Shown here: positions 1-64,000 of the stretch, piece after piece | Layout of the letters: each line of letters opens with the position of its first letter | Numbering within the stretch: position 1 is the stretch's first letter | DNA from: Euglena gracilis | Taxonomy: Eukaryota | Reading direction: 5' to 3' | Length of the DNA: 64,000 nt | Assembly: GCA_039621445.1 (NCBI GenBank) | Contig: CP154954.1 | Span: 12,208,716 to 12,272,715, forward strand | The notes under the pieces: generated by a model | What the model was told of the DNA's origin: nothing | What the model saw: only the letters and a program-made list of their open reading frames with translations | The model's database searches: none | Made by a program: the position numbers and the translations under genes

Positions 1-975
1 GCTGGCCCAAGCCCGCTCTCCCTCTGATATATGCACGTTGCGCATACAGCTTATTTTTTTCTCCGGAATTCTCTGTTTATATCCATCTTCTGATTTGGAG
101 AGAATCAAACAAACAACCAGTGTGTTGGCGGCCTACATTAGCGCCCTACAAAAATTAAGCGTAAATGCAAGAAATTGCATAAATGGGAGAGAGGTGTTTC
201 ACTTCCAAAGTGCCCACAGATAAGTCCCTTTCATTTAATGATGGCTTACATGGCTGCAACCCGATTTAACGTTAAGCCTGGGGGTCTCCTACTGATTTCA
301 CTAAAACCCCCCTTCAAAGCCGTAAGTGCTGACACGATTGGTTCAATAACCAAGACCTTTTTATCCCAACATGGGGTACCCTCCCAGGTGTGTGCGGGCA
401 CACTCCACCAGAGGGGCTGGAGTTGGTTTGCTCAAAAAATTGGGATTTTCTGCCCAAGAAGTTTGTGAAATTGGCCAGTGGAGGGGGATGGAAGCTTTTA
501 CAGCCCACTGTCAACGACTTGGTGCCCAAGGTGCCCTGGAAACAGCCCTGGACCCCCTAATTTCAGTGCAGAATCAGGCCTCACAAGGGCAAAGTGCGGA
601 GCCCGAGGTGTCTGGTACTCCCTCGAGGCAAACCCACAAAGGAGGAAGGGACACCGAGGGCGAAGCACAAAGACCTTATGAGCCCGACCCCCCCCACCCG
701 TAAAAGAAAATTTGTGTTCAAAAGTCCTCGGTCAGCAAATAGGGGCCAGGGGGAGAGAAGGGGGGGACCCCCCCAAGGGACAAGAAGTCACGTGGCCAAG
801 TCGGAGCTGCATCGTCAGCCAACTCCGGCGAGGCGGCACTGAGCAGGGACTCCTGACCCAGCGCAGCGAACAATCACACAACACCGCCGGCGAGCAAGGC
901 ATGGCCTCACAAGGTCTTTGTGCTTCGCCCTCGGTGTCCCTTCCTCCCTTGTCGGTATGCATCGAGGGAATGCGA
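1..975 (+). mobile_element. 3' part of a degenerate DIRS1-like retrotransposon (YR C-terminus, ICR, right end)
   Basis: Frameshifted YR motifs RAHSTRGAG...GQWRGMEAFTAHC (catalytic Tyr apparently Cys); 618-682 is reverse-complementary to 906-969, the same layout as the neighbouring element. Confidence 0.85.
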
Positions 976-1413
976 AACCCAAACCACAACCCACTCGAGG
1001 TCCAAAGTGCCAAATGCTGTCGATGCCAAAATTCCCAAATTAACAAATTGTTTTGGGTTTAATCAGCAGCCCCATCCGGCACCGGGAAGACACGATACTC
1101 CATCATTTGCTGAAACTGCTGGCTGTCATTTTTGACCCATTACCAGAAAACATCCACTTTAAAAGACCAAGGGTGTAGACTATTCGGGATCCGCACTGCG
1201 AGATGGTGAGGTCCTGCTTTCCTTGCCGGCTGTTCTGTTCTGGTGTGTTTGTGTGTGCGCGGGGGGTGCTTCCTACTGCTTTTTGTTGCCGGAGTTGGCT
1301 GATTCCTAATTCTGCCCTTAGACCTCAAGGAGAAAGACTTTCAACTATACGAGTGCTGTCAATACAAAAGACAGAATACTTTCAAAAATCAAGCACGTGT
1401 TCAACGGACTTCA

Positions 1414-2570
1414 ATGAAAGATGTGTTGGAAAAAATATCAGGCTGTCAAGAGGAAGTGGGAGCACGAGGAAGTTCAAGACAGACAGCTGAAGCTGGAAAA
1501 CGCCGAGGAGCTGCAAGCGCTGGAGAACATGATGGAGCAGGACCAAAATGTCCGTCTGTGGCCGTCGCTACCCTTCCACCCGTTCATCAGAAAATTCCCG
1601 TGTTCAACAAAACTTTTGTGACGGCCATGGACCCGGGACAATTGTGGCCAGAGCAAAGCGACGGAGAAACCATCACGGGCAAGGCTCATCCGGTCATGGG
1701 GACCCATCACAGTCATCCCTCAAGGAAACATTGCCAGGAGATGGAAGGTCTGTCAGACTTCCCATCGCTTTTCTCATCCCCACCCCTATGGCAGGGGAAA
1801 TATGACAAATTCAAAGAGTTCAAGTCAGGAATGTGGAGACCCTCCTCAAAATGGCCATGGAGATCTATCTTCAGGGCCCTGGGCCCAACTCCAAGGCTAT
1901 GGCAGCCATCTTCAAAAGGGCATGGTGCCCATTTTCAAGGACACAGAATCCAGATTCCCAGCAGGGGACCCCAGAGGGGAACGGTATGTCAAACTGTCCC
2001 CCCAGCACCCTCAAAATCAATCCCCCCAGGTGAAACAAGCCAAAGCCAAGACAGGTGGCATCAAATCACTCAGGGAAATTCAGCCAGGGTGGCTCATCTG
2101 TGGAACCAAGAGGGACAAAGAAGACACAAGAAAAGTCCTGGAGAGAAGGTCAATGGAGGCAAAGAAGGCCAGATGGCCCTGAAGGCCAATGGAGGCCACT
2201 ACAATCAAGATCACCATATCAGCCCTTGGGGGGGAGGCCCAAGATTGGCTACAACAGGGCCCCCCCAGAAGGTAATCAGCCCTCACCCCCCAGCCATATA
2301 CCTCCCTATGTACCTCCCCATATATGTACCCCACTGCAGACACAGACCATCCCCCATCTTTCAAAAACAGGGGGAAAGCCTGTCTTTGAGCAGCCCTATG
2401 GCAGGGCCAGAGGTGACCCCAGTGTTGGGGCAACCAGGGGAAAGCACCCCAGTGATGGGGCCTGTGGAATCCCCAGACACATTACACCCAGGGGTGCGTG
2501 CCCCCTTACAGGGCCCTGCAGGCCAGCATTCCCCACTGGATCAAGGCAGGAGCCAGCAGAGAGGTATTAA
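1414..2570 (+). pseudogene. DIRS gag-like ORF1 region (frameshifted)
   Basis: Position upstream of RT; fragments such as KRKWEHEEVQDRQLKLENAEELQALE and METLLKMAMEIYLQG. Confidence 0.5.
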
Positions 2571-2656
2571 ACCTGATAAGGGAAGGGGTTATGTAGGATC
2601 TTCCCCTCCCCCCTCAGACGTCCTTATACGTTCCTTTCAAAAGCACCCAAGAAATA

Positions 2657-3930
2657 ATGACTGGCCACAAAATTCTGAGAGATTACGAATGTGCAGGGCT
2701 AACTAGGCAAATCCCCCCAGAGGAGGCAAAACACTTTGTCCTTCATTTCATCATTTCCAAAAAAGAAGGGGAAAAGACAAAGGAAAGACTAATTTCGGAT
2801 TGTCGACAGGTAAATCTCCATTTCACCCCCAGAAGTTCAGACTGGAACACAATGGAATCATCTTCCCATATTTAAGGAAACGTTGGTTCTGTGGAAAAAT
2901 CGATCTGAGAGATGCTTATTTTCACCTAAAGCTGCACAGAAGCCTGGAAAAACATGTTTGCATGCAAGTGGGGGAGGAATTTGGCAGTTTCAGGATGCAT
3001 ACTTTGGCATCAACAGCCTGCCACAAAAATTCATGACTCTCATGAGATTCTGGGAAAGAAGATGGAGAAGGAGGGAAAAGTGGTTTTCATCTACCTGGAC
3101 GACATTTTGCTGTTAGCCCCCAGCAAAAAGAAAAAGGCAGCAGCCCAGCATTTGGCAGAAATAAAACAGGCCCTGTTACTGGCAGGTTTCAGATTAAACC
3201 TCCCCAAATTCTGTCTGGAACCAACACAGGAAATAAAGCATTTGGGCCAGTGGATCAACTTGAAAAAAGTCCAACTGGAAATTCCTCAGGAAAAATTAAA
3301 ATCCTTAAGAAAGGAGCTAGGTAAGGTGCTCACAGCACAAAAAATGAGCTGCAGCTATATTGTGGGGCAAGTCAGAAGCTATTTAGTCTCCATGCCATTT
3401 CTCAGAATTCTGACAGACCAACTTTGCAAAATCGTGGCTTTACACACCAAGTGGGGTTGGGACCACAAATTGACCATTACCCAGGGAGTAAAAGATCAAA
3501 TTGTGGAGTTAAAAACGTTTTTACAGCCAGGGGTCGTCAGGTCATTTCAATACCAGGCTTCTCAGGAACTCGTTTCAGACAGCAGCACCTGGCAATGGTG
3601 GGGGGGGCTGGACAAAGATTCAGGCCAGAAGGTGCAGAAATTTTGGAGGGACCTGCATGTCCTTCGTATCAACCAAAAAGAGTTGCAGGCTGCAGTGGAA
3701 ACTGTAAAAGCACTAGCCAAACCACAGCAAACAATTGTGCTTCATGTCGACAGTCAGGTGGCTGTGAGTTATTTAACAAAGTGGGGAGGCAAAAGCCCTA
3801 CCTCAATTCTATTTTAAAACCCCTGCTGTATCATTGCCAAGAGAAGCAAATCAATTTGCAGGTGGTTTGGGTTCCCACAAAGGAGCAACTGGCAGACTCC
3901 CTGACCAAGGAGCAAAAGGACCCATGGGAT
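2657..3930 (+). pseudogene. DIRS reverse transcriptase / RNase H (frameshifted)
   Basis: Motifs RLISDCR, KIDLRDAYFH, FGINSLP, IYLDDILL, HLG; RNase H DSS...INQKEL...VDSQ...LADSLTK. Confidence 0.92.
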
Positions 3931-4426
3931 TATACCCTAAACCTAAACATCTTTCACAAAATTCTTCAACTTTTCAGAAAGGTCATAACCCCAGAGGTGG
4001 ACACATGTACATGGATGTTTAGCACACCCATCAACAAAAAATTCCCCAAGTTTGTTTGTCGATTCCCCCACCAAGGGGCTTTGCTGGTGGACGCCTTGAA
4101 GGGTAGACTTGAGGGACCTCCCCCCAGTTTATGCAAATCCCCCCTGGAGCATCATTCCCCAGTGGGTTCAACGATTAATGGTAACCCCAGACCTGCGTTG
4201 TCTGTTGATCGTACCCCACTGGGCTTCGACACCCTGGTGGCACCAATTGATGTCAATCAGGCATCCAGGCAGCAAAGTTTTACTGGTACCCCCCCCCAGT
4301 GGGGTCTGTTCACCAACTGCTGGGGGGAGGAGATGCCCCCCAAGGTGGAATTTGGCCTGCTTGATTGTGTCAGGCAAATATTGCAATCCCAGAAAGTTTC
4401 GATGTCCAGTGTCGACACTTACATAA
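3930..4426 (+). pseudogene. DIRS-associated DNA N6-adenine methyltransferase-like domain
   Basis: LVDAL then VYANPPW...LIVPHW...WW, located between RNase H and YR as is typical of DIRS1-like elements. Confidence 0.85.
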
Positions 4427-5280
4427 AAAAAACTGGGAAATGTCAAAAGATATGACTCAGCCTTCAGGACATTGGTGGTCCAATTGTTGCACAAAGGGGT
4501 GCCCCTGCAGGACTGCACAGTCCACAGGATGGCTGAGCCACAGGATGGCCATCCTTGATCTTGCTGTTCACAGCCTCAACACTGCACGAAATGCATATGC
4601 AGCAGCTTTATTACTCCCAGGGTTTGGTTCATTGAGGTTTTCCCCTCTTTTGGCTCCTTTGAAAAGGAAATGGAATTCCAATGTCTGCAAGTATGCCCAT
4701 TTTTGGGACCCCGCTTTTTTCCTAGAAAACATCATCAGGAAATCAAATCCCCTCTCAGACCTATCTTTGAAAGAGCTCAGAAATAGACTCATCCTCTGTT
4801 GGAGGCTTTTGGCCCTCCACAGGGGGGTTGATCTACCCAGGACACCGCGAAAAATCAGTTTCGTGGGAGAAAAAATTTTCATTTTATTGCAAAGGAAGGG
4901 GTGGCAATTCCCAAGACGGGAGGAAATTTTGAATTTGCCACACACACCCCTCATAAGCCCCTGGCATTTATTGAAAGAGTATGTGGAAAGTACAGCCCAC
5001 AAGGTTGGGCACAAAAATAATTTGTTATGGTATTTGGATGGTAAAAGACCTTTGACTTCAGAAAGAGTGAATTCCCTTACCAAAGCAATTCTGCAAGAGG
5101 GGGGTGGACACCACCCACTGGAAACCCCACAGCACCAGAGGGGCTGGGGTTTTATGGTGGAAGAATGCGGGGTTGGTAGTGGAAGAAGTCCAGCAGCTGG
5201 GTCAGTGGAAAAATTTTGGGGCCTTCCAAGCTCATTATTTTTGAGGCTGGGAGTCGTACCAAAGATTCAAAATATTATGG
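4380..5280 (+). pseudogene. DIRS tyrosine recombinase (frameshifted)
   Basis: LALHRGVDL (Arg), KPHSTRGAG (His-x-x-Arg), GQWKNFGAFQAHY (Tyr) across shifted frames. Confidence 0.88.
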
Positions 5281-5812
5281 CCCAAAGGGGGGTGCACAGT
5301 ACCTCACCATCTCGCAGTGCGGAGCCCGAATGGTCTCGGACTCCCACGACACAGGAAGTGTGAGGAAGGCACCAAGAGGGCGAAGCACAAGAAGATGGTG
5401 AGCCCAACCCCCCCACTCAAAAAAATCAGCAGAAAACGGACAACATCACAACCAGAAAGGGGCCCCCAACCAAGCAGCCCCGACCACCCACCCAGAAACA
5501 CACCGGAAAGAGACAGCCTCCCCCGTCGAGGGGTGGGGGAGGCACCAAGCAACCAGGTGACAAGGGGGGGGGACCACAACGGTTCAGCTTCGCCATGGTG
5601 TCGGGGCCTCATCATCGCCAACTCCGGCAACAAAGGCGCAGTCAGAAGCACCCCCCGCGCACACACAAACACACCAACAGCCGGCAAGGAAAGCAGGACA
5701 TTACCATCTTCTTGTGCTTCGCCCTCTTGGTCCTTTCCTTCCCCTTCCTGTGTCGTGGGAGTCCGATTTCAACGTGTGACGGGCCGCGTTCCGGGTCCAA
5801 ACGTTTTTGCAG

Positions 5813-5897
5813 TGCCGGACGGAGTCGTGCCGATGCAGGAGTTTTTGAGGCGGGGAGGGGCGCCACCCATACACGCCTACCTGTTTCAAAAGTCGCG
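5813..5897 (+). CDS. Candidate internal exon of an unknown + strand gene (VPDGVVPMQEFLRRGGAPPIHAYLFQKSR)
   Basis: Open GC-rich segment between ttttgcag| and |gtgcat. Confidence 0.4.
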
Positions 5898-8800
5898 GTG
5901 CATTCGGAGCCGAAAAGTATAGCTCACCCCCCTCCGGGGAGATGGCCCATCCCCCCCGGGGGGTCCATGGCCAAAAAAAATACATGGGCGGGTGGCCCTT
6001 CTGTCCGTAAGTTTCTTCTGAAAATTTTGGAGCTCAGATCGTGGTCGATTTTCTAGCGAGAAATACTAGTTTTAGAAATATTGGACTGCTGTCAAAATTT
6101 TACGTTTTTCCTTTGGATAAACGCGTCATAAGCCCACTACTGGCCAGGTGGCTGACGCTTTGATAAAATTAATTCCGTTCGTTGGCTTGGTGGCCGTCGT
6201 TCATCATTTCACTGACCCATAAAGAGGCTTTGGACCCAAAATTTGGAGAAGTCTGGGGCATTTTGGAATTCACTCCCGATTTTCGGGGCAAGGCGCCTAT
6301 TACCACTTGCGCCAGGCTCCTTTTCACCAACCCCCCCCCACGGGAGGGATGACTTGTGCTACGGGGTGCTCCCCATAGCAGGCACCCCCCGGGTTTCATG
6401 GGGTAAGCGAAAGGGAATGTCTGCTTTAAAAATGTTTTCTTGCCAACTTCCTCATTCATGAGAGGGATATTGATTAATTTGGTTTGAAAAACGACATGGG
6501 ACTCCCCATCTGCTTCTCCAATCACTACCCATCTCCATTTTTCAACTCAGAATGTTGTGCAAAGCAGGGGTGAATGCTTTTCAAGGCAAGAAGGCAAGCC
6601 ACATGCACAAAAAGGAAAGGACGCTGGCCATAGCTGAGACCGATGTGAAGGGGGGAAGTGGACAGGAGTAGGGGGAAATGTTACAAGAAACCAGGCCGAG
6701 GATGACAAGGAGTGGAGGCCAGACAGGCAGACAGGAGGGGTGGGGGGAAGACGGGGCATAAGCCAGACTGAGCACCCAACATTACATCCAACCTTAATCC
6801 TATCTCTAACCTGACCAGGCAGTTTTTGGCAACCCCTGGCGCTGCCATGGAGTGCCCGCCATGACAGACACATCACGCCCCTCGGCTCGTCCTGAGTCCA
6901 GCTTGAGGCGACTCAAGTAATGACCCCCAAAAATGGCCATTCTCATGCTCTTGTCACCTTGACAAGGGGGGGGGGGTTCCATAAATACAACATACACCAA
7001 ACCACGCTTCCCTGGAGGATGAATGCCCACTAGCATGCCCACAGCATCTGGCCTCACACAAGGGTACCGCATTCCTGTTTCTCGCAAGAATTCCAGGCTA
7101 ATTCCAAGAATAAAGAATTATAATCAATACAAACCTGACAATTAACAAAATCTCAAATCCTGTTCGGAACCAGGCAGGTTTTGAAGGAAAGCAAGATTCC
7201 CAAGAAACTCAATGAAAAGAAATTCAACCAGACAGCAGAAAAGTTTTGTAAGAAAGGGTGTGTGCATAGACAAGGGGGAATGCCCAACTGGAAAAAAATA
7301 CGGCTTTCCACGTCAAGGGAGAATTTCTCTAGGTCTTTCCTTAGACTTGCAGGTATTTAAATAGAAAAAATGAGCAATTCTCACCGAACAAGCCTCGAAA
7401 GTCTTCAAAATAGCGAAATTTTCGAGAAAAGGCAAAAGGAAAATGTTTCACAGAAGCTGACCCCTAAAAAAATGACCCCGAAATTCCATAACCTTGACCA
7501 CCACCATTTGGGTGGTTGGGGGTCCGTGGACACCCTCCGTATTCCATATACCGAATCTGCCTGCCTCAAACTGGAATATCCAGATGAGAAAACCCATATG
7601 ATCCACTCCCTTGCCCTCACCTGGGTTTATGCCCAGTCCAGGGGGACAGAAATCACGCTGGGAGGGCATCAAGCGAACGTACGGTGATGTGGCGGTTGGG
7701 GGGGGGGGGAGCGATGGGCTCACATGGATGGGCAGGCTTCCAAGGGAAGGAGCTGGTCCCATACTGTGCCAGGTCAGACCCAGCCCTCGCCTGTGCGCAC
7801 AATAATCATTGTTGGTTGCTGACATTTCTGAAGTCCACAACCTCCCCCCTGAGGGCTTTTGCAAAAGTGGAGAACTGGGTGGTGGCATTGTTTGGCGGCC
7901 TTCCAGAGGAGGGGGGGGGAGAGATTGGGGAAACGCCCACTTCTCAACTCCGTTTAAAAAATACGGACCATGGATGGACCGTGTCGACACATAGCAGCCA
8001 GGCCCCTGTCGCTCATTTCGGGGAAGTTCCTCAGACAGGACCTGAAAACCCTAAGGCACGACAATTCCCTCGGTATGCTTAAGGTCCCCAAGGGTCTGCC
8101 AGGCATTTTGCTGGACAGGAAAAAAAGCCACTGACGAGACGCAGCCTCCCCCTTGTCCTGGAGTCCCTCCAACAGGATAAAAATCTATGAATGAGATTCT
8201 TTGGCAGATTCTTTTCCCGGAAAATCCCCCCCAAAATGTCAAAAAATGGGCATCTTTGGCAGGTCAAAAAGTTTTCTGGCACTTTGCATCGGTGAGCGGG
8301 AAAATTGGCTGGTCCTTCTAGCATACCCCCCTGGGGGGTCCACTACGATTCCCACAAGCCAAATTTGAGATTAGCTGCAGTCGACTGGGGGGGGGGGGGG
8401 GCTGGTTGGGTCACAGTGGCGGAGGTAGCACTGGTTCAGCCCACTGGGGAAGTGGTGGGAGGATTGTGGACAGGACTCACAGGTTACGCGGTACAGGGGC
8501 GGCAGGGGTGGGTGAGAGCGGCTGCGCATTACCAAGGGATTTCTCAAGAAGGGAGGTAATCCAGCTGGCTGGGGAAAAAAGTGCCGGCTGGACTCCCCCC
8601 ACGGTCCAGAGGGTGGTTTGGCGTTAGTTTGGACCCAAAACGTTGTGGGAAAAGCCCGAATCCAGTTAGGTTGTGGTTCATCAAACAAAAAAAAATGCGA
8701 TATGGCTAATGTACCCCTGTGTCCATATCCCGGAAATTACTAACAACCCCCTGGTGGGGTAGGGATCCCCTCTGGCTGAAAAAAAAAATCCCTTGCACAT

Positions 8801-8941
8801 TACAAATGGACACAACCATAAAACTCGGCGGGCCAAGGAACCCACAGACAGGGTTGCTGGGTGAGCAGTGCAAAGCTAAAACAGCACATGCCCAAATCAA
8901 ACTGCGCCCAAAACAAAAACACACAACTGGATCAGGCAAAG

Positions 8942-9478
8942 ACACACACACACACGCACACGCACACGCACACACACACACACACACACACGCACACACA
9001 CACACACGCACACACACACACACATTCAAATACACACACACAACACGCGCATATGTGAATACACACAAGAATACATGCACATGCAGACACACACTCACAG
9101 CGCACACAAATGCACACACTGGCACCCATCCACCCACACACGCACACAATTTCGGATACACACAAGAGCACATACACAACACAAGAAAAACAAATGCAGT
9201 GTGCAGAATCACGACGTGCACCAGCACGCCCTGGAGGAGGACCGCCGGCAGAAGAGCCAGCCGAGCAGGGGGGGGGCCGCAACGGCCACCGCCCTGCTCA
9301 TGAAGGGGCCAGCGGCCATCTAGAGGGTGGGAGGGTAGAGGAAGGGGAGGGAGGGAGTGGTGGCGGGGTTGAGCGGGGGACAAAAAAAAATTCAAAAAAA
9401 AGTCATCAAGGGTCAGTTACCAAATATATAATATATATATATATATGTATGTATATGTGTATATATCGTATATATATA

Positions 9479-9560
<82 letters not shown>

Positions 9561-9645
9561 TAACTGACCCTTGTGCTTTAACAAAACCCCGACATGATAT
9601 ATATCTACCACACACCACACACACCACACGCACACACACACGCAC

Positions 9646-9743
<98 letters not shown>

Positions 9744-9750
9744 ATATCAG
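8942..9750. repeat. (CA)n and (TA)n microsatellites interrupted by the candidate exon
   Basis: Direct. Confidence 0.9.
9207..9323 (+). CDS. Candidate terminal exon of + strand gene (NHDVHQHALEEDRRQKSQPSRGGAATATALLMKGPAAI*)
   Basis: gtgtgcag| acceptor, high GC3 codons, TAG stop. Confidence 0.45.
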   Translation, partial: NHDVHQHALEEDRRQKSQPSRGGAATATALLMKGPAAI

Positions 9751-9999
9751 GTCAACAAAATAATCCAAACTTGGCAGGTTAGCCAGCGTTGGGACGAACC
9801 AATTGTCCCCCCACCCGTTGAAGGCATTGAACAACTCACACTCCATGATTGCGGGGCGGCGCCACTGCAGAACCCACTGCCGCACCGGCCGGCCCCGGCC
9901 GGCCGTACTGTCGGCGAAACGCGTATCGCTCACCGACCACGGGGCAGAATGGCACACCGGGCATCGAGGTGGGGGCAGGAGGGGCAGGATAGGACAAGG

Positions 10000-10113
10000 T
10001 TAGAACCAGGAGCCCGCCCGCACCGCCGGCCGCGACGCCGGGCCCCACGGGCCGCCGGCGGCGGGGCCCCATTTCGCGGGTGGCGGCTCGTACCACAGCG
10101 GATCGCCCTCCGG
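10000..10113 (-). CDS. Probable terminal exon [36 protein letters not shown]
   Basis: GC-rich frame ending in TAA at 10000-10002. Confidence 0.6.
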   Translation of the reverse strand, partial: PEGDPLWYEPPPAKWGPAAGGPWGPASRPAVRAGSWF

Positions 10114-10214
10114 GCACTGTGGCGTGTTTGGGATATGCAGATGGATAAGCAGCACCCTCCGAAGGGCCTGAGGTTTTTTTTGCCAGAACGCACGCATCCG
10201 TATACACACACACA

Positions 10215-10250
<36 letters not shown>

Positions 10251-13200
10251 CAAACGCACCCACACACACACACACACGCACGCACATACACCCACACCCA
10301 CACAGGCTCACGCACCCACACACACATACACGCGCACACCAACATGCACAAACAGGTGCATGTGCACACGGACACAGAAAGGCCGGCAGCAAATCAGAAT
10401 GCTTTAAGCTTTCTGGGTGAAAGCGCTTTGCAATCCTATTTGCCAGAGTGCCAAACTGCACCAAACCCGCCTGCCGGCCCAGAAACCCAGAGACGGAAAC
10501 AGCAGCCGGTGCGCGGTGTGGGCTCGTGAAGCGGCCTGCGGGATGAGGGTTGGGGGCGTCCCACCAGCCGGCACTGTTGTGCCGCTGCGGTCGCCGGATG
10601 GCCAACAGGAAGGGGGGGGGGGTTGGTCGACAGGGAAAAATGTGGAAGCCAACCCGACCATCTCCAAACCCGGCCGAGGGTGGGCTGGAGGGGGGAAGCA
10701 GGGTTAGAGTACCTCCCCCCCCCCCCGGGAAACTGTCACCTGACAGGTTGGCCGGTACCGGGGACCCTGACAACTTCCTACACTGACAGGTTGGCCGGTA
10801 CCGAGGACCCTGACAGTTTCCCGGGCGGGACCCTGACAGGTTCTCGGGCATGACGGTATCCCGGGGGGGGGGGTGTAGGTGGGGATCTGGACCCGCCCCC
10901 CCCCCTGCTTGGACCCCCTCCCCTCCCCTGTACAAAACCAACGCTCACTTCATACCCTGCCCAACCCACCTACCCACTCTCGAAAACCCCCCAGGGGTTT
11001 CGTCAACCAGGGCCCCAGGCGTCTTTTTAAACGATCGAAATGATCACTCGCAAAGAAATATCAAAAAACGAAAAGACATCTCATCCAAAAGAAGCTATTT
11101 CTGGGATGGGACGCTCCCGAGCGCATTCTATCTCAGAAATTATGGTGTGCGGGGGTTTCCATAAACTAAATAAGGGTCGCTGGGGGAAAGCTTTACAGGA
11201 CGCCAGGTACATGCTTCACGACCCTTTCACCATCAAATTATCCCCCCCTTTGCATGTGGCACGGAATAAGGGCTGTGCATAAAAAAAAATTTCTGACTTT
11301 CACCAACCCTCAGAGGGGGGGTCTCTTCCACTGTTCAAAAAAAAAAAAAACCCTTGCTTAAAGGGAGGAAAACGTAGCTGCTGGCTGACGCCTTCCTGTG
11401 GGCGTTGCCCACAAACTACCAAAAAAAACAATCTCAGCAAACTCCAAGTCTCAGGACATAATACAAACGCGCCAACAGACAACAATGGCCACCCGGCGGT
11501 CGCAAGTCGTATGCGGGCATGCGGGTCACCGGGTACGCCCCAGGCATGGAGACGCGGCCGACTGGGCTGTGGCTGCGCTGTCCTGGTTGGGGGCTAGGGG
11601 AAGGGCCGGAGAGCCACTGGGGGGGGGGGGGTATCCAGACAAGCTCTTTCCTTGTGTTTGCTGCTTGTGCTTCTTCTTCGACAAAATTAAACACAAGACT
11701 GGATGAAGACCAGTGCCAAAAGCAAATGAATTTCCAGGCAGACATCCGAAAACAACGGTGGGGGTGCCGCCAGGTTTTCGAAGAAGAGGAGGGGGGAGAG
11801 GAAAACGCCGGGCGCGTACCAGCCAGCCCTTGCCGCGGCTACGGTGGCGCGGGGTGACCCCATGCCACTGCTGTGCCGGAGATGGACGAACCTCGGGCGT
11901 GAAATGGCACCTCCGGCTGGAAAAAAAAAAAAAAAAACTGTTAAAACAATTGATGCGGAAATCCATTTTTTCACCGAAATGATACTGGGCAGACGGCCAA
12001 ATTTGACCAATTTTTGACCCATCTTTTGCACAGCCAAAAGAAAAAAAAGGCATTCTGTTCAGCCACTCTTCAGGCAGCTGGACAGCTAAATTCACTCCGG
12101 TGGAGGGCCCCGGGCACAGATTTTTTTTGGGGGGGCACTCTTTCCTGGACCAAAACCCACCTACCCACCCACCCACTTTTTCTCTCTGAAAACCCACCCA
12201 TCCACCCACTCCCCTCCCCTGGACGGTCAACCCACCCACCCACTCACCAGCCACCCAAAAAATCACTCGAAATCGGCTGAAAAGCGTTGAAAAGAGTTTT
12301 CCACCCAGCCTTCGGCTGGGCCAAAGACAGACCCCTGGAGCACCCCCCATGGGGACTGGCGCCGCAACCCACCCACTCACTCTTGAAAACCCACCCCCCG
12401 GGGGTGAGGTTACACAGCTGTTGAGTGAATGGTCCAGGGTTGGAAAGAAGGGCCACCCAGGTGGGTGGAGTCCCTCCGGCTTACGAGATGCCCTGACACT
12501 CACCCTGGTGACCCTGGAGGGTTTCAATGACGGAGTCAAGGATAATTACACCTGGGCCAAATCCAAGGGGGGGGATGTCAATGCATACAGTGTATACAGT
12601 GTGGCTAAAAATTATGGAAGACAAAAACTACGGCAAAAAAAATACGAGAAAGAAATTATGGCAAAAATTGGGTATTTTGCCAAAATTTCTGTCTTCCGTA
12701 ATTTTCAGCTGAACTGTACAATGGACTTCAGGAAGCAGTTGGATGGCTGGCACTCCGGCGGGGGTGGGCATGCATGGAGGGGCTGGGGGGGCGGCCGGCG
12801 TTGGGGGCGGGGCTGCTGCTGCGCAGGGGGAAGAAGTCCCCGGAGGGGGCACCAGCAGGGGCGGCCGTGCGTGGAGGGCCGATGGGCAAGCCCGAGTACC
12901 TATTTATTTACCTGTGCAGTGTTACTCTGTCAGGAGACAGTTTCCCGGGGTATATGCCTTCCAGACACAGCACGCCATATCGCATCCTCCACGTTATCAT
13001 TACGTGGTGTTTTTCTTTCGAAACATTCCTTTCGTGTTAGTCCTCTGTGCCGTTGGCACCACGTCACCCACATATTTGTTAAATATTGCCCAAGGGGGGA
13101 GTTTTGGAAGAAGGAAAGGAAAAGATACCATTTCATCAACGTCCACTGCTCAACCTGGGTGGCTTGCACACATTCACTCACTGTTTATCTAAACAAACTT

Positions 13201-15696
13201 GGAAGGTGCTGATGACCTCTTCAGGAAGAAAATCATTTCAACAATATGTCAGAAAATGCGAACACCCCCAATACAACTCATACACAATACCCCCAAATTT
13301 AACCCCCCCCCTGGGTGGTTGTGTGTTGCAGGCACAATATGGGGGAAAAAATCCCCCCCCAAAAAACATACGTTTTACGACTTTTTAGGCATTGAATTCA
13401 GTACTTTTGGTCAAAAAAATGGTGACCAACTGAAAATTGCTCAAAAATGGTGAAATCTGAGCAATCCCCCAAAAAATACAAAAAAACCGGGGGTGCATTT
13501 TGCGGGGGTTTCTTTCGGAACAGGACAGGCAGCCTCTGGGCAGACACCCGCGACGTCTCGGGGTAGACCAGCCGGGGGGACACCGCCGCGGGGCTGAACA
13601 TCTCCGGCGACGGCAGGCGGGGGGACTGGCTCAGGGGGCTGATGCGCGGGGCCAGGGCTGGGGGCGTGGTGCCGTCCGGGCGGACGGGCGGGCTGGCGAT
13701 GGGGTCGGAGTGGACCTTGGTCACGGTGGGGACCGGCGCCACTGGCACAGGGCAGTGGCGGGAAGGAAGTGATGGGGCACCGAAGCGCGCTGGCGCATGG
13801 GGGGGGGGCAAGCAACCGATAAACATCAGGTGTATTACTGTGTGTGCGTGTGCCCTCAAGGAGATTGTACTTATATGATATAGCGTAAGAAGCATTCATG
13901 CTTATGTATACACATGTACACACACACACAAACATCCATCCATCCATCCATCCATCCATCCATCCATCCCTCCCTCCATCCATCCATCCATCCATCCATC
14001 CATCCATCCATCCATCCATCCATCCATCCATCCATCCATCCATCCATCTATACATACATCCATCCATCCATCCATCCATCCATCCATCCATCCATCCATC
14101 CATCCATCCATACATCCATCCATCCATCCATCCATCCATCCATACATACATACATACATACATACATACATACATACATACATACATACATACATACATA
14201 CATACATACATACATACATACATACATGCGTACGTACGTATGTACATACGTACATACATACATCCATGCATAATTGAATATAAAAAAAAACCATTTCGAA
14301 ATGGAGGAGAAAAACAAAGAACCTTGAAACAAAGGGGGAAAACAGCAACAAACACAATTTGTGTGTGTGCCCACGTTTGTGTGCCGCCCACCCACTGCTC
14401 TATATCGTGACTTGGCAATAAATAATAATAATAATAATAATAATAATAAACACGTGAAGTTCGCAGAGAAATACACCCAATCCTGCAGCAAACGTTTTCG
14501 AACTGCCCAATTACGATGCATACATACATACATACATACATACACACATACATGCATGCATGCATGCATGCATGCATGCATGCATGCATGCATGCATGCA
14601 TACATACATACATACATACATACATACATACATACATACATACATACATACATACATACATACATACATACATACGTACGTACGTGCGTACGTACGTACG
14701 TACGTACGTACGAACGTACATACATGCATAATTGAATAAAAAAAATCAAAATCATTTCGAAATGGAGGAGAAAAACAAAGAACCTCGAAACAAAGGGGGG
14801 GAAAAACAGCAATAAACACAATTTGTGTGTGCCCACGTTTGTGTGCCGCCCACCCACTGCTCTACATCATGACTTGGCAATAATAATAATAATAATAATA
14901 ATAATAAACACGTGAACTTCGCAGAGAAATACACCCAATCCTGCAGCAAACGTTTTCAAACTGCCCAGTTACGATCGTCGTGATGTGGCAGTGCCACCAC
15001 CTCGTGGTCGGCACCTCAAATCCAGCAGGAGCCTCGATGTACGGCTTGTCGCGTGCCCACCTCCTCGCCGAGGGGTCCTGCGGCCGACCTCGACGCTCCT
15101 GAGCATTAGGCAGCGGCGGGGCGTCTGCACCAGCCATCTGCCCCAGCCTATCGTACTGCCATCCACCTCAGCCCCCACTCCACTCGGGTCAGGGTCCCTG
15201 GGACTCGCTAGTCCCGGGGACCCTGACAATCTCCTCAGTGGGCCGTGACTTTAACAGTGGCCCTTCCTTTCCACTATCTAATGTGACAACCCCCCCTCAG
15301 GGTCCACTAGAAATTACATTTGGCCCATTTTAGACTGGCTGTAGTCCAGCCCACCCCTCGATGGGGAGGTGCAACTCCTAAAGCACATGCTACTGCACAT
15401 CCTAAAAGACCACACACACAAAGCACTACAAATACCAAAGCACACGCTTGCTACACAAGGATATACCCAATGAGATGTCCTGAGTAAACAAGGCCAGTGA
15501 ACAGTGACACGGGGGGAGGAGGAAAAATGTTTCGATCATATTTGAAACGTCATTACACACACACACATATGTATATGTATATATGTTTGCATATGTATAT
15601 ATACATATATACATATATGTATATGTATACATATGTATACATACATACATATACATATATATTATATATATTATATATTATAATATAATATATATA

Positions 15697-15727
<31 letters not shown>

Positions 15728-18700
15728 ATATATTAAATGCATATAATATATATATATATAATTTGCATTCCACAACCGTCTACTCACTGACATCATTTAT
15801 CATTTTGTGTGTGTGCATGGTTTGCTTCATCGCCATGCAGGGGCGCAGCAGAAGGCTGTTCAGTCGAGGGATCTCTTGCCCAGGAATTGGGTCGTCCCCT
15901 CTGCTTGTGGCAACCGCCGGCAACAGAAAATGGACGGATCGAAGTATTGCCAGAATGAGAACCCCCCTCCCCAATGGTGCATGTCCAAATCAGGATAATC
16001 ATGGGAGGCCACTCGCCAAACTTCGAACTGGTGATCACGCAGGCCAACAGCGAAGCAGCCTTCATTTGACCAAATGAGTCTTGAAGAACTTCTTGGCAAC
16101 CCCATATTTTACATTGAACAACGCTTAAACAAGATGTTCAGTCATATGGAAGGAGCCTTTTTTCTTTTGGTGGGCGGTCCAGATAAACAACAACTGATTT
16201 TGCATCTGAACCCGCATTCGCCCTCCCGCTCTGCATGGTTTTAAGGGATTAGGGGTTGATTTTCACGTTGCCGACCTGTTTGGGGGCACCTTCCCCAGTG
16301 AGAAGGTGACACCACCACGGGGGTGCCAACTTCTTGTCACCCTGTCCTTATCCTCATTTGCGAAACCTTTTATTCCGCCACCAAGGAAGTTTTCATTCCT
16401 AAAGAACCTTTGATACTGTCCAATTCGTCAGTCAACCACCTCCCCGCCAGAAACCGTATCCATCTCTGACAAGTCAATGAGCACAGAGATAGGAGGCGGG
16501 TTCCTTTGACTACAACAAGTCAGCAAATACGGGATCAGAGGAAAATTTCCTGAGAGGAGTCGGGGTCAGAGGGGGGGAAATACCTGTTTTTCGACCACAG
16601 CCGACATAAAGGGCAAAAACTGCAAAAACTGCGAAAGGGCGGTTCTTTTTCGCATATTTGTGATTAGAAGCATGGGGGTGAAAGAATTAACAACATTTCC
16701 AGCTTGGGTTAAAAAAAATTTCTCCAATCCAAAAAAAAAACCACAAAAAAATCACACAAAAAATCGTGGGGGAGAAAGGTGAGCTGGAGACAGGGCCCCA
16801 TGAGGACAGTGAGAACAGTCTAAAAAATCTGAGGGTGGAAGACAGTTCCCCCGGGGGGGGGGGGAGGTGGAGATTCCAATGGAACTGAGCAATGCCAACT
16901 CTCAGGGCGATGCTTAGTAACCCCCCCGGCTGGTGGATGACCACCCCCCCATGGGGTCCCCACTGGCTGAAATTCGGTCAAACCCAGGGTCGAACGAGGT
17001 ACCAAAAAATTGAAACTAAAAAAACTTCCAATTATGCTAAAACTAGATCTTTTGGCCAAAAATGTGTCCTGGCTGGCCCTTTTCTGACCCATTCTTGCCC
17101 TTTTTTGGCCCATATTTGCACCTCCGAAGCCAAAAAACCCGTCACCACCCGTTGGAATGCTTCAAAATAAATAGTGTTGATTGGGAGGAGGGTTCAAGGG
17201 TGGAAAAAAGCTGCTGATTGGCTGGACACCCCAAGGGGATGGGACCAAATTATTTTAAGCGACGCCCCCCCCCCTCCCAGTGCCAGGGCTGTACGGGAAT
17301 CATGGTGGGGGTCAACCCCCAGGAGGTGGCGGGAGGGGGGGGGGACAGCGCCAAATAAAAAATTGACATAAACATTGGCACCTCTGGAAATACAAGAGGG
17401 GGTGTGGGGTCGGCCCCCCCCCAAACCAAAAAGGTTCTGGGGGTGACTGCCGTTGGGGGGTACTGCACTCCCCGTGATTTCATGTTTGATCCCATCTGCT
17501 CAAAGAGAGAGGAATCAGGGGAGGAGGATCCAAGAACCACTTACCCAACACCCAGAGGTTTTCGGTATTCCGGTCCACCCCGGGGGATCGGACGCAAGCC
17601 GAAAGGAGGGTGTGGCGTGCGGGTGCAGTGGGCTCCGGGGGAGGCGGTGGGGGCACGAAGGTGAGGGGCACGGTGGGCTGCACTGGGGGCACCGGGGGTG
17701 GGAGGGAGGGGGGGAGGGGGGGAGTGCCGGTCGCCGAGCTGGACAGTGGCAGGGCCCGAAGGGAACGAACGGGCGGGCAAATGAGGCTGATGGGGGGCGA
17801 GAGCACAGGCAGCATTGCTGTTAGAGGTTAAAAGGTATAAGAGTATAAGAGGCGTTTAAGAGGCGGAAACCCAAAAGGTCGGTCCAATCGTGACTCCAAC
17901 CCCATCTCCACCAATAACCCACGTTCCCCAAATCAGTATCTAAAAGACCACCCCCCAAAAAGAGGAGTCCCAGGGTACACCCGTGTTATACTTCCTGGAC
18001 CAACGAGGGACACCCCCCAGTCATCCTAGAGGCCCCCCCCCCCCTGCGGGGGGGGGGGGGGGCCAAGATGAGGCTTCCATACCAAATTATGGCTGCAAAC
18101 ATAATTTAAACAAATTCATTTAAAATCCCAACACAGCAACTCTGTCTTCAGAATTGTTTGGCTAACAATCTCGGCCACTTCAGACTCCGTCAAAAAAAGC
18201 ACACAAAAAATTGCCGCCACGGGAATTATGGCAATTACGACAATCGCACGTGCTCTGCTCGGGGTGGGGGACGGGTTGGGCGGGGCGGGGGCGGGGGGGG
18301 GGGCGGCGGCGGGCAGCACGTCGGGCGGCAGCCGCGCCCCCGCGGCGGACCGGCCGGCCCCCCGCGGGGCGGGGCCGGGGGGGCGGCCGCGGCGGCGGGG
18401 CGCGGGGTCAGCGTCGCGCCGGCGCTGCGGGGGCGCGGCCGGGGGGGACCGCTCGGCGCGTCGGGGGCAGAGCGCACCGCGCCGAGGGCCAAAACGGTCG
18501 CAATGAACGATCGAAATGGCGAAAACTGGTGCAAAATTTTTCCGCAAAATGGGCTTGGCATTGTGTCTGGCAGCGTTTGCGCCAGACGGCCAAAAATCGG
18601 TTGAAAGTTTGTAAGAATTGAAAGGAAAAAAAGTAGCCAAAAAAGGCCAGAACCGGCAAAAAAAAGGCCAGAACCGGCTAAAAAAAAAGGCCAAAAGTGG

Positions 18701-21700
18701 CCAAAAATGGCCCAAAAGCCAAAACTAGCCAAAAAAAATGTTAGAAGTCGCCAGGCTAGCCCAGGAAAGAGTGGGAAGCCTGCAGAAGGTGGGTCAAGAC
18801 TCCTCCCCCCCCCCGATCCCAACAGAGGGGGGAGGGTTGGATCCCTCCTCCCATCTAGAAACCAGAAAGGACTTGGACAAAAAAAAATTGTTCGGGAGCT
18901 GCGGAAGGTGACGATGCCATGGAAAACTGGTTGGTCAAACCCAGGATTTTCTTTAAAAATTTTCACAAAAATTGTCACTACACAAATTTTTTGACATTCT
19001 TAGAGAAATCTCCCAAATTTCCCATAATACTGGATGCTGAATTTTGTTTGATCAAGGATCCATCATCATTTTTGATGTAATATTCTCACAACATTTTTCG
19101 TTTAAATTTATTCCCAATAAATCAAAGAAATCAATTTTTTCTGCACAATAAATGGGCATTCCATTTTAAAGCAACACCAAATTATCATTGGGAATCCCAA
19201 AAGACATTATATATGTGTATTTATTAGCATTTTATCCTATATTTTTTGTCATTCGTTTGGCATATTCTTCAAAGAAATACAAAATGAACTCAAAAACAAG
19301 ATATTTTTCATTTTAAAAATAGGCTTCTGAATCTGCATGGATCGTTTGATTTCAAGAGATTCCTAACATTTTTATCCACGTGTCCACAAAAAAACGTACA
19401 AAATTGTTTTGGTACCAAAACAATGATCAAGCAAAATAATTGGGTGGGTTATCGTGGGAGGTGGCGAACGTGGGAGGTGGCTCCGCGGCCGGCCGTGGCC
19501 AGATATTAAACGCAAGCAGTGAGTTCTCACAGAGTCTTGAGACTTCCATTGCCATCGATGCGCATGTTTGCGTGATAAATTGGCGCACGCAGGATACCAG
19601 CGAACCCAAATGCTGCCCAACTATGGTTGATGTGAATGGGGGCCGTCGTTTGGCAAGTTCGGCACCTCGTTGGGCAGTACTTTGGGCTCGCTGAGTGTCC
19701 TGTACAGGTCAATATAACGATGTCGGGTGGGGAAGGTTAAAATGTTTGAAGGGGAACCTTAACCCTAATCCTCCCAATAGCCTCATCAATCACCGTGGGA
19801 CGTGCGAGGTGGCCACAGCACCACCAATACTGGCCGTGGGGGTGGCCGTGCCTGGCCCGGCGCCACCTCCCATGATTCCACCTCCCACGGTACCCCAGCT
19901 GGTTCTATTTAATTGATCTAATTTATTGATTTGCAAAGTAATCCAATCAGTTAACTAATAAATTAATTAAATAATTGACTAATTAATTAATCAATTAATC
20001 TAATCAGCAACCTTGTGGTGCCCGCCCACCCATGCAAGAGGTGCCGCCTGGAGAGGGGCGGGGGGCGGGGCGGCGGTTGGGGCCGACACCTCACGCACTG
20101 TCGGGAAGGCTGGCGGTGGTGGCAGCGGCGGCTCATGCGACGCCCGCCGTTTGCCCGGCAGGGAGGGGGGACGCTGGGAGGGGGGCGCAGCGGCCCACAC
20201 AGCCGGCTTCTGGCCGCCTTTGCTGAATAATATGTTCTCAATTGCGACCCATGGCCAAAAGCTGTCGAAAAAAAAAAGGCCACGCATGGCCAAAAATGGC
20301 CAAAAGAGGCCAAAAACGGCCAAGAGTGATATTAGGGGGCCCCAAAAAATTGCCAAAAGTGCCACAAACCCCCACCTATGACCAACCCTTGCCTGGTTGG
20401 AGACAAACATTGGCTATTTTTAGCGACCGCCCCCCTGGTGTAAGAAAAATATTTGTAGCCATTGGACAAGGGGGGGCTCCACCTCCCAAGCCAAAGTCAC
20501 ATGAATTGACTTCGATTTGGCTGTGTGGAGCATGGGCCCTTCCTTAGAAAAAATATTGCACAACGTCGAGCCACGTATGGAAATTTACGCCAAAATTTGC
20601 CATTTTGTGTATTTTGAAACTGTTTTGCGGGGAGTTTTTTCTTGCCATTCTCAACATTTTCAGCGATTTCATTGTGGTGGCCATTTTTCTTTGCATAAAA
20701 AGCAAAATTCACACAATTAATCCTGGTAGAACCAACTTTGTATCCAAAAACATCACATCTGACTGAGGGGGGTCGTTGGACAAACCCAGGGGTTGGGCAG
20801 CATACTTTTTTGTTATTCTTACCAAATCTTTACAAAAACCCAGAATTGTGAAGCACTGTTGTGTGGGTGGAGGGAGGGAGGGAGGGAGGAGGGAGGGAGG
20901 GAATGGTCAGAGAAAACAACACAGGATCGTCAAGTGCTAGTGTCAAAGCACCAACAAGGCACAAGATATAATTACAAATAAAACATCCTTTGAACAATAT
21001 CCTCGATTGGTGTGCAAGAGGGAACTATATAATGCGCCATACATGCAGGTTTTGTTCACATGAGATGCAGAAAATGAATAAAAGGCAGAGCCAGAAGGAA
21101 CAGATGAAAACAATTCAACGTCAACATCAGAGAAGCAGTTCAGCAGGTGGGAACCAAAACTGGGCAGGGAGCAAATTGTTGTCACCCCGTCCGCCATGGC
21201 AGGGAGGTTGGTTCTCTTCGGGGGGTGAACAACCGGGAGGGGACATGGGACCCCCGGGCAACGCCGGCGGAGGCGGCCAGGACGCCCCCGCCTCCGGTTC
21301 CGCGACGGCGGTCGGCGTGCGAGAGGGGGCTTGGGGCGGCGGGGGTGGGGGCGGGACGTCGACGGGGCTGGCCGGCGTGGCGGCCCCGGCCCCGGCTGCC
21401 CCGCGCGAGGCGGGCTTCGGGCTGCTCGGGGGCAGGGGCCGGGGGGGGAGGGGGGGCGGGGGCTCCCACGGACGGCGTTAGACACGGCCTATCGCCGTGT
21501 CTAAGCCGAACACGGTGCAGAATGCGAGACAAAATGGGACACGCAGAAATCATAAACCTCGCTTTTCGGAGGTTTCGAGGATTTCGGAGGTTCTCTTTTT
21601 GAATGATTATTTTGCGTGCGATCACGGGTGAGCTGGGTTGGATCCACAGGTGGACATCAGAACCACGGTAAGGACGCTTTTCCGGACCCTGCTCCCCCCC

Positions 21701-22959
21701 CTGGGTGGGTCAACTCCTCCTCCTGTGCAAAGGAAAATCTGGAACTAAGCTGGAAAATATATCGAAATAATTGGTTGTTAGCAACGCACCCCGGAGCAGG
21801 GTTCGATATAAGGACAGGTGGGGGGGGGGGGGGCGGGCCCCCCCCCCCCCGGCGGGCCAGGGGGGGGGGGGGTGGGGGGGACACACCCCCACCTAAACAG
21901 GTGCGCGGTCAGGGTGGCCGAAAATTTTTGACCCCCCAAAACGACCAAAAGTGCCATTTTGGGCACTTTTTGGGCAAAAATGTGCCAAAAATGCAAAAAA
22001 TTTTCGGCGCGAAGCGCCGGAGGAAAAAATTGGCCCTTTTTGGGGGGGGTCCCGGGAACCCCCCCGAGGGTCGGTCCGGACCCCCTGGCAGGTGGGGGGG
22101 GGGGTGGTCCGGACCCCCCCCCCTGCGGGCCAGGAGGGGGGGGGGTGGGGGGGACACCCCCCCACCTAAACCATGTACGCCCTCCTTATATCAAACCCTG
22201 CCCCGGAGTATTTTCTGAAAAATTGGCAAAAAAACAGATGAACATGACCTTGCGCCAGGGAAGAAAATTCTTTGTTTTGGGGGTGTCGAAGAAAAATAAG
22301 AGCAGAAATTGCACATGCCCAACGACCATGTCTTTCAACCAAACTGTTCATTGGACAGTAAAATAGCACCGAATCCCTTCACAAAACACTCCAAAATTAA
22401 ATTGCCGATTATTTCGGTGCTTGAAAATTTATTACACTTGGCTTGAAAAGTATTGACTTGAACATAATTCTCCCAATTTCTGTGCTTCCGTCAATACAGA
22501 CAGCATGTCTGGCACACGCGCCAGGTTGCACAGACACTCACCACCACTCCTCCCCCACGCAGAACACACTTGCTCGCACACTCACAACTGAATCAGTCAC
22601 AGCCCCTGGCCAACGCCCGGCCTTGCTCCAGCTGCAGGCGGCTCCACATGGAGTGTGCATCCGGGGGCGTCCCTGCCGGGCCGGCCACCAGCTGCCGGAA
22701 CCGGTTGAGGCCATCGCCCCCAGGTTGGTGGGCCCGACAGGGGACAACGCGCGATGCCAACAACCACAGAGAAGCAATGAACTTATGGCCACATAAAAAC
22801 GAAGGCCATTTCATTGGTGTTGAAATTCTTTCATGTTTGACCGGGGGGGTCCCGGAGTATCCACTCACTTTTCCCCCAAAATGGCCAGAAAATTGCGAAA
22901 ATGCTAAAAATAGCACCTTTTCAAAAAATTAGGCACCTTTGGTGCGAAAAGTATATCCC

Positions 22960-22997
<38 letters not shown>

Positions 22998-25900
22998 AGG
23001 GGGTCGAAGACTAAAAAAAACTCCTGTTGGTGCGCTTGCACCCTCCCCCTCCACTCCTTACTGCCTTTCTTGCGCCCCGCATCGTCACTGCCCCTGGAAT
23101 GATGGGCACATTTGTCGTTGATGACAGCCCTCCTCCGGCCCCACATCGTCCATGCCAACCCACATGGCACTGATCAACGCACGCCGTTCGTTGGACCGCC
23201 AGGGCTGGGGCAGCGATGGGCGGAGGTGGGCGTGCGGGAGGAGAAGAAGTGGATCAACCGATGGTGCTTGTGGAACACCTGGAAGTAGCGGCTGTCGAAG
23301 GGGTACGCCCCCGCGGTTCGCCTGTGGCTGACATCAGGGGAGCCACCCCCCCCCCCCCCCTCGCACCCCTGTCATGTGTGATTGGGCTGACTGAGGAAAC
23401 AGACTGAGACTAGGGGGGAGGGGGCAGCAGCTTGAAACAAAATGGGCTTGCTGGAAAATGACCACTGCCTGTCCCCCCCCCCATCTTTTGGTTGGTTTAC
23501 TCTGTTACAGACAAAGGCATTTCTCTCCAGACGACCTTTCACAGCATCAGAAATCGCTCGATCGAAAAAAAGGCCTCCCAGCTAGGGGTTTCCTGAGACA
23601 CAAATGACTCCCACTACTCCCACATTTGGCCAAACATATTGTAGCCTTCTTTCCAGATTAATGCTCTGTTGGGTGTGAGTTTCGCTTTTATTACGCTTGC
23701 CCTCCTCCGGAAATTGTCACCTGACAAGTCAATCAGTGAGCACCAGACAACTCTCAGGGCTGGCCAAGTTGGGTTTCCTGGTTTTCCAAAAGGACAAGTC
23801 AGAGGTGCAGTCAGGCAACTCACCAGGGAACAAACCTCCCTGGCAGGCCAGCCACTTCCAGGATTGTGGTAACTTCCTGTGATGACAGACATCCCTCCCC
23901 TATGCGAGGATAATAACTTGTTTAACCCGTTGGAGCCATTGGGTTCTGTGCCGCATAAATATTAATACATGTCAACTATCGGAAAACTTTAGAATTATGC
24001 ATCGAACGTAACTCTTAAGATGTCCGCCGTGCTGTTTGGGGTGTGTTGATATTTCCTCGACTCTCCCTCTCCAAAAAAAAATCACATACTGCAGACGGCT
24101 GTGTCGCGAAATATTTAGGGGATTGAAGGGGAATAAAAAATGGTGTTGGTGCTAGGGATCTGGCAATGAGACTGAGAAATTATCAAAGCTTGATCCCCCT
24201 CACCCAAAAAGTCCTCACGGGTGCATGCTGTCCACTGCAGTCCTGCAGAAAACCACATTGCTGTTATCAGTTGCTTTCAAAGCAATCAAAGAAAATATCG
24301 AAAACATTGGACATGCAAGCGGCAGGGTATAAAATTTTGGTTCTGGGGTTCTCTGGAAGCCCAAATCTCCACATATCACGGCTCCAAAGGGGGGTCAGGA
24401 CCCGGCGGGTCAGACCTCCCTCCCACATTGCAAACAAACGCTCACCTCGTACCCTACCCCCAGTCTGCGAGAAGACAAACCGCGATCACAAGGGAGGGTT
24501 GGATAGACACCTCATTGATTGGGACAGAGAGGCGCTGGCAGCCTTTGGTACTGTGCAATGGTAACGTTTGCAATTTACGTTGTGATGTAACGATGCAATT
24601 TTGCAATTCATGTTCTTCGGAATTGCTGAAGTATATCTTGCTCGAGGGCACTTATGTTGAACATCAAGAATGGTGCAAAAAATCTATAAAAAAAAGACTC
24701 TTTCTCTATTGTTATCATGTCAAATATCGGATAAGCTGCAGGCATAATTCTGAGCAGGGGTTTCTTGAACACTCAGGGGGGGGGGTCCCACCGGCCAGGT
24801 GGGAAAAAAGGGTGTTGGCTGGAACCTTGGGGGGGGGGGTCCAGCCGGCTGGCGACTGGACCTGGCTGGTGCCCCGAAAAGGCAGAAGAGTTCAAAAACC
24901 AGCCAGTTTGGCATTTTTTTCAGCCAAAATATGGAAATAACCCCCCCCCCAAAAAAATCAAAAATGCCATTCATTTTTTGCCGCCTTTTTACAAGAATTT
25001 TCGGTCCAGCCTGGCTTCGCTGGGCCGACCCAAACTTTGTTTCAGCGGACCCCCGGGCAGGGGCGGTGTCCTGCAGCCCGGCTTGGAGCTGTGGGCTGGG
25101 AAAAACGTGCTGGCTGGCTGGACCTCCCCCCCCCCCCGGTGGGTAAGGTCCCTGCTGAATAAAACCCTGAGTCTGAGCAAGGCACAAGGCACCTCCCTAA
25201 CAAAAAAAATCTCCCCATTTACAACCTCTGAGAATAAAATTTTTATTTCAAACCCTTCATCCTGGGTGCTTCCATTTGGCATCCAAAAAAGGTAAAATCC
25301 CCCTCTATGGAAATTCAAACAGGGGCACAACCCATCCCAGTGAACAGAAAGATTTCTGGGGAAAAAACATCATTTCAGATTTTATCATTATTTATCATTT
25401 TGTGCATTTCTGGTACCCGCCCCCCCCCCCAGGCAATTGTCGCGTAACAAATCGGGCAGCACGGAGGGGGGTGACAATTTCCCGGGGTGGCAATTTGGCC
25501 GGCACAGAGGGGGGCGTCAATTGCCCACCCATGTAGGCCACGTTAAATCCAAATGGCCAAGAACACCATCTGAAACACCAGTGAACAGGCAAAAATGCAG
25601 CTATGGTTGTGATATTGTGCAGAGCATTTGGTATGTGACATTTCTCAGCACGTTGTAGCGAAATAGAGGATCAATTGAGTCGTGTCGGTGAAAAGAAAGT
25701 CCACAAACATCTTCTGTGGGGGGAGGTGACAAATCGGGCAGCATGGAGGGGGGTGACAATTTCCCGGGGGGATAAATTGGGCGGCACAGCCAGGGGTGAA
25801 AATTGCCCGGGGGTGTCAATTTCCCGGGGGCGTCAATTGCCCGGGGGGGGGGGGGAATAAATTTGCCTTGACCCACATAAAAAAGGCGCCAAACTGGAAT

Positions 25901-28628
25901 TTAGCAAAAAAAACAAAGTAATTGCATTGAAAAATGCCTTTTAAACTGAACTACAAATCCCTCATCAAATTCCCTTGAAGGTTCAAAAACCCTGAGGCAC
26001 AAATAAACACCAAAAGGGGGTCAAAAATTCTCAAATTCTGCGCACGGGAGGGGTCCGACACAATAACACCAAGAGGCCGGGCTCTGCCCGTCGGACTTTA
26101 CCAGCTCCAGGCGCGTGGGCGTCACCGTGGCGCACGCGACCTCATTCCGGCCCGGGTGCCCCACGTCCTTGATGACGACCATCGTCTCCTCAAACAGCAC
26201 CGGCTCTGGCTGCGTCTGCACCGGCGCCGGCCGGGGGGGAGGGCCCCGGGGGGCGGCGGGTACAGGGCCGCGCCGGACCGAGTCCCGCACCCGACCGTGT
26301 GGAGTCGCGGAAACAAATCGCAAAAAAAAATCGCAAAAATCGCGAAAAACCTACCATGATGCATAGTGCACAGTCTGCTGATCGCATTGCAGGTCGAAAT
26401 CCGCCGACAATTAGGTACCGACCACCCCTCCCCCGGAAACTGTCACCTCACAGGTCGGTCAACACCGGCACCCTGATGGGTTCTATGATGGCAAGGTTGG
26501 CCGGTGCCGACGACTCCGACAGTTTCCCGGGTGGGCCATCTCCAGGAAAACTTAATGGGATTCAACCCTGGCTGGCACCCGGAAGACTATCCTCCGCCCC
26601 TAAAAAGCCCTATGAGAGAGGAAACACGATTTTAATGGAAAAAAGCAAAAAAAATTGCTGAGTACAGTGGGAAAGTGCGCACCCCTGCAGCCAGAAGTTG
26701 TGAAGTTGGAGACATGTCGGCGAGTGCAAGTCCAGTTGACAATTTCCAGATTTCTGGGTTGGTGGAAGAGACGATCGCAGAGTGGTGTTCCTGGGGAGGG
26801 CGCATGGCTCTGCCCCCCATAAAGCTGTCACCTGAGCACAAGCCTGGGTAACAACTTCCCAACATTGCAAATCAGCGAGTCCGGGAATGGAAGGTGGTAA
26901 CTTCAGGGGGGGGGGGGTGACAGCTTTTGGGGAACCTAGTTTCGACCCAAATAAAATCTTTTTTGATGATGGGACGTGTGTCTTGCATTTATTTGGATGT
27001 GCATGTCAGGTTTTGGCAAAAACACACACACAAACACACGGCGCGCACACGCATGCACGCACGCACGCACGCACGTTGTATTCAGTCGAGCAGGCCGAAT
27101 TTATGCAAAAATGAATTAAAAAAAATCCTGATCCCCCGTGAGAGGCATCAAAAAAACATTTTCGACGTTGTTACTCAGCAGGTGCGGCCCCAGGTGATAC
27201 CTTTCCAACATGGCAAGTCCGCCAGTACAGCCCAAGGGGCTTCCGGAACACGAAGGCGACTGGAAACCCCAAAGGGGGGCGGGGGCGTTCAATGCTTCGA
27301 GGAGCGACAGTTGTTGAAATTCATGTTCAAAAATGTATATATAAATATGAGTATATAATATAAAAAATATATATTTTCAAAAAATGTGTGTGTGCCAGAA
27401 GCGCCATGCCCCTGCTCGGGGGGGACAGCCACTGGGGGGCGCTGGCTTTCGACGGGGGCCACGGCGGCTCCGGCAAGCGACTGGGGTCGCTTGCCAGGCT
27501 CCGCGGGAGGTCGCGAGGTCGGCCCCGCGGGCTTCACGGGCAGGGGCGTCGGAAAGGTTTGAAGGGGTCAGCCCGACTGCACGTGTTGCCCATTCCACGT
27601 GGGGAGTCCGACATCACATCATCCATTTACGGCAAACCCAAAGAATAACACCCCCGTTGGATTGAACTCAAGCTTGAATTCAGGCCCAATGGACCGATAG
27701 ACATTGTTAGTGTTCCACCCCATCCTTGCGCATCACTTGCTAATGTTGCCAGAATGTGGGGTGAACGCCGGAAACGGTGACTCCCCCCAAATACCCCCCC
27801 CCCCCCCGAGGCCCGACTTCGGTGGCCCATACAATACCCCCCCCTCAGCAGTGCGTGAAGAAAAACCACCAAAAGTATGGCAAGATATAAAAAAAAGACG
27901 AAATCTGGTCAGAAAAATGTTTCACAAAAATATTTGAGCAAATATTGACTTTGAAACCAGTGCCCAAAATTCCAAACTCCCCCAAATAATACCTGTGGGA
28001 GGTCAGACCCCCCAGTTCAGTTCACACCCATATGCTTCCGACCCCGGTCAACCCTGGATGCCGGAGGGCCTGTGGGAGGCAGCTTGGGGGCCGGCGGGGC
28101 GACCGCGGCCACCGCTGGACGCCCACCATCCGTTTCCACAACTAGCCAGAGAACGATTGTGAATGCAGTTATTCATTTTATTCTTTCATTCATATATATG
28201 GCAGCCTCCAACTAAAGGGACCCCCCCAGGGGGGGTCCCTATAATTGGATCAGGGGGTCAAAATTAATAATTTTTTTGTGTTAATGATGGAATAGGGTTA
28301 GGTGCGCGACTTAGGGTTAGGGTAAGGCCCAACTTATAGACGGGTGTTAGGTGTACAAATTAGGCCTGAAGTTAGGCCGGAATAACACACCTAACCCTAT
28401 TCCATCAATAACACAAAAAAAAATTGCCGCCCCCTGATCCAACTATAGGGACCCCCCTGGGGGGGTCCCTGTAGTTGGAGGCTGCCATATATCCATATAT
28501 CATATATCCACATATATGGATATATATATATATATATCACCATATAACCATATATCCATATATATGGATATATATACATATATATGTCCATATATATGGA
28601 TATATATACATATATATATATATATATA

Positions 28629-28660
<32 letters not shown>

Positions 28661-30121
28661 GTATATGTATATATATCCATATATATGGCAGGTGAGAACT
28701 TTAGGACCCCCCTCCCGGGGGGGGGTCCTAAAGTTCTCACCACAATGGCCACCCCCATTATTGAGGGAGCAGGGTTAGGAGCGCACATGCTAATTTGCGC
28801 TAATTGGCTATGTTGCGCTACATGGCTATGTTGCGCAAACATAGCCATGTAGCGCAACATAGCCAATTAGCGCAACATTGCATGTGCGCACCTAACCCTA
28901 ATCCTTCAATAATGGGGGTGGCCATCGTGGTGAGAACTTTAGGACCCCCCCCCGGGGGGTCCTAAAGTTCTCACCTGCCATACCCGCCCCCCCCCGGGCA
29001 ATTGTCACGCGACAAATCGGGCAGCAAGGAGAGGGGTGACAATTTCCCAGGGTGACAATTTGGCCGGCACAGAGGGGGGTGGCAATTGCCCGGGGGCGTC
29101 AATTGCCCGGGGGCGTCAATTGCCCACCCATGTAGGCCACATGAAATCCAAATGACCAAGAACACCATCTGAAACACCAGTGAACACGCAAAAATGCAGC
29201 TATTGGTTGTGATATTGTGCAGAGCATTTGGTATGTGACATTTCTCAGCACGTTGTGGCGAAATAGAGGATCAATCGAGTCGTGTCGGCGAAAAGAAAAT
29301 TCGCAAACATCTTCTGTGGGGGGGGGGGGGCGACAAATTGGGCAGCACGGAAGGGGGTGACAATTTCCCAGGGTGACAAATTGGCCGGCACAGCCAGGGG
29401 TGACAATTGCCTGGGGGCGTCAATTGCCCGGGGTCGTCAATTGCCCGGGGGGGGGGTATATATAAATATAGATAGTTGGAGACTTTAGTTGGAGGCTGCC
29501 ATATATCCATATATATACATATATGCATGCATGCATGTATGTATGTATGTATGTATGTATGTATGTATGTATGTATGTATGTATGTATGTATGAATGTAT
29601 GAATGTATGTATGTATGTTTGTATGTATGTATGTATGTATGTATGTATGTATGTATGTATGTATGTATGTATGTATGTATGTATGTATGTATGTATGTAT
29701 GTATGTATGTATGTATGTATGTATGTATGTATGTATGTATGTATGTATGTATGTATGTATGTATGTATGTATGTATGTATGTATGTATGGATGCATATGC
29801 ATGCATGCATGCATGCATGCATGCATGCATGTATGTATGTATGTATGTATGTATGTATGTATGTATGTATGTATGTATGTATGTATGTATGTATGTATGT
29901 ACGTACGTACGTACGTACGTACGTACGTACGTACGTACGTACGTACGTATGTATGCATGCATGCATGCATGCATGCATGCATGCATGCATGCATGCATGT
30001 ATGTATGTATGTATGTATGTATGTATGTATGTATGTATGTATGTATGTATGTATGTATGTATGTATGTATGTATGTATGTATGTATGTATGTATCTATAT
30101 GTGTGTGTGTACATGTATACT

Positions 30122-30196
<75 letters not shown>

Positions 30197-30198
30197 TT

Positions 30199-30253
<55 letters not shown>

Positions 30254-33200
30254 TTTGTTTTGTTTGTTTGTTTGTTTGTTTGGTTGTTTGTTGGTTGGTT
30301 CATTCATTCATTCATTCATTCATTCATTCATTCATTCATTCATTCATTCATTCATTCCTTCCTTCCTTCCTTTCTTCCTTCCTTCCTTCCTTCTTTTGTG
30401 CATCTATTTAACAAATTGTTCATTTATGCTTGATTTGTCTATCTATCTATCTATCTATTTACGTATTTGTTTATTTGTTTGTTTTTATTTGTGGCGGAAC
30501 CCAAAGGATGATCCCCGTAAATCACACAAAAAAACACTCCCAGGATGTGACCTTTAAAACCATGGGAAAGAAACAGCGGGGTGGTGCCTGGACAAGGATG
30601 GTGCTTGGACGGGGGGAGGGGGGTCAATGGGGGCCTGACGGCTATCCTTGTAAACCGGCATTAACACCCAGCCCCAACTCCCATGCACTCCAGGGACAAG
30701 GGTGCAGACGCTATCGGCCAGCGGGGGGCATCGGCTTCTCCTGCTGCCTCGCGTCTGAATTCTCTGGTGCATACAGGGTGCGGCCTGGGGTGAATGTGTA
30801 GTGGGGGTAGGTGGGGAGGGGAACAGGGTTTTTTTTGAAGACCGGGGGGGGGGGTCGGCACCCACCCACCCACCCCCTGGGGTGGGCTCCCCAGAGGGGG
30901 GGTCCCAGGGGACCCACCCACTTCGCCCGAAAATGGCCAAAATGCTAAAGATAGCATCCATTTCAAAATTTCGGCGCCTGCGGCGCCGAAAAAAGATATA
31001 CCCACCAGCCCCTGCCCCCCCCCCCCCCGGGGGGAGGGGGTCCAAAAGACCCACCCACCCTACCCCCCCCCCAGGGGAGGGGGTCCAAGACTAAAAAAAA
31101 CCCACTAGAGGGGAAGCAGGCGAAACGGTGGTTGGGTCGGTCTGATTGGGGGATGTCGACTCCGTCGAAAGCAGAGTTTCGAGTTCCATGACAAAAAAAA
31201 GACTCACAGGGTGAGGATTCAGGATTCGGGATTGGTGGATGACAGGAAACAGAAAACATTATATATATAACATATGCATATTATATATAATATAATATAT
31301 AATACAACACAAATAAATTATACATAATACATATATATATAATTTTATTTATAATAATATATTTATTCGTTTTATTTATAATATATATGATATGATATGT
31401 GTGTAAATATTACCCGCCACCCCCCCCCAGGCCATTGCTGCATGACAAATTGGGCAGCACGGAGGGGGGTGACAATTTCCCGGGGTGACAATTTGGCCGG
31501 CACAGAGGGGGGTGACCATTGCCTGAGGGCGTCAATTGCTCGGGGGCGTCAATTGCCCACCCATGTCAGCCACATTTTAAACCAAATGACCAAAAACACC
31601 ATCTGAAACACAAGTGAACACAGGAAAAATGCAGCTACGATCGCGATATTGTGCAGAGTGTTTGGTATGCAAAAATTCCAGCACATTGCAGCGAAATAGA
31701 AGATCAATCGTGTCGCGTTGGCGAAAGGAAAGTTCACAATACAATACTGCAAATGGGGGGTGACAAATTGGGCAGCACGGAGGGGGGTGACAATTTCCCA
31801 GGGTGACAAATTGGCCGGCACAGCCAGGGGTGACAATTGCCCGGGGGCGTCAATTGCCCAGGGGCGTCAATTGGAGGGGGGGGGGGGTATGGAACTTGCA
31901 TGGTTGAGCAATGAGAGCAGAGGAGCATGAGTAAAAGAAGTGAGTTGAGTCGATGGGCCTTTCCCACCCCTGCACATCCCTGTTGTTCGGCCCGGCCCGG
32001 CCCACCCTGGGCGTCTGCGACCGCCGCCGGGAGAACGGCGACTTGCCTGCGCTGCGCTCGCGGCTCGCGGACCGGAATGGGGACGTGGCACGGCGCCACG
32101 CCCCCTTCAGCCGCGCGCCGGTGGACGACGGCGTGGTGGACGTGGCCAGGCAAGGACAGTCATCCCCGGTTTTTGGTCTCCGGTGGGGTCCGGTGGGTTC
32201 CGGTGGGTTGCCTTGGGGGGGGGGGCAGGGTTGTATGGGAATCTCCGAGGGAGGGGGCGGGGGGGACACCCCTTCCGAAACTGGGGGGGGGGGGTGGGAG
32301 ACCCCCCCTCCTAAACCCCCCCAAATAATAAACCCCCTTGGGGTATTATTTTTTTCGCCCGAAGTCCCGGCCCGAGGGGGGGGGTATTATTTGGGGGGGG
32401 GGGGGGTATTATTTTTCCAAAATTTTCGAAATTTTTCGAAGTCCCGTAAAACCCAAAATAGCACCCAAAACCCCCTTTGGGGTCATTTTTTGCACTTTCT
32501 TGTGAAATTTACCATTTTATGGAGGTCAGATGAGCCAGAAAAATTGATTTTTTTCGTAATTTGTTGTCAGAGATTGTGGTTTTTACCGACATTTTCAGGT
32601 CAAAAATCTGGGCCGTCGGCCCGGAACAGGGGGGGGGGTATTATTTCGGCGGCCGAAGTCGGACCCCAAGGGGGGGGGGTATTATTTGGGGGGGGGCATT
32701 ATTTGGGGGGGGGGGGGTTACCTCCAGTTTTCAGTCGCCGAAAATTTCGCTTTTCGGGGTCAAAAGGTCTTTCTTCTGAAATTTCTCAAAAATGGTGGGG
32801 AATCAAAAGAAATGTCCAGTCCCTAAATTGAAGCCCTTAAAATGCCAGATCTAACAGTATTTTGCTTTCCTGGCAACTCCCCACCTGTCCCAATTTATGG
32901 TCATTTTTGACCATTTTGCCAAAATTTCATGTTGAGCCTCAAAAAAAGCCCTAAAATACACTCCCGGCGCGAAGCGCCAAAAATTTTTTTTGCCCCCGCA
33001 GAGGAAGGGGAGGGGGGTGAGGGAGGACCCCCTTCCAAAACTATGGGGGGGGACCCCCTCCCTACCACCTTACCCCCCAAGGGGGGGTGACCCCCCTACC
33101 ACCTACCTCATGTCTGCGGAGCTCCCGATACAACCCAATCCTTTTTGTCCCACATGAGTCACATTTTGGTTCTGTTTTATGGCCCAGCCAGGTGCTCAGG

Positions 33201-36200
33201 ATCTTTTGCCCCGTCGCCACGTGGGATCACCACATGATGTGATGTACTCACCCTGGGGCCGCCGGTTTCATCCACCCCAATGGCCACCAAATATTGGTCA
33301 TCGCGAATCATATCCTGCAACCCGTTTAAACCTGAAGGAAAGGGTCTTTTGAATAATCATAAAAAGGCAACCTGTTGTTGTGCATCCCTCTTTGCAGCAT
33401 GAGACTACGGAGCCATAAATCCAGAAGAAAAATCTGTGCATGGGAAAAAACCTCCGGTGTCCTTGCCTGAACGTGGCAGGGGGCTCCGAGGGGGGCTCAA
33501 AGGCGGGCCGGTGGGGCACAGCCATCCTCCCCCCAGGGAAATTGTTGCCGTGCCAGCCGGAGACCCTGACAGCTAGGCGGGGCCAGTTGCACATACTTGG
33601 AAAGTGGATTTCCTGGACAGATGCCCACCCTCCCCTGCGTGGCGTGACGGGGACAGGGGTGTGTGAATGTGGGCATGTGGATACGCGGAAAATATGCAAC
33701 TGATGCCATAATTGGCGATTTTCCGGACCCCCTCTTGCAAAGTCATTTCGGCCATCTTGGGCCCATTTAAAGGGCCATTTCGGGCCGTTATCGATCATTT
33801 TCCACCATTTTTTGACCATTTTCGAACACTTGGCCATCTTCGGGACATTTGGGGGCCATTTTAGTCAGGACCATTTTTGGGGCCATTTTTTGGCAAAAGC
33901 CATTCATAGGGTCATTTGGGGCTGAAAATTACCCAAAATTGCTATAAAAAAAACGGCTTACAATTGCCCAAAACGACCAAAATTAAAAATCCCAAACGTA
34001 TGGGAATATCTTAAAATAGTCAAAAATAAGCTGAGCTATTCAGGAATGGACAAATTTGCAACTGAAAACCTGTGAAAACCTCAAATTATGCACCAATCAG
34101 ATATATGTGCCCTTTGGTAAAAAAAAAAAATGCACAAAACAAATCCACCAAAACAAAAACACTCTTAGTTCATTATTTGGACACCGACTTTTATTAGACT
34201 GCGGGGTAAATATTTTGTAGATCACAATAAAATTTTCAAAACCAAACAAGAATGCCCATAAAAGCAGATCCCCTTTTCCTTTGCATTTTGGGGCTTTTTG
34301 CTGTCGTTTGGGCAGCCCGGGTTGTTCCTGGAGGGGGCATGTGGGGGGTATGCAAAACAGTGCTACAAATACAGTGCTAACAAGTCTACGCCCTGATACG
34401 TCCCTCCCCCCCACAGACCACCAGCCCGGGCGGGCGGCGGCTGCCAGGCTACGATGCGGGCCACGATGGACTCGTACTTCGCTACGACCTCCTGGAAGCT
34501 GCGGGCAGCCGTTTGGTGGCGTGCACCGCCAGGGAAACCGCTTGACGAGGTGAGCACACCAATCCCACTACCAAAAGCGTCCCATCCCATCCAGAGCAGG
34601 TGGTTTGAAGGGGAATACTCATGGGGGGGGGGATGCAACAATGCCGCTCAAAATGCGCTACGCAAAAAAATGAAAATTAAAAAATTTGAATGCAAGGGAA
34701 AAAAACGGCGACGGTGCAAGTGGCATGTAACTTACCCAATCCCATTGCATTCTGAATGACACATTGTCGTGGACGGAAGGGGTAATTTGGGGACTGTGAG
34801 AAAGCATTTAGAAAGCGACGGGAAAGCAGCGCTCAAGAGTGATGCACAAACAAGGGACAGCAAGGAGTGCAAAATGGCTGTGTGGAGACGTCCAGAAGGT
34901 AGAATTTGGCACCGGGGGTGGTGACGCCGGACTTGATCCCGACTTCGATGGAATACGGCATAGGGGGGAGGGGAGGCCAGATACTCTCAGATACACGCAA
35001 ACGGACATGCCATACATCGCCAGCTGCTGTAATTGTTGAGAGGATGAGTGAGTATGCGTGCAGCTGTGTGAAAGATTCTGTGTGTTTGGACTGTGTCTCT
35101 GCCCAATCTCTCGGCCAGATCCCATCCCAGAAGGTATCCAGACGTGGCAAAGTTTTTCCTTCCCTGCAATTCCCTGATTTTGGGGCTTGTTTCTCAGCCC
35201 CTCTGCCCCATAGGAGGGTTTAGCCGAGCCAACTTGTAACCGTCTGCACCACACAGTCAGCAGTTGAGGACATGAACAAAGGTCCCTGTCCTGTCTCTGC
35301 TCCTGTCTGCTCGTGTGTTACACCTGACGATGCTGCCCTTGAGTCAAAGACCAGAACACAAACCACACACCGACACACCGACCGACAACACACTCCTCAC
35401 AGGCAGAAGCACACTTCCGAGCCCCCCACAGAACAGAGGGACATGGGTGTATAAAAAAAAAAACACCCCCACAGAGGGCTAAGCTGATCACTAAAACCCC
35501 ATGTCATCATTTTCATATGTCCCAAGTCCAGCCACAGAGGTGGACTGTTCTTTGCTTTTGCTGCACAACTGGTGTACCCCCCCCTTGTCCTTGACACGCC
35601 AAAGTACAGGCAAAATGCGGTTGACACAGGGGGTGTGTCATGGACATGCCATGTCATGTGCACTGTACCATAATAAATTGGCATTTTGGGTCGGGAAAAG
35701 TGCGGTTGACACGGGGGGGGGGGAGGGGGTGCCATGGACCAGCCATCTCAAGGACAAGCGGGGGGGGGGTACCTTTCATATTAAAAAAAAACAATTACGA
35801 TGTTGGTCAGGTTTGTTTAGCGGTTCTGGCGCCAGCAGGACCAGAAGCGGGCCACCCCTCGCCTGGACCCGCCAGGCCGGGTCGTTGCCATGCTGCTGGA
35901 GGAGGTCGTCCAGGATGCTGTACAGGCAGGCGTCGTCGTACAGCTCCACGCGGAGGTTCTGCTTCAGCTGCGAGAGGGGAGGGGGGTGTCGATCTCGTCA
36001 GGAAACACCCCAAAAATGACACCCGTGCCTTATTGTTGGATCCGATGCTGGAAACCACCTGGGTGGAGGTCGTTCGTTTTACCCCCAAATAGCAAAGAAG
36101 ACCCATTGCTGGCCCCATTTTTTTCTTGACCGAACCCGCCACAAATTATTTTGGGCCCCCGAAAAAACGCGAGAAAGACAGTTTGCACCATAATCCAATT

Positions 36201-39200
36201 GGGTCAGATTAAGGTATAACACAACACTTTTCTTAAAATCCCAAAAAAAATCAGATTTTTCCTCATTTTCATGTTCATAATTGGGGTTGGGGGAAAATGT
36301 GTAGGCAATTGTTAGGCTATTTGGAGGGGGGGGTTGGATGAGACCTGTTATGTCTGTGAGGATGCGACTATGGAGGTATGAGTTGGTGAGTGAGTGAATG
36401 AGCGAGTGCGCACACTCACCTGTGTGCTTGTGTATGCTTAAGGATCTGTGTGTTTGTGTGATTTTGGAGGTGTATTTAATGCCCACCCTATGGGTCCAGC
36501 TCAGAGGTTGGCTCGCTGGGAAATGGAGAAATAAGTCCCCAGCAGTTAGGGGCCGAAAAACATCGTTTCGGGCAAAAAAATTTTTCGATTTTTTTCGACT
36601 TTTTTGACCTGTTTTGACCCAAAGTCTATGGCCCAAAACGGGGCGCCGGGGGGGTCGAAAAACGCTCATTTTCGGCTCGAAAACAGGTTTTCCAGGTCTG
36701 GGAGGCCAAAAAAAAACATGGTTCCGCAAAAAAAATCGATTTTTCTCAACTTCTTTTGACCCGAAAATGGCCCAAAACGGCTAAGTCAAATTAGGCCAAA
36801 ACTGTACAAAATGGCCAAAATCGGCCGAAAAAAAATTGCCGCAACTCGGGCTGGGCGGGGAGTTGCGAGGAAATGAAAATACTGTTTGATGGGGCATTTT
36901 AAGGGCTTCAATTTAGGTCTCCAGACATTTCCTTTGATTCCCCCTGAACAAGGGTTGAACTGGGTAGGAAACCCCCGGAACTGCAAATAGTCCCCAAATA
37001 TTAAAATTTTCTGCGAAGGTTGTTTGTTTGAAACTGGAAAGCCCATTTCCGACCCATTTCTGTCCACAAGGCACTGGAAGCAGCAGGCAGGAATATTAAT
37101 TTGTCCACGGGGGTGGAGGGAACAGGGCTAAAACCACACACACCACACGCACACACACACACACACATAATCCATTAAATCATAAACCGGGGAGAAAAGG
37201 GTGAACGTGGGGACCAGGCGCAATATGGAACAAAAAAAAATTAACAATCTGTAAAAAAAAATCTTCAAAACAAAACACATTATCGGAGCCATTCCCTAGT
37301 TGCATCAGAGTTTGCAGACCTGAGGCAGGGCAGTTAAGGGACCTGAGGCAGGGCATACCACAGCTTGTGGGGTCTCCACTTGCAAAATGCGGACGAAGGG
37401 GGACGGGATCCGAAACTTGTGCGAGCCCAGCGCAACGACGGAGTCATAATGATTGAGATCAGTGGCAAATATGCTTACATTGAGGTGGACGACGTTATTG
37501 AAAAGCGGTGTTATCATCTTGGCATGCACGAGCAGTTGGGTTCACAAGATTCACGGGAAGCGTTGCAAAAAAAGCAGCTGATTGTGAGGACATGTTTACC
37601 GATGCAAAAATATGTCATCAAAGACAAAATATTTTGCAGTGGACAGCTTGAGGTACATCACATTTTTTTTAAATATAAATAGTTTTCAGTTTAAAAGAAA
37701 ACATATCTTTGCACTGTTGTCCTTTCAGGATTTTTGGTTTCCTGTTCAAAGACTTTTCCTGGTTACTGTTCAAGTTAGTAATTATTATATATTTTTCATG
37801 GAATTATGGAGTAACCCTAAATCCAGCTACCGGAAATATCTGTCCTCCCAACTGGGGGGGGGGGGGTTGACATAGGGTTCTGACCAAAAAGGTGTCCTCC
37901 AAACGAGGGTCGGTTGTTCGACAAGGTCCAAAAAAAAGTCCGCAGACTGGGGGTACGCAGGACCACCCCCAAAAGGTCAATTTTTTCAGCACTTGCCAAA
38001 ACCTTTTGGCGTCTTTGATTTTTCTCCCAAAAAATGCTAAAATTTCATTTTTGGCCAATTTTGGGGGGCAGAATTTTTCAGCTCGGCGCTTTGCGCCACG
38101 CCAAAAAATCCGGCCAAAACATCCGAAAATCCGTTTCTGTCCGGGGTGGTCGTTAGAAGAAGTGCGTCGTTGGACGTAGGGGGGGATACCTTGATAACAA
38201 AAATTTCTAATGCATGGCACACCAGTCCGAACTTTGCTGTGATTCACGAGTTCTCTCTCGCACATGCCAACCGTGAACAAGTGAACTTGGAAGCTCTCAG
38301 CGATTTCCTCGCGCGCCAGCGGAGTTGCCACCGGCTTTGCCCGACGTACGCAATCAGCAGGGCGTTGCCCGCCGGGGGTCCCACGGAGGGGGACGGGTCC
38401 ATGTTGAACGAGCTGTTGTGCATGAACGGGGCCAGCCCCACTGCCAAACCCGCACCAATGACCCCGACACATCAGCCTGGTGGACCCCGAGGGCCAAACC
38501 CTGGAGGGGGCGTATCGAGAATTAGACCTCAAGACGGGACGTCCGGGGCAAGTCTGGGGGTCCCGCCAAGTTCACTCTACACCGAAATTCGGGGGGGAAA
38601 GGTTCTGTACAAAAATTGTATCGCAGACCGTGGTCGATGTGATGCGAGAGGAGGGGATGGTCGTGGCATTCCCTCCCTGGGGCTGCCATGACTCCGCGCA
38701 GGTCAGGGGGGGGGCAACCGTACAGAGATGCACAGAGTAGAGAGTGAACCAAAACCTCTGATGTGCCAGGCTCGGATTGTGAGGCCCTTCATAGAAAAGT
38801 TTAAATTCCCAAAGGGACATCTCTAGCACCGTTTTTTTTTTTGAGCTTCCTGCACTTTTCCATGCTAGGTGTTTTTCTGAGCGGTGGGCTCGTACACGAA
38901 TGGCATGAAGAATGTCTGCCGGAAACAGGATCAGCAGTGAGCAGGGTGTCGCCCTACAGCAAGCCCTTCAGGCAATCAATTATGAGAAACTTGGTCAGCA
39001 AGCTTTCACGTTGTGTCGCATCGCTGTATCCACAGCTGTCACTCTCCACTGTAAAATCACAGGCTTTCCCAAAAAAAATGGTCACCTGACCCCCCCCCTC
39101 GGATTCATTGTCCACAAAGTTTGCCTTCTCAGGCAGTCCCTTCTTTCGAAAAGCGTGAGCAGAAGGTGGCTGGGGGGGGGGTTAAGACAGAAATACCTGG

Positions 39201-41593
39201 GGCTGGGCAGACAAGCACGCCGCTGAAACTCATCGCAGAAGACGATGACCTCCGGCAGGCAGTTTTGGACGAAACCCAGGGAGAATTTTGACACTTGACA
39301 CTCCTGTGAGTGCAGGCCAAGCAATAACTTCCTCTGCCGACCCCCTCCCAGCAACGCATCGGACAAAACACATGAAACGCTGGAGCGAAACTCGACGTAT
39401 CCAGATTCTTTACACGCACATTCTCTACACTCTACACATTCTCTACACATATTCCGCCAGCGTCATCCATCCATCATCCGAGGTAATCCATCCAGACCGT
39501 TCAATAATTCCATCCCACCATAAAACATCAAAATATGGTTTTTCTTGACACTAAAATTTTTCGGCCCTGAACCGGCCATTGGCTGGCCCTGGCTATAGGG
39601 CAGTCCGCAAACTAGACCCCTGAACTGACCACAAAGCTGCCTGGGCTCCGGCAGGCCGCCCCACGCAACCTGCCCCGTCCCGAATTCCTTCACCTGGGGG
39701 CGGAGCCAGGGGGAGGGGGAACTCTGGGTCTGTGGAAAATGCCCTGCCGAGGGAGAGCATACGAGGTTATTCCGTTGGTGGGATGAACTCAGCCTGTCTC
39801 AGCAAACGTTTGCCAGCATCCTAAAGCAGTATGTACACACGAACCATGTTTTTAAAAAAAATGTTTGTCAATAATAAAGTTTGTTAAGTCGTAAAGTTTG
39901 AACATGCAAACACGTGTAAAAAGACAGCACACATCCAAAAATATCTTGAAGAACAACATGCAAAAAGAGATGCAGTATGTGAATCATCCATGCCACGAAC
40001 ACCCGTGCATCAAACATCCTCGGATGGGAATCCACGGAATTTTGGGTTCTACAGGTTGTTATCACCGACCCCGGGTGCAGGTACTCATTGAAGCTGCCGA
40101 AATCCATGATGACTTCCGCTTCGAAGAGGTGTCGATACGATTCTTGGGTCCGCATCCGGTGGAATATCCGTCAAGGCAGTGCCTCCCGGTGGGAAGGGTG
40201 TTGTGGCAGTGATGATAAAAAGGATGGATCACAAAAAGCCTTTCATCAAGCCAGACCAAGGGATTGAAAAAGGCCAAAGAAATGGAAAAAACCTCGTACC
40301 GAGGCAAATCAGATATTAAAAGTTAAAGAGGTGTAATATGTTGATTTAAAAAAAAAAAAAAACCATGACCGAAAAAAATTCAATAATATTTTGAAAAAAA
40401 TGCAAACCTTCAAAAAATCTGACAATGCAAATTTGTTCGCTGGAAAATCCTCACAAACGGGAAAAACATTGCTGAAAACATCCATTATCGCAAATATCTC
40501 CCAGAACTGTTCCCACAAGGGAGGTTCACCCTTTCCCATGCACTAAAAGAAACAGACGTCTTCAAAACCTCATTCCTGTGTGTTTTTCTGGGCTCCGCAC
40601 TTCAGCCCCGCGTGTCCAACGAAGCAACCAGGCGGGGGGTGGGGGCGGGGCAGGCAGCGGTCGCTTCACCTCCAGGGGGCTGATGGCAACATTGGCCTGG
40701 ATCATAGGTCCACTTAAACACCCGCCCAAATATAAAGCCCCCCCGGGCGTTATATTTGGGCGGGATTTCAAAACCCTCGGGGGGGGGGGGGCTTTTAAGG
40801 GGGGAAATCAAACCTTTCCAGGTAGCCTTCAGATGCAGTCAAATGTCAAATTACACACCAAAATTTGGTTGTTCACCTCCTATTTTACCCAAAAAATGTG
40901 TGTGTGTGTGTGTGCAATGTTTGTCTTAAAAATGGAGAAATTCTACTGGAAAACTGTTATATACCCAAAATTTTTCCTGAATGGGCTTTTCATCAAAGCA
41001 GCTTTATATTTGGGTGGCAAAAACAAACCGACTGGGGGATATATACTTGGGAGGGGGCTTTATAATGGGGGGGTGCCAGGGGCGGGCATTTTACCCCTGG
41101 CCCAAACCCACCCACCCTCTCTCGAAAAGGGGGGAGGCAAGTGAATCTCTGGGCTGGATTTCCAGCTGGTGGCTGAGGGCGCCGTAGAGGCAGTTGCCGT
41201 CCCCGGGGATGGGGTAGCGCATCAGCCCGATCATCTGCAGCTGCAGGCCGGGCCGGGTCCGCACGCCCCCCCCCCCCACTGCCGAAATCTGCCAACCTGT
41301 ACCTCCTGTGTGGTGTCACGTGGTGTCCTGTCCTGGTGGTGACCAGGTGACGGGGGAACCAACAAACGGGTCGTGCCAGTCCCCGGGTGTGGGAGAGGCT
41401 ACATTGGTGTCCAAAAACAAATCACAGGGGGGAATACGTGCGGGCACCAAGGCAAGCAAACAATGCATGAATGCATGCACACACCCACAAAAAAACACAA
41501 ACAAGACACACCCCCCCCCCCAACACACACACACACACACACACAACACACCCAACACACACACACACACACACCCAACACACACACAAACAA

Positions 41594-41624
<31 letters not shown>

Positions 41625-44600
41625 CATGCACCATTCATACAAACTCACACAGAAGAAAGATAGAGAAATAGAGCATGTGACTGCATCTGTGACTTGGGGC
41701 CAGGCTGAATTTTAAGGCGGTGCCGACCCCGCCCCGGGGGGGGGGGGGGGGGCCTGCCTGGGCAGGTACCAGGTACTCCAAGGCACCCAGTTCCCCTCGG
41801 GGGGGGGGGGGGGCAGAACACATGGGCACTGGGCACTTGGCCAAGGCACTGCCGGCGAAGGCGCCAAAGCCCAGAAAAAGCCATTTTTGTGCATTTTTTG
41901 GCCCATGAACAAGCAGGCACCCCCCCCTCCCAGGGGTTGCCTGCCTGCCCAGGCACTCCGAGGCTCTCCGAGACCCCCTCCCTCCCCCGGGGTTGGTCAA
42001 TTTCAACCTGCTCAGGGTGCAAATCGTTTCAAGCTGGTTTCCATTTGTTCCTAGGGAAAATTTTATTTTTTTGCAGATTCCCAAGCGGTTTACTTCACAC
42101 TTAGCTCACAAAAGTGGACTTTGCCTTACACAATCGCGCAATACAAGGCCCATTCCGGGATTTTAGCCTTTTTGGGGTCGTTTTGGGGTCCCTTTTTTGG
42201 GTGAAAACACGTGCCTCAAAACCCGCAAAACCGGACATCGAGCGCGAAGGGAATTCGAAGGTTCCAATCCAAATCGTGAGAACAGCGTTGCACAGTTCTG
42301 AAAGCACAGCCTGTCACTCCATGTACTTTGTGATCTCACACATTCCACCACCTGGGAGCCGATCGACATGTTCACACCTCCGAGGGTATCCACCTGGTGA
42401 TGGCGGCTGCCAGAATGCCCGCTTTTTGGGGCCGAAATGATGAGTTCGGGGGTGTCCGTAATTCTAACGCCCTTCCGCCGCCTATTGGAAGGCTCTAATT
42501 TGCAGAGCAAATCAAGCGCATACAACCCCCGGCCAAAAAAAACAACCGAATGAAGGGCTCCGCGAACCCCCAAAATTCCTCTGGGGGTGGGTCCTTACCC
42601 ACAGAATCTATGCACAGAGTCAGGTGGCACTTTTCCACATGCCCAAACTTACTTTTTTGAACCCAGAGGTTCACCCACCACCCAGACACCTCCCACCAAC
42701 TCTCAAAACCCATGCACCCCCACTGGCAGCTGCGGTCACAACAGGATGAAGTGAAATGAATCCACGACAGAGAGATAGAGAGGGGAGGGATCGAGGCTGC
42801 TGTGGTTGCGCAAGTGAGTTTTTAATTTGCTCAATTGCGCAAGCAATTGAAATTTGCACCCTTTTGCGCAGTTGCGCACGGGACTCTTTAACTTTTGCTT
42901 GCGCAATTGCAAGTGGTGCAGTTGGCTCACTGGTACCTTCCATTGACTTGCCTTTTTGCTTATCAGAAATGGATGCACAAATAGGGTGTCGTCTGCCATG
43001 TTCCCATGAAATGTATTTTCAACCCTGTTACAGACCTTTCCATCAGCCGTTGGACAGGTGTGATTTCGATGGTATACAGCCTGATGAAAAAGGAGTCTTC
43101 GTAACCCCTTCGTTGGACGCCTCATTTACATGCCTTAAAATGCATCTGAAAATAGCACTTGTTCCAGTGTGTGAACTCAGACCCCAACTACGTCCCATTA
43201 ATGGCCGAGGATTCAAGCCTTTTTGGGTTGGTGAAAAATACATCCGAAGGCATATGGGAACACTAAACATGTACACGTGCACATGCGCACAGTCGAACAC
43301 AAACCGCCAGTCAACGACGCAAGCAGAGCCTGGCAAACCGGCTCATGCAGTCAGGGACACCCCCCGGGCCGCTTGTCCAGCCGGATCGCCTCCCCGCGGC
43401 GGGAGGTGTGGTGGTCCGTGGGGGCGAGGGTCTGCTTGAAGGCCCGCGTCACGGACGCCTCCGGCTTGGGGGCTCGGCCGGAGCGATCCATATGTGGAGG
43501 AGGAGAGCCTGTGGGGAGGAGGGGATCAATTGCCCTGAAACACCCCCCCAAAGAGGACCTCCTGCCCACTCAAAAACGCCGATGGGATGAATTCGAGCCC
43601 CCTGGGGGTTGGGTCGGCAACGCCTTAAACCTCAACCAGACTCCCACCATCAAGGATTGGGCCCCCGAAAAACGCCTCCTGCTCGCTCCCAGAATCAATC
43701 CAACTTCAGGGATGGAAATCATCAAAATGCAGGCTTTTGGGGTGGAGGATACTGAAGGACTACATTTTAACCATCAATCCGAGAAATGTTGCTTTCTTGT
43801 GCTGCCCAAGAAATGTCACCGGTTGTCACCAGTCACCCAGAAACAGGAAAGCAAAAATGGGACAGACAAAGAAATTGTTCTCAAAAATGGAGTATGGTAC
43901 CAGGGCCTCAGAAAAGGGCATGTCAATGGTAACGGCCAAAAATGTCACATTTGCCAACATTCCAATATTTACAACTCTTGAATATTTATTTCCAGTCTGA
44001 TTGGAAATTGATCAAATTACTTTTCACTTCCGATGGGGTCGACCCTCCTCGGGATCTGGAAAAGGCACCTGGTATCACGATCTGAATACAAGGCTGCATG
44101 AGGTTTCCTGTGAAATGAATTGCAGGAGGAAGCTTTTGGTCGCCAGACATTTGCTTTGATTCCCAGTCATCGTGGGCCTATTTCAAACAAATTGAAACCT
44201 CCCCCACCACCTCATGCCAATAATTTGAGCAAAAGAAAAGCAAATTTTCATTTCTTCAATACAAATCAAAGTCCAATTCAAAGAAACTTTTATTTTAATA
44301 AATTTTCTTTGAGAAAAGGGGTGAGATGGTGAGTAGATATGTGTCAAAGGGGGGGTGACTGTACAGCTGGTTTGGGAGGCCAGAGATGACATTGAGTCTT
44401 GTCACTAATAAATACAAGTGCGGCATGTCACACGAAAGCAGGCCACCTTGGAGGTCAGCATCACACATCAAGAGTGCCTTTTTGAACAAGCAAAAAAAGC
44501 ATTCCTCAAGAAAACAGCAATTGGAAATAAGAAAACCTCAAAAACTCGACAAAAGAGCAGGTGGGGGGTCTTGATCCCTCAAGGAGAGGGGAGGAGGGGT

Positions 44601-47600
44601 GGACAAAATGAACTATTTCTGCTTGGCACGCAGCAGCACTGAGCCGATAATAATCAAAATCAATCAAAAATGTTATGTTAGGCACTTTTTGGGCAAAATA
44701 TGTTAAAATTGCTGGAAAAAAATTGACACGAAGCGCCGGAGGGGGTCCCGGGTCCTCCCCCAGAGTCGGTACACACCCCTGTTGGCAGGTGGGCGGGGGA
44801 GGTGCACTCCACCTTTTTTAAAAAAAAAGCCACACCGACCTCCTTATACCAATCCCTGGTCCGATCCCACCCCTGGTGGGTGCCTCCCCCCTTGTCCAAT
44901 GACCAACAATGTTCATCTCCGACCAGCGGGTGGGGGGGTAATCAAAACAGGCAATGTTCGTCTCCAACCGGGGGGGGGGGGGTTAGACAAGGGGGTAAAT
45001 GGTCATTTTGGCTGTTTGTTGCCATTTTTGGGCCATTTTGGCTCTGCAGTGGCTGTTTCTGGCCATTTCGACCATTTTGGCCATATTTTTTAACCAATTT
45101 TAGCAACTTTCCACCGTTTGTCACAGTCTCGCACACTTACATCAATTTGAGGATTTGGGTAACTTGTAGCCATTTTGGGACCTACTGACCTTCCTTCTAT
45201 TTTGGGGGGCACTTTCAACCATTTTATGGTAAAATGATCATCCCAACAAACTACAACAACAAACTTTCTCCAGAACTTGCAATGAAAAAAAAACTAAATT
45301 GAATCATACAATTCTTTCAAAATAATTTTATGTAATAAATGAACCTACATCCTATACAAAAAGGTCGCATCTGACCGGGGGTGGTCACTGGACAAGCCTG
45401 GTCGTTGGACAAGGGGGGTGGGAGGTTGGCCACACCCTGGGAGCTACATTTTATTCTGCAACACGACCACACGAAACAGAACAAGAGAGAAACCCTCGGT
45501 TAAAACAAAACCAATCACCTGCCTCAGAAAAAAAAGATGGGAAGAGATGGCCGGGAGGTCGAACCCAGAATCGGAAGAATCAGAATAGCGTTCGCTGATG
45601 GAGGACCGGTCCGACGATACTGCGGCAGTTGTGATCTCTGGTACGGTTGGCTTCTCCTGCACTTGCATCTGCAGCTACAAACACAACATATGGAGGGATC
45701 AAAAATGAACTTCATTAAAGGAAAATAATCCAAAGAAAATCAATTTTTATAAAAAAACGTTTCTTGTGTGACAACGAAATGTGAAACATTTCAGCTTTTG
45801 TAGAGTGACCCATTCAAAGAGTGATTATTTCGTTCCTTTTACTTTAGAAGAGAGGAAACACCCTGCTAAAATATGTTATTTGGTACTGCACTCATAAAAA
45901 ATTTATATATACACACACGTATGTATATATATATGTATATATATACACATATATAGTCTATGGTTATATATATATATATATGTATATACATATATAGTCT
46001 GTGGTTAGAATGCCGGAATCAAACATCATCTCAATGAGACCTGGTCTGACCTCATACCAGTGAGCATGGTGCTTGTGAGCTGGTTCTGGCAGATTTATCC
46101 CCCTTTTACTGGCAAACTAGGCACCCCAAAAACAAAACAATTGGGGAAGGTCCTTTTTCCACCATCAGTTGAAGATTGGAGTCAAAAATTGAATGGAAAA
46201 CAAGTGAATTTGGTTTCATTTTGGGGGAAACTGGGTGGTTCCCATCGTGTCTTTGTTTCGCATTATTTTTGTCCAGACTGTGATCACAGAACATATTTGA
46301 CAATTTTTGTCAAATATGTCAGTAACACAATAGAACAATTACATATACATCAACATAATGATGCATATAGGATTTTAACATGTGTATGTTGTATATATTG
46401 CAACAAAGCCCTTGTATTTCCAAAGTTCCTTTTGCACAGAAAAAGTGAAATAGAAAACAAAAATCATCAAGTGCCCCTTGCCAATCATTTCTTCCATCAT
46501 TCCCCCCCCCCACCTTTTCCACCCATGCCCTTTTGGAGGAGCCACATTCAGGGGCAGTCAAATTTCACACACAAAAAAGATGGGGGTATGGTATATGGTC
46601 AAATTTGGGGTCTGTTCGAAGAAAATCACAAAAGAACACCCCAGAAGACACCATTTTTGGAGCTTGTTCACACTCAGAAGACCACCAGTTTGAAACTTTG
46701 AACTCCCTTTTACCAAAAAAAAAATCATCACCAGTGGAAAAACTACCGCCGTTTTCCATGACAAATTTATTTTTGCCATCATTAATTTTCCCAAATTAAA
46801 AAATTCCCATCATTTTTCCATCATTTTTGTTTCTCGTCATTTGTGTCCGGACTGTAAACATGAAACTGTGTGGACAAAACACAAAAAGAGAAAGGTGGTA
46901 AAAAACTATAGGGAGGAAATTTGGTTGGCAGGGAGGTAGGAAAATGCACATAAAGACATAAATTTAATACAAATCTGACATTCACTTGAAAAACACTGTT
47001 CGGTTACTCTGCACGATTTCCACCTGCTTGTGCATCATGTGTGCTCCACTTTTGCTTTTTGCATGATTGTGGTTTTGTGGCTCTCACAAATCGCCATTAA
47101 AAATCTCTTTTGAAGAAATGCTTGCATCCCTTTTGCCCCTTAAAACACCTGTAACCAAAAAAATGCAAAGAAAATCCCTGGAAGATTGGTACACTCCGTC
47201 GTTCTCCCCCCCCCCTTGTCCAACGACCACCAATGTTCGTCTCCAACCGGGCGGTCGCTCAAATAGCCAATGTTCATCTCCGACCCGGGGGGGGTCGTTA
47301 GGCAAGGGGGTATGGACCCCAGATCGACGGAAAACTGACAATACATGGGAGGAATGAACATTTTTGGCTGTTTTTGCTATTTTTTGGCCACTTTTGACCA
47401 TTTTTTGGCCATTTTAGAACACTTTTGGCCACTTTTAAGTGTCTTTGGCCACCTTTGGCCATTTTGGGCCACTTTTTTATCATTTTTGGCCACCTGAGGG
47501 TTGCTATGTAAAGTCCCGCTCATTGCCATGCGAGGTTTGAGCACAGCTGTATGAGACACATGCAAGAAACTACCTTCAGAAAAAATGACCACCCGAAAAA

Positions 47601-50600
47601 CTGTGGAACGATGCCACGTCAAAGAAAGTGGAGCGGAGTGTAAACTGCCCCTACAATTTAAGTGCTCAGCGTCTGAAGGGTACCACACCCTGAGCAGGGG
47701 TTTTCTTAAGGACCCCCCCCCCCTGGGGGTGGTCCAGCCTCCGGCTGGCAAAAAGGCTGCTGGCTGGAAACGAGCTGCTGGATGGACCCCCCAGGGAGAT
47801 AGGGGGGGGGGGTCCGGGGCTGGAGGGGGCTGCTGGGCTTGGTCGATGAAAAAAAAATTTCTAACACATTTTTGCCTTCTCGACATTTTGATGGATGGAG
47901 CTAGATCAAGGCTGGGGGGCTGTGATAGAGGACGCTGTGATGAGAAAAAAAATGCAGGGATAGGTGAGCTGGGCAGCCCAGTTGGTTGGCCAGCCTGCGG
48001 CCGGCCGGCTGACCCAGCCTTCGGCTGGCTGGCCCGGCCTCCGGCCGGGCTGGACCCAACTTTATTTCACTTGACCCTCCTGAATTTGGGCTGCTGGCTG
48101 GATTTGAGCTGCTGGCTGGCTGGACCCCCCCGGTGGGTAGGGTCCCCTCCGGCTGACCCTGAAACCCCTGACCCTGAGCCTCCAAAAATGAAATCCAAAA
48201 AAGCGAACACACCTGAGTGTCCGAAACCACTCTCCAAAATTGTGACCATCCGTGTGTCTTAAATGGAAAGGGGAAGTTGGGAAGCCTTGAGGGTTCGGAC
48301 CCCCCCTCGAAACTGAGGGGGCCCGAAAATTTTTTCGGTTTTATGCAAGGGCAGGAAATCGACCAAAATTGTTCAAAAATCATTGATTTTTATTTGAATA
48401 TTAACCCAAAAATGCAGATTTTTTGAAATTCTTTGAACATTTTATCTGGAAAACACCAAAACATCAAAAGATGGGCAATATGCTCAAAGTTAAAGGAAAG
48501 GGGGCATTTTTGGTTCATTTTCTGGCGCGCAGCGCCGGAGGAAAAAATTCTCTATTTTTGGAACCTGCTGAGGAGGGGATGGGGGTCCGGACCCCCCTTA
48601 CAACATCTAGGGGAGGAGGGTCCAGGGCAGAACGGGAAGGCCTGGTGGGGGGGTCGACCCACCCCCACCCACCACAGCATTTCCACCAACTTTGAACTTT
48701 GGGAAAACGGGGATTTTGGCTGGGGGAAAATTTTTGAAATTATTTTGAAAAATGAATCTAAAATACATGATTTTTTGATGCAAAACCACATTTTTTCACA
48801 AAAAAAAACTCCGGATTTTCAGGTTTAAAAATTGGTAGTTTTTAGGAGGGGGGCAAAAAAAATGCAGGTCAAAAAAATGGACCAAATTTTGGCACAGTAA
48901 TTCACTGACATTTTTTCTCTTGGAAATTTTTTGCATTTCCAATAGCATTTTTTGCTTCAAAACCTCTCAAATCAAAATTTTGAGAAAATGTTAAAATTTT
49001 GGAAGGTGTGAAAAAAAAATGGGGTTTTTAGGGTTTTTGGGGGGACCTCCCATATGGGTCCCAAAATGGGTCCAAAATACACTCAGTGCCGAAGGCACCA
49101 AAAAAAATATTGGGGTCCAAAAATTGGTGCTCCCGGAAATACGGGAAGTGGTGGGGGGGTTCGACCCCCCCCACCACCCACCACGCTGGCTGTTTGGCCG
49201 ATTCCTGTTCTGCCCTGGGGTGGTCTGGACCCCCCTGCCATCTATCGCTGGGGTCGGCGGGCACACCCGCTGCTTCGCGAGGTAGCGGCGGTACTTCGCG
49301 GGGGGCATCCACTCGTGCGCCACGAACACGTCACCCGCCTGGAGCTGGGCCATGGCGGCCCGCGCCGTGGTGGAGGAGTGCGAGAACTGCCGCCGGCAGG
49401 GGCCGCCGCGTGAACCCCAAGAATCCCAAGAATCCCAAGAACCCAAGAATCCCAAGAATCCCAAGAATCCCAAGAATTCCAAGAATCCCAAGAATCCCAA
49501 GAATCCCAAGAATCCCAAGAATCAATTCATTCAAGAATCAAGAATTGCTGGGGTGGAAGCGACCTCACTCCCCAGCAGGGCATGAAGTGAGAGGGGGGGA
49601 GGGGGGAGGGGGCTGGTCCAGGACGCCCCTCCCCCCTTGCGTCAAAAAAAAACCGACGCAAAGCACTGGAAAAAAATTTGATGGGCTTCAAACAGTGCGC
49701 AAAATTATCCCCCAAACCGGCTATCACACAATGCACAGAAGCAGCAAGGGGGTATGGGGAGGACAAAGATAGAGCAAAAAAGGCCGGTTGGGGGGGGACT
49801 TTGCTTATGGTGTATTGGATTACAGCCGTCGCAAGGCGTCCTCCATGTAGATGGCGCATTTGAAGGGTGGAGGAAAGGTAGTACACTGGATGGAAAGGGG
49901 GGAAATGCTGAATAAACAGCTTGATCTCCCATTAGATCATTTTGTCTCCCGTCATTTTTTCCCACTCAGAACTCTGCCTACAAATTTGCAGTACCTCCTC
50001 CCTGGACTGCAGCTTATCCAAAATCGGCCAATCGCTGTCCAATTGGAAAATGGGTCAAACTACAGTGGCGTGATCAGAAATGCAATCACAGGCACGGTCG
50101 CCACACACTACACATTTGAGTGTGGTTTGACCATCACACTCACACGGAAACAAAACCTCAGGTGCACATTGTGTCTGACGTGCTGCACCCGAGGCTTTGT
50201 CCTTGATCCTATTAGCGGAGGGGACACGGCTTTAGAAAATCTCTGAAGCTCAAAGTTCAAATATAATATTTTTCCCATGATTTTTCTTCCTGTAATTCTT
50301 CCCATAATGATTGTCTCTGACGTTTATCTGCACTGTATCAGTGTAGGGGTGACAAATTAGCCACCACCATGCCCACTCAATTTTCCCGGAAAATGGCCAA
50401 AAAGTTGGGAAAATGCTAAAATAGCCCCTTTTTCAAAAATTCTCGGCGCTTTCCGAAAAGTATACCCCCCCCCCCTGTGCGGACCCCCCAGGGGGGAGGC
50501 TCGGCCATGCACCCACCCTACCCCCCTCTCCCCCCAGGGGTCCAAGACTAAAAGAAAAACCCCTGTCCTCCACAGACACCACCACGGTGATGTGAGGTGG

Positions 50601-53600
50601 TCTGCGGTGCCACAGCCGGGGTCGGAGAGTGCCGCCCATGCGTGTTGAGGGCTCTGCTTTCGCCCATAGCATTTCTGGTTCAGACCAGAGATGTTTTTTT
50701 TTGAAACCTCTGCTTGCCATCCCTTGCCGAGGGAGGGGGTGGCACCTGGACCCCGGGGTATGAATGCAAATGTTATTTGTCAGAAATTTCCATGTTTTTA
50801 TAAAAATTAATATCTGACATTATATATTATTAATATTATATATAATATAAAAATTTCCATCCATATGTTTCTGGAGACAGAATTTTGGCCACAAAACGAG
50901 TTGCGGGTGCAATTTTTGAAACGTGCAATTTGCTATTTCCCGTCCATTCCTTCCATTGTTTAATCCAATCATGATTTGAGGTTAGGAAAGTGTTTTTCCA
51001 GTCGTTGCGGCGTTTTTTTTTTCGCCGACGTTGCCGATACAATCACCCTGCCCATAGCTTTTTGGCCCAAGAAGCCAAAAAAGAAAAACGTTTGGTTCAC
51101 TTTGGGTAAATGTTGTGCCCCTTTCGCTCAGCCAAATATCGGTTGCTGCGTTGGGCGAACTGTCCACATACCGGTGGGAAACTGCCTTTTCCGACTCTCC
51201 TCATCCCAAAAAGTCCCCACAATCCCCCCTGTAACCCACAGAATATCTAACCCCGAGGCTTTGGGAGGCCTAAACAGCTGAGGTCTGTCATCATCCAACA
51301 GAGTGCGCCAACAAATGAATTGGCCCACAGAAAGTGCTGGGGGAAGAGGGGTCAGCCCCTGGCTGTTCGTCTTCATCGTTGCGCTGCCGCTTCCCGTTGT
51401 TACCGCCTTCGCCCTTCGTCTGCTTTGTGAGTTGGATGTGGCCTCAGGCTCTGCCAGCAGTTCAGCAAGCGAACGAAATCCTGCTTGCCGTGTTTATTAT
51501 GGTTTGCAAGAGTCAACGTCAACTCCCCGGCCAAAAACGACAAATCAACTGCACAGGCCCCCCAGCATCAAAACAGTGGCATGGCCAAAATGACCAAATG
51601 CACCCATTCTACGCTATCGGTGAAGAGATTTAGGGCGTTTTGGGGCATTGGACAGAAGGTTATCAAATGAAAATTGCTGCAACAGAGCCAAAGAGAGAGA
51701 GGATAAAAAATTGAGAGACGAGAAAAAAATCACTTCCAGGGAGCGAAATGACCTGGTGTGGCTGGAGGGATGGGATACAGCATCCGAGGACGAGCCTGAG
51801 CAGCCCTTCCAGCCGTTGAGGAGGCTGCGGAATGGGGACAGAGAGACGCGGGCAGGCAGGCGCTATGGCATGGCACTGTGCTCCTTTTGCTTTGGTGGCG
51901 GTTGGCTGGTTGGTGGAAACCAGCTATCTGCGCTGCAGGAAGGAATGGCGGGTTGTTTGCTGCGCTTGAGTGCAGCGCTGGTAAAAACAAAATTTTCCTT
52001 TGGGGGTTTCGGGATGGGGTTACAAAAAAGAGTAGAGTCAGGCTGCTTTTTCTTCTGTTCACCAACCCTGGGGGGAGGGAGGAACTTTGTGCTATTTGGT
52101 GCCTGCCCATAGCAGGCACCCCCCCCAGTGCCTGCTAAACCCCCCCAAATAATACCCCCCCCCCAATAATACCCCCCAAATAGAGGGGGGGGGGTATTCA
52201 ACCAACCCAATTTTCCCTTGAAAATGGCCATTTTTGGACTCCCGACGCCGAAAGCACACTTCGCTGTTGCGGGGGGGGGGGCTAGCCCAGCATCGAAAAA
52301 AGGAGCAAAAGCACAAAAAGACGCACATTTTTCGGGGAAAAAAATGTGCAAAAATAGTCAAATTTGAGAGAAAATGTGCAAAAATCACGAAAATGCAAAA
52401 TTTGCCCAAACACCTGCAAAAAAAGGCACCAAATTTACAATAATTGTGTGGAATTATGCGGTTTTTGAAAAAAAATTCAAAAAATTGCAAAAATTTACAA
52501 AAAATGGTTAAAAAATGCGGAAAAAAAAAGTGAAAACAACAAAAAAAAAAAAAAAGCACCAAAAAGCAAAAAATGTGCTGAAAAAAAGCGAAAAAAAACA
52601 CGCAAAAATGCGAAACGCATTCCCCCCCTTGCACCGCCCAGGCCTGAAACCTGACCCCAGGCCTGCCTGAGGTGTGTTCTCTAAAAAGACTAAAAAAAAG
52701 AAGATGCTTAACAATTAAAAAAAAAACAGGGATAAGAAGAAGATAAGAAGTAGGTGGGCAAAGGGGCCAGCAATTTTGGGGCAGCGAAGGAGAGGAGCGA
52801 CACAGTGGCAGCGCAAGGAGGGGTGACAATTGCTGGGGCGACATAGCAATCATCTCGAGTATTTTCTTGTTTCATTTTTTTTGGATCATTACATTCTTGG
52901 GGTTTTTTTGGTAATGGGTCTGGTCAAAGGTTAACCAACGTTGAAAACAACAATATCTCAAAACTCCTTTTTTCGCACTGCTGTTCCTCATGAACAGCAT
53001 GAGGAGGTGACAAAACGGCTTGCACAAGACAGCAAGAGGGAGGTACCCATTGCCCGAGGGGGGGGGGGGCAACTATTGTGCGGACAATAGGCTAAGGAAG
53101 TTTTTGGATCTTCTTCTGAAATTGCAATACTGGTTGCTGGTGTTTTCATCAACACAAACTGACCTGGGATCGCCAGCCAGCTCCGACAGATACTTCCCCT
53201 CCAGTTTATGGATCTGCTCCTCCAGCAGCAAGAGTTGTGCCCGATGTCGTTGGCCTTCTGGGTCACCAGCAAGCAGCTGATATGGTCAAGTGATTCCTCA
53301 TGCACTTCTATGGATGCACTCCTGACCATTGAACCCCCCACACACAGACCCCCCCAATAAAAATGCTACAACAATAAAGCCCAGGGGGGCCACCGGCAAC
53401 GCTTGGCCGCGATAAGCCATTTCTGCCCGCCTGAAAATATCCCCAAATTTGTCTGATTTCTCAAATTCAGTACCAAAAAAATCTCGTACAATTTGTGAGT
53501 AAACCAGGTTTTGAATAGTGCTGAGCTCTTAAGATGCGCGCAAACGCGCATTTTTGATGCCCTATATGAACTGGCTCCCTGGATAGACCCTCCAGGAAAG

Positions 53601-56600
53601 ACCTGTGATGCCCATCATGACCCTTGATGCCCATCATGACCTGACGTAAAGTCCAAAGGGGGGGGGGGCTTATCCAGGGGGGGCGGGCCGATCTTAGACC
53701 CCTTCGCGCGTGAATAACTCGGGCCTGGCGGGGAGTTGGGGGTCAAACCCAGGTGATTCGGAAACTAGAAATCCAGTCGCTCGCGACCGGAATTTTTTTT
53801 TCGGGAACGGGGCTGGGATGGTGGCCCCGAGGGGGGGGGGGGAAGGGGGGAGGTTGGGGGGGTTTCCCCCAGGGGTAAGCTTCGCTCTTACCGATAAAGG
53901 GATAAGAGCTCAGCGACCCCCCATATAGTAAACACCCTGCCCTAAGTCACAAGTTCGTGGCAGGGAGGGGGTGTTTGATTGGGGATTTGATAATAAATAT
54001 TTGGGCAAACTTTTCAAACTCAAACAGACACCTCAAGAGGCACATTTTCACATATATTCTGAATTTTGCACTGCATTTATTTTAGGTTGACACCACCTGA
54101 AAAAAAAAATTGGTACCAGTGGCACCAGTCATTTTTTCCAAAGTGTGCTGCTTTTTTGGAGGGAAATTGAGTATTTTCTGCCTTGCTTGATTTCCTTCCC
54201 AGGGGAGTGGCAGGGGAGGGGAATATAATTTGGCAGCTGAAGTCCGGGGCCAGGGGGGATGATATTATTTGGGGTGGAAAATTGGTGGGGGGGTTACGAG
54301 GGCCTATGAAGAGGTTACCAGGTTACGAGGGCCTTGTTCTTGATTTTTTCACCCGGCTGAAAATCTACAGGTTTCTGAAAACTTTTTGAAGCCTGATAAA
54401 CAAATAAAAGCCTCCTAAACATAGAAACCCCCCAAATGGGGAAACCGACAAAATTATCGAATAGGAGATCGAATAGAACCCTCCTTCTACAGAAGGGGGA
54501 GAAACAAAAGATGGAAGGGGGCGATGAAAAGATGCTCCAAGAGTGCCGACTTTTTGGAGTGACGTGGGCTTTCCATCACTTATTTTCTGAGAATATTGCC
54601 TTTTTGGACAAACAGATTCAAACCCCACCAGTTAAAACAGGGTCAAAAATGGGCCCAAAATGCATGAGGTGATCTCTAGGGAGAACCCCCCCCTGGGGTC
54701 TTGAAACTCCGTTCAAATTTTGAAACAGTGGGGTTCTATATTGGGAAGTTTTTTTTCTTGTTGTCCGATGGTGGAGGATGTTTACTGTTTCCCGTAAACA
54801 TGCTTCAAAACAAGTTCACGGGAAACTATAAACGTGAACTTGCTTGGTTCCCGTAAACGAGCACAAAGTCCCCTTCACTCCTGAATGGAGTCTCGACTTT
54901 GTACCCTCACCTGCAGTTGGGCAGTGGACCACGACCTCCAACACCCCCCCTACCCCATGTGTCTGATGCAGCGACAGAATGGGTTAACGGGTTCCTGAAA
55001 GTTTGCTGGCTAAAAATTGATGCCATTTATTGGCATTGCATCACGGTCTCTACTTCCTGTAGGACAGGTTTGCTGGAAGAAAACGTGTGATGACTATGTC
55101 GGTATGGTAGTGCACAGCTGAGGGGAGTGTTTCACCACAATATTTGACGGCGTATTTGAGGCGGTGGTCTCCTCTCAGCAAGGCAATTTCTGACTGAGTC
55201 GATATCTTTACAGGTTCCCGTAAACTGCATATCGTCTTGAAATCCCACCCAAATATTAAAGTGAGGGGGTAACACTTGGGGAGGTTAACTTGAAGAAGGG
55301 CCATTTCAGGGTTTGAAATACGCGCCCAGTACGGGAAGGGGGGGGTGACATCCGTCCATCTAAACAGAAGTGTGACCCATTTTTATATGAACCACAAGAC
55401 CCTTTTTCGGGTTCGGAACAAGCAGCAGGCAGAGAAATCTCGCCACCGTGAACAAAAGGACAAAGTGATCACCCTTTGGCAAAATTTGCAAACAGGCTCA
55501 ATTTTTCGGAACAAAGGGGTTTTTGTTTCATTTAAAGAATGGCTGAATTTTTCTTGTTCTGTTGCACCGCCCAACTACTTGGCGTGCAGGTTTATGGTGC
55601 GTTCTTCTGAAAAGTCGGCAGCTATATGATAATAGGAACAGGCTTTCTTGAGACCGCTGGGGGAGGGGGGGTCACCCCACTCATGGTGGCGTGGGACCCC
55701 CCCCAAAAAACCGGGTTGTCTGGAGGCATCCCCAAAAAATTTCTAGCAGGTACCCCTCTCAAAGTGAGTCCTCTGATCCTCGCTCCCCCTCTGTGTGTGG
55801 TTGGTGTCACCCCCCAAAAGACATCCCTGGTGGTGTTGTCGCTTTGTATGTGATTTTTCCCGGATCCTCAAAAAGCCAAATGCAGATGGTATCGACTGTG
55901 CAATTTCTCTCACACAATGCCTCAGCTGTTATGTGCCTGCTTGTGGCGTGCTTGCTTATGCTTTATTGTGGCATCGAAATGTGAGCACCAATGCTGCCGA
56001 TTTTCTTATTTCACGGTATGTCTTTTTTCATGTGTAAAATTCTCGGAAAATTCAAAAAAGAAGCAATGCAAGCAATGTCAATCAAACTGACTGTTTTCTT
56101 TCGTTAGTTTCAGCGAAAAACGCGCAGTGCGCCGCCCGAGGGCCTGGGGCGACCCCCCAGGGGGCTGGTCCTGGACCCACCCCCCGGGGGTCTTCCAAGT
56201 AAAGAAGAAGCATGGATGGGAAAGACTTGGACACAAACGGCCTCCGCGTGGGACCCCGCTTCCGACGTACAGGTCCGCCAGTACGTGGCTGTGCCGCTGC
56301 AGCAGGGTCTTGTTGGACAGGACAACGGTGGGGCCCCGCTGCGGGGATCCCGGCGGCTTTGAATAAGAAGTCCTGCCAATGTTCTGGGAAGGCGCTGCTC
56401 ACGCGTTCAGGGGTGCAGTCGGGACCAGTTTTTTTCTTTTATCCAACAATGCTAATCTTCGCTTTTGGGGGGGGCGTTCTTTTGGGGGATCACTATTGTT
56501 GAGATTAGCATTAGCTGGCCCGCCCCAAAAGAATTTCTGCCTTCAAACCCCGCCCTCCCTGCAGGGGCACTGTCGGCACTGTGGGGGCACTGTGAGGGCA

Positions 56601-59600
56601 CTGCAGGGCACTGCACTGCACTGCACCATTCTCATCCGCAAGCTCCCGCGAGGCCCCAGATGTGGTCCATCCGGTCCGCGAAGGTGAACGCCGCCTGCTG
56701 GGCGGTGCTGGAGCCGCCCCACGCACTCTCCGCCGCCGCCCGGCAGGGCCTCCGCCATTGAGGCGAGCCCCGAGAAACGGGGCAGCGTTCCGCTCCGGCA
56801 TCTCCGTTTCTGAGTTGCTGAAAACGGAGGTGTTTGTTTTGAACTCCTCCGGCTTCGATCCGTTATCCCCCCGACCTTTGACACGCCACAGTACGGGGAA
56901 AGTGCAGTTGACACGGGGGGCTGTCATGGACCAGCCCTATCAAGGACAGGTCTCCCCCAGGAAGTTGTCACTTGAGAGTCAGCCAGTACAAGCAGGTGAT
57001 ATTATCAGGTGATGACTTCCAGGGGCCTGTGGTGGACTTTCCACCGTGAGAAGGCAGGTGGTTTGGGCTTGAGGTGGCAACTTCCAGGGTAGTTGGCAAA
57101 CTCGTAGGGTGAATGTCTTAAAGAAACCTGCGAAAAAAAATCACTCTGACATCATTCCGGCAATCATTCAGGCATTCTTGGATCATTGTCCACACAAACT
57201 TATCCAGTCACATTTGGAACATGGAGATTTAATTTTTGACCCCATTCGATGCCCGGATGGCCCTTGTCCCATCATTAAAACATAGAATTAAAAAAAAACC
57301 TTAAAACAACGGAAAAACCTGCCTCAAAAACCTTCATTTTTGGGGAAAAAATTGCCTTGAAAATAATATCTCTTACAACTTCTACCACTTTGCGCAAAAA
57401 AATGAGTATGAATGCATTGGACCAGTCCCCCAACCTCATCAGGGTGTCAGTTTCGGAAGTTGCCAGCTGTCAGGTGACAGTTTCCTGGGGGGGGGGGGAG
57501 TACCCTGCCGGAGGTGGGGTTTTCTATATTTGGCGCTTCGCCAAACACAGGGGAAGAACACAAGTTTTTGGACCCCAAATTGACCCCAAAAATTGGTTCC
57601 CTTCGAGTCCCTCCCCCAGGGGGGTGGGTGGGTGGGTGGGTGGGTGGGTCCAACGAGCTTTATGGGCTTAAAACTCACAATCCTGCATAATCCCACAAAA
57701 TCCCGCATAAATTTCATGGTCAAAGGCGCTTCATCAGCACCACCAATGTGCTTTTCTGTTGTAATTTCAGATTTCTTTCCACGGTCTCCAATTTTTCATT
57801 TTTCTGTTGGATTATCTTCTTTGTTTGTTTGGCTCACTGTAGTGCAGAGGACGGGGTTATTATTTGGTATTTGTCAAATGCATACAATTTACCTCAAAAA
57901 TGCTTGCATTTGACCCCAAAGAGATATCTACACGTTTCGAAAATGCACCCTAATGTTTGCATTTTCCGATATTTTGTTTTTGCTTGGATCTGCCAATTTA
58001 CACTGTTGTCCTTTTTTATCAGAAGGGATGGCATCAAGGTTATCAGGGAGAGGCCCAACCAGATTCACCAATTGCCCATGCTCCCATCCTAACTCGGGTC
58101 GGGAAAATTCTGGGACGGAAGCAGTTGTGTAAAAGTGTAATAAAAAAAACAATACATGCGCACAAAAATATCCAAAATTGAAAAGAAAAAAAAACCTTTT
58201 GATACCCTGCCTTTTTTCAACCTCTTTTTGGAAATTGACCTTTTTTTGTAAATTCAGCCTCTATTTTCCCTGTGATCTGCCAGCAGACACAATGGGAAAC
58301 AACTTTCTGCTTCCAAAGAGACGCCCTGGGAACCTGACCGTCCACGGCCTCGACCTCCGGCGGCGCATCGACCCCCTCCGCCTCCAAGCTCTGCATGCGG
58401 CTGAACTCCCGCTGGAGCTGCCTGAGCCAGGGGAGGACCCAGACAGGGCAATGCCAACGCCGCGCGCGGCACACCCTGCACGACACCGGGCACATCGTGT
58501 GGCGCACGGCACGGTTTCGCTGAAATTACCCACCCCCCCCCTTGTCGTACGACCGGGGGGTGGTCGTACAACCTGCGACCGGGGGGGGGGGGGGTGGTCG
58601 TAAATGAGGGGTGGTCGTACGACAAGGGGGGGGGGGTACCTAAAAAAAGCTGCAATTCTCAGTTTTGGTCTGAATGAAAAAAAATATTGCTTGCATTGCT
58701 TCTGAATTTTTCGAAAACTTTGGACACGAAAGACACAACGTGAAAAAAAAAACAGCGGAAGCATTTTGAACACAAAACCATTTCGTCCAGCCGCAATGTG
58801 TTGAACCAATATTGCTCATTTATGTCACATCCGGCGCCACTGTTACCCACCCCCCGAACAATGGCCCCATGGGTAATTATTCAAACACGCAATTAAAAAC
58901 TCGGGCAGGGGCTGTTATTTGGGGGGGGGGCTGTTTTTTTGGGGGGGGAGGGCTGTTATTCAGAGTTTTGTGTCAGAAAATTGGCTCCCAACAGAACTCA
59001 AAACCCCATTTCCCCCAAAAAAATACCTTTTAGGGCCCTCTTGTCAAGATGAATGTCGCGGTTGTGCAAAAAAAAAAAAATATTTCAGAAAAAAATTGCT
59101 TTTCCCCTGTGACAAGCTCTGGAATATATTTTTAGTGACTCCCCAAGGGGTGGGCATTTTTCCCCTGGCCCAAACCCCCACCCACTATTTTTGAAAACCC
59201 ACCCATCCACGACCCCCCCCCCGCCGTTGAGTGATCAACAAATAATTTGGGAATCACTTAAGAAGTGCACCTGCAGCCCAACGTTGATTGGTTTTCCCCT
59301 AAACTGAACAGAACCTTCCATTTTGTGTTGTATGTGCGTACACACAGGAAATAAGCCATCACATGCGACATTTGCACGCACAAGCATCAATAAAAAAAAC
59401 TGTAAAAAAATCAGTCAACAACAACAGCTCAAAGAAACTTGGAGGGATCCCGGGGAAACCCGGGAACACTTCGGCATGGCGCAACCCCTCAGGGGGATCC
59501 GTCCGCCCCTGCCCGAGCCTCCGGCAGCTCCCAGTGCTCCGCCAGCAGGCCCACAGCGGCCCGCACGAGGTGGGTGCACGCCTGCATGTGGGCGGCGTGG

Positions 59601-60070
59601 GTGCGGCGGCCGGTGGAGGACAGCCCCCGCGTGGGGCCAGGGCTGTGCGGGAAGGCCTGGCGCGGGGGGGGGGGGGGCGGTCCGACCCCCCACCACCGAT
59701 AGGGCTGCATGGATTCCCGGACAGCCCTGCGTGTGGCTAAGGGCCGAGCCCAGGCCGGTGCTTCAGACCACCATCAAGGGTGAGGGCTTCGGGCTGGCAT
59801 TCTCAGTACCAGGGGCCCTCCCGACCCCCTGTCCATGGCACAGAAATGCGCCACGAACGGGCCAATAGCACATGAGTGTGCCACCGGTACAAATGCACAA
59901 TAAAATAATAAGAATAATAATAATAATCATATAATAATAATATCATAATAATAATAAGAATAATATAATAATAATAATAATAATCATAATAATAATAATA
60001 TAATAATAATAATAATAATAAGAATAATAATAATAATAATATAATAATAATCATAATAATAATAATAATA

Positions 60071-60141
<71 letters not shown>

Positions 60142-60268
60142 TAATAATAATATCAACAACAACAACAACAAACACAACAACAACAACAACAACAAGAACA
60201 ACAACAACAACAACAACAACAATAATAACATATATATAGTTAATAATGGCACATATATATGTTTAATA

Positions 60269-60329
<61 letters not shown>

Positions 60330-63138
60330 ATCAACGTTGTTTGAATGCGTCGGTGGAGAATCGTTGGGGAGCGGGGGGCAGGACGTTTTTCTGTGGAACA
60401 CCCGTTTTTGAAAAGGAAGGAAGCCTGCCGGGAGTTCCGCTGGGCCGCTTTTGGACCGGTGGGAGCGTCCTTCAGCAAGGACCTGGGTTGGATGGCCGCC
60501 ACGAGGTCTCCCTTCAGCTGCAGGAGGGACTCGCTGAGGGCGGTGGCGGAGCTGCAGGGGGGCGCCAGGCCGCTGAGGACTCTCGCGTAACAAGTTGGAT
60601 TTTCACGTCATCTCTAAGGCCACTTGTTCTCACAGAAGCCCAAACCAAAGCATGATTTTTCGCACTTCCGCCAACCTGTCCTGCTCTGCGCCAAGTCCGT
60701 TCGAGCCCCCCAGCCCCCCCCCCTGCCCCCTTGTCAGGGCCCCTGGCTGGAAGTGGCCCGACTGAGGGTCAACCAATGTACCCAAAAAATCGACGTGTCA
60801 AAAATGAACAAAAGAACTTCGACGTGTGCAAAATATGGATTTTACGACCCCAAATTTGCCCAGGCCATCCTTATAGACCTGTTTTCGCTCATTTTTTTCA
60901 TTTTTTTTTGCACACCCAGAAGGGAAAAAAAAAACTGCTGCAGCCCAGCCAACCTTCGGGTGACTGAAAAACAAATTTAAACTTGTCGATGGGGGGAGCG
61001 GGTCCGAAGCTAGAAAAGAGCTGCTGGCTGTGAATGGGGTCCACTTTGATTTATGCGACACCATGCCCCCCACCCACCACAATGCTTTGCCCCCCAATCT
61101 GAAATTTACTATAGAGGAGTTTCCAAAACCCGTCAGACAGAAAAAAAACCCAAATCCAGTCAGCTAACTCCCCCCCCCTTGTACTTGACACGCCAAAATA
61201 CGGGGAAAGTGCGGTTGACAAGGGGGATGTCATGGATACGCCGTGTCATGTGCACTGTACCCCGTGTGTCATAGACCAGCCGTGCAAAGACAAAGTGGGG
61301 GAAGGTACCCCATGGATACACGAAAGGGGGGAATGGGCAGAAGCACTTGTGTTCCCTGTGCCAATACTCCCGTTACACCGCTGCTGTAGCCGTGCCGGTC
61401 GCAGCCGCAGCCGTGCCAAAAAAACAGTAGCACGGTAGTAGTACTACCGTGCTACTCATGATGCACGGTAGGCATCATGAGCATCTACCGTGCTCATGAT
61501 GCTGCCGTATCATGAGCCCGGCAGTGATACTACCGTGCTCACTCGTACGGTAGTGAGCACGGTGGTATCGTGCTCACTACCGGAGCACGATAGCGAGCCC
61601 AAGCCCGTGCAGCCGGCCTGGGCGGGTTGTACATGCGGGCCTGGAGGCGGGCGAACACGTCGAAGAACGACTGGGGGGACAGGTCCACGGAGACCGGCGG
61701 GACCTTCACCGGCTTGTCGGCCTTGAGCCGCTGGGGGCAGGGGGCTTTCACTGGGAGCTCGGTTGCCATTGAAACGAGTAATGTGTCGGACAACGAGGAG
61801 CTGGTCACCTTCCCTTTGACCGAGGCAGGGTCACATGGCAGGTACAGAAGCGCATGCTCCGCACCCGGGCTTATTGATCCCTCCAGACAAGTCAGCGAGA
61901 GTGCAGAAGGACAGCTTCGCAATCGGGTTGGGTCAGGGTGTAAATAAAAAAAGGTCCGCTTTCATTACACACTGGATCCCTGAGATCAAGATGGGGAAGT
62001 TTCTCAAAAAAAAAAAGGAAAGAAACACCTGGCCGGTGCTCATGGGTCAACAGGACCCACCAGACGACGATGTGGAGGTGGGCCTGGAACGTCTCGAGGG
62101 GGACGGCCTTCACGAGAGGAGGACAAATGACGGTGGCCGCTGGACAGTGCCCAGGAAGGAGGGTGGAACCGGAGCAGCGCACCAGCGTTGGGGTTTTTTT
62201 TTTAAGACCAGGGGGGGTCCCGGAAGACCCACTCACTTTTCTCTGAAAATGGCCAAAAAAGCGAAAATGCCAAAAATAGCACTTTTTTAACAATTTTCGG
62301 CGCCGAAAAGTGTATCTCCGGGGGGGGGGGGAGGGGTCGGCCGGACCCACCCACCCTGCCCCCCCCGGGGGCCAAGGCTAAAAAAAACCCTGGCCAGCGT
62401 ATTTTAAAGTTCAATCAGTCAACGGCTTCCAGGATTCCTGCGAAGCCTCTCCCAATGGCTGCTGCCTGAATTTGTGTGATGCTGACAATGGACACTGACC
62501 CCGAGGGGTTCAATGATACTGCACAAAACAATCAACACAAAACTACACAAAAAGTTCAAAGCTGCACGAAAATTGCATTGCAAATTTCATCACTTTCAGG
62601 GCCCTTTGAGACTATACACAATTTCTGGAAAAAAATAGCTCCTTCTGATTTTTTGACGGATTTTCCGTATGAAAACACTAAACTGGAAGGAAAAAAAAAC
62701 AAACTGCAAGAGCAATTTGAATCTCATTTCTTAAGAAAAATGCAGATAAAAAAAATATCTCCGAGAACCATCCCAAAGGCATGAACGTTCTCACGAGCAC
62801 AAGTTAATTCAGAGTTTGAGAACTCATTTATTCATTGAAATTCAGAAGTCAGTGCAAACTGCCCAGAAGCCACAAGGGTGGCATTCAGTGATGCGCTCTG
62901 GAGGCGGCCCAGCGGGTGACCCAAAATTTGTCACTAGCCACCACAAGCAGTTGTTGGCAGACACCAGCAGTACTACTGGTTTGGACTCTATACCGGTTTG
63001 GACTTTACAGGGACGTTCAGGGAAACAGGACAGTGCCCAGGGAGGCAGTCGAGAGGGCGAGGGCTGCGGACTGGGCTGGAAGGGTTCGGCACCACGCGGC
63101 TTTGCATGCGTCGGAGACGATGCGCATGCTGCACTCCT
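10000..63138 (-). CDS. Multi-exon gene: OTU-domain deubiquitinase with downstream PH-like segment and Pro-rich tail (5' end unresolved; may be two genes split at ~30711)
   Basis: About 40 GC-rich exons, many joining in phase under GT-AG or +4/-8 pairing rules; OTU Cys, Trp and His boxes occur in order. Confidence 0.8.
10477..10600 (-). CDS. Exon [41 protein letters not shown]
   Basis: CTGttggc| and |cggCAG. Confidence 0.65.
10712..10875. mobile_element. Short MITE (GGAAACTGTCACCTGACA family; relatives ~23700, 26425-26535, 56955-57090, 57430-57500)
   Basis: Inverted ends ccccgggaaactgtca/tgacggtatcccgggg; internal duplication. Confidence 0.7.
11490..11610 (-). CDS. Exon ...[27 protein letters not shown]; approximate
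   Basis: GC-rich open frame. Confidence 0.55.
12752..12850 (-). CDS. Exon [33 protein letters not shown]
   Basis: CTGctggt| phase 0 match. Confidence 0.75.
13542..13742 (-). CDS. Exon [19 protein letters not shown]...[13 protein letters not shown]
   Basis: CTGtgcca| and |gccCAG; high GC3. Confidence 0.8.
13933..14268. repeat. (CATC)n/(CATA)n microsatellite
   Basis: Direct. Confidence 0.95.
14265..14975. repeat. Tandem duplication of a ~250-bp unit (14265-14517, 14723-14975)
   Basis: Two near-identical copies separated by tetranucleotide repeats. Confidence 0.9.
15000..15135 (-). CDS. Candidate exon [38 protein letters not shown]; approximate
   Basis: GC-rich open frame. Confidence 0.4.
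17615..17744 (-). CDS. Pro-rich exon [41 protein letters not shown]; 3' end approximate
   Basis: CTGccact| start in phase. Confidence 0.7.
18261..18462 (-). CDS. Pro-rich exon [13 protein letters not shown]...PPNPSPTP (needs one internal frameshift, probably a homopolymer error)
   Basis: CTGccccc| and |gagCAG. Confidence 0.65.
19452..19890. mobile_element. MITE-like element with CGTGGGAGGTGG inverted termini
   Basis: Doubled motif at 19453-19481 inverted at 19862-19889. Confidence 0.65.
20054..20198 (-). CDS. Pro-rich exon [48 protein letters not shown]
   Basis: CCGgctgt| and |ctcCAG; phases match. Confidence 0.75.
21260..21475 (-). CDS. Pro-rich exon [20 protein letters not shown]...WPPPPAL
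   Basis: GC-rich open frame; |gccCGG pairs with CCG at -8. Confidence 0.75.
21797..22200. mobile_element. hAT-type MITE
   Basis: TIR CAGGGTTCGATATAAGGA/TCCTTATATCAAACCCTG; perfect 8-bp TSD CCCCGGAG. Confidence 0.92.
22629..22715 (-). CDS. Exon (frame ambiguous; likely ...[27 protein letters not shown])
   Basis: CTGggggc| and |gagCAA. Confidence 0.6.
22822..23026. mobile_element. Degenerate copy of the same hAT-type MITE family
   Basis: Shared core cccactcacttttc...aaaatggcc...gctaaaaatagc and end gactaaaaaaaactcctg. Confidence 0.7.
23211..23329 (-). CDS. Exon [39 protein letters not shown]
   Basis: CTGatgtc| and |cccCAG; high GC3. Confidence 0.8.
24505..24534 (-). CDS. Candidate small exon [10 protein letters not shown]
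   Basis: Fits the PH-like pattern between flanking exons; boundaries uncertain. Confidence 0.5.
24755..25169. mobile_element. hAT-type MITE (family shared with 47695-48170)
   Basis: CAGGGGTTTC...AAAACCCTG; TSD ATTCTGAG/AGTCTGAG; GGCTGG subterminal repeats. Confidence 0.85.
25416..25856. mobile_element. CAATTG-rich MITE, copy 1
   Basis: About 440 bp, TIR-like C(n)..GGCAATTG/CAATTGCCCG(n); close copies at 28983 and 31413. Confidence 0.85.
26087..26257 (-). CDS. Exon ...[39 protein letters not shown] (start of PH-like segment)
   Basis: CTGtaccc| start; high GC3. Confidence 0.8.
27418..27535 (-). CDS. Exon [39 protein letters not shown]
   Basis: CTGcccgt| and |gagCAG; phases match. Confidence 0.8.
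28060..28141 (-). CDS. Exon [27 protein letters not shown]
   Basis: CTGgctag| and |atcCAG. Confidence 0.7.
28200..28486. mobile_element. Fold-back MITE with GGCAGCCTCCAACT termini in TA-rich DNA
   Basis: Long inverted arms; internal TTAGGG-like motifs. Confidence 0.85.
28687..28979. mobile_element. Near-perfect palindromic MITE with GGCAGGTGAGAAC termini
   Basis: Whole element folds back; nested sub-terminal palindromes. Confidence 0.88.
28983..29456. mobile_element. CAATTG-rich MITE, copy 2
   Basis: Same element, flanked by TA on both sides. Confidence 0.85.
29520..30395. repeat. Compound tetranucleotide microsatellite
   Basis: TGCA, TGTA, CGTA, TTTA, TTTG, TTGG, TTCA and TTCC blocks. 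Confidence 0.95.
30711..30768 (-). CDS. Exon [15 protein letters not shown](AGR*); terminal or internal
   Basis: Upstream intron stem cagggtg/caccctg; phase 2 match. Confidence 0.7.
30824..31107. mobile_element. hAT-type MITE (family with 22822-23026, ~50370-50565, 62189-62392)
   Basis: CAGGGTTTTTT...AAAAAAACCCACTA; perfect TSD GAGGGGAA. Confidence 0.85.
31413..31887. mobile_element. CAATTG-rich MITE, copy 3
   Basis: Same element, flanked by TA on both sides. Confidence 0.85.
32013..32141 (-). CDS. Exon [43 protein letters not shown]
   Basis: CTGgccac| and |gccCAG. Confidence 0.8.
33473..33573 (-). CDS. Exon [34 protein letters not shown]
   Basis: In phase across the TIR/TSD intron 32142-33472. 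Confidence 0.7.
34432..34500 (-). CDS. Exon [23 protein letters not shown]
   Basis: cagcc/ggctg stem in upstream intron; phase 0. Confidence 0.8.
34884..35015 (-). CDS. Exon [44 protein letters not shown]
   Basis: CTGgcgat| and |acaCAG. Confidence 0.7.
35869..35967 (-). CDS. Exon [33 protein letters not shown]
   Basis: ctcgcag| acceptor, very high GC3. Confidence 0.85.
37380..37460 (-). CDS. OTU His-box exon [27 protein letters not shown]
   Basis: HYDSV motif (His 37449-37451); TTGccact| start, GT donor. Confidence 0.92.
38343..38427 (-). CDS. OTU exon [28 protein letters not shown]
   Basis: Upstream intron stem cagcccca/tggggctg; |gggCAA. Confidence 0.85.
39209..39250 (-). CDS. OTU exon [14 protein letters not shown]
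   Basis: CTGccgga| and |gccCAG; in phase on both sides. Confidence 0.8.
39647..39695 (-). CDS. OTU exon [17 protein letters not shown]
   Basis: WGG..E motif; CCGccccc| and |gccCAG. Confidence 0.9.
40077..40170 (-). CDS. OTU exon [31 protein letters not shown]
   Basis: F..YL pattern typical of OTU; |accCGG intron start. Confidence 0.85.
40661..40697 (-). CDS. OTU exon [12 protein letters not shown]
   Basis: In-phase link between the Cys box and the next helix. Confidence 0.7.
41155..41242 (-). CDS. OTU Cys-box exon [30 protein letters not shown]
   Basis: Canonical OTU GDGNCL..ALS.QL motif; Cys codon 41190-41192. Confidence 0.93.
43371..43508 (-). CDS. Exon ...[29 protein letters not shown]
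   Basis: ccccacag| acceptor; |ggcCCG pairs with CGG at -8 of the intron end. Confidence 0.75.
45566..45674 (-). CDS. Exon [36 protein letters not shown]; 3' end approximate
   Basis: gtttgtag| acceptor in phase with the previous GT donor. Confidence 0.7.
47695..48170. mobile_element. hAT-type MITE
   Basis: CAGGGGTTT...GAAACCCCTG; perfect TSD ACCCTGAG. Confidence 0.9.
48623..49217. mobile_element. hAT-type MITE
   Basis: TIR CAGGGCAGAAC/GTTCTGCCCTG; TSD GGAGGGTC/GGGTGGTC. Confidence 0.75.
49267..49391 (-). CDS. Exon [42 protein letters not shown]
   Basis: CTGccggc| start, |gtgtgc donor, very high GC3. Confidence 0.8.
49416..49523. repeat. (CCCAAGAAT)n minisatellite, about 12 units
   Basis: Direct. 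Confidence 0.95.
49828..49841 (-). CDS. Candidate 14-nt micro-exon (E)DALR
   Basis: Restores phase to give VSVEDALRRQFSH; both flanking introns show 8-bp terminal repeats. Confidence 0.5.
50569..50608 (-). CDS. Exon [14 protein letters not shown]
   Basis: Upstream intron ends pair (agccagggg/ccccggct); followed by |ggaCAG. Confidence 0.65.
51365..51439 (-). CDS. Exon [25 protein letters not shown]
   Basis: CTGaggcc| and |agcCAG boundaries. Confidence 0.65.
51758..51824 (-). CDS. Exon [22 protein letters not shown]
   Basis: ttccgcag| acceptor; in phase with next exon. Confidence 0.55.
53165..53278 (-). CDS. Exon [35 protein letters not shown]; approximate
   Basis: Coiled-coil-like open frame. 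Confidence 0.6.
55100..55301 (-). CDS. Candidate exon [21 protein letters not shown]...[13 protein letters not shown]; approximate
   Basis: Open frame after CTGaaatg|. Confidence 0.4.
56263..56338 (-). CDS. Exon [25 protein letters not shown]; approximate
   Basis: GC3-rich frame after ccgcag. Confidence 0.6.
56650..56739 (-). CDS. Exon [30 protein letters not shown]; approximate
   Basis: GC3-rich frame preceded by ccCTG. Confidence 0.65.
58340..58422 (-). CDS. Exon [28 protein letters not shown]
   Basis: CTGgctca| and |ggtCAG boundaries. Confidence 0.8.
58529..58637. mobile_element. Small palindromic MITE (CCCCTTGTC...GACAAGGGG; relatives 44885-44996, 47206-47310)
   Basis: Inverted termini flanked by TA. 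Confidence 0.65.
59515..59632 (-). CDS. Exon [39 protein letters not shown]
   Basis: CTGgcccc| and |gggCAG boundaries; phases match both neighbours. Confidence 0.8.
59900..60330. repeat. (AAT)n/(AAC)n/(TA)n microsatellite
   Basis: Direct. Confidence 0.95.
60431..60585 (-). CDS. Exon [50 protein letters not shown]; start approximate
   Basis: GC3-rich; followed by cggCAG; in phase with next exon. Confidence 0.7.
61170..61280. repeat. Dispersed repeat (copies 35577-35740, 56876-56935)
   Basis: Shared ttgacacgcca...aagtgcggttgaca..gggg..tgtcatgga. Confidence 0.75.
61624..61870 (-). CDS. Exon ...[56 protein letters not shown]; start approximate
   Basis: Long GC3-rich frame followed by intron start gccCAGg. 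Confidence 0.7.
62064..62140 (-). CDS. Exon [26 protein letters not shown]; 3' end uncertain
   Basis: gtccag| acceptor, GC3-rich. Confidence 0.55.
62189..62392. mobile_element. hAT-type MITE
   Basis: Ends ...AAAAAAACCCTG; TSD ACCAGCGT/GCCAGCGT. Confidence 0.85.
63020..63138 (-). CDS. Candidate exon ([34 protein letters not shown]); boundaries approximate
   Basis: GC3-rich open frame. Confidence 0.4.
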
Positions 63139-63197
63139 CCGGAGTGGACAAAGGGGGAAATTAAAATTTAAGGATTTGACCGAAGTGCCCACGTAAG

Positions 63198-63198
63198 C

Positions 63199-63265
<67 letters not shown>
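63198..63265. repeat. (CAA)n microsatellite
   Basis: Direct. Confidence 0.95.
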
Positions 63266-63267
<2 letters not shown>

Positions 63268-64000
63268 AAACAACTAAATATAAATAACATACTATAATAA
63301 ATAAATAATATAACAGGACCTAGCTACGATGAAAAGGGGCACAAAATATGCCACTTGGGAGCAGGCTGAGGTTTAGGCACTAACCCCCACCCCATTTAAA
63401 ACTCAGGCGGCGGATCTCGCACTTGAGCTTTTTTCTTTGTCGATGTGCGCAATTGCGCACATCGACAATTTTTGAAAAATCCTTGAACCGCCGAATGCAC
63501 CTAGGGAAACAAAAATACGTAACTGCACACTTCATGATACAAGTTAAGAAACACGAAGGTTACGAACTGTCACCTGACGAGCTGTCTGAAAGGTCTGGAG
63601 CGACAGATTTGTATTCTTGTCTGTCAAAAAGGTGGGTTGTGCACCCTGGCTGTTACGTGCACATTTATACACGTGGACGGTGTTCAAAAGTGTGCAAACA
63701 CCGACCACGTGCAAATTTACGCAAACTGACCACTTTTTTCATTCCAACCTGGTACTTGATACATGTGATTTTTCAGTTTCTGTCTGGTTTCAGAGTGGGA
63801 CTGTGGTGTAAGCCCTTCCAGTTATTGTTGTTTTGAAAGGCTCAGGGGAGCAAAATCTGTTTATGTGCCGTGGTACTTGATCACACCCCTTTTTCACAAA
63901 TGTACATGACGTCGTTTTCGAAAATATGCACACATTGACGGTGTGCGCATTTGCGCAAACCGGCCTCATCCTCTGTCCCAAACTCATGGAATTTGCTGTA

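Follow-up and report, generated by a model that had tools for sequence, protein, structure and literature searches.

The origin and the peculiar geometry of the nonconventional introns of euglenids have been open questions since the 1990s. In the available text of the main descriptions (Tessier, 1995; Milanowski, 2014, 2016; Nomura, 2025), these introns carry CAG at positions +4 to +6 and CTG at positions -8 to -6 with adjoining pairing, have direct repeats at their junctions, and are proposed to be of MITE-like origin with “TSD-like” repeats. The elements described below share these features and differ in that they are intron-like by sequence alone. The splicing code given by Nomura et al. 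(2025; PMC12501133) reads 5'-N3-CDG...CH'G-N5-6|R. According to the experiments in that text, the 5' spacer is strictly 3 nt, the 3' spacer is preferably 5 nt with 6 nt tolerated, and pairing after the CAG is required for nonconventional splicing. The same text counts direct repeats at 84.4% of 649,158 E. agilis junctions and describes them as abundant at the conventional introns of this species too. For E. gracilis, the consensus reported in PMC11170887 is CCAGG at +3 to +7 and CCTG at -9 to -6, and among the nonconventional introns counted there, 11,653 have ambiguous junctions vs. 4,498 with fixed ones. This CAGG/CCTG consensus is the same as the MITE ends found here.

A MITE-like origin of nonconventional introns was proposed in 2014, in a paper according to which euglenids had no known transposon at that time (Milanowski, 2014; PMC3935182), and a 2024 review depicts TIRs and “repetitions of TSD” at nonconventional junctions (PMC11282704). 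The remark of the initial annotation that a transposon origin had been suggested in general terms is borne out by these texts, which propose that the introns stem from MITEs and describe TSD-like repeats. Eight-nucleotide direct repeats are described at a gapC intron that is strain-specific and was gained recently, and the authors took them as a mark of break repair (Milanowski et al., 2016; PMC4770533). In the running text of openly available articles, we found neither a repeat length equal to 3 + 5, nor a superfamily, nor concrete MITE families. The general idea is already published. What appears to be new is the exact 8 = 3 + 5 geometry, together with its connection to particular MITE families.

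A parallel is offered by the introner elements of algae such as Micromonas. As with the elements described here, a short TIR element with its TSD makes a ready intron upon insertion, and the review of these elements describes one splice site as element-borne and the other as co-opted from the TSD (PMC11282704). In contrast, introners have a 3-nt TSD and are removed by the spliceosome at GT/GC-AG sites, whereas the elements described here have an 8-nt TSD and are predicted to be removed by a hairpin-dependent, nonconventional route with both cuts inside TSD copies.

The DNA analyzed is a stretch of 64 kb (the window), numbered from its first letter. The pattern proposed for it in the initial annotation, in which a nonconventional intron equals one CAG...CTG transposon plus one TSD copy, appears real and is partly confirmed: its MITE side is well supported in the window, and four putatively young intron-like elements lend support to its intron side.

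MITEs flanked by 8-bp direct repeats

The window fits DNA of the euglenid nuclear type by several features, namely long microsatellites, repeats rich in G/C runs, a retroelement, and short segments of extreme GC3. Its G+C content varies between 42 and 58%, and a low-complexity mask covers about one fifth of it. Low-complexity and microsatellite tracts, with tetranucleotide arrays of the ATGC/ATAC type and A/T-rich triplet runs, are found at 13441-14745, 28400-30125, 59878-60341, and 63189-63290.

Short inverted-repeat elements whose ends are of the CAG(G)...(C)CTG type number at least seven. All six MITEs that had been listed beforehand are real, since the CAG-type ends and the flanking 8-bp direct repeat can be read directly in each. 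The TSD is perfect in three of the seven, matches at 7/8 positions in three, and at 6/8 in the element called M5. Where the TSD is perfect, its length is exactly 8 bp, since the adjoining outer base differs. The elements and two further copies of one family are the following:

M1, 21797 to 22200: MITE of 404 bp, with end CAGGGTTCGATATAAGGA and its inverted copy (TIR 17/18) and TSD CCCCGGAG (8/8; 21789-21796 and 22201-22208)
M2, 24755 to 25169: MITE of 415 bp, M4 family, with ends CAGGGGTTTCTT... and ...AAAACCCTG and flanks ATTCTGAG and AGTCTGAG (7/8)
M3, 30824 to 31107: MITE of 284 bp, family F1, with left end CAGGGTTTTTTTT, right end (reverse complement) TAGTGGGTTTTTTTT, and TSD GAGGGGAA (8/8)
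M4, 47695 to 48170: MITE of 476 bp, with ends CAGGGGTTTTCTT... and ...GAAACCCCTG and TSD ACCCTGAG (8/8)
M5, 48623 to 49217: element of 595 bp, with TIR CAGGGCAGAAC(G/A)GGAA and flanks GGAGGGTC and GGGTGGTC (6/8)
M6, 62189 to 62392: MITE of 204 bp, family F1, with left end TGGGG (not CAGGG), right end CCCTG, and flanks ACCAGCGT and GCCAGCGT (7/8)
M7, 8533 to 8795: MITE of 263 bp, additional to the six listed beforehand, of the form CAAGGG...CCCTTG, with ends CAAGGGATTT... and ...AAATCCCTTG and flanks CGCATTAC and CACATTAC (7/8)
22839 to 23025: older copy of family F1, with right end ...AAAAAAAACTCCTG kept, left end degraded, and TSD not recognizable
50372 to 50565: 5'-truncated copy of family F1, with right end ...AAAAACCCCTG kept

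The window thus holds two multi-copy families. Family F1 has four copies (M3, M6, and those at 22839-23025 and 50372-50565), which can be aligned over about 200 nt. M2 and M4 have both ends in common, the shared stretches being about 90 and about 70 nt long. The right end of M3 reads TAGTGGG in reverse complement. M1 has non-coding flanks. M5 adjoins the strongly coding-like segment 49253-49399 and starts about 30 nt downstream of it on the minus strand; its removal with 3 and 5 flanking nucleotides would lead to a stop codon three codons past the join. The TSDs of M1, M2, and M4 (21789-21796, 24747-24754, and 47687-47694) are alike at their ends (CCCCGGAG, ATTCTGAG, and ACCCTGAG), which hints at a target preference of the form ...C(T/G)GAG, and all five MITEs in a non-coding context (M1-M4 and M7) have A at position 7 of the TSD.

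A search of metagenomes with a degenerate pattern of the F1 ends returned no stretch. Seventeen metagenome loci matching the M1 TIR were rejected as MITE copies; each is a single match without an inverted partner within 3 mismatches, and they are therefore chance matches.

Two tests made no selection on the 8-nt register. The first used CAG...CTG pairs in which 7 or more of 9 additional bases are paired (151 pairs, 117 after a simple-sequence filter). Among these strong-stem pairs, six have flanks identical at 6 or more of 8 positions in the 8-nt register; in 16 shifted-register controls the number averaged 1.0 and never exceeded 3. The second counted CAGGG...CCCTG pairs whose flanks differ at no more than one position, which made up 4/685 at n = 8, compared with 1/602 at n = 7 and 1/716 at n = 9. 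When all TIR pairs were scanned with looser criteria, 7 were obtained at n = 8 vs. 1.9 expected, with modest excesses also at n = 6 and n = 9. When no stem was required, CAG...CTG pairs gave no register-specific excess, every register lying above the binomial expectation. Ten elements match at 6 to 8 of 8 positions in the 8-nt register, including three perfect MITEs and one perfect intron-like element (I13, below), and identity is 7/8 in five further elements. A register table of ten curated elements was not used as a test, because most of them had been picked at n = 8 and the table peaks at 8 by construction. An excess of 8-nt identity is limited to a few young elements; beyond them identity stays at background level.

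Coding-like segments and intron-like elements

Exons were located by third-position G+C periodicity alone, with a strict list of periodic segments. A self-trained codon model was dropped after it had drifted to “GC-rich in every frame and strand,” and a GC3-minus-GC2 index together with a first list of GC3 segments was rejected as too unspecific in favor of the stricter list. Periodicity is strand-blind, because third positions are common to one antisense frame. The whole window has 46 periodic segments; the coding-like segments are sparse and short, with GC3 of 86-100%. At 41149-41259, 43373-43468, 49253-49399, and 62043-62114, for example, GC3 reaches 97-100% and positions 1 and 2 only 48-61%. 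Segments of near-100% GC3 are a very strong exon marker in this genome, and a strand-blind one. The coding strand is fixed at one place by a protein motif:

41150 to 41243, minus strand: exon with an OTU cysteine-protease motif (17 residues; Pfam OTU, E 0.014, profile positions 1-16)

On the minus strand, the segment 49253-49399 (GC3 98%) has an in-frame ATG within a 32-residue reading. At 31920-32150, the plus-strand reading, with a 27-residue stretch, is more protein-like than the minus-strand one. Genes on both strands therefore probably lie within the span from 10 to 62 kb that had been assigned to a single minus-strand gene; together with the sparseness of the coding-like segments, this speaks against such a gene. 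CAGG/CCTG occurs within 22 nt of only 8/21 right and 5/21 left ends of strong coding-like segments (13/42), where the background is about 0.21 and about 0.19, or about 20%.

Six intron ends had been cited by position. Four of them (32142, 39251, 49392, and 41243) have the partner and the flank identity described for them, but the other two do not. The end at 49842 lacks a CAG/CTG-type partner, its sole pair being GTA...TAC, at a distance of 154 nt and with a repeat matching at 7/8 positions, and 18463 has only G-rich, ambiguous matches. Candidates were submitted to a phase test, which asks whether the GC3 phase of the two coding-like flanks survives when the element and 8 flanking nucleotides are excised. 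The intron-like elements and weaker candidates are listed below:

I9 (end cited as 32142), 32147 to 33469: intron-like element of 1323 bp, with TIR CAGGCAAGGACA (12/12) and flanks GACGTGGC and AACGTGGC (7/8)
I10 (end cited as 39251), 39256 to 39643, minus strand: intron-like element of 388 bp, with TIR CAGGCAG(T/C)TTTG (11/12) and flanks ACCTCCGG and GGCTCCGG (6/8)
E8, 59638 to 59729: intron-like element of 92 bp, with TIR CAGGGCTGT(G/C)CGGGAA (13/14) and flanks CGTGGGGC and CGTGTGGC (7/8)
I13, 10595 to 11495: intron-like element of 901 bp, with CGG...CCG ends CGGATGGCCA and CGGGTGGCCA (pairing 9/12) and TSD GCGGTCGC (8/8)
I14, 60566 to 61620, minus strand: candidate nonconventional intron, with ends CAGGCCGC and CAGGCCGG and flanks 4/8
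I11 (end cited as 49392), 49397 to 50748: weak candidate, with ends CAGGGGCC and CAGGTGCC and flanks 6/8
I12 (end cited as 41243), 41244 to 41760, minus strand: weak candidate, with ends CAGGCCGG and CAGGCAGG and flanks 5/8

Every intron-like element has CDG/CH'G ends. The pairing that follows CAG and precedes CTG amounts to 12/12 in I9, 11/12 in I10, 13/14 in E8, and 9/12 in I13, and the downstream exon starts with a purine in I9, I10, and E8, not in I13 and I14. An open reading frame crosses the join in I9, I10, and E8. I9 adjoins the coding-like segment 31920-32150, and the phase is retained when 1331 nt are removed. I10 sits between segments of the OTU gene, and on the minus strand the removal of 396 nt joins a 10-residue stretch in frame to VIVFCDEFQ..., the frame remaining continuous. 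In OTU domains, a helix is expected after the WGG motif. Removal of I10 would leave the domain without this helix, which counts against I10 as an intron. Two protein searches with exon-bearing ORFs, the OTU exon against longer proteins and the WGG exon against proteins of near its length, returned no spliced protein fragments.

I13 came out of a search in which flank identity was unused. Neighboring periodic segments were examined for phase and for a 3-of-4 stem; among 202 phase-consistent candidate pairs, 16 were returned, and I13, which lies between two coding-like segments of matching phase, is one of these 16 and has a perfect 8-bp repeat. I14 is another of the 16. Flank identity averages 2.69/8 in phase-consistent pairs (n = 16) vs. 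1.90/8 in inconsistent ones (n = 29), a gap due to the single 8/8 pair, and looser exon calls give 2.33 (n = 24) vs. 2.16 (n = 55). No graded “age series” of introns, as had been read from hand counts, is thus detectable in these pairs.

E8 brings the two classes of elements together. Removal of 100 nt retains the GC3 phase in both of its flanks, and 26 of its leftmost 31 nt agree with the left end of M5 (alignment score 37, compared with 17.5 ± 2.5 and a maximum of 28 in 300 shuffles). Judged by this match, E8 is in all likelihood a miniature relative of the larger M5, 10 kb away, and would link the MITE and the intron-like classes; both adjoin coding-like segments. For the other intron-like elements, the 64-kb window contains no relatives. 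Folded to minimum energy, E8 has local hairpins in place of a stem between its two ends, and at its join all three minus frames have a stop nearby, with one plus frame open.

The remaining candidates are uneven. For I14, the minus-strand frame is continuous across the join over 19 residues, which is convincing. The pairing of I11 is doubtful, because its far flank is AT-rich and devoid of coding periodicity. I12 lies upstream of the OTU exon, and a conventional AG is an alternative reading of its junction. Overall, I13, I9, I10, and E8 are probably young nonconventional introns.

Repeats are also nested within these regions. A dispersed family with the core ...CTTGACACGCCAAAGTACGGGGAAAGTGCGGTTGACAC...TGTCATGGAC... 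occurs at 61171-61261, 56878-56930, and 35577-35669, nested in candidate introns, and a further nested repeat at 10704-10829 is similar to 26411-26535.

Predicted removal with one copy of the target duplication

On the published 3-nt/5-nt spacing (PMC12501133), the arithmetic put forward in the initial annotation holds: taking away 3 nt, the element, and 5 nt restores the target exactly. Therefore, removal of a CAG...CTG element with an 8-bp TSD would take along one TSD copy, no more and no less. The course of events may be pictured as follows. Non-autonomous elements with CAG(G)...(C)CTG ends (variants CGG...CCG, CAA...TTG, and TAG) and inverted repeats of 11-18 bp would have colonized euglenid nuclear DNA, each insertion presumably duplicating exactly 8 bp of its target. 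The splicing system would then recognize the terminal hairpin anchored by CAG and CTG and cut 3 nt before CAG and 5 nt after CTG, a step shown in the literature. As sequence and arithmetic suggest, a transcribed element would in this way be lost with 3 + 5 = 8 flanking nucleotides, that is, with one TSD copy, and the pre-insertion message would be restored. Both cuts are expected to fall after the fifth base of a TSD copy, so that the message would keep bases 1-5 of one copy and bases 6-8 of the other. It would also be expected that junctions are “slidable” and that the two show an identical dinucleotide step. Some elements would be plain MITEs in non-coding DNA, and those at 10595-11495, 32147-33469, 39256-39643, and 59638-59729 would lie between coding-like segments whose phase is restored.

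We lean toward the reading that short non-autonomous, hAT-like DNA transposons colonized the window, that a transcribed insertion is removed with one TSD copy, and that some of the insertions are young nonconventional introns. A wider reading can be offered more tentatively. The 3-nt/5-nt geometry might exist to erase CAG-ended transposons with 8-bp TSDs in a scar-free manner; most Euglena introns (about 70% in E. agilis) might then be decayed insertions, and the two copies of the TSD might account for the 8-nt repeats of new introns, for the pyrimidine|purine step common to both junctions, and for the “slidable” nature of these. If the spacers are indeed the two halves of a TSD, intron gain would amount to transposition followed by automatic, scar-free repair at the RNA level. 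Hence, it would become explicable that about 70% of introns are of the nonconventional type. Besides the spliceosome, a second splicing system of a non-spliceosomal kind would then come under the introner principle.

Superfamily and alternative readings

The ends of hAT elements follow (C/T)A(A/G)NG, of the CAGGG or TAG type, and their target preference is nTnnnnAn. We take the CAG...CTG ends found here to be Ac-like hAT ends. The ends observed are CAGGG, CAGGC, CAAGG, and TAGTG; I13, with CGGAT, and M6, one end of which reads TGGGG, are exceptions. With hAT MITEs (Ac/Ds-like) the elements share the 8-bp TSD, short TIRs, and CAGGG or TAG ends; they differ in having no clear nTnnnnAn, with A at position 7 in 5/11 TSDs and T at position 2 in 1/11, and no transposase among the window ORFs. 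Indeed, Pfam comparison of 30 window ORFs found no hAT or Merlin domain, only the RVT_1 and RNase_H of a retroelement, and the proposed search for an autonomous hAT transposase thus gave nothing among these ORFs. The hAT assignment made in the initial annotation agrees with TSD length and terminal bases, but is backed neither by a transposase among these ORFs nor by an evident target motif. By the first two features the elements may be called hAT-like, with hAT itself unproven.

Merlin is the other candidate superfamily. For E. gracilis, Lopes et al. (2021; PMC8101967) describe two Merlin families in which the DDE motif is conserved, the TIRs are near-perfect, and the TSDs are 8 bp long; these are, like the elements studied here, DNA transposons with an 8-bp TSD in a Euglena genome. 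The same removal mechanism could therefore act on Merlin elements, or on those of another superfamily with 8-bp TSDs (P or Mutator-like), moved in the first case by the Merlin transposase known in Euglena gracilis. Besides the lack of a hAT domain in the 30 window ORFs, it speaks for Merlin that we found no literature linking hAT with Euglena in the running text of openly available articles. The TSDs in the window fall within the 8-9 bp of Merlin, but the TIRs do not begin with 5'-GG, as Merlin ends do in the text of PMC8101967. The ends are CAG...CTG because the inverted repeat includes the outer CA/TG and thus starts outside the G run, and by this description the elements are set apart from Merlin. 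We consider a Merlin-type origin unlikely.

The MITEs might also be real and unrelated to introns, with the junction repeats produced by double-strand-break repair or microhomology and 3 + 5 = 8 being a coincidence. This is how the text of Milanowski et al. (2016; PMC4770533) reads the 8-nt repeats of the gapC intron. The abundance of direct repeats at the conventional introns of E. agilis, as described in PMC12501133, and the lack of a general identity excess in the pairs of the window agree with such a view. It is less easily reconciled with the 8-nt repeats that intron-like elements and multi-copy MITEs of the same window both have, with the 11-14 bp TIRs of the same CAGG type in the intron-like elements, and with the end that E8 has in common with M5. 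We regard break repair as decidedly improbable.

That the intron-like pairs are ordinary transposon insertions in larger introns or non-coding DNA, the coding-like flanks being GC-rich chance periodicity, would suit the strand-blindness of the periodicity, the plainly non-coding far flank of I11, the stops in the minus frames and the one open plus frame at the E8 join, and the failure of I13 to follow the purine rule, but it is very improbable given that phase is restored in I9, I10, E8, and I13, with a chance of one in three each, and that I10 lies in a continuous minus-strand frame between OTU-gene segments.

The retroelement that supplied the only transposon domains among the 30 ORFs compared lies near the start of the window:

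1201 to 5709 (about 1.3-6 kb), plus strand: retroelement whose ORF at 2930-3817 contains Pfam RVT_1 (E 2.2e-6) and RNase_H (E 0.0028)

An inverted repeat, 1201-1303 vs. 5614-5709, encloses this element, and its two arms are identical at 89/95 aligned bases. This arrangement could represent a DIRS-like layout or two head-to-head copies.

What the first reader, a model, noticed from the sequence alone, without database searches (positions are those of the whole stretch)
32139..33477. An intron that still looks like an intact transposon: 12-bp perfect TIR plus 8-bp TSD
The + strand reads GACGTGGC-CAGGCAAGGACA (32139-32158) ... TGTCCTTGCCTG-AACGTGGC (33458-33477). Removing 32142-33472 (3 nt + element + 5 nt on the minus strand, Y|R at both ends) fuses EPPSEPPAT to [13 protein letters not shown] in frame. 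This is the clearest example of a TSD-flanked element serving as an intron.
Basis: partly seen in the sequence, partly recalled or inferred. Interest (0 to 1): 0.85.

Follow-up and report, generated by a model that had tools for sequence, protein, structure and literature searches.

The report
Transposon-shaped Euglena-type nonconventional intron candidate
A 1.3-kb transposon-like insert sits in the middle of a likely exon and its ends match the published cutting rule for the unusual introns of Euglena-like protists, so it is probably a young intron made by a jumping gene, though no RNA data could be obtained to show it is spliced.

Summary
CAGGCAAGGACA (32147-32158) and its exact reverse complement (33458-33469) bound a 1323-bp insert. 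It is flanked by GACGTGGC and AACGTGGC, a 7-of-8 match rather than a perfect 8-bp duplication. Removing 32142-33472 gives a 227-codon stop-free minus-strand frame.

The insert splits a ~300-nt block with GC3 of 0.8-0.95. Other coding-like blocks in the window favour the minus strand.

On the minus strand the insert reads GTT-CAG...CTG-GCCAC|G. That is the genetically defined splicing code of Euglena nonconventional introns, N3-CDG...CH'G-N5-6|R (PMC12501133), with Y|R at both junctions. The 3 + 5 spacer bases add up to the 8-bp duplication, so this cut restores the pre-insertion message.

The window holds an excess of CAG...CTG inverted pairs with in-register 8-nt flank repeats: 4 seen against 0.12 expected. 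Some lie in non-coding-looking DNA and two look related. This argues for a transposon class resembling hAT elements.

Not shown: splicing, exon status, host identity, or any second copy. The read-laying step gave no data, and protein databases lack this gene.

A transposon (MITE) origin of these introns is a published hypothesis, and an 8-nt repeat at a young one is in print. This is a new member of a known kind.

The parts
32139..32146 (.). Left copy of the 8-bp flank duplication, GACGTGGC. On the minus strand 32139-32141 would be exonic and 32142-32146 the 5-nt 3' intron spacer.
32147..32158 (+). Left terminal inverted repeat, CAGGCAAGGACA.
32147..33469 (.). Insert of 1323 bp between the TIR ends, 52% GC. 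No Pfam family reaches its cut-off in internal ORFs. It carries G-run/TATTATTT mini-palindromes, and a 113-nt piece (32797-32908) is 80.5% identical to 36831-36943.
33458..33469 (-). Right terminal inverted repeat, the exact reverse complement of the left one.
33470..33477 (.). Right copy of the flank duplication, AACGTGGC, 7/8 identical to the left copy. On the minus strand 33470-33472 would be the 3-nt 5' intron spacer and 33473-33477 exonic.
32142..33472 (-). Predicted nonconventional intron of 1331 nt: GTT-CAG...CTG-GCCAC, followed by exon G. In the predicted RNA fold, nt 3-15 pair with nt 1327-1315.
   Evidence: code from PMC12501133
33473..33634 (-). Predicted upstream half of the interrupted exon (...[11 protein letters not shown]...EPPSEPPA). 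It is preceded by a C-rich tract plus CAG at 33635-33637. An alternative start at 33648 follows CTG-TCCCC.
   Evidence: boundaries are inferred
32006..32141 (-). Predicted downstream half of the exon ([13 protein letters not shown]...SQTPR), ending at AGG|GTGGGC.
   Evidence: boundaries are inferred

Best explanation
A non-autonomous cut-and-paste DNA transposon inserted into an exon of a minus-strand gene. It has a 12-bp TIR beginning CAGG and an 8-bp target-site duplication, so it resembles hAT elements. The genome behaves like that of a euglenid.

The element begins with CAG, ends with CTG, and duplicated 8 bp. The primary transcript therefore carries the exact signal of the Euglena nonconventional (non-spliceosomal) intron pathway.

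Proposed steps at the RNA level:
1. The two TIRs pair and bring the junctions together.
2. The RNA is cut 3 nt before CAG and 5 nt after CTG, in front of a purine.
3. The exons are joined as ...CCTGCCAC|GTCCACC....

Since 3 + 5 = 8, this removes the element plus one duplication copy and restores the pre-insertion reading frame.

The spacer bases are free to vary under the published code, yet 7 of 8 still match their exonic copies. That argues for a young insertion.

Shown here: TIR, duplication, compliance with the code, predicted pairing, frame restoration, coding-like flanks, and a class of similar elements in the window.

Inferred: host identity, transcription, actual splicing and its exact sites, and transposon superfamily.
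For: (1) Anatomy: a perfect 12-nt TIR and 7/8 flank 8-mers.

(2) Class support. Among 235 CAG...CTG inverted pairs with arms of 8 nt or more, 4 have in-register 8-nt flanks matching at 7/8 or better, against a mean of 0.12 in 100 simulations and 0-1 in shifted registers. With 7-nt arms and low-complexity flanks dropped, 4 of 376 pairs qualify, against 0-1 when shifted.

The elements, with flank identity, are:
- 21797-22200, 8/8
- 47695-48170, 8/8
- 59638-59729, 7/8
- the target, 7/8
- 48623-49217, 6/8
- 39256-39643, 6/8
All six begin CAGG. The flanks of 21797-22200 are AT-rich, and no frame across the empty site of 47695-48170 shows elevated GC3. So the class also occurs outside exon-like blocks. 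59638-59729 and 48623-49217 share termini.

(3) Splicing code. The minus strand reads GTT CAG...CTG GCCAC|GTC. This meets N3-CDG...CH'G-N5-6|R (PMC12501133: abstract and section 11). It also meets Y|R at both junctions and C at exon position +3 (PMC4770533: passages).

(4) RNA pairing. In the MFE fold of the 1331-nt intron, nt 3-15 pair with nt 1327-1315. The end duplex is -34.1 kcal/mol, against -17.7 +/- 3.6 in 500 shuffles.

(5) Exon context. Removal gives 227 stop-free codons. GC3 is 0.8-0.95 from about 33600 to about 31990, with the insert in the middle. The wobble phase is continuous across the site.

(6) Strand. All 24 top-scoring coding-like 120-nt windows lie on the minus strand, including five regions not used for training. 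Clear minus-strand exons lie at 35.9 kb and 41.2 kb; the latter has an OTU motif (Pfam E = 0.02, below cut-off).

(7) Conventional splicing. No GT/GC...AG pair lies in the duplication register. The obvious conventional pair (33467|33466 with AG at 32106-32105) breaks the GC3 frame.
Against: - No RNA evidence was obtained.
- No protein in two large collections matches either the upstream exon half or two neighbouring exons. The gene is unannotated there and exon status rests on composition only.
- Position-specific base composition favours the plus-strand frame that shares the wobble position (log-likelihood 31.8 against 17.5).
- No second copy of the element exists in the window, so mobility of this particular element is not shown.
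- The terminal pentamer CAGGC meets only 4 of 5 positions of the hAT motif YARNG.
- Frame-preserving conventional GC/GT-AG alternatives exist: 30 of 85 donor-acceptor combinations tested. An example is donor CAG|GCAAGG at 33467 with acceptor GAG| at 32178.
- No tool named the organism. The euglenid reading rests on C-rich acceptor tracts, GC3-rich exons, and the fit to the code.
Confidence: 0.55

Rival explanations
1. A real transposon insertion that is not a working intron. Either the flanks are not an expressed exon (a decayed or unexpressed coding remnant, or a chance GC3 pattern), or the insertion simply disrupts the gene in this assembly or haplotype.
For: No transcript or protein evidence supports the flanks. 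Similar elements sit in DNA that looks non-coding.
Against: The insert sits in the middle of a ~300-nt GC3-rich block with the same wobble phase on both sides. That block is bounded by a C-rich tract plus CAG acceptor and an AGG|GT donor. The insert meets every tested feature of a splicing code shown to suffice for synthetic introns placed in an exon (PMC12501133).
Confidence: 0.25
2. The insert is removed by the conventional spliceosome. It would use the GC-type donor inside the TIR (TTCAG|GCAAGG, 33467|33466) and an AG acceptor inside or beyond the left end, in the manner of a spliceosomal introner.
For: The TIR contains a good GC-donor consensus, CAG|GCAAGG. The other arm is pyrimidine-rich. 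30 of 85 GT/GC-AG donor-acceptor combinations keep the frame open, for example acceptor GAG| at 32178.
Against: The first AG after the left TIR (32106-32105) shifts the reading into a frame whose third-position GC is the lowest of the three. The frame-keeping acceptor at 32178 is GAG, has no clean pyrimidine tract, and would add 42 nt of element sequence to the message. No GY...AG pair fits the duplication register.
Confidence: 0.1
3. A nonconventional intron created without a transposon. Filler DNA would have been captured during double-strand-break repair, with the 8-nt repeat arising from staggered-end fill-in. This was proposed for the young gapC intron of E. agilis (PMC4770533).
For: An 8-nt direct repeat at a recently gained nonconventional intron was interpreted this way in print (PMC4770533, passage). 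No second copy of this element is in the window.
Against: A perfect 12-nt inverted terminal repeat is not expected from filler DNA. The window has an excess of CAGG...CCTG pairs with 8-nt flank repeats, including outside exon-like blocks, and two elements share termini.
Confidence: 0.05
4. Chance: an unrelated 12-nt inverted repeat that happens to have similar 8-mers next to it.
For: 12-nt inverted pairs within 5 kb are common: 91 in the window and about 31 in simulations.
Against: The joint pattern has a mean of 0.12 per simulated window even with only 8-nt arms, and 4 are seen. The register is specific to 8 nt. The arms also start with exactly CAG.
Confidence: 0.03

Closest known systems
Euglenid nonconventional introns (Milanowski et al. 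2014, PMC3935182; 2016, PMC4770533; splicing code of Nomura et al. 2025, PMC12501133)
   Same: CAG at +4..+6 and CTG at -8..-6. A 3-nt and a 5-nt spacer. A purine at the first base of the downstream exon. Y|R at both junctions. Intron ends that base-pair. No usable AG at the 3' end. Direct repeats at the junctions, making it a 'slidable' intron.
   Different: Splicing is not shown here, and no tool named the host. The stem is a long perfect 12-bp TIR, and 7 of 8 duplicated bases survive. At 1.3 kb it lies within the reported range of dozens to thousands of nt.
Recently gained gapC intron 4 of Euglena agilis ACOI 323, with eight-nucleotide direct repeats at its junctions (PMC4770533, passage read)
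   Same: A nonconventional intron with an 8-nt direct repeat, taken as a sign of recent gain.
   Different: There the gain was shown by absence in other strains and ascribed to double-strand-break repair. Here no empty allele could be examined, and the TIR plus sibling elements in the window point to a transposon.
hAT-superfamily non-autonomous elements (typical features: 8-bp TSDs and terminal YARNG; PMC3014272, passage read). Ds acting as an intron in maize (Giroux 1994) is known to me only from the reference list of PMC3935182.
   Same: 8-bp duplication. A short TIR beginning CAG. No transposase inside. Four of the six sibling elements in the window begin CAGGG, which is YARNG.
   Different: The target's fifth base is C (CAGGC). 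No hAT transposase was found in the window. Copy number is unknown. Other superfamilies also make 8-bp duplications; P and Merlin are recalled examples, not checked here.
Spliceosomal introners / introner-like elements (Micromonas, Aureococcus, dinoflagellates; Polarella classes with 8-nt TSD GHN6; bioRxiv 10.1101/2020.10.14.339549, passages read)
   Same: A TIR- and TSD-bearing DNA transposon that becomes an intron on insertion. The duplication makes removal restore the frame. It works in either orientation.
   Different: Introners supply or recruit GT/GC/GA...AG for the spliceosome. Here the element ends in CTG and no GY...AG pair fits the duplication register.

Membership tests
Euglenid nonconventional intron | CDG at +4..+6 and complementary CH'G at -8..-6 (3-nt 5' spacer, 5-6-nt 3' spacer) | tested here: met
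   The minus strand reads GTT CAG ... CTG GCCAC. The rule is from PMC12501133.
Euglenid nonconventional intron | Purine at the first base of the downstream exon; pyrimidine|purine at both junctions | tested here: met
   ...CCAC|GTTCAG and ...GGCCAC|GTCC. The rules are from PMC4770533 and PMC12501133.
Euglenid nonconventional intron | Intron ends base-pair and bring the splice sites together | tested here: met
   In the predicted MFE fold, nt 3-15 pair with nt 1327-1315. The end duplex is -34.1 kcal/mol against -17.7 +/- 3.6 in shuffles. This is a prediction only.
Euglenid nonconventional intron | No conventional GT/GC-AG borders at the position that restores the message | tested here: met
   All eight registers within the duplication were read by eye, and none gives GY...AG. 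One search shows frame-keeping GY-AG pairs only at other positions.
Euglenid nonconventional intron | Removed from pre-mRNA (as a circle, after conventional introns), with exonic flanks | not testable with these tools
   No reads could be laid on the stretch. The flanks are coding-like by GC3 periodicity, but no protein match exists.
Euglenid nonconventional intron | Host is a euglenid (or diplonemid) | tested here: inconclusive
   No tool names the organism. C-rich acceptor tracts with CAG (compare PMC11170887), GC3-rich exons, and the absence of this gene from large protein collections are compatible with a euglenid but are not proof.
hAT-like non-autonomous transposon (MITE-like) | 8-bp target-site duplication | tested here: met
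   GACGTGGC / AACGTGGC, 7 of 8. The register is specific to 8 nt across the class.
hAT-like non-autonomous transposon (MITE-like) | Terminal motif YARNG within short TIRs | tested here: not met
   The target begins CAGGC, matching 4 of 5 positions. Four of the six sibling elements begin CAGGG. The motif is from PMC3014272.
hAT-like non-autonomous transposon (MITE-like) | Multiple copies with the same ends and different flanks; a cognate hAT transposase in the genome | not testable with these tools
   No genome is held for this window. There is no second copy in the window. No transposase domain was found in 139 + 15 ORFs.
Spliceosomal introner | GT/GC/GA...AG splice sites supplied by the element and/or the TSD, so that removal restores the frame | tested here: not met
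   The element ends in CTG, and no GY...AG pair lies in the duplication register.

The most novel reading that the evidence does not exclude
The 3-nt and 5(-6)-nt spacers of the Euglena nonconventional splicing code may be the footprint of an 8-bp target-site duplication. On this reading, the pathway is an RNA-level 'precise excision' system tuned to one class of CAGG...CCTG transposons with 8-bp duplications, resembling hAT elements.

This window would catch that class both as plain insertions in non-coding DNA and as young introns inside exons. It would turn the long-standing 'MITE-like origin' hypothesis into something that can be counted genome-wide.

I did not find the 3 + 5 = 8 link or a hAT assignment in the papers I read or in literature searches.
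Probability: 0.35. Interest if true: 0.7.

Novelty: new member of a known kind. Interest (0 to 1): 0.45.

Why it matters
The papers read here still describe the origin of euglenid nonconventional introns as unclear. Those introns make up 71.8% of introns in E. agilis (PMC12501133). A MITE-like source is suggested only from their inverted ends.

A nonconventional intron that still carries a perfect TIR and a nearly intact 8-bp duplication would be direct structural evidence for that origin, especially beside sibling elements in non-coding DNA. It would also explain why the splicing code uses 3- and 5-nt spacers.

The idea becomes testable by counting such elements genome-wide and by looking for empty alleles between strains.

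If the insert is not spliced, this is an ordinary transposon insertion in a repeat-rich genome.

Tried and rejected
- RNA evidence. The look-up of sequencing runs listed no RNA holder. Four 2026 RNA raw-read runs of the same species label were offered, but the read-laying step returned no data. Expression and splicing remain untested.
- Protein evidence for the exon. HMMER of the upstream exon half against 1.84 billion representatives gave 0 hits. Word-index searches with the OTU-motif exon and the 35.9-kb exon, set to longer proteins, gave 0 hits. The collections therefore seem to lack this gene altogether, and the blank says nothing about the exon.
- ESM Atlas: not available.
- Other copies. 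Self-BLAST of the element in the window found none. No whole genome is held. The left-end 20-mer in metagenome contigs gave 0 matches. The right-end 20-mer gave 1 match, in a 34% GC contig with similarity over about 30 nt only, judged chance. The phage collection gave nothing and was irrelevant.
- Paralogous empty site. The immediate flanks are single-copy in the window.
- Earlier findings of this scan: nothing relevant.
- Rfam and tRNA scans of the window: nothing.
- Transposase inside the element. 15 internal ORFs gave only a sub-threshold DUF6255 match (22.7 bits, cut-off 25). NCBIfam and PDB sequence searches gave nothing.
- Dinoflagellate introner reading. I considered this first and rejected it. 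The element ends in CTG, not AG, and no GH...AG pair fits.
- A candidate nonconventional intron linking the 35.9-kb exon to this exon (35868 to 33649, 2220 nt). It is frame-compatible and has the motif, but its end pairing is no better than shuffles (-25.2 against -23.7 +/- 3.3). I leave it as a guess.
- Extended TIRs. There are none beyond 12 nt.


Full report
**1. Observation**

The plus strand reads GACGTGGC-CAGGCAAGGACA at 32139-32158 and TGTCCTTGCCTG-AACGTGGC at 33458-33477. The 12-nt arms are exact reverse complements. They occur nowhere else in the window at up to 1 mismatch, apart from one unrelated 1-mismatch site at 8933. The arms do not extend further. The flank 8-mers match at 7 of 8 positions (G32139 versus A33470), so the duplication is 8 bp with one mismatch. 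Removing 32142-33472 (1331 nt) yields a 227-codon stop-free minus-strand frame that joins ...EPPSEPPAT to [13 protein letters not shown]....

**2. Chance**

A 12-nt inverted pair within 5 kb is common. There are 91 in the window, against a mean of 31 in 60 Markov simulations. The flank repeat carries the signal.

- Among 235 CAG-starting inverted pairs (arms of 8 nt or more, within 8 kb), 4 have 8-nt flanks identical at 7/8 or better.
- The mean in 100 simulations was 0.12, the maximum was 1, and 0 of 100 simulations reached 3.
- Sliding the right flank by +/-1 to 3 nt leaves 0-1 such pairs.
- One of the 4 (22997-30879) lies in G-runs and is probably chance.
- With 7-nt arms, within 4 kb and with low-complexity flanks removed, 4 of 376 pairs qualify, against 1, 1, 0, 0, 0, 0 in shifted registers.

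**3. A class of elements in the window**

The qualifying or near-qualifying elements are:

| Element | Flank identity | Length |
|---|---|---|
| 21797-22200 | 8/8 | 404 bp |
| 47695-48170 | 8/8 | 476 bp |
| 59638-59729 | 7/8 | 92 bp |
| 32147-33469 (target) | 7/8 | 1323 bp |
| 48623-49217 | 6/8 | 595 bp |
| 39256-39643 | 6/8 | 388 bp |

All six begin CAGG and end CCTG, with arms of 7-12 perfect nt (13 of the first 14 positions complementary in the best-matched pairs). The 92-bp and 595-bp elements align at both ends. They differ at matched positions of their two arms, so each keeps its own pairing. The flanks of 21797-22200 are AT-rich, and no frame across the empty site of 47695-48170 shows elevated GC3. 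The class is therefore not confined to exon-like blocks, which argues that these are transposons first.

The target has no second copy in the window. Its interior has no protein family above cut-off: one search covered the ORF 31944-32828, and one search covered 15 ORFs and gave one sub-threshold DUF6255 match.

**4. Context**

No whole genome is held, and no tool names the organism. The window is repeat-rich.

- A roughly 475-bp repeat has three copies, one ending 260 bp from the element.
- There is a degenerate reverse transcriptase at 2930-3814.
- There are long microsatellites.

Short GC-rich blocks with third-position GC near 0.9 recur every few kb. A position-specific composition model trained on three minus-strand exons scores 24 windows at 22 or above, all on the minus strand. 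Five of the regions involved were not used for training. Readable exons lie at two places:

- About 35866-35988, reading [32 protein letters not shown]. It is preceded by ccccctcccctctcgcag.
- About 41125-41244, reading ...[15 protein letters not shown].... The Pfam OTU match has E = 0.02, below cut-off.

C-rich polypyrimidine tracts with CAG acceptors are what PMC11170887 (passages read) reports for E. gracilis.

**5. The flanks**

By coordinate phase, the left flank gives 0.57/0.93/0.81 and the right flank 0.65/0.67/0.83, and the richest phase is continuous across the empty site.

On the minus strand the block is bounded by ...ccccgtcacgccacgcag|G (33635|33634) and AGG|GTGGGC (32006|32005). 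That makes an exon of about 298 nt.

There is a caveat. The plus-strand frame sharing the wobble position is also open (142 codons within the +/-240-nt flanks scanned). It also fits the composition model better, 31.8 against 17.5. I favour the minus strand for two reasons. Every other coding-like block is on that strand, and only that strand has plausible exon borders. Either way the cut described next works on both strands and gives the same joined sequence.

**6. What it matches**

Nomura et al. 2025 (PMC12501133; abstract, sections 5 and 11, and passages read) defined the requirement for Euglena nonconventional introns by knock-in genetics. It is 5'-N3-CDG...CH'G-N5-6|R(exon). Synthetic introns built only from these features were spliced.

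Milanowski et al. 2016 (PMC4770533; passages read) add three rules:

- a purine at the start of the intron and of the downstream exon;
- often C at exon position +3.

The minus strand here reads ...CCAC|GTT CAG GCAAGGACA...TGTCCTTGC CTG GCCAC|GTC..., and every one of these features is met.

In a ViennaRNA fold of the whole 1331-nt intron, nt 3-15 pair with nt 1327-1315. The 40-nt ends form a duplex of -34.1 kcal/mol, against -17.7 +/- 3.6 for 500 shuffles, the best shuffle reaching -32.7.

The element starts with CAG, ends with CTG and duplicated 8 bp, so the 3-nt and 5-nt spacers are simply the two parts of the duplication. The nonconventional cut therefore removes the element plus one duplication copy. 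The single mismatch (A33470) falls in the 3-nt intronic spacer, a position the published code leaves free. That 7 of 8 free or duplicated positions still agree argues for a young insertion.

**7. Conventional splicing as a rival**

No GT/GC...AG pair fits any of the eight registers allowed by the duplication (read). The TIR does contain a good GC-type donor, TTCAG|GCAAGG. The first AG beyond the left TIR (32106-32105) moves the reading into the frame with the lowest third-position GC. Of 85 donor-acceptor combinations tested, 30 keep the frame. The most plausible uses a weak GAG acceptor at 32178 and would add element sequence to the message. This rival can only be settled with RNA.

**8. Transposon family**

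PMC3014272 (passage read) gives 8-bp duplications and terminal YARNG as typical of the hAT superfamily. The target's CAGGC meets 4 of 5 positions, and four of the six sibling elements meet all 5. No transposase was found in the window. I therefore call it hAT-like, not a hAT member.

**9. What is known**

The MITE-like origin of nonconventional introns has been proposed since 2014 (PMC3935182) and is repeated in PMC11282704, PMC12621601 and PMC12501133. The last still calls the origin unclear. TSD-like repeats at junctions are known, and 84.4% of E. agilis introns are 'slidable' (PMC12501133, section 5). An eight-nucleotide repeat at a strain-specific gapC intron is in print, where it was ascribed to break repair (PMC4770533).

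My full-text searches found no paper that assigns these introns to a transposon superfamily or links the 3 + 5 spacers to an 8-bp duplication. Supplements were not read, and the library is incomplete. The finding is therefore a new member of a known kind, with a modestly novel class-level reading attached.

**10. What remains open**

Splicing and exon status are inferred, because no reads could be laid on the stretch. Protein collections lack this gene altogether: there were 0 hits for the upstream exon half and for two neighbouring exons. Neither copy number nor empty alleles could be examined.

My odds are:

| Reading | Odds |
|---|---|
| Transposon-derived nonconventional intron, spliced as described | 0.55 |
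| Transposon but not a working intron | 0.25 |
| Conventional splicing at other sites | 0.10 |
| Break-repair origin | 0.05 |
| Chance | 0.03 |

Noticed in passing
21797-22200; 47695-48170; 59638-59729; 48623-49217; 39256-39643: Five more CAGG...CCTG inverted-repeat elements of 92-595 bp. Their in-register 8-nt flank repeats match at 8/8, 8/8, 7/8, 6/8 and 6/8. The flanks of 21797-22200 are AT-rich, and no frame across the empty site of 47695-48170 shows elevated GC3. 59638-59729 overlaps a GC3-rich block.
   Followed up: partly
59638-59729 and 48623-49217: These two elements share both termini (CAGGGC....CGGGAAGGCC / GATTCC....GCCCTG). They differ at matched positions of the two arms (TGTG/GACA against AGAA/TTCT), so each copy keeps its own arm pairing.
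   Followed up: partly
25414-25853; 28984-29456; 31411-31887: A repeat of about 475 bp in three copies (79-86% identity). Each copy carries a ~113-nt direct repeat near both ends. The third copy ends about 260 bp from the target element.
   Followed up: no
32316-32399, 32630-32720 (inside the element); 27783-27844; 52140-52177; 54211-54293: Small palindromic units of C-run + AAATAATA + ... + TATTATTT + G-run recur inside the element and elsewhere in the window.
   Followed up: no
1303-6053 (+), especially 2930-3814: Long overlapping open frames with weak reverse-transcriptase and RNase H matches (RVT_1 E = 2.2e-6, 28 bits, just below cut-off). This is probably a decayed retroelement.
   Followed up: no
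41125-41244 (-): An exon-like block encoding ...[18 protein letters not shown]..., which resembles the catalytic-cysteine motif of OTU deubiquitinases (Pfam OTU E = 0.02, below cut-off). No homologue was found among longer proteins in the large collection.
   Followed up: partly
35868 down to 33649 (-): A possible 2220-nt nonconventional intron (GTC CAG...CTG TCCCC|G) would join the 35.9-kb exon in frame to the interrupted exon. Its end pairing is no better than shuffles.
   Followed up: partly
32054-32062 (-): A second CAGGCAAGT lies inside the downstream exon half. It resembles both the TIR start and a GC-type donor.
   Followed up: no
29270-30560: A tetranucleotide-type microsatellite tract of about 1.3 kb (ATAC/ATGC-like units) gives long spurious open frames on both strands.
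   Followed up: no
33065-33226 (-), inside the element: A 54-aa ORF with a sub-threshold match to Pfam DUF6255 (E = 1.4e-4, 22.7 bits, cut-off 25). NCBIfam found nothing for it; the PDB sequence search, run on the overlapping ORF 33180-33356, also found nothing. Probably noise.
   Followed up: partly
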